Source: a virus (taxonomy: Duplodnaviria > Caudoviricetes). From it: a stretch of 64,000 bases of DNA. Location of the stretch: positions 3,877-67,876 of IMG/VR virus record IMGVR_UViG_3300028591_005034, one strand, 5' to 3'. The notes under the pieces were generated by a model. It did no database searches, was not told where the DNA came from, and worked only from the letters and a program-made list of their open reading frames with translations. The position numbers and the translations under genes were made by a program. Below, piece after piece: positions 1-64,000 of this stretch; within the stretch, counting starts at the first letter, position 1, and each line of letters starts with the position of its first letter.

Positions 1-1069
1 CAATATCCTGTTGTACACGTGTTTCATTCCATTGGAAACCTTTAATATAAGCGACTGCTTTATCACGTGTTACCTCTGATGTCCAGAAAGTAGCAATGTC
101 ACCAAAGCCAGCGCAGTTAATTCTTCCTGCAACATCTACACCATAACCTGTCGGAACAATATCAAAGCCATATTGGTCAGTTCCTTCGGGCGTAATGACA
201 GTTGGTTTATCGTGACATCCGCTATGTTCACCACAATGGCATGGTCTGCAAGGGTCATCCTCGTCACAGCAATGACTACAAGGGTCATCTTCTGGTTCTT
301 CTTCCTCTGGTTCTTCGTAAGTCCAATAATCAAAATCAGCAGTATGAAGTGACTTTAATAATTTACCTGCATATTTTCCAAGCCATTGGTTACCTCTTTT
401 ATCGCTGTGATTTCTATCTTCCTCGAATGGTTCAACTGCATTTAGCATATCATCCCAATCGTCTTTTCTTGGAATACGCCATTCTGAATTAATCAGGTCT
501 AATTCACAACAAATTTCCTGTACACCTTTATAGCAGTAAAGCATTCCAAATTCATTAATGTAATCCTTTACTAAGTAACGTGTGCCAATAGCCAAACCTG
601 CAGTATCAGGAAGTGTTTCGCCTTGTGTTTTATCAATTAAACCGTGGACAGGTGCAAAAGAACCTGGACGAAATGCGGGCGAAATACTTAGCGGGTCATC
701 GATAGTTCCTTTTCCTGTAAGGCTTTCATCTGTATATACACCCTTAAAACAGCATTCGTCATTTACACCAAAACCCGTTATTTCTGTTGTCTGACCGTTT
801 TGTGTAATGTACAATGTACCTGTTTCACTATCAAAATCAAAAGAAAGGTCTTTAACAAAATTGTTGAAAACCTCACCTGACGAAATTGTTTCGCCATTAA
901 CCAAAGTGATTACTATCTTGTTATCCTCAACTGTAACGCTTTTAATATCGCGTCCTTCAAGAACGTAGAAGTTATTATCTATTTCTTCTCCCGTTAGACC
1001 GCAATTTTTAGCTGGGATAGCACCTTCATAATCAGAATTTAATTTATAATATGTTATGCCTTTTATCAT
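1..1069 (-). CDS. Virion fibre/adhesin-like protein with a Fib_succ_major (FISUMP, C-type-lectin-fold) domain; runs off the left edge
   Basis: Not in the ORF track because it is truncated; translated by hand from the ATG at 1069 (MIKGITYYKLNSDYEG...). Contains FGMLYCY...WRIPRKDDWDDML...GKLLKS...GTDQYGFDIVPTGY...ATFWTS, the FISUMP pattern, with a Cys/acidic insert. ATAAATA motif at 1088-1094. Confidence 0.7.
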   Translation of the reverse strand, partial: MIKGITYYKLNSDYEGAIPAKNCGLTGEEIDNNFYVLEGRDIKSVTVEDNKIVITLVNGETISSGEVFNNFVKDLSFDFDSETGTLYITQNGQTTEITGFGVNDECCFKGVYTDESLTGKGTIDDPLSISPAFRPGSFAPVHGLIDKTQGETLPDTAGLAIGTRYLVKDYINEFGMLYCYKGVQEICCELDLINSEWRIPRKDDWDDMLNAVEPFEEDRNHSDKRGNQWLGKYAGKLLKSLHTADFDYWTYEEPEEEEPEDDPCSHCCDEDDPCRPCHCGEHSGCHDKPTVITPEGTDQYGFDIVPTGYGVDVAGRINCAGFGDIATFWTSEVTRDKAVAYIKGFQWNETRVQQDI

Positions 1070-1100
1070 AATGATTGTTAATTTATAATAAATAGTTATT

Positions 1101-3068
1101 TTATTGGTCAAATATTTGTTCAAAAAGATAATTTTTGGTTATTTCAGTGAAAGTTAATGGACAATCATAAAATTTAAATGATTTTAAATAACCAAAAAAC
1201 GTTCCTGCAAATTCTTTCTCTAATGGTAATGAGTATTTTGGCATTTTACACATATCATCATAATATACCACATCAGATAAACCCTGTGTACCACCACCAA
1301 CCGAGATATTAAATGGTACGCCCTCTTGTTTATCAGGCATATCATTAAGTTCCCTGAAATTAAATGTCGGTAATTCTTTCGAAATGAAAACAAGTTTTCC
1401 ATTTACATAAAAATAAATCCTCATTTTTTGTGTAGAAGATGTAACGGTGTCGGTAATTTTGTAAATTTTACCGACAGGTAATATTTTTATGTGTATTGTA
1501 ACCCATTCATTATCAGGAATTATGTCTTCTGACGAAAATTCGCTCTCAATTTTATAATCTTCTTCTTCTGAATCACAATCCTGTACAAGATATTTGTATC
1601 CTATACTACCATCATCCTTTATTTGTAGTCCAAAAGCATTTCTATATAAATCTGATTTAACATTATAAGATTTGTTGTTAAAATTAGCGTTGTCAGCAGT
1701 CATACCATTGCAAGTACGGTCAAAAAGAAGAAAATAATTTTCTTTTGTTGACATTTTTATATCACGAAGTACCATAGTATCACCTTCTTGCCATGTATCA
1801 ACAGTATAGCCGTCACAAGTACGGTCAAAAATGATAAATTTGTTATCTGTCTCTATTTCAACAATATTTGGTTGATATAAATCAATGCCATCTTTCGTTG
1901 TAAGTTCCTTATCAGGGTCTATGGTAGTATCTGGCTGATAATAATCGTCATAGGAATAAATGTTACAATTACAATCAGGCATCACTTCTGACATATAACC
2001 GTCTTTAAAATAATCGCCACATTTGCAAGTTTTCTTGCATTTTGCAGATGAAATATTATTCCACATTCTTGTTCTTTTCTCATTGTTTTCCCAATGATGT
2101 CCCTTACCGTCAAACCATACCGTATTTTCTTGGTAACAATTTAATAATTCTGGGTATGTTCTTTTGAACGGGAATTTTCCTATAGTTTTAGGTGTTTTAT
2201 CACAATCACAGGAACAATTCTCATCGCAATCATCAGAAGGGTAACCATCCGCAAAATAATCGTCTGTATTATATGGAATAACAGTTGGTGAACTTTCAAT
2301 AAAATAATTACTATCCCCGCAAGTATTTATATATGAATCTGCGAAATAATCATCTGAAAAATAGTTATTGAAAATTTCATCGAACTGTTCGGACACGTCA
2401 TATTTAGTCCACCACTTGTTTTCTGAACGTGTGCCCCAATAAAAGAACAGACCTTTATTATCCGGATATCTATCATTTAATGTGTATTCACCATCAACGA
2501 TAACATCATCAGTTTTCTTCAATGTAAACTCCAAAGATATTCCATGACCAACATTATTTGGTAATACCTGATAATCACATCCACTCTTATAAAATCCCTG
2601 GAAAAAGCCCCCATTAAGACGTGCTGCACAGATATTGTCAATACCCATTATGGTATTTCCATAATAAAAAATGTCATTATTTCCGTATACCTTATTTAAT
2701 ATAAAGCGCGTATCATCTGTCTTGAATGAGGCGTTGGACTGCGTGAAAAGTTCAATGAACTCAGCATTGCTTATTCTTGTCTTATCATAATGAATAAAAC
2801 CGTTATCTACACCTGTATAACCTATATTTGAAAGTGTAAAACCTTTATTATAAGCCTCATCCCACACAAAATCCGATTTAAAACTATCACTATCTATACA
2901 TTCATTGTTTTTAAAGTCAAAGTATGAACTAAGACATCTTTCAATAAGTTCACCACTATAATCACCATAACCGTACATTTCGTCAATACTAAGGAAGAAA
3001 TCCCAGCACTCGCTACGGTCTATTTTAAACTGAAAAGGTGTTCTATTGTGGTTGTAAATATTACTCAT
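1101..3068 (-). CDS. Probable structural protein, 655 aa, with a LamG/concanavalin-A-like beta-sandwich and a Cys-rich insert
   Basis: Long ORF. C-terminal WVTIHIKI...MRIYFYVNGKLV...ISVGGG...FFGYLKSFKFYDCPLT resembles LamG-like domains. Adjacent to the fibre gene. Confidence 0.5.
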   Translation of the reverse strand: MSNIYNHNRTPFQFKIDRSECWDFFLSIDEMYGYGDYSGELIERCLSSYFDFKNNECIDSDSFKSDFVWDEAYNKGFTLSNIGYTGVDNGFIHYDKTRISNAEFIELFTQSNASFKTDDTRFILNKVYGNNDIFYYGNTIMGIDNICAARLNGGFFQGFYKSGCDYQVLPNNVGHGISLEFTLKKTDDVIVDGEYTLNDRYPDNKGLFFYWGTRSENKWWTKYDVSEQFDEIFNNYFSDDYFADSYINTCGDSNYFIESSPTVIPYNTDDYFADGYPSDDCDENCSCDCDKTPKTIGKFPFKRTYPELLNCYQENTVWFDGKGHHWENNEKRTRMWNNISSAKCKKTCKCGDYFKDGYMSEVMPDCNCNIYSYDDYYQPDTTIDPDKELTTKDGIDLYQPNIVEIETDNKFIIFDRTCDGYTVDTWQEGDTMVLRDIKMSTKENYFLLFDRTCNGMTADNANFNNKSYNVKSDLYRNAFGLQIKDDGSIGYKYLVQDCDSEEEDYKIESEFSSEDIIPDNEWVTIHIKILPVGKIYKITDTVTSSTQKMRIYFYVNGKLVFISKELPTFNFRELNDMPDKQEGVPFNISVGGGTQGLSDVVYYDDMCKMPKYSLPLEKEFAGTFFGYLKSFKFYDCPLTFTEITKNYLFEQIFDQ

Positions 3069-3118
3069 TGTGAAAATTATGGCTATTTATTATATAAATA
3101 GATAAACTGAAATAAAAG

Positions 3119-3640
3119 ATGCAAAGAAAAAAGCGTTTAATAAGGATAACAGAAAATCAATTGAAAGAAGCTGAAACATTTAGTTTTCTTAATGGTACAA
3201 GCGAACCGCATTGTGATGGCCAAAGGGCAATATCGGCTGACGGAAGGTTGAATGATGACGATTACGGACAACCTGAAACTACTGATGATATTGCCGATAC
3301 CGTCAGCCCACAGGCGTATCTAAGATATTTTGACAAAATGCATGGTGGCAACGGTATAAGAAGAATATGGGAATCGGATGAAGATAAAAATGGAGACGGT
3401 GCTGATGATTTCACACAAAAACCAGATAAAGATTTACTGAATGATAATGACTTCAACAATGATATTGTCAGAATACCACCTATGGTCATCCATAAATTAA
3501 AATTATTTCTTGAAGAAGTCGCAAAACATAATTTGACTGAAAGAAAGAAATATATCATTTTATCACATATTTTAAAAGTGCTTGGTTTACATAATCTACC
3601 ACCAAGTTATCAAAGAGACCTAAGAAATACAATCCATTAA
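3119..3640 (+). CDS. Hypothetical protein with N-terminal RLIRITENQLKE leader
   Basis: 173-aa ORF, TATTTAT at 3084-3090, shared leader motif. Confidence 0.65.
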   Translation: MQRKKRLIRITENQLKEAETFSFLNGTSEPHCDGQRAISADGRLNDDDYGQPETTDDIADTVSPQAYLRYFDKMHGGNGIRRIWESDEDKNGDGADDFTQKPDKDLLNDNDFNNDIVRIPPMVIHKLKLFLEEVAKHNLTERKKYIILSHILKVLGLHNLPPSYQRDLRNTIH

Positions 3641-3649
3641 TTTATTGTT

Positions 3650-6600
3650 ATGTTACATATTTTGAATGAAGGCGGTAATGCCGAACTAAAAAATAGATTT
3701 TTTCCACTGGGTGACAATATAAGGAAACACCTTCAAAGAACATTGAATAGTTATAGTGGCGATAAGGACGTTGATGGTTATAAACGTCTGGTTAACATTT
3801 TGTCTATGGAAAACGGAATTGCCTATAACGAAATGAAACGCATTAAGAATTTCTTTGACAATTTTAAGGGTTCACCAAAATCAATTGAATTTATCTTAAA
3901 TGGTGGACAACCGATGATGTTATGGGTTAATGCGACTTTGAATAGGGCAACACAAGCAGTAAAGGATTTTAAAGCAGCCAAAAAAGCCGCAGGCGTTAAT
4001 AATGCCTACATTAAACCTCATGAAAAAAATAGACAAACCAAAACAACAGGTCCAACAACCGCAAAGATTCAAACAAAAAATGTGACAAAAAACATTGATA
4101 GTAACAGTTCAATAAAATATGAAAATAAATCACATAAAAAAAGTGTGATTACTGAGTCTCAGGAAAGCAAATCTATTTCCGCAGCAAAAAAACTTGTGAT
4201 GGATAAAATGGGTTGGGATGAACAACGCGCTGACAAATTTGTGCGTGAAGAATTACGTGGAGATATACCCACATTGCGCACAAAAAACGGTGGCAAATTC
4301 ATTCTTGGTGTCACAAGAATGTTCCTTGACCGACAACTTACCGATGGCGGTATAATACAACAGTTAAATAGTACACTTGAACTTGTGGCCAGTGACGCTC
4401 ATATCAACGAATATGACAGAAACTTGAATGGTTTATCAGCACAGGAACTGATTGACAGATTTGCCACAGCAAGACAAGAAATTGGTGATAAAGACCGTGA
4501 AGAAAATGCTGCATTAGAACTACAACAAAACAATGATTATACCATTATACAAATTGATAATTTTGAACAAGCCTCACAATATGGACAATACACATCTTGG
4601 TGTGTGACACACAATGAAAATATGCTTGATTCATATACGTCAGGTGGTATTGGACAATTCTACTTTTGTCTTAAGAACGGATTTGAAAATGTTCCAGAAG
4701 AACAAGGTGAAAACTGCCCGTTAGATGAATACGGTTTGTCTATGGTCGCTGTAAGCGTAGATGGTGATGGAAATCTAAACACCAGTACTTGCCGTTGGAA
4801 TCACGATAATGGTGGTAATGACCACATTATGGACACCAAGCAGATAAGCCAACTTATTGGTAGGAATTTCTATGAGGTATTCAAGCCGAATAACAAATGG
4901 AAAAATGCGCTTGAAACCGCAATGCAACGTCTTGCTAATGGTGAAAGGCCACAAGAAATTTTTGAAAACACTTATTCAAGTGGTAATGGTTTTATTATAG
5001 TACATATGTTAAAAAAACGAAATGTTTGTGTCTATGATGAAAGTAGTAAAAAATATAGATTACTTTTCCCCAATTTGTGGTTTGATGAAATTTATTATAT
5101 CGAGCAAAACAAAATATTTGAAGTATGTAAAAACAGAAAATGGAACTGGCTTAAAGAAGACGGTACACTACTGTCACCTAATTTATGGTTTGATAACATC
5201 ACAGATTTCGTAGAAAATAATTTGGCGTTTGTCTCATTAAATGAAAAAGTTAACTTATTTAGCATTAATGGTGATATATTGTGCGACAATTGGTATGATG
5301 AAATATCAGCGTACCATGATAATCTTGCCAGAGTTGTTATTAATCGAAAATGCGGTTTCATAAATAAAAATGGTAAGTTAGCTTTCAATAAATGGTTTAT
5401 ATCTGCAAGTCATTTTAAAAATGGTTTTGCTGTAGTTATTTCAGACAACGGTTATAATATAATTGATGTCAATGGCAATTTCATATCAGAACAAGGTTTT
5501 GATTTTTGCGATGAAATGAAAGAAGGCTTTGCTAGGGTTCGTGTAAAAGAAAAATGGAATTTTATTGGCACAAACGGTAATATGTTATCAGAAATATGGT
5601 TTGATTGGTGTTCGAGTTTTGAAAACGGATTTGCCATTGTTGAAAACGAAGAAAAACAAAACTTTATTAAAACAGATGGTAATTTAATATCTGACCGATG
5701 GTATAAAAGTGTGGATGAATTTAATGAAGGGTTTTCTGTTGTCGAGGAACGTGCCAATAATGGCAACATGATGTATAACTATATTGATACAAATGGTAAA
5801 TTGTTATCAGAAACATGGTTTGATTGGTGTTCTGATTTTGAAGGTGGATTGTCGTTTGTTCAAATGTTTTTTGAAGACCAACACACCACATTGAAAAATT
5901 GTATAAAAACAGATGGCACGTTAGTTTCTCCTAATAAGTGGTTTAATTATATTGAAAAGTATAACTTAAAATATTTGAAAGTTGTGGATTATGTTAATAA
6001 CAAAAGACTTCAAAACCTATTAGATATTGAAACAGGAGAAATACTTTGTGATGAATGGTTCGATGAAATATTCTCAACTCATAATGGTTTTACAAAAGTT
6101 ACGAAAGAATCACTAGGTTGTAATTTTATTAATACAGATGGCAATATAATATCTGATAAGTGGTTCTATGATGTGTCCAATTTTAATAATGGCTTTGCAA
6201 GAATTTGGAGAAGAGATTATGGTAGCAACTATATCAATACCAATGGTGAAATAATATCACCTAATCTATGGTTTGATGAAACATATGATTTTGATGATAA
6301 TGGTTTGGGAGTTGTTCGTTATAATAACAGATATAATCTAATTGATGGCAACGGTAAATTTGTATCAGACCAAGGTTTTTCTTATATTGCCCCTTCTTTT
6401 GCCCCTTCAGGTGATTTGTATGTAGGTACCTCGTTAGATGGAAAACCGATTAAGTTTAACTCAAAAGATAACACAATATCTCCAATGAAGAAGATAAACC
6501 GTTTTGAAGCCAAACAAAGGAAAACCATAACAATTACAGAATCACAAGCATTTGACCTGCTTCTTGAAGCTGCGTCACTTGATGATATATATGCAAAATA

Positions 6601-8128
6601 CTACAGCCAAATACCCGAAGAAGAGTTCAGGGAGATTGTTGCTGCCGACCCAACGGCCAAAGAAGACAAGATGGGCAAATACTCTAAGTGGCTACTTGCT
6701 TTATATACCAGTGGTAATCTTAAACTTGAGGATTTATATAAGGCAACCGAATATTTAACTACATTCCATAGATATAAAGCAAAATTGGACCGAAAGGATA
6801 TCGGACAATATAAGTCTTTACCTGATTTATATGCTGCAATTGAACCATATGCAGACAATACTCAGGCAGCGTCACATAAAGAAGAAATTAGGAAAATTAA
6901 ACAAAACACAGAAAAGGTTTATGAGGATGATGAATGGTTAGTGATTGTCCCGCTTACAAAAGAGGCAGCAATAGAATATGGTAAAAACACACAATGGTGT
7001 ACTGCAGCAACGACAAGCAATAACATGTTCAAGTACTATGCTTCAGACGGTAAACTATATATCAATATAAACAAAAAAACAGGTAGAAAATACCAGTTTC
7101 ACTTTGAAACACGTCAATTCATGGACGAAAATGACCGAAATATTGATATAGAAAAAGATTTTAAACCAACTGAAGGATTATATAAATTTTATTTTAATAA
7201 CTATGGGTGGAGAGCATTATACTTACGTTATGGCAGTGTATATATAGGGGAACCGAATGATGCACCTGTTCTTGTTACAAAAAATGGCCAGTCTAATTAT
7301 GTCAATCAAAATGGTGAATTAATATCAGAAACATGGTATGGCCCACGAAGTGACGTTTTTAACTACGGTCTTGCAAAAGTTGAATTATTTAATGCCTATA
7401 ACTATATAGACATCAATGGAAACTTACTTTCGCCCGACCAATGGTTTGATTCTGCAGAAAGTTTTCTAGATGATGACATGGCAAGAATTGGACTTAAAAG
7501 GAAAAAGAATTTAATAAATCGTGACGGACAAATTGTCTCTCCTGATTTATGGTTTGACTGGTGCGCTACTGGTGTGATGTCCCCTGCTGCACTTGTCAAA
7601 ATTGACGGTAAGGGTTACAACTACGTAACACCAGATGGACAAATATTATGTAAACAATGGTTCGATACCGCCTATTCATTTGAAAGCCCTGACAACATAG
7701 TGTGTGCTGAAGTTATAAACAACGGAAAACATAATTACATCAATCCAAAGGGGGAAATAATGTCACCACATTTGTGGTTTGATGAACTATGGGATTTTTA
7801 TTGCGGGTATGCGAAAGTTAAAGTTGGAGAAAGTTATAATTTAATGGATGCAGAAGGTAATCTTTTTTCACCAAATGTGTGGTTTTGGAATATAGATAGA
7901 TACAAAGATAATATGGCAGTTCTCGTAATATATGATGAACACAATGGAAGATATCTTAAAAATTTCTTTAATGCGGAAACAAAAAGAATAATATCAGATG
8001 AATGGTTTACTGATGTAAGTGACTTCTGGTCATCACCCGACAATCAACATGCGTATGTGGTAAGGCAAAATGGTCAAACAGGAATTATAAATAAAGATGG
8101 AGAAATTGTGCAAATTTTCTCCAATTAA
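3650..8128 (+). CDS. 1492-aa multi-module protein: N-terminal domain, then two PcfJ-like domain + WG/KWG-type repeat modules separated by a TITITESQ...LLLEAA linker
   Basis: Uninterrupted ORF with many NxIxxxGxxxSxxWFD repeats and two W-C-(V/T) domains (YTSWCVT, NTQWCTA). The second module is paralogous to 25640-27754 and 27735-29552. Confidence 0.8.
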   Translation: MLHILNEGGNAELKNRFFPLGDNIRKHLQRTLNSYSGDKDVDGYKRLVNILSMENGIAYNEMKRIKNFFDNFKGSPKSIEFILNGGQPMMLWVNATLNRATQAVKDFKAAKKAAGVNNAYIKPHEKNRQTKTTGPTTAKIQTKNVTKNIDSNSSIKYENKSHKKSVITESQESKSISAAKKLVMDKMGWDEQRADKFVREELRGDIPTLRTKNGGKFILGVTRMFLDRQLTDGGIIQQLNSTLELVASDAHINEYDRNLNGLSAQELIDRFATARQEIGDKDREENAALELQQNNDYTIIQIDNFEQASQYGQYTSWCVTHNENMLDSYTSGGIGQFYFCLKNGFENVPEEQGENCPLDEYGLSMVAVSVDGDGNLNTSTCRWNHDNGGNDHIMDTKQISQLIGRNFYEVFKPNNKWKNALETAMQRLANGERPQEIFENTYSSGNGFIIVHMLKKRNVCVYDESSKKYRLLFPNLWFDEIYYIEQNKIFEVCKNRKWNWLKEDGTLLSPNLWFDNITDFVENNLAFVSLNEKVNLFSINGDILCDNWYDEISAYHDNLARVVINRKCGFINKNGKLAFNKWFISASHFKNGFAVVISDNGYNIIDVNGNFISEQGFDFCDEMKEGFARVRVKEKWNFIGTNGNMLSEIWFDWCSSFENGFAIVENEEKQNFIKTDGNLISDRWYKSVDEFNEGFSVVEERANNGNMMYNYIDTNGKLLSETWFDWCSDFEGGLSFVQMFFEDQHTTLKNCIKTDGTLVSPNKWFNYIEKYNLKYLKVVDYVNNKRLQNLLDIETGEILCDEWFDEIFSTHNGFTKVTKESLGCNFINTDGNIISDKWFYDVSNFNNGFARIWRRDYGSNYINTNGEIISPNLWFDETYDFDDNGLGVVRYNNRYNLIDGNGKFVSDQGFSYIAPSFAPSGDLYVGTSLDGKPIKFNSKDNTISPMKKINRFEAKQRKTITITESQAFDLLLEAASLDDIYAKYYSQIPEEEFREIVAADPTAKEDKMGKYSKWLLALYTSGNLKLEDLYKATEYLTTFHRYKAKLDRKDIGQYKSLPDLYAAIEPYADNTQAASHKEEIRKIKQNTEKVYEDDEWLVIVPLTKEAAIEYGKNTQWCTAATTSNNMFKYYASDGKLYININKKTGRKYQFHFETRQFMDENDRNIDIEKDFKPTEGLYKFYFNNYGWRALYLRYGSVYIGEPNDAPVLVTKNGQSNYVNQNGELISETWYGPRSDVFNYGLAKVELFNAYNYIDINGNLLSPDQWFDSAESFLDDDMARIGLKRKKNLINRDGQIVSPDLWFDWCATGVMSPAALVKIDGKGYNYVTPDGQILCKQWFDTAYSFESPDNIVCAEVINNGKHNYINPKGEIMSPHLWFDELWDFYCGYAKVKVGESYNLMDAEGNLFSPNVWFWNIDRYKDNMAVLVIYDEHNGRYLKNFFNAETKRIISDEWFTDVSDFWSSPDNQHAYVVRQNGQTGIINKDGEIVQIFSN

Positions 8129-8168
8129 GATATTTATGATAAAATAAAGTTTTAAAATATATAGCAAT

Positions 8169-8534
8169 ATGCAATCATGTTTAGAGAAAAGGGGTATAGA
8201 TGAGAGACACGTTGAGATAGTACGTAGTGACTATACCAGAGACAATCAATATTCAGCAACCCATCCTGATGCCTTAGCAACGGGCGATGCACAGGGTAAA
8301 GGTACGGGACACGGTGGCCATACGTTCTGGCTTCCTGACTGTAATGGACAGATGGGTGTTTTCAACTATTCTAACTTTGATACCAACCCCGCAAGTGGTG
8401 CAGGTAACGATGTAGATAATGAAACGCGTAAAACTGCTATGGCACGTAGTATGTTCAATGCGGAATATGCTTATTCAGCAAAAATTGTTGACACAACTAA
8501 GAATGTACGTGAGGGGCAATATGTAATGCATTAA
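8169..8534 (+). CDS. Hypothetical, probably virion-associated protein
   Basis: 121-aa ORF, TATTTAT at 8131-8137; HPDALATGDAQGKG motif. Confidence 0.6.
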   Translation: MQSCLEKRGIDERHVEIVRSDYTRDNQYSATHPDALATGDAQGKGTGHGGHTFWLPDCNGQMGVFNYSNFDTNPASGAGNDVDNETRKTAMARSMFNAEYAYSAKIVDTTKNVREGQYVMH

Positions 8535-8539
8535 TTAAA

Positions 8540-9448
8540 ATGTTCAAAGAACTTCTGGATGAAATATTGCTTACAGAGTCGGCATCAGCAGATGAAGTTA
8601 TCTCAGCGTTAGATAACCACCATAGAGTCATTATAAATTATCATAGTGACGGTAAAGATGTTGCAAGTGGTGCAAGGGTTATCGAAGTGTATGCTTATGG
8701 ACTCACAAAGGCAGGAAATCCCGTAATCAGGGCTTTTCAGCCTTTTGGTGATACAACATCTTCTGTTCCGTCTTGGAAGTTCTTCAGACTGGACAGAATA
8801 AGCAAATGGGAACCGACCCAACAAAAATTTTCAAACCCCGCATCGGATAGATATCCGGGGTTACCGAAATTTAATGAAACGGATGACAAAACAATGAGTG
8901 TTGTCTATAAGATTGCTGATTTTGATTCAGCACCACCGCCCTATGTTTCTGATAAACAGAAAGAAGACCTATTCAAAACGAATACACAGACAGGATTTGA
9001 ACGTCTTAAACAGCAACTCGACCATCCTATTACTCTTGCAGACCTCCAAAGAGCAAGCCAAAAAGAACCGGCTATCCAAAAACAAGAACCGGTTCAGAAG
9101 CCTGAGACCGATGTTTATCAGACCCCAACTGAAAGAGGTTTATCTTATTTGAAAAACAAACTTGCAAATGCAAGGAAAATTGATTTATCACAATTTGAAA
9201 AGCAGAAGGATAAACCTGAAGTTGGTACTGAGAAACAAAAAGAGAAAGATAAAGAACGTGTGGATAAGGTTAAAAAGTTGATACAAAATCAAGATAGAAT
9301 AAAAATGGCCGATTTGAATAAGGCTGTAGAGGAACCTGGTAAAGAAGCCAACACTTACACAACCGACACGGAAAGAGGAATGTCGAACTTGTTAAATCAA
9401 TTAAACAATCCAAGAAAAATTGATTTGTCAAAAATACCCAAAAGATAA
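8540..9448 (+). CDS. WYL-like domain protein with three C-terminal repeats
   Basis: RVIEVYAYG...IRAFQ...WKFFRLDRI is a WYL-type pattern; repeats of T-x-T-E-R-G...L...RKIDLS. Confidence 0.65.
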   Translation: MFKELLDEILLTESASADEVISALDNHHRVIINYHSDGKDVASGARVIEVYAYGLTKAGNPVIRAFQPFGDTTSSVPSWKFFRLDRISKWEPTQQKFSNPASDRYPGLPKFNETDDKTMSVVYKIADFDSAPPPYVSDKQKEDLFKTNTQTGFERLKQQLDHPITLADLQRASQKEPAIQKQEPVQKPETDVYQTPTERGLSYLKNKLANARKIDLSQFEKQKDKPEVGTEKQKEKDKERVDKVKKLIQNQDRIKMADLNKAVEEPGKEANTYTTDTERGMSNLLNQLNNPRKIDLSKIPKR

Positions 9449-9501
9449 AAGTATTGACAATTCCTTTATAAAATATATATTTTATTAAAAAAGAGAGAGA
9501 A

Positions 9502-10200
9502 ATGGATTTAAATGAAGTAATAGATATTGGTAACAACGAGAAATACGACAGACAATCGGTTGAATCAAGAAAGGTGTCATCAAAACGAGTTCCTGTGATG
9601 AACGGTATTGGTGATAGCAGTATCGAAAGTCTTGATAGGATTGTTTATGGGAATGAACCAATTCTGCAACAGCCTGAACAAAAAGTTTATGATGCTGATG
9701 AGGATATGAAACGTATGTCTGATATAAGTTCCATCCCAAGTTCCAATTTTGAGAAATGCCGCATTCCAGCAGCGATAAAGGAATCAATTCGCCAAAATCC
9801 GTTGGTGGTTCCACCTATGACGGATTCAAGAATGGCTGAATTAACAAATAGGATTGGCGGTAATAATGAAGGCGGGTTTAACCGTTCACTTGACATTATT
9901 GCCAAACTTGAGGAAAGCGATGCAATTAAAAATGCGACATATGAAAGTCCCTATAAGGGCGAACAATCAACATCAAACAGTAAAATTGACTATGAATTGA
10001 TTAAAAATATTGTTGAAAGTGTTGTTGACAGAAAATTAGGACAATATAGACAACAATTAAATGAAGGTACATCAAGAGATAACAGTGGTTCTTTATCGGT
10101 TATGAAAATGGGAAAGAAATTTTTATTCCTGGATGATGACGATAACATTTATGAATGTCAGATGGTTTATAAAGGAAAAAATAAAAAAAGGAAAAAATAA
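9502..10200 (+). CDS. Hypothetical protein
   Basis: 232-aa ORF preceded by a TTGACA-like site and followed by a hairpin terminator. Confidence 0.65.
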   Translation: MDLNEVIDIGNNEKYDRQSVESRKVSSKRVPVMNGIGDSSIESLDRIVYGNEPILQQPEQKVYDADEDMKRMSDISSIPSSNFEKCRIPAAIKESIRQNPLVVPPMTDSRMAELTNRIGGNNEGGFNRSLDIIAKLEESDAIKNATYESPYKGEQSTSNSKIDYELIKNIVESVVDRKLGQYRQQLNEGTSRDNSGSLSVMKMGKKFLFLDDDDNIYECQMVYKGKNKKRKK

Positions 10201-10213
10201 TGACTCATATGAA

Positions 10214-10249
10214 AATAAAAAGCAGCCTATTTTTCGACTGCTTTTTATT
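10214..10249. terminator. Bidirectional intrinsic terminator
   Basis: AATAAAAAGCAG (10214-10225) / CTGCTTTTTATT (10238-10249) inverted repeat between convergent genes. Confidence 0.7.
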
Positions 10250-10268
10250 ATTTTAATGATTTATTTTA

Positions 10269-10913
10269 TTATCTATCAGACAAAACTTTACTAACAGCAT
10301 TTCTGATTACGTTATGTAATTCACTTTCTGACAATCTTACGCTCTTTTTCCTTTTTCTGCTTTCAGCAACACCTGAACCTTTTATAATGTCGGAAACCTC
10401 TGGTGGAAGTGTAGACAAAACTGCCGAAGGATTTAGTACGTTATCATATACGTCTGTAAATATTACATTACTATGATTTCTTGCAACACCAGCAATGACT
10501 AAGCGTGAACGTTTAGCTTCTCTTCCATTGTCAATAACATAGAAATCATAATCCTTATAATAATATTCTAAAAGTCCTGGGTCAGTACCTAAACAACAGT
10601 TATTTTTGAAAGGTAATGATGCAAATTCTTCAAATGTACTTAATTTCCAAACAACACACTCACCATCATCGTAAACTTTTTGACCAGGCATACGGCTTCT
10701 CATTGAATCACGATGTTTCATTTTAGTTTTATCGTGTATCATTGGGCTATCTTCCAAACCTTTAAGGTCTGGTTGGTTCCATACATCGCGAGGTTCTGAG
10801 TTATACTCATCCCACAGTTCTTTTGGTAAAAAGAAATATTCGTTAATAACTCTTTTTGCCGACTCCTTAACTAATTTATGTAAATCATTTTCATTTAATT
10901 TAATTCTTCTCAT
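10269..10913 (-). CDS. Hypothetical protein carrying the leader motif at both ends and a degenerate PcfJ-like core
   Basis: Likely start ATG 10913 (MRRIKLNENDLHKLVKESAKRVINE), downstream of ATAAATA 10934-10940. C-terminus KKSVRLSESELHNVIRNAVSKVL. Confidence 0.7.
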   Translation of the reverse strand: MRRIKLNENDLHKLVKESAKRVINEYFFLPKELWDEYNSEPRDVWNQPDLKGLEDSPMIHDKTKMKHRDSMRSRMPGQKVYDDGECVVWKLSTFEEFASLPFKNNCCLGTDPGLLEYYYKDYDFYVIDNGREAKRSRLVIAGVARNHSNVIFTDVYDNVLNPSAVLSTLPPEVSDIIKGSGVAESRKRKKSVRLSESELHNVIRNAVSKVLSDR

Positions 10914-10940
10914 ATTAAATGCAATTTTTATATATAAATA

Positions 10941-10972
10941 TTTCTTTATATTAGAAAAAAGTAGTATATTTG
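10941..10972 (+). promoter_or_regulatory. Bacteroidota-type housekeeping promoter
   Basis: TATATTTG at 10965-10972 (TAnnTTTG), with TTTC 20 nt upstream; 14 nt before the ATG at 10987. Confidence 0.55.
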
Positions 10973-10986
10973 TAGAAAAAAAAACT

Positions 10987-11607
10987 ATGTTATCCAAAGA
11001 AAAACTAAATACAAATTTCCTTAGTTTTATCAAACGGCTTGAGAAATACGGATGTTACTCAAAAGAAATGATTGATGAAATGGGTGATGCTATCAAGTCA
11101 TGTGCTTTTTCAATGAATGATGATTCAGGCGCGGCATATGAGGGTTCAATGATTGATGTTGTTCTAAACAGGTTATGTAAACTTGCTTATGACATTAATG
11201 AGTTTGGATTTGGTGGTGAAGATAAAATAAAACACCCAATTCTTAAAGTCAATTTTGAAATGTTGATGCGTGTCTTGTTGTTACAACATATTGGAAAGGC
11301 ACAAATGTTTGTAGAAGAAAAAGAAGTGTGGAGGAAAAACAAGGGTTTCAGATACAAGTTCAATGAAAATCTTGTTTCAAATCTTAAACTTGGTGAGAGA
11401 AGCCTTTACATTTGTCAGAAATATGGTATTCCTTTAACTGAGGAAGAATATGAAGCAATAAGGATTATTGATAAGACTGATGATACAAAGGGAGACATAT
11501 ATTCTTCACCATTGGCAATTATTACCAAGATGGTGAATATCATGGTCTCTATGGAACTAAAGAAAGAGTGGGAAAATAAAAAGAAAAACGAAGGAATAGA
11601 AGAGTGA
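10987..11607 (+). CDS. HD-domain-like protein (degenerate motif)
   Basis: RVLLLQHIGK resembles LLHDIGK; GIPLTEEEYEAIRIID is typical of phage HD-fold proteins. Confidence 0.45.
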   Translation: MLSKEKLNTNFLSFIKRLEKYGCYSKEMIDEMGDAIKSCAFSMNDDSGAAYEGSMIDVVLNRLCKLAYDINEFGFGGEDKIKHPILKVNFEMLMRVLLLQHIGKAQMFVEEKEVWRKNKGFRYKFNENLVSNLKLGERSLYICQKYGIPLTEEEYEAIRIIDKTDDTKGDIYSSPLAIITKMVNIMVSMELKKEWENKKKNEGIEE

Positions 11608-12137
11608 TGGAAAGTGTTAATTGTAAACCTGCTGCTGATAATAGCAAACCAATTGGTTTTCCTGTATTTTTTGTAAATTTATCACCAAACGAAGGTCCTG
11701 ATTATAATAAGATAGAAGATAGTGGCTTTGATTTAAGGGCTTGGATTACAGAAGAAGAGGGCACCAATCAATACTCAAAGGAGTCAAAAATTGTACTTAA
11801 ACCGTTAGAAAGAAAACTTATACATACAGGACTTTACTTTGAACTACCACCTGGTTATGAAATGCAGATTCGGGCAAGAAGTGGAATGGCTCTAAAAAGG
11901 GGTTTAGGTGTTTTAAATTCACCTGCAACAATAGATTCAAATTATAGGGGTGAAATAGGTATTATTGCAGTTAATTTATCGAATGAAGATATTGTAATAG
12001 AAAACGCTGAACGAATTGCACAGGGTGTTATTTGTCCTGTTTTGAATAAATGCAAAGGTGTAGAATTGATAAAAGTTGATAAACTCCGTAATACTGAGAG
12101 GGGTTCACAAGGTTTTGGGGATTCAGGTGACAAATAA
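11604..12137 (+). CDS. dut: Trimeric dUTPase
   Basis: Motifs SGFDL, RARSGMA, PATIDSNYRGEI, ERIAQ, RGSQGFGDSG. Confidence 0.95.
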   Translation: MMESVNCKPAADNSKPIGFPVFFVNLSPNEGPDYNKIEDSGFDLRAWITEEEGTNQYSKESKIVLKPLERKLIHTGLYFELPPGYEMQIRARSGMALKRGLGVLNSPATIDSNYRGEIGIIAVNLSNEDIVIENAERIAQGVICPVLNKCKGVELIKVDKLRNTERGSQGFGDSGDK

Positions 12138-12170
12138 ATCCAAATTAATTATGGGTAATTTTCATTAAGA

Positions 12171-12200
12171 TGTGGCCAACAATGGCCACATTTTTTATTT
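12171..12200 (+). terminator. Intrinsic terminator after dut
   Basis: TGTGGCCA-ACAA-TGGCCACA followed by a T-run. Confidence 0.7.
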
Positions 12201-12256
12201 GTAGCATATTGACAATTGTTTGTTTTTATTTTAATTTTATGTAAAATGTTAATGTT

Positions 12257-12478
12257 ATGGCAAAACCTGATATAAATAGATTAAAAAGGAAGTATGAAAA
12301 GGAAAATACAGATAAACTGTGTTTATATTATGAAACTATTCTTAAAATTAGAGAAAGTTATGCAAAATATAGGCAAATAAATCCATATACACAAGAATAC
12401 AAGGACAAATATGATGAATTATATTATGTGGAAGAAGTAATTCGTGAAATAATAAGAGAAAGGTTAATCGAGGTTTAA
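12257..12478 (+). CDS. Hypothetical protein
   Basis: 73-aa ORF after TTGACA at about 12210. Confidence 0.55.
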   Translation: MAKPDINRLKRKYEKENTDKLCLYYETILKIRESYAKYRQINPYTQEYKDKYDELYYVEEVIREIIRERLIEV

Positions 12479-12481
12479 TTT

Positions 12482-13585
12482 ATGTGGAGAAAAATTAAAG
12501 AATTTTGGCATAGCCTTTTTGGTGCAATGAAAGTGACCGAAGAAGAAGTGTTTAAACCTGTCGGTGTTAGCATAAACCCCGCTACATCAATAAATCAAGA
12601 AGTACATGATAAACGTGTTTCTACCGCACTTTTGGCAGGAAAAGAAACAAAGGAAGTCAGTGAACTGAGGTATAGAACTTATCTTATTGACAGAGAAGCG
12701 AAAGAATATGATGTCTTTTCACCGACATTGGCAATAAGAAAAGAAGAATTGGAAAAACAGGACAGCAAGTTTGTTTACTATGACGATTCAGACGGTTTGG
12801 AAGTAATAACGATACAAAACAATTTTCCGATTGTTGAAACTGTGGAAGAAGGATTGAAACAAGTTGGTAAACGCGGTAAAAGAAATGAGTATTGGATTAA
12901 AATTGAGAGGGAATTTGGTTTCATGCCGAGATACAGAATTGAAGAATACACCAAAAAACTTGTTGTTAAAGAAAAAATACCAGGCAAAACCGTTGTATTG
13001 GATTTCTATGTATCAAAGTATCCTAATACAGAAGATTTAAAGTCAAAAGGTTTTGTAAAAGAAATTGAAAAGATAAAAAACGAAAGTATAAGAAGCGATA
13101 TTCTTGACATCAATCTTATTTCCTTTGAAACCAATCAGGCATATAAACTTAAAAATATGGTTTATTTTGTCTTTAAGAAAAAAGAATTTAAGGGAATAAC
13201 AGAATACGATGGGCATTATGTTATAAAATTCGTTGCCGATATAATTGTCAATGGACAAGATAGAGTAAATAACTATTATGATAGGGAAATGGATGAAAAA
13301 TACAAAAACAACCAAGCGAAAGAGGTTGTTCACGATTTGCTTCCGAGTGTTACTGAGTTTGTCTGTGAAGAATGTGGCAAGGTGGTAATATATGATTCTA
13401 AAAAGATTGCTGAAGTTGCCCCAACTAAATATGACGAGGAACATACTGACCCGAATGGCTTAACGGAATTTATGGATTTGCAAATTACTAACTATAATTT
13501 TGGTAAAAAATTATGTAAAGACTGTTTACAAAAATATCTTAATGAAATAGAAAAACAAATGGGAAATGAGCAAAAAGGTGATTAG
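12482..13585 (+). CDS. Hypothetical protein with C-terminal CxxC...CxxC zinc site
   Basis: 367-aa ORF; CEECG and CKDC. Confidence 0.65.
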   Translation: MWRKIKEFWHSLFGAMKVTEEEVFKPVGVSINPATSINQEVHDKRVSTALLAGKETKEVSELRYRTYLIDREAKEYDVFSPTLAIRKEELEKQDSKFVYYDDSDGLEVITIQNNFPIVETVEEGLKQVGKRGKRNEYWIKIEREFGFMPRYRIEEYTKKLVVKEKIPGKTVVLDFYVSKYPNTEDLKSKGFVKEIEKIKNESIRSDILDINLISFETNQAYKLKNMVYFVFKKKEFKGITEYDGHYVIKFVADIIVNGQDRVNNYYDREMDEKYKNNQAKEVVHDLLPSVTEFVCEECGKVVIYDSKKIAEVAPTKYDEEHTDPNGLTEFMDLQITNYNFGKKLCKDCLQKYLNEIEKQMGNEQKGD

Positions 13586-13691
13586 ACTTAAAGAAATTAT
13601 TGATGAAATCAAGAAGGACAGGAGTCTTATGCTTGAAAACCGCGAGAAAAAATGTTACAATAATAATAAAGAAGAAAAAACTGTATAAATT

Positions 13692-14141
13692 ATGGGTAGT
13701 ATTTTAGAAGATTATGTAAAACAATACGAAGAAGACAAAAAGAATGAAAATTATGATTTGCCCGAAGGCTGTTATATGTCAGATGCGCAAAAAGAAATTT
13801 ACAAAGAAAAGCTTGATGCCTTAAGAAATTCAGAAAAAGAAATGATGGATAAAGTCAAGGAGTTCAATAAAGCATTTACTCCGTTAACCGACAAAGAATT
13901 AAAAGAACAGGGAAAACTAACGCCTGTTCAGGTTAGTCTTAAAGTAATTAAGGCTTATTGTCCAGAATGTGGAGAAGAAATTGTAAGTCAATATCCATCG
14001 GCATACGATATGTTTACACTGAAGAAGATTGCAAGGTATGAATGTCCAAAATGTCATAAAAGATACAACCTTGAGAATGCTTACCCAAGACTTGCGGCTT
14101 TTGATATGATGGGTAATGAAATAAAGTGTTTTTTAGAGTAA
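13692..14141 (+). CDS. Zinc-ribbon protein
   Basis: CPECG...CPKCH in a 149-aa ORF. Confidence 0.65.
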   Translation: MGSILEDYVKQYEEDKKNENYDLPEGCYMSDAQKEIYKEKLDALRNSEKEMMDKVKEFNKAFTPLTDKELKEQGKLTPVQVSLKVIKAYCPECGEEIVSQYPSAYDMFTLKKIARYECPKCHKRYNLENAYPRLAAFDMMGNEIKCFLE

Positions 14142-14144
14142 GTT

Positions 14145-14753
14145 ATGAAAATAGCAATTGATATAAATGATGTGCTAAGAGATTATTCAAGGCAGTTTAA
14201 ATTACAATATCAGAAATTTATTGACCCATATTTTGATATTGATGATAATGACATAAATACGTTGAACTTCTTTGACGTTTTTCCGTTTGAAACAGAGGAG
14301 GAATACAAAAAATTTAAATACATTGATAATGCATACGAGATTTTTGGTAGGGCTGAAGCGGTTGATAAAATGTTGCCATATAAGTTTAATGATTGGGTAT
14401 ATAACACAATGAAAGACTTTGATGATGAAGATATACCTGAAATAATGTTAGTAAGTCCATTTGAAGCGAACCTATCTATACAAGCAACACTACTCTTCCT
14501 TTCAACTTTTGGTTCAAGAGTTAGAGAAATATATTTTCCTGTTGACTCTAAAACTGTTTGGGAAAAATGTGATATACTCATCACAGCAAATCCGATTTAT
14601 CTTGAAAATATTCCAGAAGGCAAAACCGTAATTAAAATAAATAAACAGTATAATAAAGATTTTGAAACTGAATATTCATTTAATTCGATGATGGATTTGA
14701 TTAATGATGAAGATGAAATAATAAGAAAAATTATAGAGAAGAAAGATGATTAA
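14145..14753 (+). CDS. HAD-superfamily 5'(3')-deoxyribonucleotidase-like protein
   Basis: MKIAIDINDVLRD (HAD motif I variant), CDILITANP, VIKINKQYNK are typical of phage NT5C-like proteins. Confidence 0.7.
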   Translation: MKIAIDINDVLRDYSRQFKLQYQKFIDPYFDIDDNDINTLNFFDVFPFETEEEYKKFKYIDNAYEIFGRAEAVDKMLPYKFNDWVYNTMKDFDDEDIPEIMLVSPFEANLSIQATLLFLSTFGSRVREIYFPVDSKTVWEKCDILITANPIYLENIPEGKTVIKINKQYNKDFETEYSFNSMMDLINDEDEIIRKIIEKKDD

Positions 14754-15123
14754 AATCAAAAATCTTGGTGGAATTTATTATTTTGACCTTGAAGCATACA
14801 TTGATTTCATCACTAATGTAACATCGGCTGAACGCCCGTCAAATTCTGTCATCACAGAAACATATAGTGAAGACGCACAAGGTGATGAAGATGAAATGAG
14901 TATGGTAACAAAAGAGATTGTTGAAACAAAGGGTAATGGCGGTGGAAATGAGTTTTTCCATGAAACACGATATAAAATTATTAGTGACCTTATGAATTTC
15001 CTTCTGTACTATACTTCAGACGGTGATACATATGATGATGACGAAAACCTGTCAATGGGTCAAAAACTTGCCTTTAATACTTTAATAAAGTATGGTATCT
15101 TGAAAGAGAAAAAAGAAGAATAA
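14746..15123 (+). CDS. Hypothetical protein
   Basis: 125-aa ORF overlapping the upstream stop codon. Confidence 0.6.
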   Translation: MIKIKNLGGIYYFDLEAYIDFITNVTSAERPSNSVITETYSEDAQGDEDEMSMVTKEIVETKGNGGGNEFFHETRYKIISDLMNFLLYYTSDGDTYDDDENLSMGQKLAFNTLIKYGILKEKKEE

Positions 15124-15142
15124 AAAAGAAATGTAATGCAAT

Positions 15143-16321
15143 ATGGATAAGAATAAAGAACAAATAGTTTTAAAGAATATTGACAGCGCGATAGAAAAAC
15201 TTGAAAATAAAGAGTGTACATTGTTTTTCTTCGTAAGTGATTGCAAGAATGTCCCGAACAGTAACAGCCTATACATTTATCAAATGGCTTTGACATTGCA
15301 TGAACTTGGTTATAATGTGTGTATGCTTTATCAGTTGCCGAATGAATACTCAAAGGCTGAGATTGACCGACTTACAAGATTGGGTAAACCAATTGACCCT
15401 CTAAAAATCTTTGAAGGTGTTGACCGTTGGCTTGGAGAAAAATATTCATCACTTGAACACCTGAACATTGCCGAAAAAGAATGGAAGGTGTCACCTTGCG
15501 ATTTTCTCTTTATACCAGAAGTATTTTCAAGCCTTATGAAGGAAACGTTTGATAAGGGAATACCTTGTAAAAGATATGTAATACTTCAAAATTTCAGATA
15601 TATTACTGAATTTATTCCATTTGGTGACCAGTGGATGAATTATGGTATTACAGATGTGATTGCGTCAAATCAGAAACAAGCAGATTTAATTGCGTCTGTT
15701 TTCCCTTATGTTGAGAAACATACACGTGTTATTAGACCATATATTCAAGAAAACATTTGTGAACCATTAAAGGCAAAAAAATTGATTGTAAATGTTGCTG
15801 CGCCAAGAAACAGTTATATTGAACACATCATTAAGACTTTCTATTGGAAATACCCGGCAATGCAGTTTGTAACGTTCAGAACACTAAGAAACTTACCTAC
15901 GGAACAATATGCAGAATATCTTAAAGAAGGGTGCATTACTGTATGGTATGACCCCGAAACGCCTTTCGGCTATAGTGCGATTGACGCAATGAAGTGTGGT
16001 AATATTGTTGTTGGAAAATTACCAGAAATGATACCTGAGTGGATGGAAGAAAATGATGAAATCTTAAATAACGGTATTTGGTTTAACGACATTAATGAAA
16101 TTCCTGATATTCTTGCTAAGGTTATTGGCTCTTGGATGCGTGATGAAATCCCTGAGGAAATTTACACTGAAATGAAGAAAACATCTGAGAAATATACCTA
16201 TGAAGAATGGAATAAAAACATTTATCAAATGGCACAAGAAATTTTTGACGAGAGAAGAAACCATTTTCTAACAATCAAGAAAAATGTAGAAAATAAAATC
16301 AAAAACGAAGAAGAGAAATGA
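15143..16321 (+). CDS. Glycosyltransferase, GT-B fold (GT4-like)
   Basis: MALTLHELGYNV, DFLFIPE, PETPFGYSAIDAMKCGNIVVG (E-x-F-G...(E/D)AM-x-x-G pattern). Confidence 0.75.
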   Translation: MDKNKEQIVLKNIDSAIEKLENKECTLFFFVSDCKNVPNSNSLYIYQMALTLHELGYNVCMLYQLPNEYSKAEIDRLTRLGKPIDPLKIFEGVDRWLGEKYSSLEHLNIAEKEWKVSPCDFLFIPEVFSSLMKETFDKGIPCKRYVILQNFRYITEFIPFGDQWMNYGITDVIASNQKQADLIASVFPYVEKHTRVIRPYIQENICEPLKAKKLIVNVAAPRNSYIEHIIKTFYWKYPAMQFVTFRTLRNLPTEQYAEYLKEGCITVWYDPETPFGYSAIDAMKCGNIVVGKLPEMIPEWMEENDEILNNGIWFNDINEIPDILAKVIGSWMRDEIPEEIYTEMKKTSEKYTYEEWNKNIYQMAQEIFDERRNHFLTIKKNVENKIKNEEEK

Positions 16322-17157
16322 AAGATATAGACATTATTGTACCCGTTCATCAGTATGATGAAGAAATCAAAGAAATGATGGTGAATGCCATTGGTAGTGT
16401 TTATGAAGCGCAAAAATTATACACTCACGGAAAATTAAGATGTCTTGTAGTATATGCAAACGAGATTGCCGATACCTCAATGATTGATGACATGAACAAA
16501 GAATTTGAAGGAAAGATTGAAATTTCATTTATTAAGAATGAAGGTGAAACAGATTATTGCTCACAAGTTAATTTAGGTGTTGAAAACGTTACAGCAGATT
16601 TTTTCTCAATTCTTGAGTTTGATGATGCGTTTACGCCAAAATGGTTTGAAACTGCACATAACTATTTCTATGGTAATGAAAGTATAAGCGTTTTTCTTCC
16701 TATTAATCTTTTCCATGATGGAACATTTGAAAATTGGCAATATGGCAATACAATGGCAATTTCCCCAATGTTCATTACTGCAGATGAGAAAGATACTGAC
16801 GAAATCGGTATTATCAATTTTATGCGTCTTGAAAAGTGTTCGCTATTTAATATAACAGGCAGCATCTTTAATACTAAGGACTTCAAGACAGTAGGTATGT
16901 ATAAACCGTCAATTCAGGTTGCATTTAATTATGAATTTTTACTTAGACTGACCAAACTTGGTTTAAAAGCAATGGTTATCCCCAAAGAAGGTTATATTCA
17001 CGGCATTGGCAGAAAAAATAGTTTGACTGAATATTATACGAAGGAAATGACTGAAAAAGAACGTGAAAAATGGTTTAACCTTGCACTAAGGGAATGTGTT
17101 TATAAGGAAGACAGGAAAAAGGATGTCAATAGCATTAAAGAAGAGGTCGTTAAATAA
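16318..17157 (+). CDS. Glycosyltransferase family 2 (GT-A fold)
   Basis: IDIIVPVH, VNLGVENVTADFFSILEFDD (DxD-like), YEFLLRL. Overlaps the upstream stop, suggesting translational coupling. Confidence 0.8.
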   Translation: MKDIDIIVPVHQYDEEIKEMMVNAIGSVYEAQKLYTHGKLRCLVVYANEIADTSMIDDMNKEFEGKIEISFIKNEGETDYCSQVNLGVENVTADFFSILEFDDAFTPKWFETAHNYFYGNESISVFLPINLFHDGTFENWQYGNTMAISPMFITADEKDTDEIGIINFMRLEKCSLFNITGSIFNTKDFKTVGMYKPSIQVAFNYEFLLRLTKLGLKAMVIPKEGYIHGIGRKNSLTEYYTKEMTEKEREKWFNLALRECVYKEDRKKDVNSIKEEVVK

Positions 17158-17178
17158 TGTTTAAACCCCCTTTTAGAA

Positions 17179-17964
17179 ATGTGTGAAAGTAAAACTGAAA
17201 ACACAAGTGAAAATGAAGAGATAAAAGAAGAAAAAAAACCGAAAAAAAGAGGAAGAAAACCAAACCCCGAAAAAAGAACAGGTTATTTTTATGAGGAAGA
17301 AGAAGAGGCTTTCAAAAATTATGTCCAAAGTGATGACCAAAATTACAGGAATAAAATTTTTAAAGAAAAACTTTTTCCTGCTTTTACAAAGATGATAGAG
17401 TCCATCAGCAGAAGGTATGGACTCTATACTCCATCAGAAGATTTTAGTGACACGTTTTATGACACAATGTCGTTCCTGATGACTAAAGTCAATAATTTTG
17501 ATTTTACCAAGGGATATAAGGCCTATTCTTATTGCGGAACTGTATGTAAGCGTTATCTTCTCCTTAAAAGGACACAAGATATGAAGCGTACTGAGAATAT
17601 GCTTTCATATGACACTGTTTTTGATGGTGCAAAACAGGATAATCGTCAGAATGACGATAATGAAGACACTCAATTGTATTATGATTTGATTAATAAAACA
17701 ATTGATGAAATCACTTATATGGTCAGTGATGAGTATCCAGACAAAATGACTGAAAATGAACGTAATGTTGGTTATGCGCTTTTGGAAATTCTTACAAATT
17801 GGGAGGAAATTTTCACAAGGATTGAAACACGCAAGTTTAATAAAACATCAGTTTATTATTTTATAAAGGAATTTACAATGTTGCCATCAAAAGAAGTGCG
17901 TGAAGCAATGAAAAAATACAAAAATCTTTACTTTTTTGAAAAGCAAAAAATGATTGAAGAGTAA
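17179..17964 (+). CDS. Sigma-factor-like protein (candidate late sigma)
   Basis: FTKMIESISRRY...TMSFLMTKVNNFDFTKGYKAYSYCGTVCKRYLL resembles sigma region 2 (FDPxKGxKFxSY); basic KKRGRKP N-terminus. Confidence 0.55.
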   Translation: MCESKTENTSENEEIKEEKKPKKRGRKPNPEKRTGYFYEEEEEAFKNYVQSDDQNYRNKIFKEKLFPAFTKMIESISRRYGLYTPSEDFSDTFYDTMSFLMTKVNNFDFTKGYKAYSYCGTVCKRYLLLKRTQDMKRTENMLSYDTVFDGAKQDNRQNDDNEDTQLYYDLINKTIDEITYMVSDEYPDKMTENERNVGYALLEILTNWEEIFTRIETRKFNKTSVYYFIKEFTMLPSKEVREAMKKYKNLYFFEKQKMIEE

Positions 17965-17989
17965 TTATTATTGTAAAACTGTTTATAGT

Positions 17990-18391
17990 ATGATACAACT
18001 TAAAAAATTAAAAATAAAACTGAATAACCCTGCTCGTTTAGAAGCCCTTCTACAAGAATTATACAATGAGGCAAGTAAGAATATTGAGCAAATTCAGACA
18101 GAAATGAACAAATTGTCCAATTCGATACAATTGAACAATGAGATTGTTGACGCTAAGGCAAAATATGCCAAGGCAATGAATGATTATATTGCCAACAAAG
18201 GTAAAGCAATCGGTATCAAAATGGATATTGCCAAATTAATGGCTGAGGTAATCAAATATAATGGAAACCTGAAGAAGATGCAAGATGAAAGTGAAGTGCC
18301 TGGCGATTGGGATGAACTTATTGCACAAGCCAATAATATTGATGAAAAAAATGAAGAAGAAAATAAGGTTAAAGAATACACCTTGAACTAA
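17990..18391 (+). CDS. Hypothetical coiled-coil protein
   Basis: The ORF track starts at 17954; ATG 17990 (MIQLKK) avoids overlap with the upstream gene. Confidence 0.55.
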   Translation: MIQLKKLKIKLNNPARLEALLQELYNEASKNIEQIQTEMNKLSNSIQLNNEIVDAKAKYAKAMNDYIANKGKAIGIKMDIAKLMAEVIKYNGNLKKMQDESEVPGDWDELIAQANNIDEKNEEENKVKEYTLN

Positions 18392-20433
18392 TGGCAGATA
18401 TTAAAAAAGTTAAAAGTGATGCAATTGCAACAATTGACGCAGCAATGACGATACTCGACAGATTACCTGAATTTGACGAGGCTAATGTCAGTTTGTCTTA
18501 TAATGAATCGTTTAATCCGTTCCAGTTCTTAATGGACTTGTTCAAAAGTACTGTCGGTTATGATACATTTTTAAACATTATTTCCAAAATAATCGCAACA
18601 GGATTACCTGCCATTGAAATTGCTGTCAAAACGATACTTTTAACAAATTTCAGAAATCTTATTTCTTGTACTTTAAACCCTATTATCTCAAGGGATGTAA
18701 TATTAAATGGGTTTGTTTTTAACCTTTATGAGATTGATTTGTTAAATATACTTCAATATTCCCCACTAAGTTATAAGATAGGTGTATGGAAACCAAATAT
18801 AGGTAGAAACTATTATTTTGGCTGTGATGACTTTGATAAGCCCTATGAATTAAAAAATGCCGGTGATTTTAATGCATTTTTATATTATGTTAAAAATTAC
18901 TCGTTGGGGAGAGAAGTTTGGCGTGGTGTGAAACTCATACAATCAACATTTGATGATTCCGCATGGGGTGATAGAAAAAGTTATATTTATCAACGCCCAA
19001 TGCTTTCACCGGAAGAAATGTATGATGAAAAAGGCAAATGCGTTAAAAGGGCTGGTATTATTACTCTTGAGTATAATGAACGTAATTCTTCTTTAACACT
19101 TGCCGATGGTTCAGGGTCATTATCACTTAAAACTCCCTATAATAATTGTTTGCATGTTTTTATCGGTAATACGGCACCTGAACAAACAGAAGAACTTACT
19201 GATTTAGAAAACATTCTACGTGTTACAGAACAACGAATAGAGGATTTAAAAAACGAATTAATTTCAAAAAAAGAAAAACTTGATTATTATCAAGCAATAG
19301 TCAATGAATACAAATCAAAAACCGAAGAAGCAAAATTAAGTGCGCCTGAACTTGGGGCGTTTTGTATGAAATATCAGCTTGAGATTGATAAACTCAAACG
19401 AAAAATTTCAGAAATAGAACAAGATATTGCTAGTAGTAATGTTGATAAAATTAATGCAGAAAGTGAATTAAATGCTCTTTTGCATTCTATGACAAAAACT
19501 AACTATCGCAGTGTTGAAAAAAACTATTATTTTAATCGTACAATAATGGAATTTAACACAGATTATATAACGTCATTAAAATTGTTTGATTCCAAAGTTG
19601 TTATAACACAGTTGATTGATGCACTAACGAATTGCCTATCTATTGACCTTAATTTATCATATGAACAAATTTTTGTCAAAAATGAGATAAAGAAAATGGT
19701 CAGTATGATAAATGAAACTGACGATATTGTGGTAAATGACTGTTTTTTCTCATTTTCCAATGAAGAGTATGAGAATATGATACAAAAAACAGAATTGACC
19801 AGAGCTGGTTTGTTAAGTGAAAACGGTGAATTAAACAGTGCTGTCAAAGTTGATGCTGAAAAAATTCTTTCAAACCTTAACACAATCAATGAAAATACAT
19901 CAAAAGAGGAAATGACCACAATAATCAACGGTGCATTAACTGAAATTAGTAAGTCCATTTCAAATACGGAATATGAATTGAAGGATAATGTTAATTTCAA
20001 TGTACAGATGAATTTCATTGAAAACCTTTTGACTAATCTTGCTTTTGTTATAACAAGTGCAGTGATTTCACCAAAACTTTATCTTCTTCTTGGAATTAAT
20101 CTCCAAATGTTGGGTTCTGAAACTAATTTTGATTTGGCAGCATTTGTTGAAATGCACAAACAAATGATAGTTTCCATTATTAGGTCTATTAGAGATAAAC
20201 TGATTAGTCTACTTGTTGAGTTTCTTCAAAAAATTGTTGGTAGGTTGGCTGAGGAAATCGGCAAAAAAATAGCTGTGGAACAAATCTTTTACTATAAGGA
20301 ACTTATCAAAAGATGCGTTGAATGCTTTAAAATGTGGGGAAAAAGCAAATATATGGACTTTGATGTTGATAACATTGATTATGCAGATATTCTGCAAGAA
20401 GAAAGTGAAGAGCCAAATAATAATAACTGTTAA
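18391..20433 (+). CDS. Hypothetical 680-aa protein with central coiled coil (possible tail/baseplate component)
   Basis: Long ORF with heptad-like segment LENILRVTEQRIEDLKNELISKKEKL, upstream of the spike gene. Confidence 0.65.
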   Translation: MADIKKVKSDAIATIDAAMTILDRLPEFDEANVSLSYNESFNPFQFLMDLFKSTVGYDTFLNIISKIIATGLPAIEIAVKTILLTNFRNLISCTLNPIISRDVILNGFVFNLYEIDLLNILQYSPLSYKIGVWKPNIGRNYYFGCDDFDKPYELKNAGDFNAFLYYVKNYSLGREVWRGVKLIQSTFDDSAWGDRKSYIYQRPMLSPEEMYDEKGKCVKRAGIITLEYNERNSSLTLADGSGSLSLKTPYNNCLHVFIGNTAPEQTEELTDLENILRVTEQRIEDLKNELISKKEKLDYYQAIVNEYKSKTEEAKLSAPELGAFCMKYQLEIDKLKRKISEIEQDIASSNVDKINAESELNALLHSMTKTNYRSVEKNYYFNRTIMEFNTDYITSLKLFDSKVVITQLIDALTNCLSIDLNLSYEQIFVKNEIKKMVSMINETDDIVVNDCFFSFSNEEYENMIQKTELTRAGLLSENGELNSAVKVDAEKILSNLNTINENTSKEEMTTIINGALTEISKSISNTEYELKDNVNFNVQMNFIENLLTNLAFVITSAVISPKLYLLLGINLQMLGSETNFDLAAFVEMHKQMIVSIIRSIRDKLISLLVEFLQKIVGRLAEEIGKKIAVEQIFYYKELIKRCVECFKMWGKSKYMDFDVDNIDYADILQEESEEPNNNNC

Positions 20434-20445
20434 CATGAAATAACT

Positions 20446-20844
20446 ATGGGATGGATACAGAACATAGCAAACGGAATTAATAAGACATTTAATGCTATAC
20501 GTCCAGCTTTTCCAATGATACCTGCGATACTATTGGTCTGTGAAGCCGCACATCGTCCGGGACTTTCGGCAATTGCCCTTGCAAGTGCCATAATACAAAG
20601 GCTTCCTGAGGTTGGTATAGAAACGGGTGTAAATTGTGATGGCTCACCAAATAAGATAACGGGGAAAGTTCTTGTGGAAGCACAAGAAATAGTAGACCAT
20701 TTCAAAAAATATGGTGGGACAAGAGTAGGCGTTGCCCCTGGCGAATTAAATCTTGTTGTCAACGGAATGGCTGACCCGTCAGGACATGTAACAGGATTTG
20801 CAACAAATATACAACCTATTGGTCTTAAAGGTATAATATACTAA
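20446..20844 (+). CDS. Hypothetical protein
   Basis: 132-aa ORF within the operon. Confidence 0.6.
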   Translation: MGWIQNIANGINKTFNAIRPAFPMIPAILLVCEAAHRPGLSAIALASAIIQRLPEVGIETGVNCDGSPNKITGKVLVEAQEIVDHFKKYGGTRVGVAPGELNLVVNGMADPSGHVTGFATNIQPIGLKGIIY

Positions 20845-20856
20845 ACAGATATCGTT

Positions 20857-21051
20857 ATGGATGAAGATATTAAGATGATGACAAAAGAAGAATTGGAAAA
20901 TGAACAAGTAAAACTTCATGATGAATATGAGAAAAGAAAGGAAAAATGTTATGAAGAATATCTTGCAATGACAATGCTTTCAGAAAGATACATCAAAATA
21001 GATGAAGAATTAAATAAACGTAACGGGAAAATGCGAAAAAAGGATGAATAA
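20857..21051 (+). CDS. Small hypothetical helical protein
   Basis: 64-aa ORF coupled to the next gene. Confidence 0.5.
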   Translation: MDEDIKMMTKEELENEQVKLHDEYEKRKEKCYEEYLAMTMLSERYIKIDEELNKRNGKMRKKDE

Positions 21052-21910
21052 TATCTATTTTCTTAAAGTTGAATATGTTGAAGATGACCAAGCGGGCCTT
21101 AGAATAAAGGTGAAGATACCGACTATTGATTTGGAGGATGACCCGCTTGATAAAAATTGGCCCTGGGCATTTCCCTTATTGCCCAAACATCTTCATATTA
21201 ACCCAAAAGTGGGGGAGTGTGTACTTGTGTTTTTGGAAGACCCAAAAGCCCCAAAAGGGAACAGGTTTTTCATTGGCCCCGTTATTTCGCAGCAATACCT
21301 TCTTGATTTTGACCCATATAATTTTTCATCAAGAAGTATGTTTCAGGGTAGTATCGCAAAACCATTGGTAAATCCAGATAGAGACCCCGAAAACGAAGGA
21401 ACACTTTTAGACAGAGAAGATATTGTGATTCAGGGCAGACAGAATACCGATATTGTTCAAAAGAAAAATGAAATAAGGTTAAGATGTGGTTTTAAAAAAG
21501 ACCCCGTAGCAAGACATATAACAGATAGACTTCACTATAATAGAAAGAATCCAGCTTATATTCAAATGAAATATAAGAAAATGAAAGATGCTAAGGGTAA
21601 CGATTTTTCAAGCCTTATTAATATAGTCGCTGATAGAATTAACATTTTATCACACGATTCTCCAACATACTTTAAAATGACTGACAGGGAAAATATGATT
21701 TCAGAAGATGAATTGAAAAATATATTCAATACGGCACATCCATTACCTTATGGTGATGCGTTAACTGAATTTTTACGAGGGTTAGTCAGAATATTCACAA
21801 CACATACACACCCGTTCCCAATGGACCCACCTGTTTGTGTCGAGTCTGACAGAAAATTGTTAGAAACCAATCTTGATGAAATGCTTTCAAAATCAATAAG
21901 AATAAATTAA
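21044..21910 (+). CDS. Baseplate hub/central spike protein (gp5/GpV-like)
   Basis: N-terminal OB-fold pattern RIKVKIP...PWAFPLLP...PKVGECVLVF; C-terminal HTHP metal-binding spike motif. Confidence 0.75.
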   Translation: MNNIYFLKVEYVEDDQAGLRIKVKIPTIDLEDDPLDKNWPWAFPLLPKHLHINPKVGECVLVFLEDPKAPKGNRFFIGPVISQQYLLDFDPYNFSSRSMFQGSIAKPLVNPDRDPENEGTLLDREDIVIQGRQNTDIVQKKNEIRLRCGFKKDPVARHITDRLHYNRKNPAYIQMKYKKMKDAKGNDFSSLINIVADRINILSHDSPTYFKMTDRENMISEDELKNIFNTAHPLPYGDALTEFLRGLVRIFTTHTHPFPMDPPVCVESDRKLLETNLDEMLSKSIRIN

Positions 21911-21917
21911 TAAAAAC

Positions 21918-21944
21918 GGAAGCGACTCTTAATGAGTCACTTCC
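21918..21944. terminator. Bidirectional terminator
   Basis: GGAAGCGACTC-TTAAT-GAGTCACTTCC between convergent genes. Confidence 0.7.
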
Positions 21945-21996
21945 TTATTATGTTTAGGTAATGTTATGATTATACTGTTTCTGTTTGAACAGTCCA

Positions 21997-22037
21997 TCGG
22001 TATCGTCCGCTATTTGGATGTAAAAATGGCTGGTTAA
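21997..22037. repeat. 41-bp dispersed repeat, copy 1 (copy 2 at 51989-52029)
   Basis: 33/41 ungapped identity by manual alignment. Confidence 0.55.
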
Positions 22038-22774
22038 CCAATTACAGCACGAATGGTGTAGCCAAACCATCTCATTTCTCTATCTATTCCAAGTTCATCA
22101 TCTCCTGCATAAAAGTATTCAACATACCCTTTATTAATAACAATTTCATTTGAAACTGAATTAACGTAGTTACCAACAACTTCAAATTGACCATCTATAA
22201 TCCACCCACCGAAGGGGATAAATATTGTATTATTACTGTTGCTTTTACTGATAAACAATATACCTGTTTTTCCGCCTTTGGTTATTGTTTCTTGTGTGGT
22301 TTCGCTCATTAACTCCGAAAATTCATCAGGTGTTGGCATACGCCATTCACCACCCATGTTGACATGTGCGGCATCATCTTCAGATTCCAAAACAGTTTTG
22401 CCATCGGTTGAATTATACTTGGTGTATCCAATACCACTGCTCCACCATTTGTAATCGGTTTCAAGAAATGGTTTTTGACCATCACCCGTTCCTACTTGGT
22501 CAGCAGTGTAACCTTGTATGTCACCCCATTGGAAATACCGGCCATAATCGGTTTCTGTTTCGGCACCGACATTGCATTTGGCCCAAAGTGTACCGCTTGG
22601 TAAACCCAAGTCAACGTATTCGTGGCCATTGAATGGGTCGTATGGTGGTGTATATTTGTTAAAGTGAACCTCATTAAGGTCTACACAATAGGATACGTTG
22701 GGCAATACTGCCCCCCCCCCGTTTATGTATGCCTCGTAATCGGCATGTCTGTCAAATTTCTTAATGTATTTCAT
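22034..22774 (-). CDS. Bacteroidota-type C-lectin-fold (DUF1566/FISUMP-related) adhesin-like protein
   Basis: HEYVDLGLPSGTLWAKCNVGA...YGRYFQWG...DDAAHVNMGGEWRMPT...R..G.TIRAV; own ATAAATA motif at 22794-22800. Confidence 0.75.
   Translation of the reverse strand: MKYIKKFDRHADYEAYINGGGAVLPNVSYCVDLNEVHFNKYTPPYDPFNGHEYVDLGLPSGTLWAKCNVGAETETDYGRYFQWGDIQGYTADQVGTGDGQKPFLETDYKWWSSGIGYTKYNSTDGKTVLESEDDAAHVNMGGEWRMPTPDEFSELMSETTQETITKGGKTGILFISKSNSNNTIFIPFGGWIIDGQFEVVGNYVNSVSNEIVINKGYVEYFYAGDDELGIDREMRWFGYTIRAVIG
22711..22720 (-). repeat. G10 homopolymer in the 5' part of the lectin-fold gene
   Basis: C10 on the + strand, encoding NGGGA. Confidence 0.9.
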
Positions 22775-22825
22775 AAAGTCTATCGTTTTATCTATAAATA
22801 GATGTTAAATGCAAAAATGACAGAC

Positions 22826-23146
22826 TCATTTATTGTAGAACGGGTTATCTTTAAGAGAAAGAATAACCCGTTCTTTTTCTTCACATATTTCATTGAATAA
22901 ATGTACATCTTCATTGTCCAGTGCGAACCATTCGTTTAACTCCTTCTTTGGATAAAAATGGTTGTGAAGCATTTTCTCTATCTTATATGGATGTTCTGTT
23001 TCGTGAAATGCCACCAAATGAAGTTCAGTACCATTACCCGTCTGAAGTTTTTTCAAACGGTTTTCCAATTTACCCCTTGTTAGACCGATTTTAAATAAAT
23101 CTGTTGATGGGTCACATATTAAATAAACAAAACCCTTTTTAGACAT
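22826..23146 (-). CDS. GIY-YIG-superfamily T5orf172/MUG113-like protein
   Basis: GFVYLI...LFKIGLT...RLKKLQTGN...IEKMLH...EWF. Confidence 0.8.
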   Translation of the reverse strand: MSKKGFVYLICDPSTDLFKIGLTRGKLENRLKKLQTGNGTELHLVAFHETEHPYKIEKMLHNHFYPKKELNEWFALDNEDVHLFNEICEEKERVILSLKDNPFYNK

Positions 23147-23186
23147 ACCTACATTAAAATAGGGGGTTCCATTATAATAATCAAAC

Positions 23187-23193
23187 TATTTAT
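23187..23193 (+). promoter_or_regulatory. Phage promoter-like motif TATTTAT (representative copy of at least 20 in the window)
   Basis: Found about 15-40 nt upstream of starts, in sense orientation, on both strands; see findings. Confidence 0.7.
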
Positions 23194-23208
23194 AATAAAA
23201 GATTAACA

Positions 23209-24651
23209 ATGGCAATAAATACCAAAACATATATATCTAAAAGTAATACAATTGTAAAAGGCTCTAATGTCAATCTTGCACTTAATCCCATAATGGAATT
23301 AAATTACGGAAAAATGTTGACAAGAGGAATGATATACTTTGATATGAAAAAGGTTAAAGAAAGGATTGAAGATAAAATTTATCCTGACCTTTCAAAGTTT
23401 AAACATGTCCTGCATATGGTTAATACCGCTTCTGTTAATGACAGAAAAATAAACTGTTTTATGATGGATAGCGAGTATAATGATAAAAAACAACGTGCAA
23501 TTTCGTTTGATATAATATTTTTCCTAATTCCACGAGATTGGGACCAAGGCAGGGGATTTGACTATGTGCAGGATTTATACAACGGTAAACATCGTGGATT
23601 ATCAGACGATGCGTCAACTTGGTACAAGTACCGTAATTATTGTCCTTGGGACGAAGAAGGTATATATTCAACTGATACACTATCAAGAGAACTTGATGCG
23701 TTTACATCACTTAATGGCAATCAATCAAAAGTAATCATCGGTTACCAACACTTTGATAAGGGTAATGAACCAATTGAATTTGATATAACAGAAACCGTTA
23801 ATAAGTTTTTAACGGGAGAACTATGTAATTACGGAATTGGTATAGCCTTTTCACCGATTTTTGAGGAAACAACAACAGATTATTCACAGTATGTAGGTTT
23901 CTTTACACAACACACCAATTCATTTTTTGAACCATATATCGAGACCACATATGATGATTATATTAATGATGACAGAAGTCAGTTCTATCTAGATAAACCT
24001 AATAGATTGTATTTTTATAGCAATATTGGTAGTGAATCCGTTAATCTTGATGAAATGCCGATTGCAGAAGTTGATGGGGTGCTTTATGAAGCAAAACAGA
24101 CAACAAAAGGCGCATATTACATTGATATTGAACTTTCATCAGAAAACTATGAGGAAGAAACAATGGTTTACGACATATGGAGAAACATCAAATACAAAGG
24201 AAGAGAATTTCCTGAAGTTGAACTGAGTTTTATTGTTAAAAACCAAACTGGATATTACTCATTTGGTTTACCTGTTGAAGAAGGCCAATCATCAGGTTTA
24301 AAATTTATTCCGTCTATCTATGGAATAACACATCAAGAAAAAATTAGACGTGGCGATATAAGAAAACTAACCATAGACTGCAAAGTTCCATACACGTCAA
24401 ATAAACTTTATGCAGTAGATAATATGGAGTACCGTCTTTACACAAAAGAAGGTTTAAGAGAGATTGATGTAATTGATTATACAAAACTTGAAAGGATGTA
24501 TAATTCTAATTTCTTCTATATTGATACTAATGATTTAATTCCTTCAAGATACTATATTGATGTAAAGATAAAGTATGACATGGAAGAAATTTACCATAGA
24601 GATATACTTGAATTTGATATTGTAAATGATGTAACAGAAGTTTATAATTAA
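23209..24651 (+). CDS. Probable structural (baseplate/tail) protein
   Basis: 480-aa beta-rich ORF with TATTTAT at 23187-23193. Confidence 0.55.
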   Translation: MAINTKTYISKSNTIVKGSNVNLALNPIMELNYGKMLTRGMIYFDMKKVKERIEDKIYPDLSKFKHVLHMVNTASVNDRKINCFMMDSEYNDKKQRAISFDIIFFLIPRDWDQGRGFDYVQDLYNGKHRGLSDDASTWYKYRNYCPWDEEGIYSTDTLSRELDAFTSLNGNQSKVIIGYQHFDKGNEPIEFDITETVNKFLTGELCNYGIGIAFSPIFEETTTDYSQYVGFFTQHTNSFFEPYIETTYDDYINDDRSQFYLDKPNRLYFYSNIGSESVNLDEMPIAEVDGVLYEAKQTTKGAYYIDIELSSENYEEETMVYDIWRNIKYKGREFPEVELSFIVKNQTGYYSFGLPVEEGQSSGLKFIPSIYGITHQEKIRRGDIRKLTIDCKVPYTSNKLYAVDNMEYRLYTKEGLREIDVIDYTKLERMYNSNFFYIDTNDLIPSRYYIDVKIKYDMEEIYHRDILEFDIVNDVTEVYN

Positions 24652-24652
24652 A

Positions 24653-25603
24653 ATGTTAGAAGAGATAATAAAACATACAATTAATACTTATATAAGGGAG
24701 AATTACAGGATAGGCGATGGTGATGATGAATGCTACACAAGGTATATTGATGTTGAAAGCGAATTATCGAACTATAACCTAAGTGGTAAAATTATATATT
24801 GCCCATGTGATAACCCGTCACACTCAGCATTTTGGAAATACTTCTATAAAAATTTTCATGATATTGGTTTACTATGTCTATATGCGACTTACGTGTCAGA
24901 TGAACCAATGTTATGGAAATATGATGGTGAAAATATTGAAAAAACACCGATTGCATCGGGTAAGTTCCAAGATAATGGGGATATTATTGAATTATGTGAT
25001 ATAGTAGCCACAAATCCACCATTTTCTTCAAGACAAACTGAACAGTTACTTGATATGGTAAAAGAACGTGGTAAAGATATTATTACAGTGGGAAGAAAGA
25101 CTTTTGCTTCTTCGGATAAGGTGTTTGGTTATATAAAAAGTGATGAATTAAGAAATGGTTATAATGACATTAATCGTTTTATGCATCCTGATGGTACGGA
25201 AAATAAACATTCTGCTGCATGGTACACAACATTACCTGTAAAAAGAGGTGATTATAAAACAGGTAAAAAATATGACCCAAGTTTATATCTTAAATATGAT
25301 GATTATGACGCAATAGAAGTACCAAGTGTTAGAGATATACCTGATGATTATGATGGCTTAATGGGTGTACCTAATAATGGAGGTGGCTTTTTAAGAGTAC
25401 ATAATCCAGAACAATTTGAAATTGACACCAAAATAAGAAGGCCAAAGATTAATGGTAAACCTGTTGGTGGAGATAGAATACTAATAAAAAGAAAGATGAA
25501 AGAAAACATAAAAAGAACAATAAAATTATCTGAAAATGATTTACACAATATAGTAAGAAAAATCATTTATGAAATAAATTTAAAAAATATACCCGAACAG
25601 TAA
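24653..25603 (+). CDS. Adenine-specific DNA methyltransferase, EcoRI family, with leader-like motifs at both ends
   Basis: IIYCPCDNP, GKFQ, DIVATNPPFS, YDDYDAIEV...IPDDYDGLMGVP; C-terminal KRTIKLSENDLHNIVRKIIYE. Confidence 0.8.
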   Translation: MLEEIIKHTINTYIRENYRIGDGDDECYTRYIDVESELSNYNLSGKIIYCPCDNPSHSAFWKYFYKNFHDIGLLCLYATYVSDEPMLWKYDGENIEKTPIASGKFQDNGDIIELCDIVATNPPFSSRQTEQLLDMVKERGKDIITVGRKTFASSDKVFGYIKSDELRNGYNDINRFMHPDGTENKHSAAWYTTLPVKRGDYKTGKKYDPSLYLKYDDYDAIEVPSVRDIPDDYDGLMGVPNNGGGFLRVHNPEQFEIDTKIRRPKINGKPVGGDRILIKRKMKENIKRTIKLSENDLHNIVRKIIYEINLKNIPEQ

Positions 25604-25607
25604 TAAT

Positions 25608-25633
25608 AAACGCTGCCCAAACGGACAGCGTTT
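25608..25633. terminator. Bidirectional terminator
   Basis: AAACGCTG...CAGCGTTT between convergent genes. Confidence 0.65.
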
Positions 25634-25639
25634 CTGTTT

Positions 25640-27754
25640 TTAATCGTAGTAATTCATATTAATATTATGTTTTTCAATATAATCATCATACCAGTCAACA
25701 GTTCCATTAGATAAATCGAGTACGTATTTGTTGGAGTAATTTTTTTCCTCGCCATAAAAACTGACAATCAACAAACCTTTGTTATTGGCCAACTTTTGTA
25801 GCCTTTCAGAGTCAAATGAATCTGTGTGTGAAATTAATGGTAGCCATTCATTAAAACAAGGTTTAAGGGATTTGTCCAAAAAGTTGCATTTCCCGTTCAA
25901 ATCGACAACCCAAAAATCCTTCATAAAATATGGACTTTGAATACTGTCATACCAAACGTCACTTAAATAGTTTCCATTAATGTCAGCAAAATTACATTTC
26001 CCATTGACTGAAACTGCTATTATTTCATTATCTTTAAAAGCAGAAAGCAGTTTATCAACCCATTGTCTGAATACTGACGTTGGCTTTCCGTTACGTAAAT
26101 TTGCAATGTTACATTTGTCACCAATTCTCACAAACATTAAACCTGTGTTATTCGCGTCAAACCCCATATAAAGTATTTCATCAAAACCAAAATTTTGAAA
26201 AACAAGTTTTTGTGAATCAATATCGTATAAGTTTGCCTTGTTGTTTTCATAAACAATGCAGTATCCATCTCGCGGTATTGCAGGTTTCTCAAACCAATCA
26301 TTTAATAACAAGAAAAACTTTCCGTTATTATCATGGTCAATATAATTTGTTTTGCCCTCCTGATTACGAACTTTGATATATCCACCACATCCTTTGTATT
26401 CAATTTCATCAAACCATTCTTTAAGCAATATATTACCATTGATATCCATTATGTTTTTCTTGTCATTACTTTCAACAATAAATAAAGACCCGTCATCATA
26501 ACCTTCAATCTGATACATCCTTTGTGGACAGTTTTCAAACCATATTTTCGAAACATAAGTACCATCTTCCTTTAAAAGATTGTGCATACCGGCTTTTTTA
26601 ACTTCCGCAACGCCATCATAAAAATCATCTGCGTAATCGAAGCCTTCCCTATTTTCATTATCACACCATAGATAATCACCTGTCTCTGCATTAATGAAAA
26701 AATAATCTTCGCCATAATAATCACAGGCTTTTATAAATCCTTCTGTTTCTCCCTGATATTGAAAATAACCACTAACTATATTATTTTCGCTATCAAGAAG
26801 AACAGCACACACATTATCATCATCATAATAATTTGAACGTTTTGAAATAACCCCAATGCGATAATTGGAATTACCATTACACGGTTCATAAATGTCCAAA
26901 AAAACGTCTTCAGGGTTTTGACCATTGTTAATCATCTGTTCAACTTGGTATAATATTTCATCCGGTTCTCCACCGCCAAGTAGGGATAAATAGCCCTTTG
27001 GTTTATTTTTCTTGTAAAATTCCAAAAGCCCGTCACTCAATCCGATTTCGTATGCACTTTCAATAGGTGAATCGCTTGCATCCATAAAGGAATCAGTTTC
27101 AAAATGAAATTGATATTTTTCACCCGTTTTTTTATTGATATTGATATATAGTGGTCCTTGTCTGTTGTAATCATCAAAATAGTTTCTACTTCCAGTTGCA
27201 GCCGTACACCACTGTGTACCTTTACCATATTCTATTGCGGCTTCCTGTGTCTTCGGTACAATCACCAACCACTCATCATCTTCATAGACCTTTTCGGCAC
27301 CTTCTTTAATTTTGCGTAATTCTTCCTTATGCGATGCTGCTTGAGTATTATCAGCATATGGTTCAATAGTTTGAAACAGGTCTTGTAAAGACTTGTATTG
27401 TCCAATGTCCTTACGTTCTAGTTTACCTTTATATTTGTGGAATGTAGTTAAGTACTCGGTTGCCTTATATAAATCCTCAAGTTTGAGATTACCGCCAGTA
27501 TATAATGCAAGTAGCCATTTGGAGTATTTACCCATTTTGTCATTGCCCGATGTTGGGTCAGCAGCAACGATTTCCCTGAATTCTTCCTCAGGTATTTGGC
27601 TATAATATTTTTCGTGAACATCTGCAAGTGATGCTGCTTCGAGGATTAATTCTTCAGTAAGTAAGTTAAATTCCCTAAAACCGCTATCAATACGTTCCAA
27701 AAGGCTGTATATTTTACTTATATTGTTTGTCATTTCAATGAATTTGTTTTTCAT
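25640..27754 (-). CDS. PcfJ-like domain + WG-type repeat protein (paralogue)
   Basis: N-terminal ~200 aa nearly identical to the module starting at 6569; divergent repeat C-terminus. Confidence 0.8.
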   Translation of the reverse strand: MKNKFIEMTNNISKIYSLLERIDSGFREFNLLTEELILEAASLADVHEKYYSQIPEEEFREIVAADPTSGNDKMGKYSKWLLALYTGGNLKLEDLYKATEYLTTFHKYKGKLERKDIGQYKSLQDLFQTIEPYADNTQAASHKEELRKIKEGAEKVYEDDEWLVIVPKTQEAAIEYGKGTQWCTAATGSRNYFDDYNRQGPLYININKKTGEKYQFHFETDSFMDASDSPIESAYEIGLSDGLLEFYKKNKPKGYLSLLGGGEPDEILYQVEQMINNGQNPEDVFLDIYEPCNGNSNYRIGVISKRSNYYDDDNVCAVLLDSENNIVSGYFQYQGETEGFIKACDYYGEDYFFINAETGDYLWCDNENREGFDYADDFYDGVAEVKKAGMHNLLKEDGTYVSKIWFENCPQRMYQIEGYDDGSLFIVESNDKKNIMDINGNILLKEWFDEIEYKGCGGYIKVRNQEGKTNYIDHDNNGKFFLLLNDWFEKPAIPRDGYCIVYENNKANLYDIDSQKLVFQNFGFDEILYMGFDANNTGLMFVRIGDKCNIANLRNGKPTSVFRQWVDKLLSAFKDNEIIAVSVNGKCNFADINGNYLSDVWYDSIQSPYFMKDFWVVDLNGKCNFLDKSLKPCFNEWLPLISHTDSFDSERLQKLANNKGLLIVSFYGEEKNYSNKYVLDLSNGTVDWYDDYIEKHNINMNYYD

Positions 27755-29552
27755 TTATTTTATAAATTGATGTAGGTGTAACTTGATAAAATTCACGCTT
27801 ATAAGAAGTACCTTTTACCCTTCCGTCATTAATCTTCCTTATACCGCCAAATTCACCAGTTTTTGGGTTTGTGTGAATTATTCCATCAAACCATTCATCA
27901 GACAAAAGTCTGCCATCTTTTAAAAGAATATTCGTCTTGTCATTTAAGACAACTCTACCATAATTATATGGGAAATTATGGAAATCAGTAAATCTAAAGA
28001 CCCTATCAAACCATAAATCAGGAGAAAGGATTTTCCCGTCTTGTTTAGAAATATAATTTTGTTTTCCGTTTAAAGTAACTATAATCATAGAAGTATAAAA
28101 AGTGCCTACCTCATCAAACCACAAATCAGGTGATAATAAAAATCCGTTTTCCCAAATTATATTTTTTTTGTTGCCTTCAAATACTGTGGCAACACCTCCT
28201 GATAGAAATTGCCCAATTTTTTCATATTCGTTAGAAATTATTTTTTTTACTGTGTAATCAAAAATGGCGAATTTTCCATTAAGAAGTTGTACCGGAGCAA
28301 CATCATTAGAAGCCCATCCGATATTTTTAAACCATAAATCAGGAGAAAGGATTTCACCGTTCTCGTTCATTATGTTGGCTTGTTCATCGATTTTAAAAGT
28401 AAATAATCCAGGTTTTCCGAAAAACCCTATATAATCTAACCATTTGTTTGGTGACACAAGAGTTCCATCATATTTAAGCAAGTTATAGGTGCTTTTTGAT
28501 TTCAAATCCCACGTATCAAGAATGTTATCATAATCATAAATTGTAACTAACCACCAATCGTTATTTAAATCACTTCTTTCTATATCATCAAACCACATAT
28601 TGGGCGAAATAAGTTGTCCATTTATGTCTAAAACATTTTTCTTGCCATCATTAGTAACAATAGAAGTTCCATCACGTTCATCTGCAAAACCTATTTCATC
28701 ATAACCTTCATCATTAATCCACCTACCATTTAAATCAACAAGACGATGTTTTTTCCCTACTTCAAAGTATATGTAGTAGTTTGTATCTTCGCGTTTCTCG
28801 AGCATTCCTGTTGTTAAAAGTCCATATTTATTCTCATAAAATTTTTCGAGTTGACTACTAAGACCTATTTCATACATGTCAACAGGCGAATCGGTTTCAT
28901 CCATAAAAGATTGAGATTCAAAGTGAAACTGATATTTTTCACCAGTTTTTTTGTTTATATTGATATAAAGAAAGCCTTCATTATTGTAGTCCTCAAAATA
29001 ATTCCAACTTCCTGTTGCAGCCGTACACCACTGTGTACCTTTACCATATTCTATAGCAGCAGCCTCAGTATGAGGTACAATCACCAACCACTCATCATCT
29101 TCATAAACCTTCTCAGCGTCTTGCTTGATTTGTCTGATTTCTTCTTTATGTGATGCGGCTTGTGTGTTATCAAGATAAGGGCTTACAGAATTGAATAATT
29201 CGGGCAAAGATTTATATTGTCCAATATCTTTTTTATCTAATTTATTTTTATATTTGTGGAACGTAGTAAGGTATTGTGTCGCTTTATACAGGTCTTCAAG
29301 TTTCAGATTTCCATTTGTATATAAGGCTAATAGCCATTTAGAGTACTTACCCATCTTGTCATCACCTGATGTTGGGTCTGCTGCTACAATCTGTTTAAAG
29401 TCATCCTCAGGTATTTGATTATAATATTTTTCATGAACGTCATCAAGTGATGCCGCTTCAAGAATAAGCCATTCATTTATGAATGAAAAATCCCTAAACG
29501 TATGGTCAATACGTTCCAATAAATCATATATTTTATTTAACTCCTGTTCCAT
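27735..29552 (-). CDS. PcfJ-like domain + WG-type repeat protein (tandem paralogue)
   Basis: Start taken at ATG 29552 (MEQELNKIYDLLERID); same constant domain; many ILSPDLWFD repeats. Confidence 0.8.
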   Translation of the reverse strand: MEQELNKIYDLLERIDHTFRDFSFINEWLILEAASLDDVHEKYYNQIPEDDFKQIVAADPTSGDDKMGKYSKWLLALYTNGNLKLEDLYKATQYLTTFHKYKNKLDKKDIGQYKSLPELFNSVSPYLDNTQAASHKEEIRQIKQDAEKVYEDDEWLVIVPHTEAAAIEYGKGTQWCTAATGSWNYFEDYNNEGFLYININKKTGEKYQFHFESQSFMDETDSPVDMYEIGLSSQLEKFYENKYGLLTTGMLEKREDTNYYIYFEVGKKHRLVDLNGRWINDEGYDEIGFADERDGTSIVTNDGKKNVLDINGQLISPNMWFDDIERSDLNNDWWLVTIYDYDNILDTWDLKSKSTYNLLKYDGTLVSPNKWLDYIGFFGKPGLFTFKIDEQANIMNENGEILSPDLWFKNIGWASNDVAPVQLLNGKFAIFDYTVKKIISNEYEKIGQFLSGGVATVFEGNKKNIIWENGFLLSPDLWFDEVGTFYTSMIIVTLNGKQNYISKQDGKILSPDLWFDRVFRFTDFHNFPYNYGRVVLNDKTNILLKDGRLLSDEWFDGIIHTNPKTGEFGGIRKINDGRVKGTSYKREFYQVTPTSIYKINEKQIH

Positions 29553-30540
29553 TGTTACTTGCAAAATCGTTTATTCCTGTGTAAACCTCATCTAATTGTT
29601 CTTCAGCAAGTTTTATCATTTGCTGTCTGTTAACAAGTACTTCGCCACCCTCAGTTATTGGTGAAGATAAAGCATCATTTATATAATAAAAAGAATCAAC
29701 GCCATCCCATGCAGCAATACAAAGTATCTTATCCATTAAAAGGTTTTGTGGTTTAAAACCTTTTACAATCTCTTTACGTGCTTTTGCATAGGCCATAAAG
29801 TCTTCTGGTGTTAATTTATCAAATGCTTCAACTTCTGGTTTATAGCGATTTTGATGATAGGCCATACTGTCTATTACATCATAAGGTATTCCATTAGTTA
29901 TTATAGTACCATCGGCATTGGCAAAAAATGCTTTACCTGTAAAATCACACTCCTTCATATCAAAATCAATTGATGGTTTATCAGTTTGATTAAACTGTAA
30001 GCCGTAATCATTTGTATATCTTTGATTATGATTATCACCTAACATCCCATTAGAGTCAACACCCAGATTATAATCTAATCTTAATTTGTATAATGGATTT
30101 GCGTATTTTTCAGCATATTTTTGTTTGAATTGTTCAGGTGTCTTCCAATGAAAAACATAACGTTGAACAACAATAACAGCGTGTTTTGATAATGGGTTAG
30201 CAATAGTAACGTTGGGGTCATTATAAATTTCTAAACATTTGTACCAAAATGTTTGATTATGCGTTTGACGATATTTATTGAGGAGTTCAGACATTTTATC
30301 ATAATCCCAACCATTTTTCGTTTCATAAATCTTTGCTGCTTTAACATAAGTAACGCTGGCAAATTTACCATTTGTAACATTGCCATTGTCATTTACACTA
30401 TTAAGCCAATCTAGAATTTCGTTACGAGTTACTTGAACCCTGTCTTTATGGTTTTCAACCAATCTACCATAAGGGTGCTCAAGTCGTTCTATTAAACTTA
30501 TAGCATTTGCATATGATTTATTTTTATAAAATAACTCCAT
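29533..30540 (-). CDS. Hypothetical protein
   Basis: ~335-aa ORF, ATAAATA at 30557-30563; N-terminus ISLIERLEH...LVEN echoes that of the paralogues. Confidence 0.65.
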   Translation of the reverse strand: MELFYKNKSYANAISLIERLEHPYGRLVENHKDRVQVTRNEILDWLNSVNDNGNVTNGKFASVTYVKAAKIYETKNGWDYDKMSELLNKYRQTHNQTFWYKCLEIYNDPNVTIANPLSKHAVIVVQRYVFHWKTPEQFKQKYAEKYANPLYKLRLDYNLGVDSNGMLGDNHNQRYTNDYGLQFNQTDKPSIDFDMKECDFTGKAFFANADGTIITNGIPYDVIDSMAYHQNRYKPEVEAFDKLTPEDFMAYAKARKEIVKGFKPQNLLMDKILCIAAWDGVDSFYYINDALSSPITEGGEVLVNRQQMIKLAEEQLDEVYTGINDFASNNGTGVK

Positions 30541-30588
30541 TATTTTCACTTTATAGATAAATATGGAGTTAAATAATAAAATATGTGT

Positions 30589-31143
30589 TTAATCCTCTAA
30601 TTTCACATAACTTAAATTCCTGTAATTAAAGTCATCAACCTCATTCAAAATGTTATCTTGTTTATTTAAAATATCATACCATTCGGAAAGTGGTGCATTA
30701 TTCTTAATTAAGTTGTTCACAAGGCCACAGAAACGGGTTGTAGAAGCGTTTATTTCATCAGATGATGTGTTTGTACATCCGTTACAATAAGCCTCTCCTA
30801 CGTTACTTATAAACATCCATGAAAAGAAACCTTCCAAGTCATTTTGATACGCAAACTCAGAAGCGTGACACCAAATGCCAACTACCTTTTTGGCGTGTAC
30901 TAAATCTACGTTTAAATAACTTAGAACATAGGATGACCAATCGGGGCTAAACAAACCATACGGAGAACCATGACCGCAGAATAAAATAAAATCCTTCTCT
31001 TCTGAAATAGCTTTACAAATATCTTCAAACGTATAATCTGAATCCCTGGTTAATTCTATTACACGCGCACCTTCAATACCTTCCCATAACTTTGGAAGTA
31101 AAGAAGTATCAACATCACCACAATTTGAATATATTACTGTCAT
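30589..31143 (-). CDS. Hypothetical protein, possible clan CD (caspase/gingipain-fold) peptidase
   Basis: ILFCGHGS and VVGIWCHA match His-Gly / Cys dyad spacing; host-type promoter upstream. Confidence 0.45.
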   Translation of the reverse strand: MTVIYSNCGDVDTSLLPKLWEGIEGARVIELTRDSDYTFEDICKAISEEKDFILFCGHGSPYGLFSPDWSSYVLSYLNVDLVHAKKVVGIWCHASEFAYQNDLEGFFSWMFISNVGEAYCNGCTNTSSDEINASTTRFCGLVNNLIKNNAPLSEWYDILNKQDNILNEVDDFNYRNLSYVKLED

Positions 31144-31161
31144 AACTTTCTATTTTTTCTG

Positions 31162-31193
31162 CAAAATTACATATTAATAATAAGATAAACAAA
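31162..31193 (-). promoter_or_regulatory. Bacteroidota-type promoter
   Basis: TTTG (31190-31193) - 20 nt - TAATTTTG (31162-31169) on the minus strand. Confidence 0.7.
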
Positions 31194-31212
31194 TTTTAAA
31201 TGTTAAAAAAAA

Positions 31213-31243
31213 TTAAAGGGACTGTAATAAACAATCCCTTTAA
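31213..31243 (-). terminator. Terminator after the capsid gene
   Basis: TTAAAGGGA...TCCCTTTAA hairpin with a T-run on the minus strand. Confidence 0.65.
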
Positions 31244-31271
31244 CATATAAGCGTAATCGCTTAAAATCAGA

Positions 31272-33236
31272 TTAGCGCAACTCGTTGATGTCCCAGTGAA
31301 CGAGACCGTCACAAACGATAGCACCGTAATAACGGTTGTTGACCAACTTCTTAGCGTAACGTGTACAAATACCCTTCACAGGAGCGAAGTTGAATGGGTT
31401 GTACATCGTTGGGGTAAGAGCCATAGGAATGTATGGTGCATAGATGTAACCCGTGTCAAGAAGTGAAGTTCCGTGGTGACCCATAATCAATGACCAGAAA
31501 GGTGCATATGGGTCAACGATTACCTGATAACGTCCCTGAAGTGAACCAATCTTCTCAATACCCATGTTGTACTGGTCGCTTTCAGCAGAAGCGTCAGTTA
31601 CGTGGAAGTATTCAAGGTCATTAAGAACTGCTGAAATCTCAGCACTTACAACGATGAAGTTTGCACCACCACGAAGGGTTGATTTCTGAATCTGTGCAGA
31701 AATCATATTGATTTTGGTCATAAGGGTCTGGTTCCAGTCCTTCTGAGTGTAGTTGGTTGAAGGAACTGCCATTCTCTGCCATCCGTTGTAGTCCCAACGT
31801 GCTTGCCAAGGAGCAGCCTTACGAAGGTCGCGAAGAATTTCACGGTCAATCTCAGCAGCAATCTGCTCTGAAAGAATAGCGGTTAACTCAGCCTCAGCGT
31901 CAATGTTGTGGAAGGCAGCAACGTCCTGTGCTAACTCAGGAGACCAAGTTGCACGAAGTTTTCTTTCCTCAACAGAAACGGTAACTGAAGTAAGCTGGAA
32001 TGATACTTCACCCATTTCGGTTTCTAACTCAAGGCTGTCATACTGTGCCCAAGCGATTGTGAACTGGGTAGTAGGGTCTAAGTCCTGAACCTTTTCAGGG
32101 TCAACACCAATATAACCAAGAACGGTCTTACCTGCTTTCTTTACAGGCTTGGTAAGGTCAAGTTCGATATACATTTTGCCCTGTGCGTCACAAGGTGAGT
32201 TGTAATCTACCATACCAGCACCATACTTCTGGGTAACAACACGGAAGTGGATTGAATCACCCTCATCAAATGAAGTGAAGTCATCACCACCATCGATTGC
32301 TACATTGTTGATAACCTTCAAAGATGCAAGGAATGCTTCGGTGTCCATTTCATTTCCGTCAGGACCTGTAAGGCGACCTGCATTGTATGAACTGAAACCG
32401 GTGATTTCAAGCATAAGTGAACTAACGGAACCATCATAAGGATTTTTGAATTTGTCGGGGTCACTGAGGTCAGCCTCTACGAAGTCACCATCAGGGCCAA
32501 GGGTTACGACCTTAGCTTTACCAACCTTAATGTGAACTTTACCCTTTGAATTGTCAAACAGGAAGTCCTCATAGAAAAGGTCATATAATGACTTCTTCAT
32601 ATAGGTTGTTACCTCAGGAAGACTTTCATCCTCACTCATCTGAACAGGTTCTACAACCTCATCGGGTAAGTGATAACGGTTGTACTTTGTCCAAGTGCGG
32701 TCACCGCTATTACGTTTAACGTTTCCATCAGCGTTTGGGTCATCAATATAATTGGTACTATCAGCACCATAACGACCATTTTTACCTGCATAAGCATCAC
32801 CAGTCTGATGACGATTTACACGGCTGTAGCCCATAAGACCAACATGTGAACCGGTATCACCGTCAGTAAGAGTATTCTCATCCTCATAGTACCACTTACG
32901 TTCTGAAGTGACTGGCTTAATGAAGAACAACTTACCAATAGGAAGGTTCATAGCCTGAACAGATACAATATCATTAGCAAGAAGTTTGCTGAAGATACGT
33001 CTGATTAATGGGAATACTACGGTTTCAAATGAACCGGAGTTATCAGCGGTGCTTGCTTCGCTGATAAGGTGCTTTGCCTGATTCTCATAAAGGGTAGCAA
33101 CAGTTTCTTTAATGTTACCCTGAAGACCATCAACAAGATGCAGTTTTTGCCAACGCTCTTGGATGTCTTGTCTGATTTTCTTTTGTGTATTCAGTTCGAT
33201 ATTACCGACTGCGCCACTAACTAAAAGTTCTCTCAT
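31272..33236 (-). CDS. Major capsid protein, T4 gp23-like
   Basis: FPLIRR...DIVSVQAMNLPIG, RKLRATWSPELAQD..AFHNIDAEAEL..ILSEQIAAEIDREI, YAPYIP...F.PVKGI.TRY; LISE-A propeptide site. Confidence 0.95.
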   Translation of the reverse strand: MRELLVSGAVGNIELNTQKKIRQDIQERWQKLHLVDGLQGNIKETVATLYENQAKHLISEASTADNSGSFETVVFPLIRRIFSKLLANDIVSVQAMNLPIGKLFFIKPVTSERKWYYEDENTLTDGDTGSHVGLMGYSRVNRHQTGDAYAGKNGRYGADSTNYIDDPNADGNVKRNSGDRTWTKYNRYHLPDEVVEPVQMSEDESLPEVTTYMKKSLYDLFYEDFLFDNSKGKVHIKVGKAKVVTLGPDGDFVEADLSDPDKFKNPYDGSVSSLMLEITGFSSYNAGRLTGPDGNEMDTEAFLASLKVINNVAIDGGDDFTSFDEGDSIHFRVVTQKYGAGMVDYNSPCDAQGKMYIELDLTKPVKKAGKTVLGYIGVDPEKVQDLDPTTQFTIAWAQYDSLELETEMGEVSFQLTSVTVSVEERKLRATWSPELAQDVAAFHNIDAEAELTAILSEQIAAEIDREILRDLRKAAPWQARWDYNGWQRMAVPSTNYTQKDWNQTLMTKINMISAQIQKSTLRGGANFIVVSAEISAVLNDLEYFHVTDASAESDQYNMGIEKIGSLQGRYQVIVDPYAPFWSLIMGHHGTSLLDTGYIYAPYIPMALTPTMYNPFNFAPVKGICTRYAKKLVNNRYYGAIVCDGLVHWDINELR

Positions 33237-33272
33237 AATATATTTTAAAAAACCTCTCTTATTTATGTTTTA

Positions 33273-34793
33273 TTATTTAATTTTGTTAAGACGATTCATA
33301 AACTCACGGGTTGCAGCCAAATCATCAGATTGATACATTGAAGTCTCAACGATATCTCTCTTTCTTGCTTCTGAAAGTTGTCCATTCATTACCTTGTCAA
33401 CATTGTTGTTGATTTGGTGGGCGTTTTTAAGTTCCCTTGAAATGGTTTCATACAATCTGTTGGTTTCAGAAATTGTCTTAACATTATTGAAGCGATTAAC
33501 AATATCAATTTTCTCATCCCTTGTTGTTGTGTTCTCGGTAATCAGTTTGATGATTTTACCAAGACTTGCATTAATTGTACAAGCTTCTTGTAGACGTTCC
33601 TTAATCTGCTCTGCAATATCTTTGAGTTCTTTGTTCTCTCTGAAAATTGCCTTTGCTTTTCTAAGGATGCTCTCATTGCTTTCACCACTTGAATAACGTG
33701 CGACACTTGTTGGTTTAACGTGTTCGCCACCCTCACTGCCGTTTCTTGGAATTTCGGGAACTTTATTTGTATTGTGGTGTGTTTTAGCGGTTGAGTTTTT
33801 ACCAACAAATCCTTCTGGGCCACTGTGTTCCTCAATCTTAACATTGCATTCTTCAACTTCACAATCTTTGCCGTTGCAACAATTATTATGAACTTCGCCT
33901 TCCTCAACTTCACCCTTTACCTTTTGGTTGAATGGGCTGTTGTCACCCTTTCCAGCCCAAGGTTGTTCAGTTCCTTTGGGAACACCATCATCCATTGAGT
34001 AAGTAGTTTTTGGATTTGCGGGTTCATTATTCGGTGGAGTTGTCATAGCGGTTTTGTTCTGACCATAATGTGCATCATAACCTACATGAGAATCATACTC
34101 ATTGATACGGCTATAAGATTCCTCAACATCATCGTCATCGTCATCACCAACTTCCACTTCATAGTCAAACTCTTTGTCTTCTGGTGCTTCATCACCTTCA
34201 AGTTGGATGATATACTCAGTGTCGTTGTTGTCATCCGTCAGAGTAATGTTACCGTCATCATTTTTCACAACACGGATACCATCTTCTGGCTTCATAACAC
34301 GTAAAACCTTTACAACGTCCTCACTTCCCATACTTGTCAGGTCATATTCACCGTCCATGTCTTTGTACTTTTCAATAGAATCCCATACGTCTTCACCGTC
34401 TTCTTCATCGGATGGTTCTTCTCCCATACCGTCAAAGAAATCATTTTCAGTACCTTCGCTGTCTGAAGTGTCATCATCTTCTACGTCCTCGGTTGAATTA
34501 TCCTCAACGGTGTCGTTATCAGATGTCGTGTCTTCATCATCAGTACCCTTTCCTTCGTCATCGCTGGTCATTGAAACAGTGTCAAGTTCATTTTCAGGAT
34601 TGACCTCTTCCTCATCGTACTCATCCTCATCGGCTTCAGAAATCATTAAACGAAGATTTTTGTTTACAGCTTCATCAACAATATCCTTTAATGCGTCCTT
34701 TGTTGATTCACGTAAACTTTTGTTCAACTCATCTTTATCTGAAATGAGATTTTTGATATAGTTACTTCTAATATTTTTTGCCATCTTTGACAT
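33273..34793 (-). CDS. Prohead core scaffold protein (gp22-like)
   Basis: Very acidic, helical C-terminus, lies between protease and capsid genes, several I/L-x-E sites. Confidence 0.7.
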   Translation of the reverse strand: MSKMAKNIRSNYIKNLISDKDELNKSLRESTKDALKDIVDEAVNKNLRLMISEADEDEYDEEEVNPENELDTVSMTSDDEGKGTDDEDTTSDNDTVEDNSTEDVEDDDTSDSEGTENDFFDGMGEEPSDEEDGEDVWDSIEKYKDMDGEYDLTSMGSEDVVKVLRVMKPEDGIRVVKNDDGNITLTDDNNDTEYIIQLEGDEAPEDKEFDYEVEVGDDDDDDVEESYSRINEYDSHVGYDAHYGQNKTAMTTPPNNEPANPKTTYSMDDGVPKGTEQPWAGKGDNSPFNQKVKGEVEEGEVHNNCCNGKDCEVEECNVKIEEHSGPEGFVGKNSTAKTHHNTNKVPEIPRNGSEGGEHVKPTSVARYSSGESNESILRKAKAIFRENKELKDIAEQIKERLQEACTINASLGKIIKLITENTTTRDEKIDIVNRFNNVKTISETNRLYETISRELKNAHQINNNVDKVMNGQLSEARKRDIVETSMYQSDDLAATREFMNRLNKIK

Positions 34794-34890
34794 AGTTTTT
34801 CAAGACATTATTTTAATTATAAATATTGGTATATTCTGAAAAAACACATAATTAATATGTTATTTTATTCTTTACACTCTTTTTTATTAC

Positions 34891-35610
34891 TTAATTTAAC
34901 AATATGTTATTGATTTTTGCTATTTTTTCATTTAATGATGGTCCTGTTTTTGTATTATCGTTCTCAATAAACGGTTTTAATTCATCAAATTTTGTTGCGA
35001 CCCAGGCATTAGGTGTAGAAGGTTCCAATACGTTATCAAAACATATTAACTCAAGGTCATCACCAACCATCAAAACACCAAGTTTTTCTTCAACGCTTCC
35101 AACTGCTCTTGATGAAACGCCTACACGAATGTCATCAAGAATCATATTTGCCACCAAATCACCGCTTGTTGAACAAACGCCATAACGCTTGTAACCTGGT
35201 GACAAATGAAGTTTCATTTCACCGACAAGTGTATGTCCTTCCCATCGAAGGTCAAGAATCCTGTGGGCCACATCATGGCCTGATAAACTGCTTGAACTTG
35301 GGTGGTCCAATGCTGAGACCGATGTATGCATCGCAATTTGATTTTCAAGATACTTTTGCACCTCACGTTTTAAAATATTTTCAGGATAAACCCTTCCGTT
35401 AGCGTTCTTAACACCGTATTTCTGAAAAACAGCAGAAACAATAAAATCATCAGGTATTACAAATTTATCATGATGTGCTATATCCTCTTTGATTTGCATA
35501 ATCGTGTCTTTCTGACCTATGATATGACCATCGTGTTCTATAAGCAAGCCATAACCCGTTTGACCCGCCTTTATCTCATTAAGTTGTCCCAAATCATATC
35601 TTTTATACAT
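34891..35610 (-). CDS. Prohead core protease, T4 gp21-like
   Basis: FQKYGVKNANGRVYP, LDHP, GVSSRAVGSV, FDNVLEPSTPNA. Confidence 0.92.
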   Translation of the reverse strand: MYKRYDLGQLNEIKAGQTGYGLLIEHDGHIIGQKDTIMQIKEDIAHHDKFVIPDDFIVSAVFQKYGVKNANGRVYPENILKREVQKYLENQIAMHTSVSALDHPSSSSLSGHDVAHRILDLRWEGHTLVGEMKLHLSPGYKRYGVCSTSGDLVANMILDDIRVGVSSRAVGSVEEKLGVLMVGDDLELICFDNVLEPSTPNAWVATKFDELKPFIENDNTKTGPSLNEKIAKINNILLN

Positions 35611-35654
35611 AATATAATATTCTTTTTCTTATATAAATAGGTTATAAACACGAA

Positions 35655-35680
35655 AAATGCGACTCAAATGAATCGCATTT
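35655..35680 (-). terminator. Hairpin terminator
   Basis: AAATGCGA...TCGCATTT. Confidence 0.55.
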
Positions 35681-35712
35681 AACTGATTTATAAACATATA
35701 TTTTATTCCGTT

Positions 35713-36660
35713 TTAATCTTCGTTTATAATATTTGAAATCTCAATCATTTCCGCGATATCAGCAATAATTGTTTTTTCATCATATGTTTTGCGGTTAATT
35801 TTTTCGACAACATTTTCAAGTTCCATTTTATCATTTCCTTCGTATTTTACAAGATTCTCTGTAAGTGATTTAATGGTTTTTTCTTTATAATCGTTGAAAA
35901 ATTTTTCTTTATTTTCTGTTGTCTCAATGAGTTTGATAAGATTTTTTTCATCGTCATTTAATTCCTTATCATATTTTTCACTTAGTTCCTTGACTGTTTC
36001 ATCATAATCCTTTTCGATGTTTTCATTAATGGTTTTGCCGTGTTTTGACACATATTCAACAATGTTGCTTTTAGCGTCAATGTATTCACCGATTTTATTA
36101 AACTTTGATTTAGTAAGAAGTATAAATTCAATTGATTCGTACAATTTCATTTTGTCATCATCGATATCAACAAATTCATCAAGTTTCCCTTTCTTAATGA
36201 TGTTAATTAGTTTTTTATTACTTTTGCAAACTTCTTTTTTTGAGAAATGCGGAAATGACGAAACTACTTCATTAACATATTCACGCGCATCATTTACACC
36301 TGTGGCGTTGGTTAAAGCGTTATAAATATCAAACTGTTGTTTTAACACCTTATCAGATTTGATTTCATTGATTAACGACTTATAAACCTTTGGATATTGT
36401 TTTGCGTCTTCGTATATCTTATTTGAATTTGATTCAATGATATTGTAAATTACACCAAAGTTTAGATTTTCACCGAACATCATTTCTATTTTTCCCGCAT
36501 CACTGTTAACATAATTTAGAAAAAGGTCGAAATTCTTGTTGGCCTCTTCCCAATCTGTTTTGAAACCATCAATATCGCCATCCTGTAATTTGTCTAAGGC
36601 CTGTGTTGCTAAAACTGTACCTTTATGTTGTAATTCATCATATTTTTCGTTAAATGCCAT
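35713..36660 (-). CDS. Hypothetical head-module protein
   Basis: 315-aa helical ORF between portal and protease; ATAAATA at 36693-36699. Confidence 0.65.
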   Translation of the reverse strand: MAFNEKYDELQHKGTVLATQALDKLQDGDIDGFKTDWEEANKNFDLFLNYVNSDAGKIEMMFGENLNFGVIYNIIESNSNKIYEDAKQYPKVYKSLINEIKSDKVLKQQFDIYNALTNATGVNDAREYVNEVVSSFPHFSKKEVCKSNKKLINIIKKGKLDEFVDIDDDKMKLYESIEFILLTKSKFNKIGEYIDAKSNIVEYVSKHGKTINENIEKDYDETVKELSEKYDKELNDDEKNLIKLIETTENKEKFFNDYKEKTIKSLTENLVKYEGNDKMELENVVEKINRKTYDEKTIIADIAEMIEISNIINED

Positions 36661-36712
36661 TTTTTCAAACCTTTAAATACTTTTATTTTTAAATAAATAT
36701 CTATTATGGTGT

Positions 36713-38773
36713 TCATTCTTTTTCTTCTTGGGTGTATTTTTCCAAATCTTTTGCCATTTTATCCAAATCTTCATTTATTAAGAAAGACTTGTTTAAAATA
36801 GAATCATCTTCAGCCTCAATGTTTATGGTTGTTTCTTCTAGGCGTTTTTCTTTCAAAAAGTCTGAATATTTTTTAGATTTAGTAAGCATACCTTTGTTAA
36901 GATTTTCCTGTTCGGAAAGGATGTTTTTAAGCATACGTTTCATTTGCGCTTCGCCAAGCGGTGGGGTTTCACCACCTTCTTCTTTACCACCGGGTGCGGG
37001 TTCTTCTACTGCGCCACCGAAATCTTCATTAGCGGTGTCATCTAAACCAACATCACCTTCTTCGCCCATACCACCTAAATCTTCCATACCAGTGTCTAAG
37101 CCGCCTCCTCCGAAGCCACCTCCTCCGAAGCCTCCGCCACCGGCACCTTCTTCACCTTGGTTCATTTCGCCCTCAGTGTATTCTGCACCTCGTTCACCGT
37201 AGATGTTATCAACGGGGTCGAATAAACCGGTGCGTTTAATAATTTGACTTGTTTTTTCGAGTTCTGCTGCAAGTGCGCGTTCAAGACGCAATTCTTCAAG
37301 GTTATCTTCAATCTCCTTGTCAGACCAACCCATAATTTGTTTCCATGCCCTTGTTGCCGACATCAAAGGAATTCCGTTTCCGCTATCAGTAATGGCATCT
37401 TTTGCGGTTGTTACCTTCTTTGCCATATTTTCCAATTCAAGCATTTCTGCTTGTGATGATGGATTATTCATTGTCAATGTGAAGTTCATCAAATCATCTT
37501 TGAAACCTAACAAATAAAGGTGTATGATGCAGATTTTGTTAAGTTCCATTAACAATGCTTGTTGTATTCTATTCACAGTTCTTGTAAATCTGACATCCAT
37601 TAATGATAGGTTTTTTCCATCACCCTGTGATTCTTCAAAATTAAGAAAAGATTTAGGAACTCTCAATGCAGTCATCACTTTGTTTTGCACAAACTGGATA
37701 TCATCCATCGCAGTCATATTCTGTGCGCCCTGCAATGTGTCAATAGGTGTTGCAGCATTCTCATCACGCACTGGAATAAAGAAATCTTCAGATACATTCA
37801 GTAAATTTTTCCTCAAATCAAGTTGTCCCGTTTGCGGGTCAATCACGGGCGTTCTTTTAAAGTTGTTTGCGATTTCCTGAACATAAGCAGGAACGTCAGC
37901 CTCATCGATTGCACCGACATTGATTTTGAAAACTCGTCTTTCAATAGAACGTTCCAACCTATATATCAACATCATATCTTCCATCATTGACAACATTCTG
38001 AAATGTCTTCTTGCCTTATGCAAAAAACTTACTCCGTAAGGTAAAAACAGGTCATCATATAATAATCTAAAGTGTGCAATTTGCCAATTTGGGTAAAGAA
38101 CGTATGAACTTTGTTGCAACCATATAAATTTGGTTGTATCAAAAGTGGTTTCATCAGAATTACTAACCATACCAAATGTTCCAACATATGGGTTTTGCAT
38201 ACCGTTTTCATATCTCTCAACCTCATAAACTGGTAACTGTTTCCAACCTATAATACCGTTTTCTGAGGTGACATTTAGCAGCATGAAATTGTTTCCATAT
38301 TTACACATACTTCTACAAATCATTGGGAGTGTTGTATTGATAGTCAAACGATTTACAAGAAGGTCTTGAAGAATTGATTTGATACGTTCAGATTTTGATG
38401 AAACGTTAACCATAAAGCCTTCATTTTTGATATATGTTGCCTCTTCGGAAACAATATCAAGTGCTGCACCGATTTCAGGAAATGTGTCCATTAAATCCGC
38501 ATCACGGTACATCATTTTAATTTCATTAAGACCGGCAAGTGATTTATTGGTTAAATCGACCTGTGCTCTTCTCCATTGGTTTGCTAATAACTTCTGTTGT
38601 TTTAATTCCAGTGATTTTCGTTTGAATTCTTCACGGTCTTTTGTGCGGAACAGAACATCGCTATCTTTAACACCGTAAATATTTACGTTGTTTCTTAAAT
38701 TTGTCAGTCCCGAATTACCACCCAACACGTAACTCAGTTTTTGAAATATTGTAGGTTTTATCTTTTCACTCAT
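36713..38773 (-). CDS. Portal protein, T4 gp20-like
   Basis: PEIGAALDIVSEE, PYGVSFLHKARR..RMLSMMEDMMLIYRLERSIERRVFKINVG, EDFFIPVR, ALRVPKSFL. Confidence 0.93.
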   Translation of the reverse strand: MSEKIKPTIFQKLSYVLGGNSGLTNLRNNVNIYGVKDSDVLFRTKDREEFKRKSLELKQQKLLANQWRRAQVDLTNKSLAGLNEIKMMYRDADLMDTFPEIGAALDIVSEEATYIKNEGFMVNVSSKSERIKSILQDLLVNRLTINTTLPMICRSMCKYGNNFMLLNVTSENGIIGWKQLPVYEVERYENGMQNPYVGTFGMVSNSDETTFDTTKFIWLQQSSYVLYPNWQIAHFRLLYDDLFLPYGVSFLHKARRHFRMLSMMEDMMLIYRLERSIERRVFKINVGAIDEADVPAYVQEIANNFKRTPVIDPQTGQLDLRKNLLNVSEDFFIPVRDENAATPIDTLQGAQNMTAMDDIQFVQNKVMTALRVPKSFLNFEESQGDGKNLSLMDVRFTRTVNRIQQALLMELNKICIIHLYLLGFKDDLMNFTLTMNNPSSQAEMLELENMAKKVTTAKDAITDSGNGIPLMSATRAWKQIMGWSDKEIEDNLEELRLERALAAELEKTSQIIKRTGLFDPVDNIYGERGAEYTEGEMNQGEEGAGGGGFGGGGFGGGGLDTGMEDLGGMGEEGDVGLDDTANEDFGGAVEEPAPGGKEEGGETPPLGEAQMKRMLKNILSEQENLNKGMLTKSKKYSDFLKEKRLEETTINIEAEDDSILNKSFLINEDLDKMAKDLEKYTQEEKE

Positions 38774-38818
38774 TGTTATTAACTCTTTTTATAAATTTAT
38801 CTTTTTTGTGATGAAATT

Positions 38819-40693
38819 TCAAGTGTGTCTGAAACCGCCAAGCATAATCATCGCATTTAATTTTTGCCTTTCGGCTTTCTCTATTTGTCTAGAACTGAAA
38901 AACGGCATTTGCCTTTTTTGTGAAATTGTTACATTGTAATCCAATTGCCTTGATGAAAAATCACTATTTGTGGTGTTATTTACACACCAAGATTTGACTA
39001 TGGACATATCTTTAGATTTGTCTTTTTCATTCTTTAAAAGGAAAAAGTTCATTATAAATACACCCATTGAAAGACAGGTAAGAGAGTCATCATGACATCC
39101 ATCCATATGGTCAGGTCTGCCATTTTTATAAACCCAAGTTTCCATTTCATTTATAACTCTCATTGAACGTATCTTAAAGACATTCTCTTTAACCAATGTT
39201 ACAAACGACTGTATCATCTGTGTTCTGAGTCCGTTATTTCTGAAACCTGGTAATTGGTCACCGGGTTTTAAATTAAACTTAGAATAAGCCCTTTCAATTG
39301 TATAACTTTTAAGATTGGGTTGTTCGTAATAGAGATTAGGATACCTTAAGCGTTGAAGCGTAAGTACGGTTGCGTCACCATAACCACCAATGCACTCAAC
39401 CACAACTAATGCATTATTAAATGAAGATGCATATTGTGAAACCATTTCTCCAATTTCATCGCCCGTTTTTTTGCCATAATATTCTAGGACTTGTTCAACA
39501 CAAGGGAAACCGTTTTCGTCTATAGCGTCAACATCAAAAATTTCTATTGCGGTTCTATCTTCTGCTGCACCAGACGATGCATCAACAGCGCATATATATC
39601 TATGGTCGGGTATCGGGTCTTTCCATATCCAAGTTTCTTTAACAAATTCGTCCCTCAAATTCCAGTCATCAGGTAAAACGCGTACATTTGTTTTTAACTG
39701 CATTTCAATAACCTCAGCAGATACAACGTTATCTGAAGAACCCAAGAACGATACTTCCAACTCTTGGGCAATTTTCATTTCGTCACCGTTGAAGGTTTTA
39801 CACATATCTTCAAACCACGGTGAAGTGGGTGCCCACCCATCTTGTTCCAATTTCCTCCACCGTTCTTCATCATAGGTTACATTTCCAAGTTTATCGATAA
39901 CTTTATCATAATCCCACTCGATTTGACCGTTATCTTTGTTTTTTCTATACCATTTGAGGTTTCTGTTATATCTTAAATCCTGAAACCATTTAAATTCTAC
40001 CGTATGATAGTTGTTTTCCTTTTTAACGGCCTTCGAATAAGTTCTGTAATAAAGTTGGTCTTTGCCGTTAGGTGTTGAAATCATGAGGATTTTTGCGTCC
40101 TTAACAGAAGCGGTTGCTGCAACTGCTTGCGCATAAACAGATAAACCGTTTTGAATGAACGCAGCCTCATCGAAAATTAGAATTGAAACTGCTGAAATAC
40201 CACGGGCAGCATTTTCACCTGATGAACGAGCATAAATTTTACACCCGTTGAATAATTCAATGAATTGTTTATTTCTTGATTTATATATTGATTTCTTGTT
40301 TTTAGGGCTACTTGGGTCTGGTGAATAATAGTCATTTCCCCAAAACCATCTTGGCACTTGGTCAAGAAATGCTCCCATTTTTTCAAGTAACTGTTGTGAA
40401 ATATCTAACTTGTTACCAATACATAAAACGGTTTCTGGCGACTTTTTTGAAGCAAAAACACACTGGCCAGTAACCCAAGCACTAGCTACGGTGGTAATAC
40501 CTGCCTGTCTATGCTTTACGGCTACTGTGTTAGAATAATTCACAAAACTATTTAAAAGTTCAATCTGGCGTGGAAAAAGTTTAAATGGGACCTCTTTTCT
40601 TTCATCGGCATTAAAAGTCGAAAGGAAATGCTCTATAAAGTATTTCCTCGTCTTGTCTTGCGCACATCTTAAAAATTCCTCTCTTAAATTCAT
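38819..40693 (-). CDS. Terminase large subunit, T4 gp17-like
   Basis: KHRQAGITT (Walker A), ILIFDEAAFI (Walker B), ISTPNG, VDASSG, HDDSL nuclease motifs. Confidence 0.93.
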   Translation of the reverse strand: MNLREEFLRCAQDKTRKYFIEHFLSTFNADERKEVPFKLFPRQIELLNSFVNYSNTVAVKHRQAGITTVASAWVTGQCVFASKKSPETVLCIGNKLDISQQLLEKMGAFLDQVPRWFWGNDYYSPDPSSPKNKKSIYKSRNKQFIELFNGCKIYARSSGENAARGISAVSILIFDEAAFIQNGLSVYAQAVAATASVKDAKILMISTPNGKDQLYYRTYSKAVKKENNYHTVEFKWFQDLRYNRNLKWYRKNKDNGQIEWDYDKVIDKLGNVTYDEERWRKLEQDGWAPTSPWFEDMCKTFNGDEMKIAQELEVSFLGSSDNVVSAEVIEMQLKTNVRVLPDDWNLRDEFVKETWIWKDPIPDHRYICAVDASSGAAEDRTAIEIFDVDAIDENGFPCVEQVLEYYGKKTGDEIGEMVSQYASSFNNALVVVECIGGYGDATVLTLQRLRYPNLYYEQPNLKSYTIERAYSKFNLKPGDQLPGFRNNGLRTQMIQSFVTLVKENVFKIRSMRVINEMETWVYKNGRPDHMDGCHDDSLTCLSMGVFIMNFFLLKNEKDKSKDMSIVKSWCVNNTTNSDFSSRQLDYNVTISQKRQMPFFSSRQIEKAERQKLNAMIMLGGFRHT

Positions 40694-41790
40694 AATTCCA
40701 AAAATTCATCACTTGTGAACACTCCATCTTCAACAGGGTATCTATTATTCATAACTTGAATGTAATCTTCAAAATCGTCAAGTTTTTTCTTTTTTTCTAT
40801 GTTGGCTGTCAGTTTATCCAAGAAACGTTTGCCACTTTTAGTATGACCAAATATCTCTCTCATTTTTTCGTTAAAAACAGAAACCTCCATTTTAGATAAT
40901 TCATAGAATAAGAAAGTCGGTTCAATATCATCATCAATTTGATTAAGCAAAAGTTCATATAATGGCATACCTAAACGCAAATCCCAGTTTTCTGCAAGTT
41001 TGAAATCCGCTTTTTTCATTATATATTGGGCTTTATCTTTATCATCTGGTAATCCGTGTGAAATAACAAGTTCAAAAATTCCCTTTATTGTTTCTTCTAA
41101 TAAAATAGGAAAGATTATCGCCTTTGCGTCAATTATAGGCATTTCATCAATGGATGTGATTGTAACATCAACGACACCGCCCTCAGTGTCTCCCGTTTCT
41201 TCTTTTTCATTATCCTGATTAAGGTAAATCAAAAGATTATTTATCAATAAAATTTTTTTGTAAATAAAAGGAAGTTCTGGGTCTATCTTAAAAAGTTCCT
41301 GCACATAAAGTGAAACATCACTTGCATAATAAATGGCAGCACCTGCAATAAGACTATTTAGCAATCTTCTTTTATAGATTTCATCGCCAGTGTCATTCAT
41401 ATCTTTAATGTTCTCGAATGAGAAATCCTCAGTTTTTTCGGGAAACATCCTTTGATTGGATACATCTATGTCATTTGTTAATGCAACGCGTATATCTATT
41501 GTATTTTCTGGAATATTGAACAAATCAGTAACAATTTTGGCACACAGTTTTTCTAATGCTTGCTGATTATCTCTTTCATATTTTATTGCAGCAGACAAAA
41601 GTTTACTTAATTCTGTTTTAAGTTTGTGTATATCTGTTGTTCCGACATCCTCTAATAAACCGTTGTAGTATTTTGTTAAAAGATGAACAACAAATTTCTC
41701 CTCATCTTCTGGTGGAAAACAAGGATGGTCGCCCAATGAAGTCTGATTATTAATAAGGGCTGTTGTTATATGTTTAGGAAGTTTCTCCAT
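40690..41790 (-). CDS. Hypothetical head-module protein
   Basis: 366-aa ORF coupled to terminase by an overlapping stop/start. Confidence 0.65.
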   Translation of the reverse strand: MEKLPKHITTALINNQTSLGDHPCFPPEDEEKFVVHLLTKYYNGLLEDVGTTDIHKLKTELSKLLSAAIKYERDNQQALEKLCAKIVTDLFNIPENTIDIRVALTNDIDVSNQRMFPEKTEDFSFENIKDMNDTGDEIYKRRLLNSLIAGAAIYYASDVSLYVQELFKIDPELPFIYKKILLINNLLIYLNQDNEKEETGDTEGGVVDVTITSIDEMPIIDAKAIIFPILLEETIKGIFELVISHGLPDDKDKAQYIMKKADFKLAENWDLRLGMPLYELLLNQIDDDIEPTFLFYELSKMEVSVFNEKMREIFGHTKSGKRFLDKLTANIEKKKKLDDFEDYIQVMNNRYPVEDGVFTSDEFLEL

Positions 41791-42137
41791 TACTTGTTAA
41801 TCTGTTGTAAGAAATCTTTTACAGTGTAAGTCTTTGAATTTTTCTTAAGTGTTTTTTGCCTATTTTCTGATAATTCTTTTTTCGAAATGATATATGATTC
41901 CTGTGTTGTTTTATCATCAATGACAAAGTTAACATCTTTTGGTTTCAGATTGTTAGCCTTTACTGCTTCAACTGCTTTTTTATAACCTGGATTTAAATCC
42001 TGTGACGCTGTTTTTTCAACAGGAACTGTTAATTTTGGTTTACCTGTTGAAGTTGTATCACTACCGTTACCTGAAATAAGTCCTTCTCTTAAAGCAATTC
42101 GATATTGTTCTTCTGTTAATTTGAAATATTTGGCCAT
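41790..42137 (-). CDS. Hypothetical protein with FKLTEEQ leader
   Basis: 115-aa ORF; ATAAATA at 42155-42161. Confidence 0.6.
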   Translation of the reverse strand: MAKYFKLTEEQYRIALREGLISGNGSDTTSTGKPKLTVPVEKTASQDLNPGYKKAVEAVKANNLKPKDVNFVIDDKTTQESYIISKKELSENRQKTLKKNSKTYTVKDFLQQINK

Positions 42138-42177
42138 AATAAAAACGTTTTATAATAAATAGTACATAAAAATAAAA

Positions 42178-42198
42178 AACCACGATTAATTCGTGGTT
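42178..42198 (-). terminator. Hairpin terminator
   Basis: AACCACGA-TTAAT-TCGTGGTT with a T-run on the minus strand. Confidence 0.65.
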
Positions 42199-42219
42199 CT
42201 TTAATAGGTCATTCTTCCT

Positions 42220-42903
42220 TTATTTTGGAAGAAAAGGTGAAACTTTATAACCTTTCTTTCTACTTAATTTTTTAGCCTGTCCTTGGTCATTTTTTTCTTG
42301 ACCTGGTTTAATTGTCAATTCTTCGATTTTGCGATTGAATGATTCCATCTGATTTTGTGGCCCGTTGTCCATTTGGGACATATCATCGCCCATATCATCA
42401 TTCATTCCATTATCCATTGGTGTTTCATTACCATTGTCATCAGGATTGTTTTCGTCATCCATTACAAAATCTTCGTCACTATTGACTTTATCAAGAATGT
42501 CTTTTGTGTCTTCATCTGAAAGACCTTCTATCGCTTGTTTAACAATCATACCAGCAACATATTTGTCCAAATCGATATCAGGCTGTGGTAAAGATTTATT
42601 ATAGTCCCTTAAAGACTGAGAAAGTTTTCCTGTCAGTTGTTGGATGTACTTTTTAGGGTCTTGTTCTTCATCAGCCTCAACACCCGCGTCAAAGTCTGAA
42701 TCAAACTCGTTTTCTTGACCATCCATTGGCATTTGGTTATTCATTGGTGGATTTCCACCCATATTGTTACCCATACCGTCATCCATTACCGGTTGATTTG
42801 GCATTGAATCACCCATTCCGTCAGCTGACATACCTCCATCAAACCCATTGTCCTGTGGTGGAACGTCATTAAAGCCGTTATCCATTGGCGGCATTGTTGA
42901 CAT
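42220..42903 (-). CDS. M/D/N/G-rich hypothetical protein; possibly the -1-frame C-terminal part of 42948-44657
   Basis: Frame is open from 42960, at the A10 run; FDAGVEADEEQDPKKYIQQLTGKLSQ core. Confidence 0.6.
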   Translation of the reverse strand: MSTMPPMDNGFNDVPPQDNGFDGGMSADGMGDSMPNQPVMDDGMGNNMGGNPPMNNQMPMDGQENEFDSDFDAGVEADEEQDPKKYIQQLTGKLSQSLRDYNKSLPQPDIDLDKYVAGMIVKQAIEGLSDEDTKDILDKVNSDEDFVMDDENNPDDNGNETPMDNGMNDDMGDDMSQMDNGPQNQMESFNRKIEELTIKPGQEKNDQGQAKKLSRKKGYKVSPFLPK

Positions 42904-42947
42904 TTTAGGTTTTGATGATTTTGGAACCTTTAAGACTTTTTTTTCAC

Positions 42948-44657
42948 TCAGATTTTTTTTTTATCTGCACTTAGTCTGTTGATAACCATATCGGTAATTT
43001 TGTCAATGATGTCCTCAGTGTAAGGTGCTGAACTACCGATTTTTTTTCCATAAGGTTCGTCACCCTTGGTCGATTTATCATTCCAGTCACGACCCCATCT
43101 GTCAATTTCCTTATTAGGTGGCAATGACATAACCTCTTTTTGGTAAGCGGGATGTTTTCCGAAATCGTTAAGAACTAGGTTTTCATTCATTTTACGATTA
43201 CGTCCACGTCTGCGGCTTTCATAAGGGTCATCAAAGTAATCATCATCTAAATCATCATTAAAGTCATCATCTAAGTTAAGACCCCTAAGTCCATCGTTGT
43301 TGTAAAATTGACTATCATCTGGTTCATCACTCAGTACATCTTCATCATCAAAACTATGTTCTTTTCCGAAGAATTTAGCATCGCGGTCATCATCCATGAA
43401 ATTAATATCATCGTCATCGATTACATCTTCATCTGGAAGAGATTCATCATCAAATTCCAAATCAAAATCGGTATCATCGGTGTCATCAAATTCTTCATCT
43501 TCACCTTCGTCACCAAAATCTTCGATGCCATCGTAATTTTCATCACCCATTACGTCATTAGGATGTTCATCATCAAGAAGCATTTCTTCGTCTTCTGCCT
43601 CTTTAACAACGTTATCATCAAACGGGTCTTGGAAATCACGTGCATTACCAGTACCTGCCTTTGGCGTATTCTGATTGTCTGTGATGTGTGCAGCAACACC
43701 TTCGGTCATTTTATACTCAGTATTGACGTTTCGGTCATTCTCTTTTTCAGGGTTAACCTCATTGTCAAATGGTGCAGAATCTCCGATTTCAGTACCGTGT
43801 GATTTATCCATATAGTCTTTATTTCTACTCCAAGCAAGAACTTGTTCCTCAGTCAACTTAATAGTTCTGCTAACGCTTTCGTCAGCCCTTGTTACCTTGC
43901 CACCACTTGGGTTTTTAGTTGCAACAGAACCGTTGGTATCAAACTTCGGCCCAAATGATGGTTTCTTTTCGAATGGAATACCATTATCACCGGGTGTTGT
44001 CGGTTTCTTATCCGATTGCATATCAAGTTTAGGATTAGTTTCAAAAGGACCTGATTTCTGATAATTAACAGTTCCATTCTTCATTTCTTTGTCTCCTTTA
44101 GCGGTTGCGGGTACTTCAAATGGCGTGCTAACGTCTTTGTCCGTTACCTTTGCTTTACCTGGGGCTTCAGGAATTGTATGAGTGCTTGTCAAGTGGTTGT
44201 TTTCCTCAAGTAACTTGTTAACATTATTTACAAGTTCATGGAAACGGTTTATTTCTTGGCGCATTTCCTTTGTTTCGTTAATTTGCCACTCAGCAGAAGG
44301 TGTTTCAGCAAACTGTGAAGTTGACATATTTGAACCAACAGCCTCATTGATAGATTTAAGTTTAAGGTCTAATTGTTTTGAAGCCTTTGTATATGTGTCA
44401 TACTCATTGAAACGTTTGTTGTTAAAACCACCAATATAATCGAAATCCTCACTTAAAATTGCAGTATCCTTTGGTGGGGCCACCTTAATGTAATACTTGC
44501 TGCATTCACGCACGATTCCGTATGTTCTACCATCAGCACCCTTTGTCTGATATTCAACAACTGAGTTATTGTTACGGTTCTCATTTACTTCTTTCTTTGT
44601 GCCGTAATCAATAAGCCTCTGCATTTGTTTTATTTCGTTTTCGTAATTCTTGCTCAT
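42948..44657 (-). CDS. Acidic low-complexity head-associated protein with many L/I-x-E sites
   Basis: 569-aa ORF; RTIKLTEEQ motif, repeated IGDSAPF/IGSSAPY; ATAAATA at 44691-44697. Confidence 0.65.
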   Translation of the reverse strand: MSKNYENEIKQMQRLIDYGTKKEVNENRNNNSVVEYQTKGADGRTYGIVRECSKYYIKVAPPKDTAILSEDFDYIGGFNNKRFNEYDTYTKASKQLDLKLKSINEAVGSNMSTSQFAETPSAEWQINETKEMRQEINRFHELVNNVNKLLEENNHLTSTHTIPEAPGKAKVTDKDVSTPFEVPATAKGDKEMKNGTVNYQKSGPFETNPKLDMQSDKKPTTPGDNGIPFEKKPSFGPKFDTNGSVATKNPSGGKVTRADESVSRTIKLTEEQVLAWSRNKDYMDKSHGTEIGDSAPFDNEVNPEKENDRNVNTEYKMTEGVAAHITDNQNTPKAGTGNARDFQDPFDDNVVKEAEDEEMLLDDEHPNDVMGDENYDGIEDFGDEGEDEEFDDTDDTDFDLEFDDESLPDEDVIDDDDINFMDDDRDAKFFGKEHSFDDEDVLSDEPDDSQFYNNDGLRGLNLDDDFNDDLDDDYFDDPYESRRRGRNRKMNENLVLNDFGKHPAYQKEVMSLPPNKEIDRWGRDWNDKSTKGDEPYGKKIGSSAPYTEDIIDKITDMVINRLSADKKKI

Positions 44658-44717
44658 ATTTGCTTTATTGTAACTATAGTTATTTTAATTATAAATAGTG
44701 TTTAAAATCAATAATTT

Positions 44718-46028
44718 CTAATCAAGTGAATTGATTTTATCATATGTGAGTGTGATAAGGTCGGCAAGACGTTCTATATATCCCTCACGCCTTAATGTTT
44801 TCCATATGATATTTCCTGAACTCATTTCCATTGCGTCAGTAGCCAAACCCTTTTTTCTTAAATCTTTAGCATAGTCCATTATATGTTCTGCCTTTTTAAT
44901 AACCTCATCCTCATCTTCATCAGAATCATACAAATCATCGATTTTGGTCATTATTTTTGCGGCCTCGTCTTTAATGTAGTCTTTATTAAGTTTGGCATTG
45001 CTTAAATCTTTTGGTTCAACAAGCCATTCGTTGGATAATAATGAAAAAATGCCAGATGCCGCGTGTGGTTCGTCTGTGTCTTGGACATAAACTTCAACAG
45101 GAAAACCAAATATGGTTAAATCCTTGTGCTGTTCATTCCATAAATCTTTTTTTGCCTTGAAATAATCAGCCAACAATTCGACATCTTCATGAATATCTGA
45201 GAATTTCATTACAATGTGTAAATCTATATCAGAATATTCTGACCAATTATAATTTGCTAATGAACCTGTAATTATGATATCTTTTGGTTTAGTCCATCTG
45301 ATTTCTAGTTCATCAATGAAATCATCTGCAATATCAAGAAGATGTTTTCTCACATCCGAATTTATTTTACCGTTCACCCATATGTCTGGTTGAAGTTCAT
45401 TCTTTACCTCAAATGATTGAAGATTAACATCTTCCGCATTTACTTCATCAATATCAATGTATGGTTGTAATCTGTCTATGTCTTCGGTCATATTCATATA
45501 ATCGTGGTAAGGTTTTGTAATATCCTTTCCAAATTCTTGTTCCAATATATATCTTACTGATGGTATTGACAGTTGAAATTTATAATCATATGTATGGCTT
45601 TTTGGACCTTTGTCACACATGTAGTTCTCAAATTCCCATATATCATTTCCACATTTATTGAAAACCCTTATAAAATATTCTTTCTCGATGCCATCAATTT
45701 TTTCAATTTTCAGATTATATTTCTCTATTGGCAATTCGCTTGCCCTTGAGGTAACCTCATGCCCATTTTCAAACAAGAAATTTCCGTTTTCAAATTCAGA
45801 CTTTGGAACTTCTATCGAAAATGCAGTACCCGTTCCGAATGAAACTTTTGGGTTTATTGTAAACCAATTTATACCAAAGGTTTCACCGTGTTGACCACCT
45901 CTTTTTGCCGAAATGACACCAGTTTCGACAATATCATCCATTAAATCCAATTTAGTGCCATGATACAGTTTTATTGGGTTGGGCATGTTTTCAAAATTGT
46001 CGGGAAAATACCATTCAGTCAAATACAT
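44718..46028 (-). CDS. Fusion of an ADP-ribosyltransferase-like N-terminal domain and a Pol-beta-superfamily nucleotidyltransferase
   Basis: C-half IIITGSLANYNWSEYSDIDLHI...PVEVYVQ (GS-x-DxD...E); N-half KLYHGT...GINWFT...GHEV. Confidence 0.7.
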   Translation of the reverse strand: MYLTEWYFPDNFENMPNPIKLYHGTKLDLMDDIVETGVISAKRGGQHGETFGINWFTINPKVSFGTGTAFSIEVPKSEFENGNFLFENGHEVTSRASELPIEKYNLKIEKIDGIEKEYFIRVFNKCGNDIWEFENYMCDKGPKSHTYDYKFQLSIPSVRYILEQEFGKDITKPYHDYMNMTEDIDRLQPYIDIDEVNAEDVNLQSFEVKNELQPDIWVNGKINSDVRKHLLDIADDFIDELEIRWTKPKDIIITGSLANYNWSEYSDIDLHIVMKFSDIHEDVELLADYFKAKKDLWNEQHKDLTIFGFPVEVYVQDTDEPHAASGIFSLLSNEWLVEPKDLSNAKLNKDYIKDEAAKIMTKIDDLYDSDEDEDEVIKKAEHIMDYAKDLRKKGLATDAMEMSSGNIIWKTLRREGYIERLADLITLTYDKINSLD

Positions 46029-46071
46029 AACTTTTAATTAACGTTTTTTAACAAAAATAAATATCTAAAAA

Positions 46072-46103
46072 TTTGGTAGTATTGTTATTAAATAGTAATT
46101 TTG
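46072..46103 (+). promoter_or_regulatory. Bacteroidota-type promoter for clpX
   Basis: TTTG (46072-46075) - 20 nt - TAATTTTG (46096-46103). Confidence 0.75.
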
Positions 46104-46129
46104 CAACAAAATAAAAATAGAAGAAACAA

Positions 46130-47362
46130 ATGGCAAAAACAAGGAAAGCGAAAAACAAAAAAATGATTGAAGAGTTAAAAGAAAAAACAAAGTTTCCAAG
46201 GCCAAAGGAGGTTTATAACTTTCTTAATGATTATATAATTGGACAGGATAAGGCTAAAAAAAGATTATCGGTTTCTGTTTGTAATCATTATAAACGTGTT
46301 CTCTCAAATGTTTTTGGCGTGGTTCCCGGTGAATTTAAAATCATTCACAATGGAACGGGTGAAGAAATCTCAGTAGAAGATTTTATTGTTATGGATGATG
46401 AGGGAAAACTCAATTATACCATTAAAGGTGATGAAATTTTTGAGGCGAATAAAAATATTTTCATTGAGAAATCTAACGTCTTGCTACTCGGTAATACGGG
46501 AACGGGGAAAACATATATGCTTAAAACAATCGCTAAATGTCTTAACATACCTTGTTATATTGCCGATACGACAAAACTGACACAGGCGGGGTATGTTGGT
46601 GATGATGTTGAAACCATTATTCTCGGTTTATTGCAAGAAGCCGATATGGATATCGACAAAGCCCAACGCGGTATTATTGTCCTTGACGAAATTGATAAAA
46701 TTGGCCGAAAGGGTGATAACCCATCAATCACTCGTGATGTTAGTGGAGAAGGTGTACAACAAGCACTTTTAAAAATCGTTGAGGGTGGAATTGTTGGTGT
46801 ACCACCTAATGGCGGAAGAAAACATCCTGAGCAGCAATTAATTTATATTGATACAACCAATATTCTATTTGTAGGAATGGGTGCTTTCGATGGCCTTGAT
46901 AAAATCATTGAAAGAAGACTCAACAAAAAAACAATAGGATTTAATCAGCAGAAAAGTGGTAAGGAAAAAAAAGATGACAATATATTTTCATATGTCACAC
47001 CCAGTGATTTGAAGGCTTATGGTATGATTCCTGAACTTCTTGGCCGTTTCCCAATCATTACGTATACCAATGATTTGACAAAAGAAGATTTAGTAAGAAT
47101 TATCAAAGAGCCTAAAAACGCATTGTTGAAACAATATCGTAAACTTTTCCTTTTGGGTGGAAATGATATTGATTTTACTGATGATGCAATAGACTATATT
47201 GCGGAAAAAGCATTGTCACTTAAAATAGGTGCAAGAGGTCTTCGTTCTATTATAGAAGATTTGCTTAATGAAATCATGTTTGAGACATCTGATAAAACAG
47301 GTGAAATCATTAAAATTGACAAAAAATATATCAAACAGATTGAGAAAATTATGGAAGAATAA
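46130..47362 (+). CDS. clpX: ClpX-like AAA+ unfoldase (no zinc-binding domain)
   Basis: [71 protein letters not shown] loop, GARGLRS. Confidence 0.92.
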
Positions 47363-47484
47363 AAAAGGTTGTCCGATACCATAATGTGCAAGGCTTCCTC
47401 TTTGCTCATCTACAACATTAGGCCGACAACCTATTCTAAATAGTAATAAGATTTCATAAATTATGGTATCATAGTGTTTTTTTG

Positions 47485-47516
47485 CTTGTTTTTGTCATAA
47501 AAAAATAGTATATTTG
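47485..47516 (+). promoter_or_regulatory. Bacteroidota-type promoter
   Basis: CTTG - 20 nt - TATATTTG (47509-47516). Confidence 0.6.
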
Positions 47517-47532
47517 TAAAAAAACTAGTATT

Positions 47533-47868
47533 ATGATAGAATATATAGACAATGCAATTACATTAGATACCATAATTGATGGAAAAGAAAAAACACTAAG
47601 GGAATTGGCAAATGAAAATCGTAAAACTGCTAAATCTTATGTATTTGATAACATAAAGCATGGATTATTGCCCGATGATGAAACTTTAAAAGAACTTAAC
47701 ATAACAAGGAATATTGGCGAGTCTAAATTTTCACATATTGTTATGGATAGGTATATTGTTAAAGATAATAAGGTTTATCAAAAGGATAGTGTTAAACAAG
47801 TTGCAAGTCTCATTAAAGAATTAAATACAATAGAAAAGAGCGCGGATAAATTTCTTACAGAAGAATAA
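47533..47868 (+). CDS. Hypothetical protein
   Basis: 111-aa ORF. Confidence 0.55.
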   Translation: MIEYIDNAITLDTIIDGKEKTLRELANENRKTAKSYVFDNIKHGLLPDDETLKELNITRNIGESKFSHIVMDRYIVKDNKVYQKDSVKQVASLIKELNTIEKSADKFLTEE

Positions 47869-47882
47869 AACAGGTTTTTAAA

Positions 47883-48518
47883 ATGAATGAAATTATAGGT
47901 TTTGCTGGCAAGATGCGTTCAGGAAAGGGCGTTGCTGCACATTGTTTGGAGGAACATTATGGATATACATATCTTGAAGTTGCAGATAAACTCAAAGAAA
48001 TATGCGTTATGCTTACGGGCCTTTCTAACATCGATGAACTAAATGAATACAAAAATAATAATTCGTCAATAAATCTGAAAATTGACGAAACATTATGCAA
48101 AAAAATATCAGAACTTACAGATGTCCCATTAGATTACATACGTGAAAAATTATTAAATAAACATATTGTAAACGTTAGAGTATTATTACAAATACTTGGT
48201 ACAGATGTTTTACGTGAATATAATGAGAATTGGCATGTGTATCATTTACTTGATAAAATAACCGCATTACGTAAAAAAAATAAACCTGTGGTTATAGGTG
48301 ATATAAGGTTTCCTAACGAAAAACTTGCAATTGAAAGTATAGGTGGGGAAATATATTATGTTGAAAGGACAGACTACGACATTTACAATCATCACCCATC
48401 AGAAAACTCACTTGACGCAAATAACTTTGACACAAATCATATCATATATAACAATATTGTTAAAAATGGTAATCTTAATGTTTTTCTTCATAAAGTTATA
48501 GAAAAATTAAAAAAATAA
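47883..48518 (+). CDS. Deoxynucleoside monophosphate kinase (T4 gp1-like)
   Basis: IIGFAGKMRSGKG P-loop, VADKLKE, RVLLQILGTDVLR, DIRFPNE, HPSE. Confidence 0.85.
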   Translation: MNEIIGFAGKMRSGKGVAAHCLEEHYGYTYLEVADKLKEICVMLTGLSNIDELNEYKNNNSSINLKIDETLCKKISELTDVPLDYIREKLLNKHIVNVRVLLQILGTDVLREYNENWHVYHLLDKITALRKKNKPVVIGDIRFPNEKLAIESIGGEIYYVERTDYDIYNHHPSENSLDANNFDTNHIIYNNIVKNGNLNVFLHKVIEKLKK

Positions 48519-48564
48519 ACGGACACCTTTTAAGATGCCCGTTTTAAAATTGTGTTTACAACGA

Positions 48565-50952
48565 TTATTCAACAGAAATGTTAATGTTGTCACCGAATGC
48601 TGTAGGTGCTTCACAATCCTGTTTATTAACTTGATACTGATAGATTAACTGTCTGATTGTTCCAACTTCATTCTGTGTAACCAGTTCTCCATTGTAACGG
48701 CAGTTAATGAAATTGAATGACCATGTTTGTATATTACTTGTATCACCGGTATGTGCAGCATCACTACCATAAGGTTGATAGATTACAAGTCCTGCCCATT
48801 TAACATCCCCATCAGTATAAGGTTTGTTCTCGTATGTTAAATCAATGTTTTTAAATGTAATCGTTACATTTTTCGCATTGGTAACGTTACTTACGCGCAA
48901 AACATTACTATTAGCAACATTCAAATTGAAACTTGAGTCTGAAATAACAACTTCTGCATTTTCGTTAAATTGATAGATGTTAAATACATTGTGTGCTAAA
49001 TCAACATCATTTACTACTACATTCTTTGCAGTAAATTTGTCAATGCTATGTTCGGGTGTTTTATCCTGTGAACCCTCAAACACGTTATAAACAGAACATC
49101 CAGGTTCAATATTAACTGAATCAATGCTTACTTCATTTGTTGCATAATTGATTTTACCATTACCTGTACCTTTTGTACCGCTTACAGTTAAACCACTTAC
49201 ATTAACATCTTCTGTTGCATTAAGGGTAATTGTAGTATCGCTACCAAGTTCACCACCGACTACATTAACAGATTTGAAAGTTTTAGGTGTTGCAAGTGCT
49301 GCAATTGCCTCATTGGTTGAAACCGTGATTTCAGCATTTTCTGCATCTTCAGGCGACATATTATTAATGGTATCTGCACTATCGGTGTTGTGTTCAATCA
49401 AATAGTTATTTGTTGCTTCGAGTTTATTTAGTCTGACAACAAGTGCATTAATTGTTGCATCAATATCATTCTTGTTAGCTTTAGGCTCAACAGCAGTATC
49501 GATTGCATCATCCATCTGTTCAGTCGTTGAATAACTTTCTAAGGTTGTTTTAGCAACGAATATTGCGTTAGCAGCATCCTGCTGATAATAACGAGCATCA
49601 GATTGTGTAGTTGTGAAATAATTGTTTGGGTCAAATATTGCACCTAAACTTACTGAAACAGATTCTTTACCTGAGTCGGTATTGAAAGTGATAACAAGAT
49701 TGTTATTTTCATCAACAGTAACAGTATCTACCATACCGTCTTTTACAAAATCAGTTGCATCAACTGAACCTACAACGGCATCGGTTTTGTCCTTAAAGAT
49801 AATTTTCTTCTCAGCACTAACATATTCTACTGAATTGAAAAGACCCTCAATACTCGGAATATCCAACTGACCAATTTCTGTGGTAACAAAATCCTCAGTA
49901 GCATAACCATTCAGATTTTCCTCAGTCAGATAGTCACCCTTTTCCTGATATTTTCCATCAGCAACATTAATAACCTCTTCTACTGTCGGAATAGTCAGGT
50001 TACCTATTTCTGTAGTAACAAAATCTTCGGTTGCATAACCATCCAAACTTGGAATATCTAACTTACCAATTTCAGTATTTACAAACTCCTCAGTTGCGTA
50101 GCCATCTAAACTAGGAATATCCAATTTACCAATTTCTGTATTTACGAATTCCTCAGTTGCATAACCATTTAAACTTTCTTGCGTTAAATAATCACCCTTT
50201 TCCTGATATTTTCCATCAGCAACATTAATAACCTCTTCTACCGTAGGAATTTCTAGTTCACCAATCTTAGTGGTTACAAAATCCTCAGTAGCGTAACCAG
50301 TTAGGCTTTCCTCAGTTAGATAGTTGCCTTTTGGCTGATACTTTTCATCACATTCTGTTGCAGTATAATAATTGTTTGCATTAAAAATTTCGGTTACATC
50401 AAGTTCAACGGTATCACTGCCGCCATCTTCATTAAATGAAATAACAAGTTTTCCGTTTTCAACCTTAACATTACTTACCATACCGTCTTTGATAAAGTCA
50501 GTTGCATCAACTTCACCAACCTGTATTCCATCTTCGTTCTTGAAAACAATTTTCTTTGTATTGCTATCATATTCAACAGAAGCAAAAAGACTTTCAGTTT
50601 TTTCGTTTACAGTTTCCTCAACAATAGCAGCAACTTCTTCTTCGTTTTGATATTTAGTCTCACTATTATCAAGGCCCTCTAAACTTGTCGGAATCTTTGC
50701 TTCAACCTCACTAATTTTTTCATAGATTTCAGAGGCATCACCACTGCCACTTTGGACAGCAGCAGCAAGTTCCTCAATAGTGTCAAGGTCTTCTGGGGCA
50801 TTACCCTTTAACTCGTCAATTTTTTCATCGACAACACCTTCAACTTCTTCGGTGTCCATTACTTGTGCCCTCTTTAAATATGCTTCACCTTCGTTTACGC
50901 CATATCCGTAAAACATATATGAGCCATTATTACTTTTATTTTTTTCTGCCAT
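48565..50952 (-). CDS. Tail-fibre/fibre-like protein with internal tandem repeats
   Basis: GNAPEDLDTIEELAAA collar-like motif, GYATE(D/E)FV.TEIG.L.IP repeats, beta-rich C-terminus; ATAAATA at 50973-50979. Confidence 0.65.
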   Translation of the reverse strand: MAEKNKSNNGSYMFYGYGVNEGEAYLKRAQVMDTEEVEGVVDEKIDELKGNAPEDLDTIEELAAAVQSGSGDASEIYEKISEVEAKIPTSLEGLDNSETKYQNEEEVAAIVEETVNEKTESLFASVEYDSNTKKIVFKNEDGIQVGEVDATDFIKDGMVSNVKVENGKLVISFNEDGGSDTVELDVTEIFNANNYYTATECDEKYQPKGNYLTEESLTGYATEDFVTTKIGELEIPTVEEVINVADGKYQEKGDYLTQESLNGYATEEFVNTEIGKLDIPSLDGYATEEFVNTEIGKLDIPSLDGYATEDFVTTEIGNLTIPTVEEVINVADGKYQEKGDYLTEENLNGYATEDFVTTEIGQLDIPSIEGLFNSVEYVSAEKKIIFKDKTDAVVGSVDATDFVKDGMVDTVTVDENNNLVITFNTDSGKESVSVSLGAIFDPNNYFTTTQSDARYYQQDAANAIFVAKTTLESYSTTEQMDDAIDTAVEPKANKNDIDATINALVVRLNKLEATNNYLIEHNTDSADTINNMSPEDAENAEITVSTNEAIAALATPKTFKSVNVVGGELGSDTTITLNATEDVNVSGLTVSGTKGTGNGKINYATNEVSIDSVNIEPGCSVYNVFEGSQDKTPEHSIDKFTAKNVVVNDVDLAHNVFNIYQFNENAEVVISDSSFNLNVANSNVLRVSNVTNAKNVTITFKNIDLTYENKPYTDGDVKWAGLVIYQPYGSDAAHTGDTSNIQTWSFNFINCRYNGELVTQNEVGTIRQLIYQYQVNKQDCEAPTAFGDNINISVE
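49850..50345 (-). repeat. Imperfect tandem coding repeats (about 21-aa GYATExFV unit and a longer VEEVINVADGKYQEKGDYLT unit)
   Basis: Visible in both DNA and protein; boundaries approximate. Confidence 0.8.
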
Positions 50953-51010
50953 ATCTATATAGATTTTTTTATATAAATAGATAGAACAAATGTTAAATTT
51001 TGTAATTTTT

Positions 51011-51042
51011 TTTGGAAATTAGAGCAAAAAATGGTATATTTG
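51011..51042 (+). promoter_or_regulatory. Bacteroidota-type promoter
   Basis: TTTG (51011-51014) - 20 nt - TATATTTG (51035-51042). Confidence 0.7.
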
Positions 51043-51092
51043 TAAAAACAATTTTTGGTTTCTAATTATAATAGATTAGAATTTTATTTGAA

Positions 51093-51485
51093 ATGGCAAA
51101 AAGAATTATTAAAATAACTGAACAACATAAAGAGGATATCTTTGGTAATATTTTAATTGAAGGTTTAACACCCGTAAAGGAAAAGGTACTTGCGGTTGTT
51201 GATACATTGAAACGACTAAACATTCAAAAAGAGATTGGTGCAGACATTTCACCAAATGGATTTTTACAGGATGTCAAATCGATGGGTATCGCGGACAGAA
51301 ATGGACAAATACTGAAATATGTCACATTGAATGAATTGGTCTCTATGTTGGACAGTTTGCCCGAAATACGGGTTATGATTATAGATGATAAAGACAGAAG
51401 AAAGTTCCTTGAAGAAGTCATCAAATATTGGTTTGATGGAAAAATCTCAAAGAACGGACATCTGCCTGTTAACTTTATTAAATAA
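51093..51485 (+). CDS. Hypothetical protein with KRIIKITEQ...ILIEG leader
   Basis: 130-aa ORF. Confidence 0.6.
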   Translation: MAKRIIKITEQHKEDIFGNILIEGLTPVKEKVLAVVDTLKRLNIQKEIGADISPNGFLQDVKSMGIADRNGQILKYVTLNELVSMLDSLPEIRVMIIDDKDRRKFLEEVIKYWFDGKISKNGHLPVNFIK

Positions 51486-51498
51486 TAGCAAAATTTTT

Positions 51499-51930
51499 AT
51501 GATGAAAAGAAGTACACTAATTAAAGCAGTATTAACACTAACTTTCGCAGTCTGTAGTTTAACAGTTCTTACACAAGAAATGGGCGACACAGACACAAGA
51601 TGGGAAACTTTAATATGTGCAATTAGCGCAGTAGAATCAGGTGGTAATCCAAATGCCAAGAATGGCAATCACGTAGGTTATTTACAAATTTCCCCAATTT
51701 GTGTAAAGGATTGTAACGAAGTCAGCAAAAACAAATTTAAGATGTCTGACAGGTATAGTAAAGAAAAATCAATTGAAATGTTTAATGTTTATCAAAACAG
51801 ATACAATCCAGAACACAATATAGAGAAAGCATTGAGAATTTGGAACGGAGGCCCAAGGTACTCAATAAAGGGTACAAACGGTTATGTAAGAAAGGTTATG
51901 AAAGTGTTTAACCAACTAATCGGAAAATAG
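51499..51930 (+). CDS. Lysozyme-like/lytic transglycosylase with N-terminal hydrophobic signal or anchor
   Basis: AISAVESGGNPNA..G..VGYLQI...WNGG; start taken at ATG 51499 (MMKRSTLIKAVLTLTFAVC). Confidence 0.75.
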   Translation: MMKRSTLIKAVLTLTFAVCSLTVLTQEMGDTDTRWETLICAISAVESGGNPNAKNGNHVGYLQISPICVKDCNEVSKNKFKMSDRYSKEKSIEMFNVYQNRYNPEHNIEKALRIWNGGPRYSIKGTNGYVRKVMKVFNQLIGK

Positions 51931-51950
51931 AGGTCTATGCATAAAACAGA

Positions 51951-51976
51951 AATGACGGGCAATCAAGTCCGTCATT
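51951..51976. terminator. Bidirectional terminator
   Basis: AATGACGG...CCGTCATT. Confidence 0.7.
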
Positions 51977-51988
51977 CTTGTTATTATT

Positions 51989-52029
51989 TCAATATCGTCC
52001 GTTATTGGGGCGTAAAGATGGTTGGTTAA
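51989..52029. repeat. 41-bp dispersed repeat, copy 2
   Basis: 33/41 identical to 21997-22037. Confidence 0.55.
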
Positions 52030-52054
52030 GCATCATCGGTATGTAGTATATCCC

Positions 52055-52357
52055 CTATGCATATTCCACAAGTTCCTGTCTTTTCCATCTATCAAAATCT
52101 TCTGCTGTGGCTGGGTGTGCATTTGCTACGGGGTCAGACATCCAACGTTTTGACATCAATCTATTTTCAGCGATGGCTTCAGCATCTTCTTTTGTTGCAG
52201 CCTTAACGAGTAAGAATACTTGTGTACCTGTATTGCTATAAGCATCTACTGACCAAACGCCCCACCACGTCTCATTGCTTTCTTTTAGTATTCTTTTCAC
52301 TGATTCTTTAATAACCCTATGTAAGTCACTTTCTGTTAATTGTATAGTTTTCTTCAT
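52055..52357 (-). CDS. Small protein with canonical leader MKKTIQLTESDLHRVIKESVKRILKE
   Basis: Start taken at ATG 52357; ATAAATA at 52378-52384. Confidence 0.7.
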   Translation of the reverse strand: MKKTIQLTESDLHRVIKESVKRILKESNETWWGVWSVDAYSNTGTQVFLLVKAATKEDAEAIAENRLMSKRWMSDPVANAHPATAEDFDRWKRQELVEYA

Positions 52358-52401
52358 AATCAATTCAATGTTTTCTAATAAATAGCAATTAAACACGAAA
52401 A

Positions 52402-54762
52402 TTATACTACTTCATCAAAACTGAAACAATGTTCTTTCAGGTCATCAACGATTATCAAATCTGTAAGTTTGTTCTCTATGATATTCCTTATCAATCTCAC
52501 AACAGGTCTTGCTCCGTAATTCTTTGTTCCGTTCTCTTTTTCAACCTGTTCAAAAATGTAGTCGGTTGCCTCGTCAATGAACTTATCATCAAATGTGTGG
52601 CCAATGTTATTAACACGTTTTTCCAATTCATTAAGTTCAACGCGAATGATTCTCTTAATATCTTCATTCGTAAGTGTGTTAAACATGATGATATTGTCAA
52701 TCCTGTTAACGAATTCAGGCTTGAAGCGTTTGCTTATCTCGGAATTGATAATGTCACGCCCCATTTTCTCGTTCTTGTTGAAACCAACACCGTTTCCTCT
52801 GAGTAAAGCCTCCTTAGTTCCAATGTTTGATGTCATGATGATAATACAATTACTGAAATCAACTGTCACACCTTTGTTATCCGTAAGCCTACCTTCGTCA
52901 AACAACTGCAGGAATACATCATGCACCTCGTCAGCAGCCTTTTCAATTTCATCAAGAAGCAATACGCAATGACTATGTTTCTTAACAGCCTCAGTAAGGA
53001 TACCACCGTTTTCATAACCGACATATCCAGCAGATGAACCGTAAATTTTATTCACACTTGTTTTGTCATTGTATTCACTCATGTCAATTCTTACAAACGA
53101 TTTCTCGTCACCGAAAAGTTCTTTGGCCAATACTTTTGAAAGGTAGGTCTTACCAGTACCACTGTTTCCGACAAACATCATGACAGAGGGTTTTCCTTGT
53201 TTTCCTAATCCAACCCTTTGGCGTTTTACTGTCTTTACAACTTCTGAAACTGCTTCATCTTGACCGATAACCTTTTCTTTTATATGTTTTTCCAAAGTAA
53301 GCAATCTTTCGCGTTCCTCGGTTTTTATGTCCGATACAGGTACAGAACTTATGTTTTCTATTATTTCATGAAGGTCTTCAATACCAATTTCTTGTTGTGT
53401 GTTACTGAAAGACAACTCTTTTTTTCTTTTTTCAATTTCAGACGAAACACTCACTTCGTCTTCCGAAAATGATTTATAAGATTCATCGTCGTGTTCAACC
53501 GCTGCACGTTCTTTTGCTTCTTGTATCTCAGCCAATGTTGCCTTTAATTCAATCAAAACTGTATCTTCTTTTCGTTTAAGGTCAACAAACGCTCCGACTT
53601 CATCAAAAACGTCTATTGCTGTTTGCGGCAATACAGCATCTGGAATATATTTTTTTGTGAGTTTTACACATTCGTTTATTATGTTATCGTCATATTTCAC
53701 GTCATGGTAAATCTCATATAACTCCTTGTTTTCTTTTAGAATTTCAACTGTTTCTTCTTCTGTTTTTTCTTCAACTTTTATCTTTTTAAACAACTTTGGA
53801 AAATGTTTATCAGCATCAACCCTATTATAACGTTCCTCTATTGCCGTAGCCAGTACGCAAATCGCTTTATTTGTCAGCAATTGCTTTACCATATCAACAT
53901 ACGGGCTTCCGTCATAAATAAGCAAATCTATATCAGGAACAAAGAAAATGTAACAACCACGTTCTTGGGCATCAGTCAAAATCTCATTGAAATGTTGCAT
54001 AAGGTTGTGAAGTCCGTCCTTAAAATTAACAACTATGTGATTTCTGTAAGATAATGGTGCTTCTCCATGATAAATCATTTGTGCCACCTGCTTAACAATC
54101 GCTGTTTTACCCACACCGCGTTCGCCAAGCAATAAAGCGTTATTACAATCGAATTTTGAGAAAGCAACAAAAACAGACTGTATTACGCTTTTGTTTCCTA
54201 TAAAATTAATGGCAGATTCATTGGACATTTCATAAAGTTGCGGGATATACTCATCAGTAATACTGTGAACCTTATATTCAAAACCTTTTTTATGTTTTTT
54301 TTGTGTCCCTTTCGCTGTCTCAGAGTTTAATGAAGATAAAGCATTATTCAATTGTCCCATATTAACACCAAGAACTGAGAACGTATTTCTCAATGACCTA
54401 TTGTTTTTAAGTATTTCCAATAAAAGTTGTGCTGAATTTATCTTGTTTTTACTGTTACCCATGAGGTTTTCAAGATATTTGTCATAAACATCATCAAATT
54501 TAGGAACAAAGCCTTCTGTATTAATTGTGTTTTCTGTTTCTTGCTTGAGATATGAAATTAAGTCACTTTTAAGTGAGGACTTTCCGTTACTTAACATGGT
54601 CTTGTCAATTATCTGATATGCTGTACATTTGTCGTTATCGAGCACACCTACCACAAAATACTCAATTCCAATTACTTTTGTGGGATAATCCGTTGTTAGT
54701 TTGTCCTGTATATATTTGAAAACCTTCTTAAGTTCAGGTGTTAGGTTGTTTTTCATTACCAT
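52402..54762 (-). CDS. ClpC/ClpA-like double AAA+ protein with degenerate first ATPase ring
   Basis: D2: GNSGTGKT, RIDMSEY, GYVGYENGG.LTE, LLDEIEKA, GRLTD, FKPEFVNRID, YGARP. D1 keeps GERGVGKT but lacks the DE Walker B. VGF loop and a UVR-like middle segment. Confidence 0.85.
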   Translation of the reverse strand: MVMKNNLTPELKKVFKYIQDKLTTDYPTKVIGIEYFVVGVLDNDKCTAYQIIDKTMLSNGKSSLKSDLISYLKQETENTINTEGFVPKFDDVYDKYLENLMGNSKNKINSAQLLLEILKNNRSLRNTFSVLGVNMGQLNNALSSLNSETAKGTQKKHKKGFEYKVHSITDEYIPQLYEMSNESAINFIGNKSVIQSVFVAFSKFDCNNALLLGERGVGKTAIVKQVAQMIYHGEAPLSYRNHIVVNFKDGLHNLMQHFNEILTDAQERGCYIFFVPDIDLLIYDGSPYVDMVKQLLTNKAICVLATAIEERYNRVDADKHFPKLFKKIKVEEKTEEETVEILKENKELYEIYHDVKYDDNIINECVKLTKKYIPDAVLPQTAIDVFDEVGAFVDLKRKEDTVLIELKATLAEIQEAKERAAVEHDDESYKSFSEDEVSVSSEIEKRKKELSFSNTQQEIGIEDLHEIIENISSVPVSDIKTEERERLLTLEKHIKEKVIGQDEAVSEVVKTVKRQRVGLGKQGKPSVMMFVGNSGTGKTYLSKVLAKELFGDEKSFVRIDMSEYNDKTSVNKIYGSSAGYVGYENGGILTEAVKKHSHCVLLLDEIEKAADEVHDVFLQLFDEGRLTDNKGVTVDFSNCIIIMTSNIGTKEALLRGNGVGFNKNEKMGRDIINSEISKRFKPEFVNRIDNIIMFNTLTNEDIKRIIRVELNELEKRVNNIGHTFDDKFIDEATDYIFEQVEKENGTKNYGARPVVRLIRNIIENKLTDLIIVDDLKEHCFSFDEVV

Positions 54763-54882
54763 TCTCTTGAAATTAACATTTTTATAAATAATAAATGGAT
54801 GCCATATCAATTTCAATACTAAACAAAGAAAGCGTCCATTCTTGAACGCTTCTCTGATATGTTTTAATTACATAACATAAGA

Positions 54883-55167
54883 TTAAAAACGCATATAATC
54901 TGACAGCAATTCGCGACCTCTTTCCGTGTCAACATATGCTGCTCCATCTTCATCAAATTCTATTTCCATCCAATCCGTTGGTTCTCCACCATAGAATCTG
55001 AAACGTGCGGCATCACCATAAGGTGATATTTGGATTTCGTGCCCACCAAGATTTGAAGTAGTTCTAAAACCATGCGGCTCAAAATCTTCCTGTTCTCTGA
55101 GTAATCTCTTGACCGATTCTTTAATCACTCTATGAAGGTCTTGTTCTGATAATCTAATTCTTCTCAT
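54883..55167 (-). CDS. Small protein with canonical leader MRRIRLSEQDLHRVIKESVKRLLRE
   Basis: 94-aa ORF; ATAAATA at 55186-55192. Confidence 0.7.
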   Translation of the reverse strand: MRRIRLSEQDLHRVIKESVKRLLREQEDFEPHGFRTTSNLGGHEIQISPYGDAARFRFYGGEPTDWMEIEFDEDGAAYVDTERGRELLSDYMRF

Positions 55168-55235
55168 AATATTTAATGTTTTCTTATAAATAGTTGCTTT
55201 ATTTCTTGTGATTCCACTTTTTATTACTTATGGTG

Positions 55236-55877
55236 TCATTTCCTTGCATTCTCCAAAATTGCTTCGCAAAATTTATATAATGTTTCAATTTCTAAATCAG
55301 ATTTCATTTGATTAACCGCCATACATACTAATTGTACATTTCCTATAACATATCCCTTACTGTGATTTATCTGGTCAATTGATACATTAGTTGGTGTCCT
55401 TCCGTTGCATTGTTCAAATGTCATCGGAATTCCACATATGGCACATTTTCCATTTTGTTTATCCCACAATTCTTTCAGATATTGCTTTGTGATGTTAAAA
55501 GGTAAGGATTTTCTCTTTGAACGGTCTCTTGCTACTAGATACCTCATTTGTAGAACCTTAAATAATGCGTACTCTTCTGGATATTCCATCTTCAATTCAT
55601 TAGCCCTTTTCGTCCTACAATTTCGGCATCTGGCATCGTGATGGTCTCTATGCGGATAATGGTCTGTTTTTGCGAAGAAACTGACTGGTAGGAATTCTCC
55701 ACATTTATGACATTTCAGCAACTCGCCCATCCATTCATTATTGCGTTTTTCTATGTCCTCGCAATTTCTGCAAATTGTGTGGAATTTACCACAGCCATCT
55801 CGTTTGAAAAATTCTCTTTTTAATGGTAGCTCTTTCCCGCAAATGGGACATACAATGTGTTTAATAGTTTTAGCCAT
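55236..55877 (-). mobile_element. Free-standing His-Me-finger (HNH-like) endonuclease, probable homing endonuclease
   Basis: Multiple CxxC pairs; CAICG...SIDQINHSKGY..GNVQLVC..VNQMK. Confidence 0.7.
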
Positions 55878-55919
55878 AATATTGCGTTTTATTATAAATA
55901 GCGCAATAATGGTAAAATT

Positions 55920-56930
55920 TTAACCGTCTGCTTTTAATGGTTTCCAACCCCTTTTCGCCATTCTAGCAAAATTTGCCCTTTTTCTTGTCAGTGGATTTTT
56001 CGAATGCGTCAGTTCTTCTGTGGATTTTCCCGTTCTTTTCTTTGTTGCTGTAAACTTGCCCTTGTTTTCGGGTTTAATTTCGATTTTTTCATCAATGACT
56101 TGTTCAACGATGCCAATAATCATGTTACGCAACTTAGACTCGTTAAGTTTATTCAACTTATTCATTTGTCTGCATTCAAAAACCCTGTCTTGTGGCTTTA
56201 TACCATCTCTGAAATATCTGTCAATCTCGTTAAGAACAGTTCTCCAATCAGCATCGTCATAAAATGTATAGGTTACGCTGTGCTCACTGTTATCCGTCAT
56301 GAAATCAACATAAAGTCTGTCCTCAGAATATGAACTTATTACCCGTGCTAATGTATTCTTTTGCTCACGTGTTGGTTCTTTTCCGATATCAATTCCATTC
56401 GGTAATACACGAATATTTCCTAATTTTATGAAGTGAAATGTGCCGTTTACACCTGGAATCATTCCGCATTCATTATGTTCTGCATCCGTATAAACGACTA
56501 CACCATTAGCAAGTATAAAACCTCTTGCATCTTTAAAATATTCACCGTGTGGTAATATCTTCATTGCTGCATTTGCAAGTTCATACGGGTCATTAACATC
56601 AAAATCTTCATCGAATAAATCCATTTTATCCATGAAACCTTCCTTTGTTCCACTCTCAAGGTCTGATAATATTGACTTCGCGACCTTTTCTCCATACTCT
56701 TCAACAAGGTCATCATATGAGAAATCGGCATATTCACCCGTACTATGAAAGGTCTCGTGGTCAACGTATTCGCAAGTGAACGTTACATTATTTTCAATAT
56801 ATTCTTTATATGCTTCCGGTGAGTCCTCCATTTCTTCATCAAGAAGCCAATCTTCATATTCATCACGGTCAAAATCCCATGAATAATTAAACCCACCTAT
56901 GGTATTTGTGTCAGGTATATTGTTATACAT
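55920..56930 (-). CDS. Hypothetical acidic protein with C-terminal KLNESKLRNMI..IVE motif and basic tail
   Basis: 336-aa ORF; ATAAATA at 56956-56962. Confidence 0.65.
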   Translation of the reverse strand: MYNNIPDTNTIGGFNYSWDFDRDEYEDWLLDEEMEDSPEAYKEYIENNVTFTCEYVDHETFHSTGEYADFSYDDLVEEYGEKVAKSILSDLESGTKEGFMDKMDLFDEDFDVNDPYELANAAMKILPHGEYFKDARGFILANGVVVYTDAEHNECGMIPGVNGTFHFIKLGNIRVLPNGIDIGKEPTREQKNTLARVISSYSEDRLYVDFMTDNSEHSVTYTFYDDADWRTVLNEIDRYFRDGIKPQDRVFECRQMNKLNKLNESKLRNMIIGIVEQVIDEKIEIKPENKGKFTATKKRTGKSTEELTHSKNPLTRKRANFARMAKRGWKPLKADG

Positions 56931-56994
56931 TATCAGTTAATTTAAGATATTTATAATAAATAGTTCTAATAAAGTTTAAAAACCATAAATCGCA

Positions 56995-57342
56995 ATGAAA
57001 AAGGTACTTATTATAACAGGTTTTATACTTTCAATGTTATTCGTTACATCATGCGAAACAGTTGAAGAAGTGTATGATGACACGCCCACGTATACAGTAA
57101 TAGTACGCGAAGGAACTCCGTACTATTATTATTACGGCCATTATTACACATATCCACCCGTTCGTTATCACTATTATTATCGTGAAAGACCGCACAGACC
57201 AAGACCTAACTGCAGTGGCGTTCCAGCACCAAAACCACACAAAAATCATGATTTCTCAAGACCGTCAAGACCTTCAAACAATGGAGGCGGAAGACCGCAT
57301 ACTAGTGGGAATAGAAACGGAAAAGGAAGAACAAGACGTTAA
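56995..57342 (+). CDS. Putative lipoprotein with Tyr-rich and Pro/Arg/Gly-rich disordered regions
   Basis: MKK-hydrophobic-VTSC lipobox-like signal. Confidence 0.65.
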   Translation: MKKVLIITGFILSMLFVTSCETVEEVYDDTPTYTVIVREGTPYYYYYGHYYTYPPVRYHYYYRERPHRPRPNCSGVPAPKPHKNHDFSRPSRPSNNGGGRPHTSGNRNGKGRTRR

Positions 57343-57368
57343 ATAACACACATACACACACGTAACAC

Positions 57369-57656
57369 ATGAAATTTGTAAATTGGCTAAATTCCCTTGT
57401 TAAAAGTAATAGTGGCGTAAGTTCAAAAAGTTTTTTTCTTGTGGTTGTCACATTTATTGGTTGCCTATTGTTACTTGTGCCCGTATTTACACTGTCAATT
57501 GAAGCAATTTTCCTTCATACAATAGCAACAGACCTTACCGGTATGGCTGCTTACATAGGTTCAGTTGCCTCATTGTTTGCAACAGCAGGTTTAACAAAGG
57601 CTTGGAGTGAAAAATACGAACACCACAATCATCCACCAAAACATGAGGATTTTTAA
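57369..57656 (+). CDS. Two-TM membrane protein, holin candidate
   Basis: Two hydrophobic helices and a charged C-terminus, near the endolysin. Confidence 0.5.
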   Translation: MKFVNWLNSLVKSNSGVSSKSFFLVVVTFIGCLLLLVPVFTLSIEAIFLHTIATDLTGMAAYIGSVASLFATAGLTKAWSEKYEHHNHPPKHEDF

Positions 57657-57697
57657 TAATTCTTGATACTATTTATATAAAAAAACAAAGAAACTTT

Positions 57698-58267
57698 ATG
57701 AAAAGGACAATAAAATTAACTGAAAGTGACCTACATAATATAGTAAAGGAAAGTGTAAGAAGAATACTCAATGAAGAGATTGATACGGGTCAAGTTAAAG
57801 CCGCATGGGAAAAGGAGCAAAAACCACCAGAAAGCCCAAGGGTTAAAAGGATTAGACAGGAAATAGCAAGATTACGCAGGGAAATTGATAAAGCCGAAGA
57901 AGCTGGTGAAAATATTAAGCCAATACAAGACCAAATCAAACTCTTGAAAAAACAAGCTGGTTTTACTAACGTTGAAGAATCAAGGGAAAGCGAAATGGAC
58001 ACTGATTGGAGAAGCATGACAGAGCCTTCTTATCCTGAAATGCAAATGATGAACGGCAAAATGTTTTGGCCAGATGAAAATCTTAACATATATGATACAC
58101 CATATCATACAACACAACATAAACATGGAAATGACGCAATGAGGGCATTAAGTGGTTCAAAAAGGGCACAACAAATGCGTTCAACAGTAAGAGGAATGCG
58201 TGACGCTGGTATGGATGTTGGAAGCAATTACGATTGGATGATAAACGGAGACCCAAGAAGAAAATAA
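57698..58267 (+). CDS. Protein with canonical leader MKRTIKLTESDLHNIVKESVRRILNE
   Basis: 189-aa ORF; TATTTAT at 57670-57676. Confidence 0.7.
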   Translation: MKRTIKLTESDLHNIVKESVRRILNEEIDTGQVKAAWEKEQKPPESPRVKRIRQEIARLRREIDKAEEAGENIKPIQDQIKLLKKQAGFTNVEESRESEMDTDWRSMTEPSYPEMQMMNGKMFWPDENLNIYDTPYHTTQHKHGNDAMRALSGSKRAQQMRSTVRGMRDAGMDVGSNYDWMINGDPRRK

Positions 58268-58288
58268 CACATAAACACACACAACAAC

Positions 58289-58708
58289 ATGAAACTATCA
58301 AAAAACTTCACATATGAGGAAATGATTGCCTCAGCAACAGCAAAAAGGCTGAAGATTGACAACACCCCAAGTGTCAAAGAATTGGGTGAACTGAGGAAGT
58401 TGTGTCAGCAGATACTTCAACCGATTAGGGATAAGTACGGAAAGTGTATCACTGTAACTTCTGGTTATCGTTGTCAAAAACTTAACAAAGCGGTAGGGGG
58501 AAGTTCAACCAGTCAACACGCATTAGGTCAAGCAGTTGACATCACATTGGGCACACCAACACTAAATAAGAGATTGTTCAATCTTATACTTGAGATGATT
58601 AACAAGAAAGAAATCAAGGTCGGTCAGTTGATTGACGAGTACGGATATAGATGGATACATATTTCACTACCATATCATAAGGTGAACAACATCTTACATA
58701 TAAAGTAA
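58289..58708 (+). CDS. Peptidase M15 family endolysin-like protein
   Basis: LSKNFTYEEM, VTSGYRC..LN.AVGG...SQH..GQAVDI, WIHIS. Confidence 0.88.
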   Translation: MKLSKNFTYEEMIASATAKRLKIDNTPSVKELGELRKLCQQILQPIRDKYGKCITVTSGYRCQKLNKAVGGSSTSQHALGQAVDITLGTPTLNKRLFNLILEMINKKEIKVGQLIDEYGYRWIHISLPYHKVNNILHIK

Positions 58709-58730
58709 AAATACCACGCCCCCACACGCT

Positions 58731-58768
58731 AAAAGCACCCTGAAGGACTTCTCCCGCAAGGTGCTTTT
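58731..58768. terminator. Bidirectional terminator
   Basis: AAAAGCACC...GGTGCTTTT between convergent genes. Confidence 0.65.
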
Positions 58769-58787
58769 ATGTTTTTATTTGGTTTTG

Positions 58788-60614
58788 TTATTCTTCGAGA
58801 AACTTTTTCAAACGTTCCATATTGCCATCGTCTTTTTCAAGGAACGATGCAAGACTCTCAAAAAGGTTAAACTTATTTTTCTTATTGGTCTTTTCAGTCT
58901 TATTTATTTCCCTAACATTCTCTTCGGGTTTCGTATCATCAATTTTCTGAATTGTTTTTACTTTAAATTTGGCAAGTTCTGAATAGCCCGGTGACTGTGC
59001 AATTTCACGACCTGTTATTTTTGATATTGCATATTCTGCATTTGTTAATTCAGTCATAATTGCCGATGGCTCAACAAGACTTCCACTTGGTTTTATTTCA
59101 TTTTCATCCACAAACCCCAATTTTAACTTCGGGCGCGTATACGCGACATACATAAGATTGCGTTCTTGAATTTTTTCCCAATCGTGATGTGCAAGTTTTG
59201 AGGGCATTGACGAATGGCACAATATGTAGACGTTTTCTGCTTCAAGTCCTTTTGCCTTATGAATAGTTGAAAGACAAACCCCATCTGATTCATCTCTGAA
59301 AATATCTTGAATTTTTTTAATTAGTGTTTTCTTATTTGGACAATGTTCAGCTAGAATGGAGAGTGAATTTATTGAATCGTAGAAATTCATAATTGGCGCA
59401 GAAAGTGTTGCGTCTGTTAGGTCAAGACCACGCTTTATCATTAGTTTATCTCTTTCTTTGAATAGTTTATCGTATAGCCTTATAAACAATCCGTCATGGT
59501 CAAGGTTTGGATATAATTCGTTTGTGTCGATATCCTCAATTAGTTTAATCAGGTTAGTTCCTATGTCTTGTCCTTTAATATAACAGTTTACGCCACGTCT
59601 TAGCAAACGTGTGTATAGTTTAAGTAAAGGCGTTTTTGACCTCGATAAAACCATATCACCCTCTTTGATGTCTCTAACGTGTACATTACTAACAATTTCT
59701 CCCTCTGGTGCATTTTCCCGTGGAAGCATATCTTTCACAAGTGTATTTGCAAACTTTGTGATTGATTTTGCACACCTATAGGTTATCGGCAAACTGAATA
59801 CTGTTGTGTTTTGGTAATTGCAAAGGAAGTCAAATGCCTCAGGTGATGAACCTGCAAAGAAGTTGATGGCCTGATTGCTGTCACCAACGGCAATAAACCT
59901 TGTTCCGCGTTTAAAGCACTTCATAAACAGTTGTATTGAAATCAGAGAAGCATCTTGCGCCTCGTCGAAGAAAATCCAATCGTACTGCAAACCAAGTGGC
60001 TTTAATGATAATTCACATGGAAGCCAAATCATGTCGGTATAATCTATAATATTATGATTTTCCTTTCCCCATTCGAGACATTTTAGAGCAACTTCACATT
60101 CGTCAAATGAAACAGGTATATCATAATTCAACGCAACCATTTTAATCTCCTTGAGACTTTGGGCATTATTGAAACGTGCAAAATCAATAAGTGCCACAAT
60201 GCTTGATGTGTATTCCTCTACCTGTTTAGGTGTAATCTGAACATCCTCGTCTATTCCTGACAAGTCAGCAAGATTCTTTTTAAGATAAACCTTGTACTTA
60301 TACTCATCAATTTCAATGTCATTACCGAAGTTTCGTCTGAGAATTGCATAACCAAGACTATGAAGTGTTCTAACGTGACAATTCGGATAGTCCTCAAGTT
60401 TTTTAGTAAGTTCCTCAACGATACTTTTGTTAAATGCTATGAAAAGACATTTCTTTGACTTCGGAACAAGTTTCATGGCTGTAATGATAGAAGTTGTCTT
60501 TCCGCTACCTGCCGTTGCTTTAATCACACCGTTACCCGTACCCTTGCGAACAAAGTCAAAAATCTTTTCCTGATATTCAGACGGTGTAAAACCGTAATCT
60601 ATTTTCTTAGCCAT
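58788..60614 (-). CDS. SF1 UvrD/Rep-like helicase
   Basis: ATAGSGKTT, FFDEAQD, VGDSNQAI, TYRC, STIHKAKGLE, LMYVAYTR. Confidence 0.92.
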   Translation of the reverse strand: MAKKIDYGFTPSEYQEKIFDFVRKGTGNGVIKATAGSGKTTSIITAMKLVPKSKKCLFIAFNKSIVEELTKKLEDYPNCHVRTLHSLGYAILRRNFGNDIEIDEYKYKVYLKKNLADLSGIDEDVQITPKQVEEYTSSIVALIDFARFNNAQSLKEIKMVALNYDIPVSFDECEVALKCLEWGKENHNIIDYTDMIWLPCELSLKPLGLQYDWIFFDEAQDASLISIQLFMKCFKRGTRFIAVGDSNQAINFFAGSSPEAFDFLCNYQNTTVFSLPITYRCAKSITKFANTLVKDMLPRENAPEGEIVSNVHVRDIKEGDMVLSRSKTPLLKLYTRLLRRGVNCYIKGQDIGTNLIKLIEDIDTNELYPNLDHDGLFIRLYDKLFKERDKLMIKRGLDLTDATLSAPIMNFYDSINSLSILAEHCPNKKTLIKKIQDIFRDESDGVCLSTIHKAKGLEAENVYILCHSSMPSKLAHHDWEKIQERNLMYVAYTRPKLKLGFVDENEIKPSGSLVEPSAIMTELTNAEYAISKITGREIAQSPGYSELAKFKVKTIQKIDDTKPEENVREINKTEKTNKKNKFNLFESLASFLEKDDGNMERLKKFLEE

Positions 60615-61215
60615 TATATCTTCCTATACGATAATTAAACAATTCATCATTATAGTTTTGTGTATTACTGAAGCCACAACGAGAAATCTCAGGACAGAAA
60701 CCGCGATAAACACATTCCCTGACCATTCTTGATGCAAGTTCTGGTTCAATTTTGCCAACCTCTTCTTTAACCTTTTGCCAAACAAAACGTGTCTCTGGCG
60801 ATGCACAATTACAAAGTCTCTTTTTCGAAATGTTAATCATATCTTGCGCATTGAGCAAAATCCTGTGGTCAACTAATTCCTCTTGAGACAGTTCACTTCT
60901 ATCAATACCTGTTCTATCGCTTCTTTGTGTTGCAACAAAGTGGTCATCACCCTCACCTTCTCTCATTGTGTGCCCCGCAAATTTATCATGTCGTGCAATA
61001 TGCTGAGAAACCCATGTCGGAACATTATATAATGTAATGACAAAAATAAGTGACCTGATTGGACTGTGTTCTGCCGTAAGGATACCTGTTTTAAATTCGT
61101 GCGACGGTTCTTTTTCTAAGTCACCTTTATTGACGGTAAATCTTGCTGCATTCAGTACTTCATTCCAATCCGTCAGTTTTCTGACTTCCACTTTCACTTT
61201 GCTCTTGTCCATCAT
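60607..61215 (-). CDS. ThyX-like flavin-dependent thymidylate synthase (divergent)
   Basis: AEHSPIR, WVSQHIARH, QRSDR, NAQDMINISKKRLC, CVYRGFCPE. Confidence 0.65.
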   Translation of the reverse strand: MMDKSKVKVEVRKLTDWNEVLNAARFTVNKGDLEKEPSHEFKTGILTAEHSPIRSLIFVITLYNVPTWVSQHIARHDKFAGHTMREGEGDDHFVATQRSDRTGIDRSELSQEELVDHRILLNAQDMINISKKRLCNCASPETRFVWQKVKEEVGKIEPELASRMVRECVYRGFCPEISRCGFSNTQNYNDELFNYRIGRYNG

Positions 61216-61702
61216 CTGTTGTTTCCTCCATTTCTTTAAATTGATAATTTATTGACATACACTTTAACAAACGCATAATGTTCACCTTATCCTCAACACC
61301 TTCAAAAATAACATTACCATTCAGTGACAGTCTGATTTCTTTAGAGTTTGGGTTCATCTCAAGAAGGTAAGAAAGATTTGTAAACGCTTCCTCAGTCACT
61401 CTGTTATCTTCTTCAAAACTCTTTCTTTTTTCATCAAGTTCTTCGATTGATATATCAGGCAAACGCTGACATTCATACTTTTTGATGTATGTTGAAAACG
61501 CCTTACCATTCGATTCAGCGTTTCTGAACATCAGATAATCAGTTGGGTCAACATTGTGGTAAATATACTGTCTACCACCCTTAAAAACGAGTTTTACGGT
61601 CTTAAACGCTTGGTTTGTGTCAATGCATTCACTATAAATGACATTACTGCTGTCGTACCAAGTGTAGTCTCTTGAATTTACATACTTGTTAAAAACTATC
61701 AT
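61160..61702 (-). CDS. KTSC-domain protein
   Basis: SSNV....LVFKGGRQYIYHNV....F.NAESNGKAF..YIK. Confidence 0.7.
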   Translation of the reverse strand: MIVFNKYVNSRDYTWYDSSNVIYSECIDTNQAFKTVKLVFKGGRQYIYHNVDPTDYLMFRNAESNGKAFSTYIKKYECQRLPDISIEELDEKRKSFEEDNRVTEEAFTNLSYLLEMNPNSKEIRLSLNGNVIFEGVEDKVNIMRLLKCMSINYQFKEMEETTDDGQEQSESGSQKTDGLE

Positions 61703-61718
61703 AATCTAAAAATTTTCG

Positions 61719-61749
61719 CAAATATACTACAAATTTCGGAAAAAACAAA
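61719..61749 (-). promoter_or_regulatory. Bacteroidota-type promoter
   Basis: TTTG (61746-61749) - 19 nt - TATATTTG (61719-61726) on the minus strand. Confidence 0.7.
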
Positions 61750-61804
61750 GGCAAGAACGCCTTAAACGCTCATGCCTTCCATGAAATACGATATTTCCCA
61801 CCGC

Positions 61805-62047
61805 TTATTCGCCACTGTTCTCACCGTCAGGGCATTCAATTCCGCAAACGTGCTTGATTTGTGGTGTAGGTGCTTGTCCGTTAAAGAAGAAACTTGTAAC
61901 CTCATTACCTGTGAAAACTTCCTGTGCTGGTTTGTTGTAGGTAGCGTTTCTCTGTGTGGGGATTGATTTGTACTCGCATCCCTCAATCACGCCCCATTCA
62001 AATGGGTTTGTCTTGTTTATCGTAATTGTGTTTGTATTTTCTGCCAT
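61805..62047 (-). CDS. Small hypothetical protein
   Basis: 80-aa ORF within an operon. Confidence 0.55.
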   Translation of the reverse strand: MAENTNTITINKTNPFEWGVIEGCEYKSIPTQRNATYNKPAQEVFTGNEVTSFFFNGQAPTPQIKHVCGIECPDGENSGE

Positions 62048-62062
62048 AATATTATTTTAGTT

Positions 62063-62440
62063 TTATCCGTTTATTAAAGTCTCTATTTGTTGGTTAAGGT
62101 CACTGAACTGAGACAAGAAGTCTATCTCGTTGAACTTAGAGTCAATATGCTCGTTAATCCTATTTACCGCGTCATTGATATCGCACTTTGTGGCAAGACA
62201 GATGTTGCAGTCATCACAACCGCATCCACCGCAATGGCACTCGCTTTTGCTTGCAATGATTTCATCCTTTGCACTGTCAATGTGTGTATTAACCCCGTCA
62301 AATCCGTCATTGATTGATGGTATAAGGCTCATTACAGCATTTGTGACAGCCTCTTCAATATCAGCGGTGTCAATGGCGTTGCAGCAATCGTTCTTAATCA
62401 GTGGTACATCATTTGGATAGCCGTAAGTGTAGTATTCCAT
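62063..62440 (-). CDS. Hypothetical helical protein with a Cys cluster
   Basis: CHCGGCGCDDCNIC within a coiled-coil-like sequence. Confidence 0.6.
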   Translation of the reverse strand: MEYYTYGYPNDVPLIKNDCCNAIDTADIEEAVTNAVMSLIPSINDGFDGVNTHIDSAKDEIIASKSECHCGGCGCDDCNICLATKCDINDAVNRINEHIDSKFNEIDFLSQFSDLNQQIETLING

Positions 62441-62466
62441 AGTTTCCTTTCGTTTTATCCGTTATA

Positions 62467-62976
62467 TTACAAAGGCCACCTGTTAAGTAGTGCAACCGTG
62501 TTGTCCTCGATATCCTTAAGGCGTTTGGCAACAGTCTCATTGAGCATTGTTCCCATATGCGTATTAATGGTTGTAACGGTTGTTTTGATATCGTTTGCCG
62601 TTGTCTGCACATCACCGATTTTCTTTGAAATGGTGTTTCCGTTCCTTGCCTGTTGTGCGGTAATTCCCGCAATTGATGAAACGTATTCCTCAACACTGTC
62701 CCTTGCGCCTGATACCTCAGTGGTTACGTGCTCGATGATTGACTCTGATTTTTCATTAACGTTTTCGTTGATGTTGTCACGCGCCTCCATCAGTCTCTTT
62801 GTCAGGTTGTCATCCCTTTCCTTGATATCCTCATCCGTGATACCCATTGCCTCATCCACGTGCTGCTTTATGTTTTTACGCCAATTTCGTCTTTCTTCGG
62901 GATAGGTCTCAAAGTAGTCCTTATCGTTAAATCCGTATGAACTTAACATGTTCGCGTAATTGTTGCCTGTGTTCAT
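62467..62976 (-). CDS. Hypothetical coiled-coil protein
   Basis: 169-aa ORF; ATAAATA at 62998-63004. Confidence 0.6.
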   Translation of the reverse strand: MNTGNNYANMLSSYGFNDKDYFETYPEERRNWRKNIKQHVDEAMGITDEDIKERDDNLTKRLMEARDNINENVNEKSESIIEHVTTEVSGARDSVEEYVSSIAGITAQQARNGNTISKKIGDVQTTANDIKTTVTTINTHMGTMLNETVAKRLKDIEDNTVALLNRWPL

Positions 62977-63060
62977 AATTCGTTATATATTTTATATATA
63001 AATATCTATTTTCAGACCGTTTTATAATGCCACGCAATATTTATTTTAAAAAACTTCGTA

Positions 63061-63606
63061 ATGAGTTATTTAGACAATATAATAGCCGAAACCATACGCA
63101 GATACGTGAATGAGGCTTCAAAATACGACAACAGCACAACCCGAATCAACAGCAAGGCTCAGGTCAACAGACATCTTGGCCATCCAATGTTTGTTGATAA
63201 CGGTGGCCATGCGTCAAATGACCAGCTGTCTCAGCCATCAACCGTGGATTGGAACGGCATCAACTTTGATACTAAAGGAAATGACATAGTTGTTTCTGAC
63301 AACAAGTTCATGTTCTACAAGATAAAGACATTTGGAACCGACCAAATAAAATGCACAAAAGACCTGTTTAACGGGGACAAGGATTTCAGAAAAGCAATTG
63401 ATATTGTAAATGGTGCTGCAGCAAGGAATGCAAGAACCGTTTATTGGAGAACGATAACATCAGAATCATTCAAACAGGGTTCTGAAAGCAGTGGACATAT
63501 GCTCAACACATTTTGGGAATTCAGTTTTAACAAGGAGGATTGGTTTGTATTCAAACCAAATCCCGTTCAGGAAATAAAACCTTCATCATTAGTACTTAAA
63601 AAATAA
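63061..63606 (+). CDS. Hypothetical protein with IIAETIRRYVNEA leader
   Basis: 181-aa ORF; TATTTAT at 63038-63044. Confidence 0.65.
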   Translation: MSYLDNIIAETIRRYVNEASKYDNSTTRINSKAQVNRHLGHPMFVDNGGHASNDQLSQPSTVDWNGINFDTKGNDIVVSDNKFMFYKIKTFGTDQIKCTKDLFNGDKDFRKAIDIVNGAAARNARTVYWRTITSESFKQGSESSGHMLNTFWEFSFNKEDWFVFKPNPVQEIKPSSLVLKK

Positions 63607-64000
63607 TGAAACTTTTCATACCGATACCCGAACCGCAGAAAACGATAATCATAACTGAAAGTCAGGCAAGACTTCTAAAAGAAGCAACTGACGGGCAATT
63701 TTCAACAAAGGAATTGTCCGCTTTATCTGATTTCAATGACATGGTTGCATACTGCAGACAACATCTTGGGGAAGAAATAGGTACGGGTAGTTCAAGAATG
63801 ACATTTCAGATAGATGACGAAAAGGTGTTGAAACTCGCATACAACGAAATTGGCGTTGCACAAAATCTTGAAGAATCACAATGGTATAAACAAAAATATG
63901 ACTTTATACCAAAAATTTACGAAAACGACAAAGATGATAAATGGATATTGTGTGAATTCGTATTACCAGCAGAAGAAAAGGATTTTGAACATTGTTTAGG
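63606..64000 (+). CDS. Protein-kinase-like protein with leader motif; runs off the right edge
   Basis: Manual translation: MKLFIPIPEPQKTIIITESQARLLKEA...EIGTGSSRMTFQIDDEKVLKLAYNEIGVAQNLEE...IPKIYE...WILCEFV (Gly loop, VxK, helix-C Glu). Confidence 0.65.
   Translation, partial: MKLFIPIPEPQKTIIITESQARLLKEATDGQFSTKELSALSDFNDMVAYCRQHLGEEIGTGSSRMTFQIDDEKVLKLAYNEIGVAQNLEESQWYKQKYDFIPKIYENDKDDKWILCEFVLPAEEKDFEHCL

Follow-up and report, generated by a model that had tools for sequence, protein, structure and literature searches.

The window analysed here, a 64,000-nucleotide stretch of DNA, is a fragment of the genome of an uncultured giant T4-like phage of rumen Prevotella. Six of its genes encode a tag of ~26 residues (consensus MKKxIRLTESDLHRIVKESVKRILKE), attached to protein cores that are mutually unrelated by Pfam and blastp clustering. 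Seven near-identical peptides quoted in a preliminary description of this DNA seeded a first tag HMM, and a second HMM was enlarged with sequences from relatives; the window set comprised 68 ORFs. In a six-frame profile scan of the whole 67.9-kb contig, these seven peptides and no others were recovered, giving seven tag copies on six unrelated proteins with scores of 42-55 bits, compared to 6 bits for the next-best match. The scan of genome and relatives proposed in that description is specific in the contig, and it also found the tag in a subset of the relatives. The copies in the window, together with two shorter forms, are:

57698-57775, plus strand: full tag at Met1 of the 189-aa protein 57698-58267 (HMM 54-55 bits; TATTTAT 28 nt upstream)
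52280-52357, minus strand: full tag at Met1 of the 100-aa protein 52055-52357 (HMM 54 bits; TATTTAT 27 nt upstream)
55093-55167, minus strand: full tag at Met1 of the 94-aa protein 54883-55167 (HMM 43-50 bits; TATTTAT 25 nt upstream)
10839-10913, minus strand: N-terminal tag of the 214-aa protein 10269-10913 (HMM 42-47 bits)
10272-10349, minus strand: second, C-terminal tag of the same 214-aa protein (HMM 33-44 bits)
25508-25585, plus strand: C-terminal tag of the EcoRI-family adenine methyltransferase 24653-25603 (HMM 33-43 bits)
56088-56165, minus strand: diverged internal tag near the C-terminus of the 336-aa protein 55920-56930 (HMM 30-42 bits; itself an HMM seed)
3131-3166, plus strand: half tag, first half only, near the N-terminus of the 173-aa protein 3119-3640 (12 bits, E 6e-4)
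63639-63665, plus strand: doubtful short form TIIITESQA in the ORF running from 63606 to the end (noise-level HMM score)

The preliminary description had reached a figure of about 15 tagged proteins by including eight shorter forms. Among these, only the half tag of the gene at 3119, which reads KKRLIRITENQL and has TATTTAT 35 nt upstream of the gene, is individually significant. With the enlarged HMM, the forms at 42137, 44657 (internal), 63061 and 63606 scored at most 3.6 bits, and those at 3650, 8540 and 51093 gave no useful score. The count is therefore six solid proteins and one half-tag, and the larger figure was an over-count. Taken together, the shorter forms do exceed chance: there are 11 occurrences of the pentapeptide [ILVFM][KRQI][LI][TSN]E, where shuffles give 3.1 ± 1.8, and seven within the first 30 residues, where they give 0.3. 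The form at 63606 is also kept in its orthologue in the related stretch L015, as KVIKINESQ.

The methyltransferase (24653-25603, plus strand) is of the EcoRI type (Pfam PF13651, 5.6e-41). Its C-terminal tag is retained in its three closest homologues, and more distant ones carry N-terminal variants, an indirect hint that the tag by itself may suffice to load a foreign protein. Two homologues of the 214-aa protein, 86-90% identical to it, are double-tagged as well, and only two close homologues of its core were found among 5.8 billion proteins. AlphaFold2 modelled its N-terminal tag as a helix (residues 8-27) followed by a low-confidence linker and an alpha/beta core, and its C-terminal tag as a separate helix (residues 196-213); the models suggest that each tag forms an isolated helix on a disordered linker. 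A fold search gave this protein a weak likeness to MYST/GNAT-type acetyltransferases (E 0.03, TM 0.26), which is a lead at most. The 189-aa protein had no match in Pfam and PHROG searches.

The contig also encodes a T4-like head module, in which the following genes bear on the tag:

31272-33236, minus strand: major capsid protein, gp23-like (PDB T4 gp23, 1e-25)
33273-34793, minus strand: acidic scaffold in the gp22-like position (conserved in 71 loci)
34891-35610, minus strand: prohead protease of the T4 gp21 type, Peptidase S77 (PF03420, 1e-19, 71 bits against a cut-off of 27; PHROG 207)
35713-36660, minus strand: 315-aa helical protein encoded between portal and protease; its place in the gene order of relatives makes it a candidate for the prohead core

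That a gp21-like protease is encoded, as stated earlier, is confirmed: its Peptidase S77 profile score lies above the curated cut-off, the gene sits in the head module, and in a comparison with PDB 5JBL (1.2e-10) H103 and S166 align with the catalytic T4 H85 and S140. Near the N-terminus of the protease lies an L-N-E, which relatives keep as L-[TVN]-E. The N-terminal helix of the scaffold ends in M-I-S-E, after which comes an acidic run, with [IL]-[LI]-x-E in relatives; a profile comparison between scaffold and tag gave weak similarity (P 1.1e-3, probability 21%). Structure prediction of a complex of scaffold, protease and tag gave a score of 0.01 (mark 0.32), a result that speaks neither for nor against binding. 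The capsid protein has two candidate maturation sites, I-K-E/T at residues 42-45 and L-I-S-E/A at residues 56-60, and both patterns ([IVL]-[KR]-E and L-[IL]-x-E-[AS]) are conserved in 72 of 72 relatives. The second site had been taken as the equivalent of the T4 cleavage position; its conservation stands, but an ungapped alignment to mature T4 gp23* places the T4 cut nearer residue 45, where the conserved I-K-E-T also lies. A Pfam search with the 315-aa protein was without match.

In the window, the element TATTTAT lies 22-47 nt upstream of 28 ORFs, including the scaffold, the protease and five of the six tagged genes, as the preliminary description had noted for most tagged genes and head genes. 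The sixth, the methyltransferase, is supplied with it through its operon. In relatives TATTTAT is not enriched, preceding 25 of 46 tagged genes versus 126 of 276 neighbouring ORFs.

Relatives were assembled by a capsid-protein search. Among 81 related stretches, 23 hold 56 tag copies, of which ~50 (about 90%) start at Met1, and blastp clustering sorts the cores of 50 tagged proteins into 40 unrelated groups. Complete relatives of 295-412 kb carry 8-15 copies per genome. The protease was found in all tag-bearing genomes tested, a co-occurrence that follows from every relative having been recruited via its capsid protein; one complete relative, G014 (345 kb), has the protease with no detectable tag. 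The gene order TerL, portal, 315-aa protein, one to four tagged genes, protease, scaffold, capsid is found in at least 11 relatives. On the T4 map, core genes 67 and 68 occupy this slot of the tagged genes.

Beyond these genomes, the tag matches 8,822 representatives of metagenome protein clusters at E<=1e-3 and 1,866 at E<=1e-10. In GenBank phages, the head module had no match at the DNA level and the tagged proteins none by tblastn, and the tag was not detected in Flavobacterium phage immuto and Microcystis phage Mel-JY01, which are the nearest capsid relatives in culture. A literature text search found the string LTESDLH in no paper, the Jug-phage paper does not mention any N-terminal motif, and a protein atlas queried with the tag returned only unnamed short clusters (0.85). 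The tag family is large and appears to be undescribed.

Codon positions 1 and 2 of the tag carry ~1-2 bits of information each, whereas position 3 carries 0.04-0.5 bits. Third positions are nearly free and, hence, selection acts on the peptide. This, the occurrence on at least 40 unrelated cores and the tagging of methyltransferase orthologues at either terminus lend good support to the earlier description of the tag as a portable module. An alternative is that the tag DNA is mainly a recombination joint or mobile-cassette boundary encoding a functionless peptide, with C-terminal and internal copies as scars of swapping. Many database proteins bear two to four copies, and of 177 internal copies 65 retain Met where the tag begins, the pattern expected from fused ORFs; the other 112 lack it, C-terminal tags are retained in homologues, and third positions vary although the peptide is kept. 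We regard such a boundary as scarcely probable.

Conservation within the tag is concentrated at two sites. Among 331 unique tags, E9 is retained in 95% and followed by S/N/G/A in 90%, while L/I/V/M at position 24 and E26 are each retained in at least 91%; as units, L7-T-E9 is kept in 95% and [LIVM]24-x-E26 in 91%. The remaining acidic positions are variable, and only ~38% of the residues following E26 are G/S/A. The tag also has conserved S, D and H residues, as might be expected of a RiPP-like leader for a modifying enzyme. However, no other enzyme was seen consistently beside the tagged genes, and radical-SAM (PF04055) had no match in the window contig or in the complete genome G005, which has eight tags, and was present in the tag-less G014. 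A radical-SAM partner was rejected since it does not co-occur with the tag, and a leader function of this kind seems hardly credible.

Prokaryote genomes were scanned for the tag with a degenerate DNA pattern. This revealed something new that the preliminary description did not foresee: IS1595-family elements in Prevotella chromosomes hold tagged genes as passengers, one or two per chromosome. In 15 of 24 tag-bearing stretches from prokaryote genomes, the tagged gene and an IS1595 transposase (DDE_Tnp_IS1595) are arranged tail-to-tail, and terminal inverted repeats of 32-36 nt enclose both genes (662-693/3281-3312 in L101; 448-483/2945-2980 in L088). Host IS1595 units with differing cargo have just two DNA blocks in common, one of them the tag start, a point in favour of the cassette boundary considered above. 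One giant phage carries an IS1595-type transposase; in the window, neither a transposase nor an IS1595 end sequence was found. A search of Prevotella genomes for the S77 family and the capsid protein gave no match, a weak negative as the controls were also matchless.

The enclosure of transposase and tagged gene by common repeats, and the transposase in a giant phage, could mean that the tagged genes are primarily IS1595 accessory proteins, later acquired and multiplied by giant phages. Yet transposases and IS ends do not accompany the 8-15 tagged genes of each phage, hosts have only one or two such genes, the IS-borne genes retain the phage-type GATATTTAT upstream element, and one passenger shares 80% identity with a gene of a phage head module. 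We consider an IS1595 origin highly improbable. Based on the same copy numbers, upstream element and passenger, transfer from phage to IS looks more likely.

The tag is best compared with T4. Diverse T4 internal proteins are loaded via a conserved capsid-targeting sequence (PMC3012670; PMC5694885), and gp21 cleaves after Glu in L/I-X-E (PMC9026906). As in IPI, IPII, IPIII and Alt of T4, from which gp21 removes this sequence, the peptide here is short and terminal, occurs on unrelated proteins and ends in L/I-x-E, a sequence-level match to the prohead-protease site; the phage likewise encodes gp21-type protease, gp23-type capsid and scaffold proteins. One protein here is tagged at both ends, just as Alt of T4 undergoes processing at each terminus (PMC9026906, PMC5694885, PMC3012670). 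Unlike the T4 sequence of 10 residues, the tag has 26 with a full amphipathic helix and two or three candidate cut sites, may also be internal or C-terminal, and occurs on 8-15 genes per genome and in thousands of protein clusters. T4 MKTYQEFIAE resembles the tag consensus only in M-K and the terminal hydrophobic-x-E. The two share no sequence similarity and, thus, the tag is an analogue rather than a demonstrable homologue.

In the giant phages SPN3US, phiKZ and 201phi2-1, a gp21-like protease trims many inner-head proteins (PMC5694885), among which are paralogues with identical N-termini and propeptides with multiple sites (PMC5694885). Those propeptides are long (up to ~130 residues or more), are cut at A/S/G-x-E and are mostly not common to unrelated proteins, whereas here one compact tag is found on unrelated cores. 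The tag shows no homology to the cargo-loading peptides of encapsulins. The latter are also short and portable, act at either terminus and bring unrelated cargo into an HK97-fold shell; they dock directly on the shell protein, and no protease removes them.

Capsid loading followed by protease clipping is the best fit to these data because of the L-x-E sites, the intact protease, the embedding of tagged genes in the head module and the T4 precedent. On the sequence and its context, we lean towards the tag being an enlarged analogue of the T4 capsid-targeting sequence that loads cargo into the head and is then clipped off. The tag would act as a self-contained address peptide, with an extended start (M-K-K-x-I-R-L-T-E) followed by an amphipathic helix (S-D-L-H-R-I-V-K-E-S-V-K-R-I-L-K-E), and would make its bearer co-assemble with the prohead scaffolding core. 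The gp21-type protease would then cut after the two conserved Glu residues, at L-T-E|S and I-L-x-E|, leaving the cargo free inside the head and hence delivered with the DNA at the next infection. We infer all four steps for the tagged proteins: core binding, cleavage, virion presence and injection. Counted against loading are the tag-less G014 with its protease, the low share of G/S/A after E26, the lack of similarity to the T4 tag, the tagged genes in Prevotella chromosomes and the lack of TATTTAT enrichment in relatives.

The same tag could instead be a docking helix for a phage hub other than the capsid, such as a replication or transcription factory or the two-ring ClpB/ClpC-like unfoldase encoded at 52402-54762. 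The unfoldase gene sits among four tagged genes (52055-58267), its product is conserved (33-39% identity) in five of five tag-bearing genomes tested, and AAA+ substrates typically bear N- or C-terminal peptide signals. However, the unfoldase is also present in the tag-less G014, and docking to it would leave unexplained both the two near-invariant L-x-E Glu residues and the placement of tagged genes between core protein and protease; such a hub is unlikely. The idea of a ClpX degron was rejected, as ClpX is not conserved in complete tag-bearing genomes.

The host copies, which retain the tag and the phage-type upstream element, may be more than inert relics. IS1595-borne genes could be induced during giant-phage infection and their products loaded into the prohead via the tag or cut by the head protease, as a 'Trojan horse', a protease tripwire or an element riding with the phage; we view this as improbable. 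A comparable case is CBASS, in which activation loops of CD-NTases are cut by phage prohead proteases (PMC12991175). It is relevant because there, too, a host-encoded protein bears an L-x-E-type site cleavable by a phage head protease; unlike CBASS, no nucleotidyltransferase gene and no known gene for defence adjoins the host tag copies. In a broader version of this reading, injected effectors would form an exchangeable pool that is labelled by the tag and shuttled by IS1595 between phages and hosts.

Should the loading and clipping mechanism hold, a single, readily recognised 26-residue tag would label the whole head cargo of a very large clade of uncultured gut and rumen Prevotella phages, a cargo that would comprise thousands of unrelated small proteins together with an adenine methyltransferase, a NUDIX hydrolase and toxin-like domains. 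The list of tagged proteins would then be a catalogue of candidate injected anti-defence and take-over factors, and the tag could serve to bring foreign proteins into Bacteroidota phages. The IS1595 copies in hosts would represent an unexpected route of exchange, or conflict, between phages and hosts, and the T4 principle of 'load, then clip' would extend to a longer helical tag usable at either protein end.

The source record is 67,876 bp long without a terminal repeat, and the 64-kb window taken from it has a G + C content of ~34%. Since complete relatives measure 295–412 kb and 60–93-kb fragments are rated 14–25% complete, the window is part of a giant phage. No close phage was found among GenBank phages; the nearest capsid proteins from cultured phages share 38–39% identity, and the capsid protein has >598 relatives in IMG/VR. 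The window encodes a T4-type head module:

38819–40693, minus strand, large terminase
36713–38773, minus strand, portal
35713–36660, minus strand, helical 315-aa protein
34891–35610, minus strand, S77 prohead protease (PF03420, 1e-19; PHROG 207)
33273–34793, minus strand, acidic scaffold
31272–33236, minus strand, gp23-like capsid protein (PDB T4 gp23, 1e-25)

A preliminary description of this DNA had noted near-identical peptides on about 15 proteins with unrelated cores. An HMM built from the seven peptides quoted there, and scanned against six frames of the whole contig, recovered exactly those seven at 42–55 bits, while the next match scored 6 bits. The repeated peptide, or tag, is thus real, and its seven copies reside on six proteins without detectable mutual relationship: four small proteins of unknown family, a methyltransferase and a 336-aa protein. 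Three of these proteins are tagged other than at the N-terminus alone:

EcoRI-type adenine methyltransferase, tag at the C-terminus
336-aa protein, tag close to the C-terminus
10269–10913, tag at both ends, an arrangement retained in two homologues (86–90% identity)

The shorter forms of the tag, which made up the remainder of the 15, fared less well. Only the half-tag in 3119 reaches significance by itself (12 bits, E 6e-4) and the others score at noise level singly, although the core pentapeptide is enriched at N-termini (7 observed versus 0.3 expected) and the 63606 form is retained in an orthologue. The number of tagged proteins therefore falls from about 15 to six, plus one half-tag and a few doubtful cases. 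ORF 51093–51485 (130 aa, N-terminus MAKRIIKITEQ) overlaps the annotated start of 51385–51930, which looks like a secreted protein with its true start near the internal MMKRSTLIK signal-like segment. Directly 3′ of the tagged gene 57698–58267 lies a Peptidase_M15_3 protein (58289–58708, 4.7e-20), likely an endolysin.

The tag extends well beyond the window. Scanned against 80 related head-module stretches, the HMM found 46–56 further copies in 21–23 loci, nearly all directly after Met1, giving the consensus MKKxIRLTESDLHRIVKESVKRILKE. Complete relatives contain 15, 13 and 8 matches and a 484-kb uncultured phage carries weak versions only; the tag is absent from Flavobacterium phage immuto and Microcystis phage Mel-JY01. 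When 1.84 billion representative proteins were searched with the profile, 8,822 passed E ≤ 1e-3 and 1,866 the stricter E ≤ 1e-10. The matching proteins examined were all unnamed and metagenomic, and the best matches were proteins with two to four tag copies. No description of the motif was found in the searchable literature, and the tag represents a genuine, very large family that has apparently not been described before. In the database proteins that match the profile (P0001–P0150), internal copies usually have [NDTA]-E-S-[KR] 8–10 residues upstream (NESK, DESR); the double-tagged window protein has AESR (window 10330–10360). The motif adds a further conserved Glu.

In an alignment of the DNA encoding 49 distinct tags, codon positions 1 and 2 held ~1–2 bits and position 3 only 0.04–0.5 bits. 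The near-absence of information at position 3 argues against a purely DNA-level role and indicates, from sequence, that selection acts on the tag peptide. The same freedom of third positions, together with the conservation of C-terminal copies, contradicts the alternative that the tag-coding DNA is a recombination scar, even though Met is retained in 65 of the 177 internal copies found in multi-tag proteins, as fused ORFs would do.

The tag is also portable, as had been proposed. Clustering assigned 50 distinct tagged proteins to 40 core clusters, among which Pfam identifies only a methyltransferase, a NUDIX domain, WG repeats, DUF3008 and DUF4258, and the methyltransferase homologues are tagged at either end, C-terminally in the three closest and N-terminally in several at 38–45% identity. 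In an AlphaFold2 model of 10269–10913 the tags form lone helices (residues 8–27 and 196–213) joined by a low-confidence linker to an alpha/beta core. In these respects the tag behaves as an independent module. For the core of the model (mc31731096da4), fold comparison gave nothing stronger than a weak resemblance to MYST/GNAT-type acetyltransferases (E 0.03, TM 0.26).

The most conserved polar tag residues are Glu9 and Glu26, each located two residues past a conserved Leu. Of 331 unique tags, 95% retain E9, 90% have S/N/G/A after it and 91% retain E26. Conservation of Glu at position 18 is lower, at only 59%. T4 gp21 cleaves after Glu in L/I-X-E and has LIE-9 near its own N-terminus (PMC9026906). 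Similar sites recur in the head proteins of this clade, at places where maturation cleavage would be expected: the protease carries L-[TVN]-E near its N-terminus, the N-terminal helix of the scaffold terminates in [IL]-[LI]-x-E ahead of an acidic run, and all 72 capsid relatives have [IVL]-[KR]-E-[NT] at 42–45 and L-[IL]-x-E-[AS] at 56–60. The latter site, LISE-A in the window, had been placed at the position equivalent to the T4 cleavage site; its conservation stands, but an ungapped alignment with mature gp23* favours the 42–45 site, and the equivalence is thus only approximate. The assignment of 34891–35610 as a gp21-like protease was upheld by its family matches and by His103 and Ser166, which are retained and align with H85 and S140 of T4 gp21. 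The deposited T4 gp21 chain has Ala at both positions, and the dead T4 enzyme is H85A/S140A (PMC12991175). In two relatives (phage genome G007, C1:111707–113467, and LR756508.1:156570–158090) the protease match falls in two halves ~1 kb apart within one 576–600-aa frame, which suggests an intein or inserted domain; fragmented protease and portal genes were reported in the Jug-phage paper.

Tag and scaffold N-terminal helix show weak profile similarity (P 1.1e-3, probability 21%), which would fit co-assembly with the scaffold and is only a hint. The scaffold helix (33273–34793, residues 31–50), TKDALKDIVDEAVNKNLRLM, resembles the tag helix TESDLHNIVKESVRRILNEE, and in distant relatives tag and scaffold have the same residues following Glu (SEQD, EEQG).

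In at least 11 relatives, one to four tagged genes are inserted between the genes for the 315-aa protein and the protease, within the head module. On the T4 map this slot is occupied by core genes 67 and 68, both small. The precedent is the T4 capsid-targeting sequence, 10–20 residues that are taken off by gp21 (PMC5694885); the T4 internal protein Alt is trimmed at its two termini, and the presence of several sites in one propeptide is thought to aid clearance (PMC5694885, PMC9026906). The tag differs in being longer and helix-bearing. Capsid loading is the best reading of the E9 and E26 sites, the capsid, scaffold and protease parallels, the head-module placement, the free-standing tag, the T4 precedent and the weak scaffold similarity, and on balance we lean towards the tag as a putative enlarged, helix-bearing analogue of the T4 sequence.

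A different function, as a signal for a ClpB/C-like unfoldase, is possible but unsupported: in the window the unfoldase gene lies amid tagged ones, and it is conserved in all tag-bearing genomes, but one complete relative in which no tag was detectable has it as well. The protein (52402–54762) is a two-ring ClpB/ClpC-like AAA+ protein with 33–39% identity across the giant-phage clade, including tag-less members. Two other candidate partners were rejected, as ClpX (46130–47362) is not conserved in tag-bearing complete genomes and radical-SAM genes do not track the tag.

Tagged and head genes had also been said to share the motif TATTTAT. The window contains 43 copies of this motif, close to what its composition predicts, but their position is strongly fixed, with 28 lying 22–47 nt before a same-strand ORF start. 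It precedes five of the six tagged genes (for example, 57698), the scaffold (33273–34793), the protease (34891–35610), the 315-aa protein and tail-like genes; it is absent from window blocks 10987–21910, 46130–48518 and 58788–62440. The sharing therefore holds, but the element is not exclusive to tagged genes; before them it shows no enrichment in relatives over neighbouring ORFs. TATTTAT likely marks a phage promoter class, and its distribution fits co-expression of tagged with head genes.

Prokaryote genomes were scanned with a degenerate DNA pattern for RLTESDLHxIV, which yielded 24 true tag genes, nearly all in rumen Prevotellaceae or Bacteroidales, including two isolates, Segatella bryantii DSM 11371 and Prevotella sp. 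MA2016. This sequence pattern points to rumen Prevotella as the probable host environment. Only one or two copies were present in 16 of the 18 tag-bearing genomes, in ordinary chromosomal surroundings (glycoside hydrolases, TonB receptors, peptidases); searches of five of these genomes matched neither the capsid protein nor S77, but the controls gave no match either. The tagged gene has an IS1595-family transposase as its tail-to-tail neighbour in 15 of the 24 stretches, and terminal inverted repeats of 32–36 nt (GGCAATAACATAGAAGTTGACCCAA) flank both genes in an element of 2.5–2.65 kb:

L088:448–2980 and L101:662–3312, Prevotella stretches, IS1595 element with tagged passenger
L084, L095–L104 and L107, prokaryote stretches, further IS1595 elements with tagged passenger

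The passenger carries the phage tag at its start or elsewhere in its sequence, and its cargo core varies from copy to copy; the only DNA common to different units is the transposase and ~65–120 nt surrounding the start of the tag. The phage-type GATATTTAT is retained 27–39 nt upstream of seven of ten IS-borne genes, and the C-terminal half of one passenger shares 80% identity with a tagged gene from a phage head module. An IS1595-type transposase is present in one complete giant phage, and the window contains neither transposase nor IS ends. The S. bryantii chromosome has an 87-aa tagged gene (L097:6932–7195) flanked by genes for a GH2 glycosidase and a DinB-type polymerase, with its 3′ end overlapped by a 52-residue IS1595 transposase remnant. 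On the simplest view, IS1595 elements acquired “promoter + tag + cargo” cassettes from these phages. The IS-borne tagged genes might conceivably act in the host as a decoy or as a protease tripwire, the latter a possible role that we liken to that of CBASS loops (PMC12991175).
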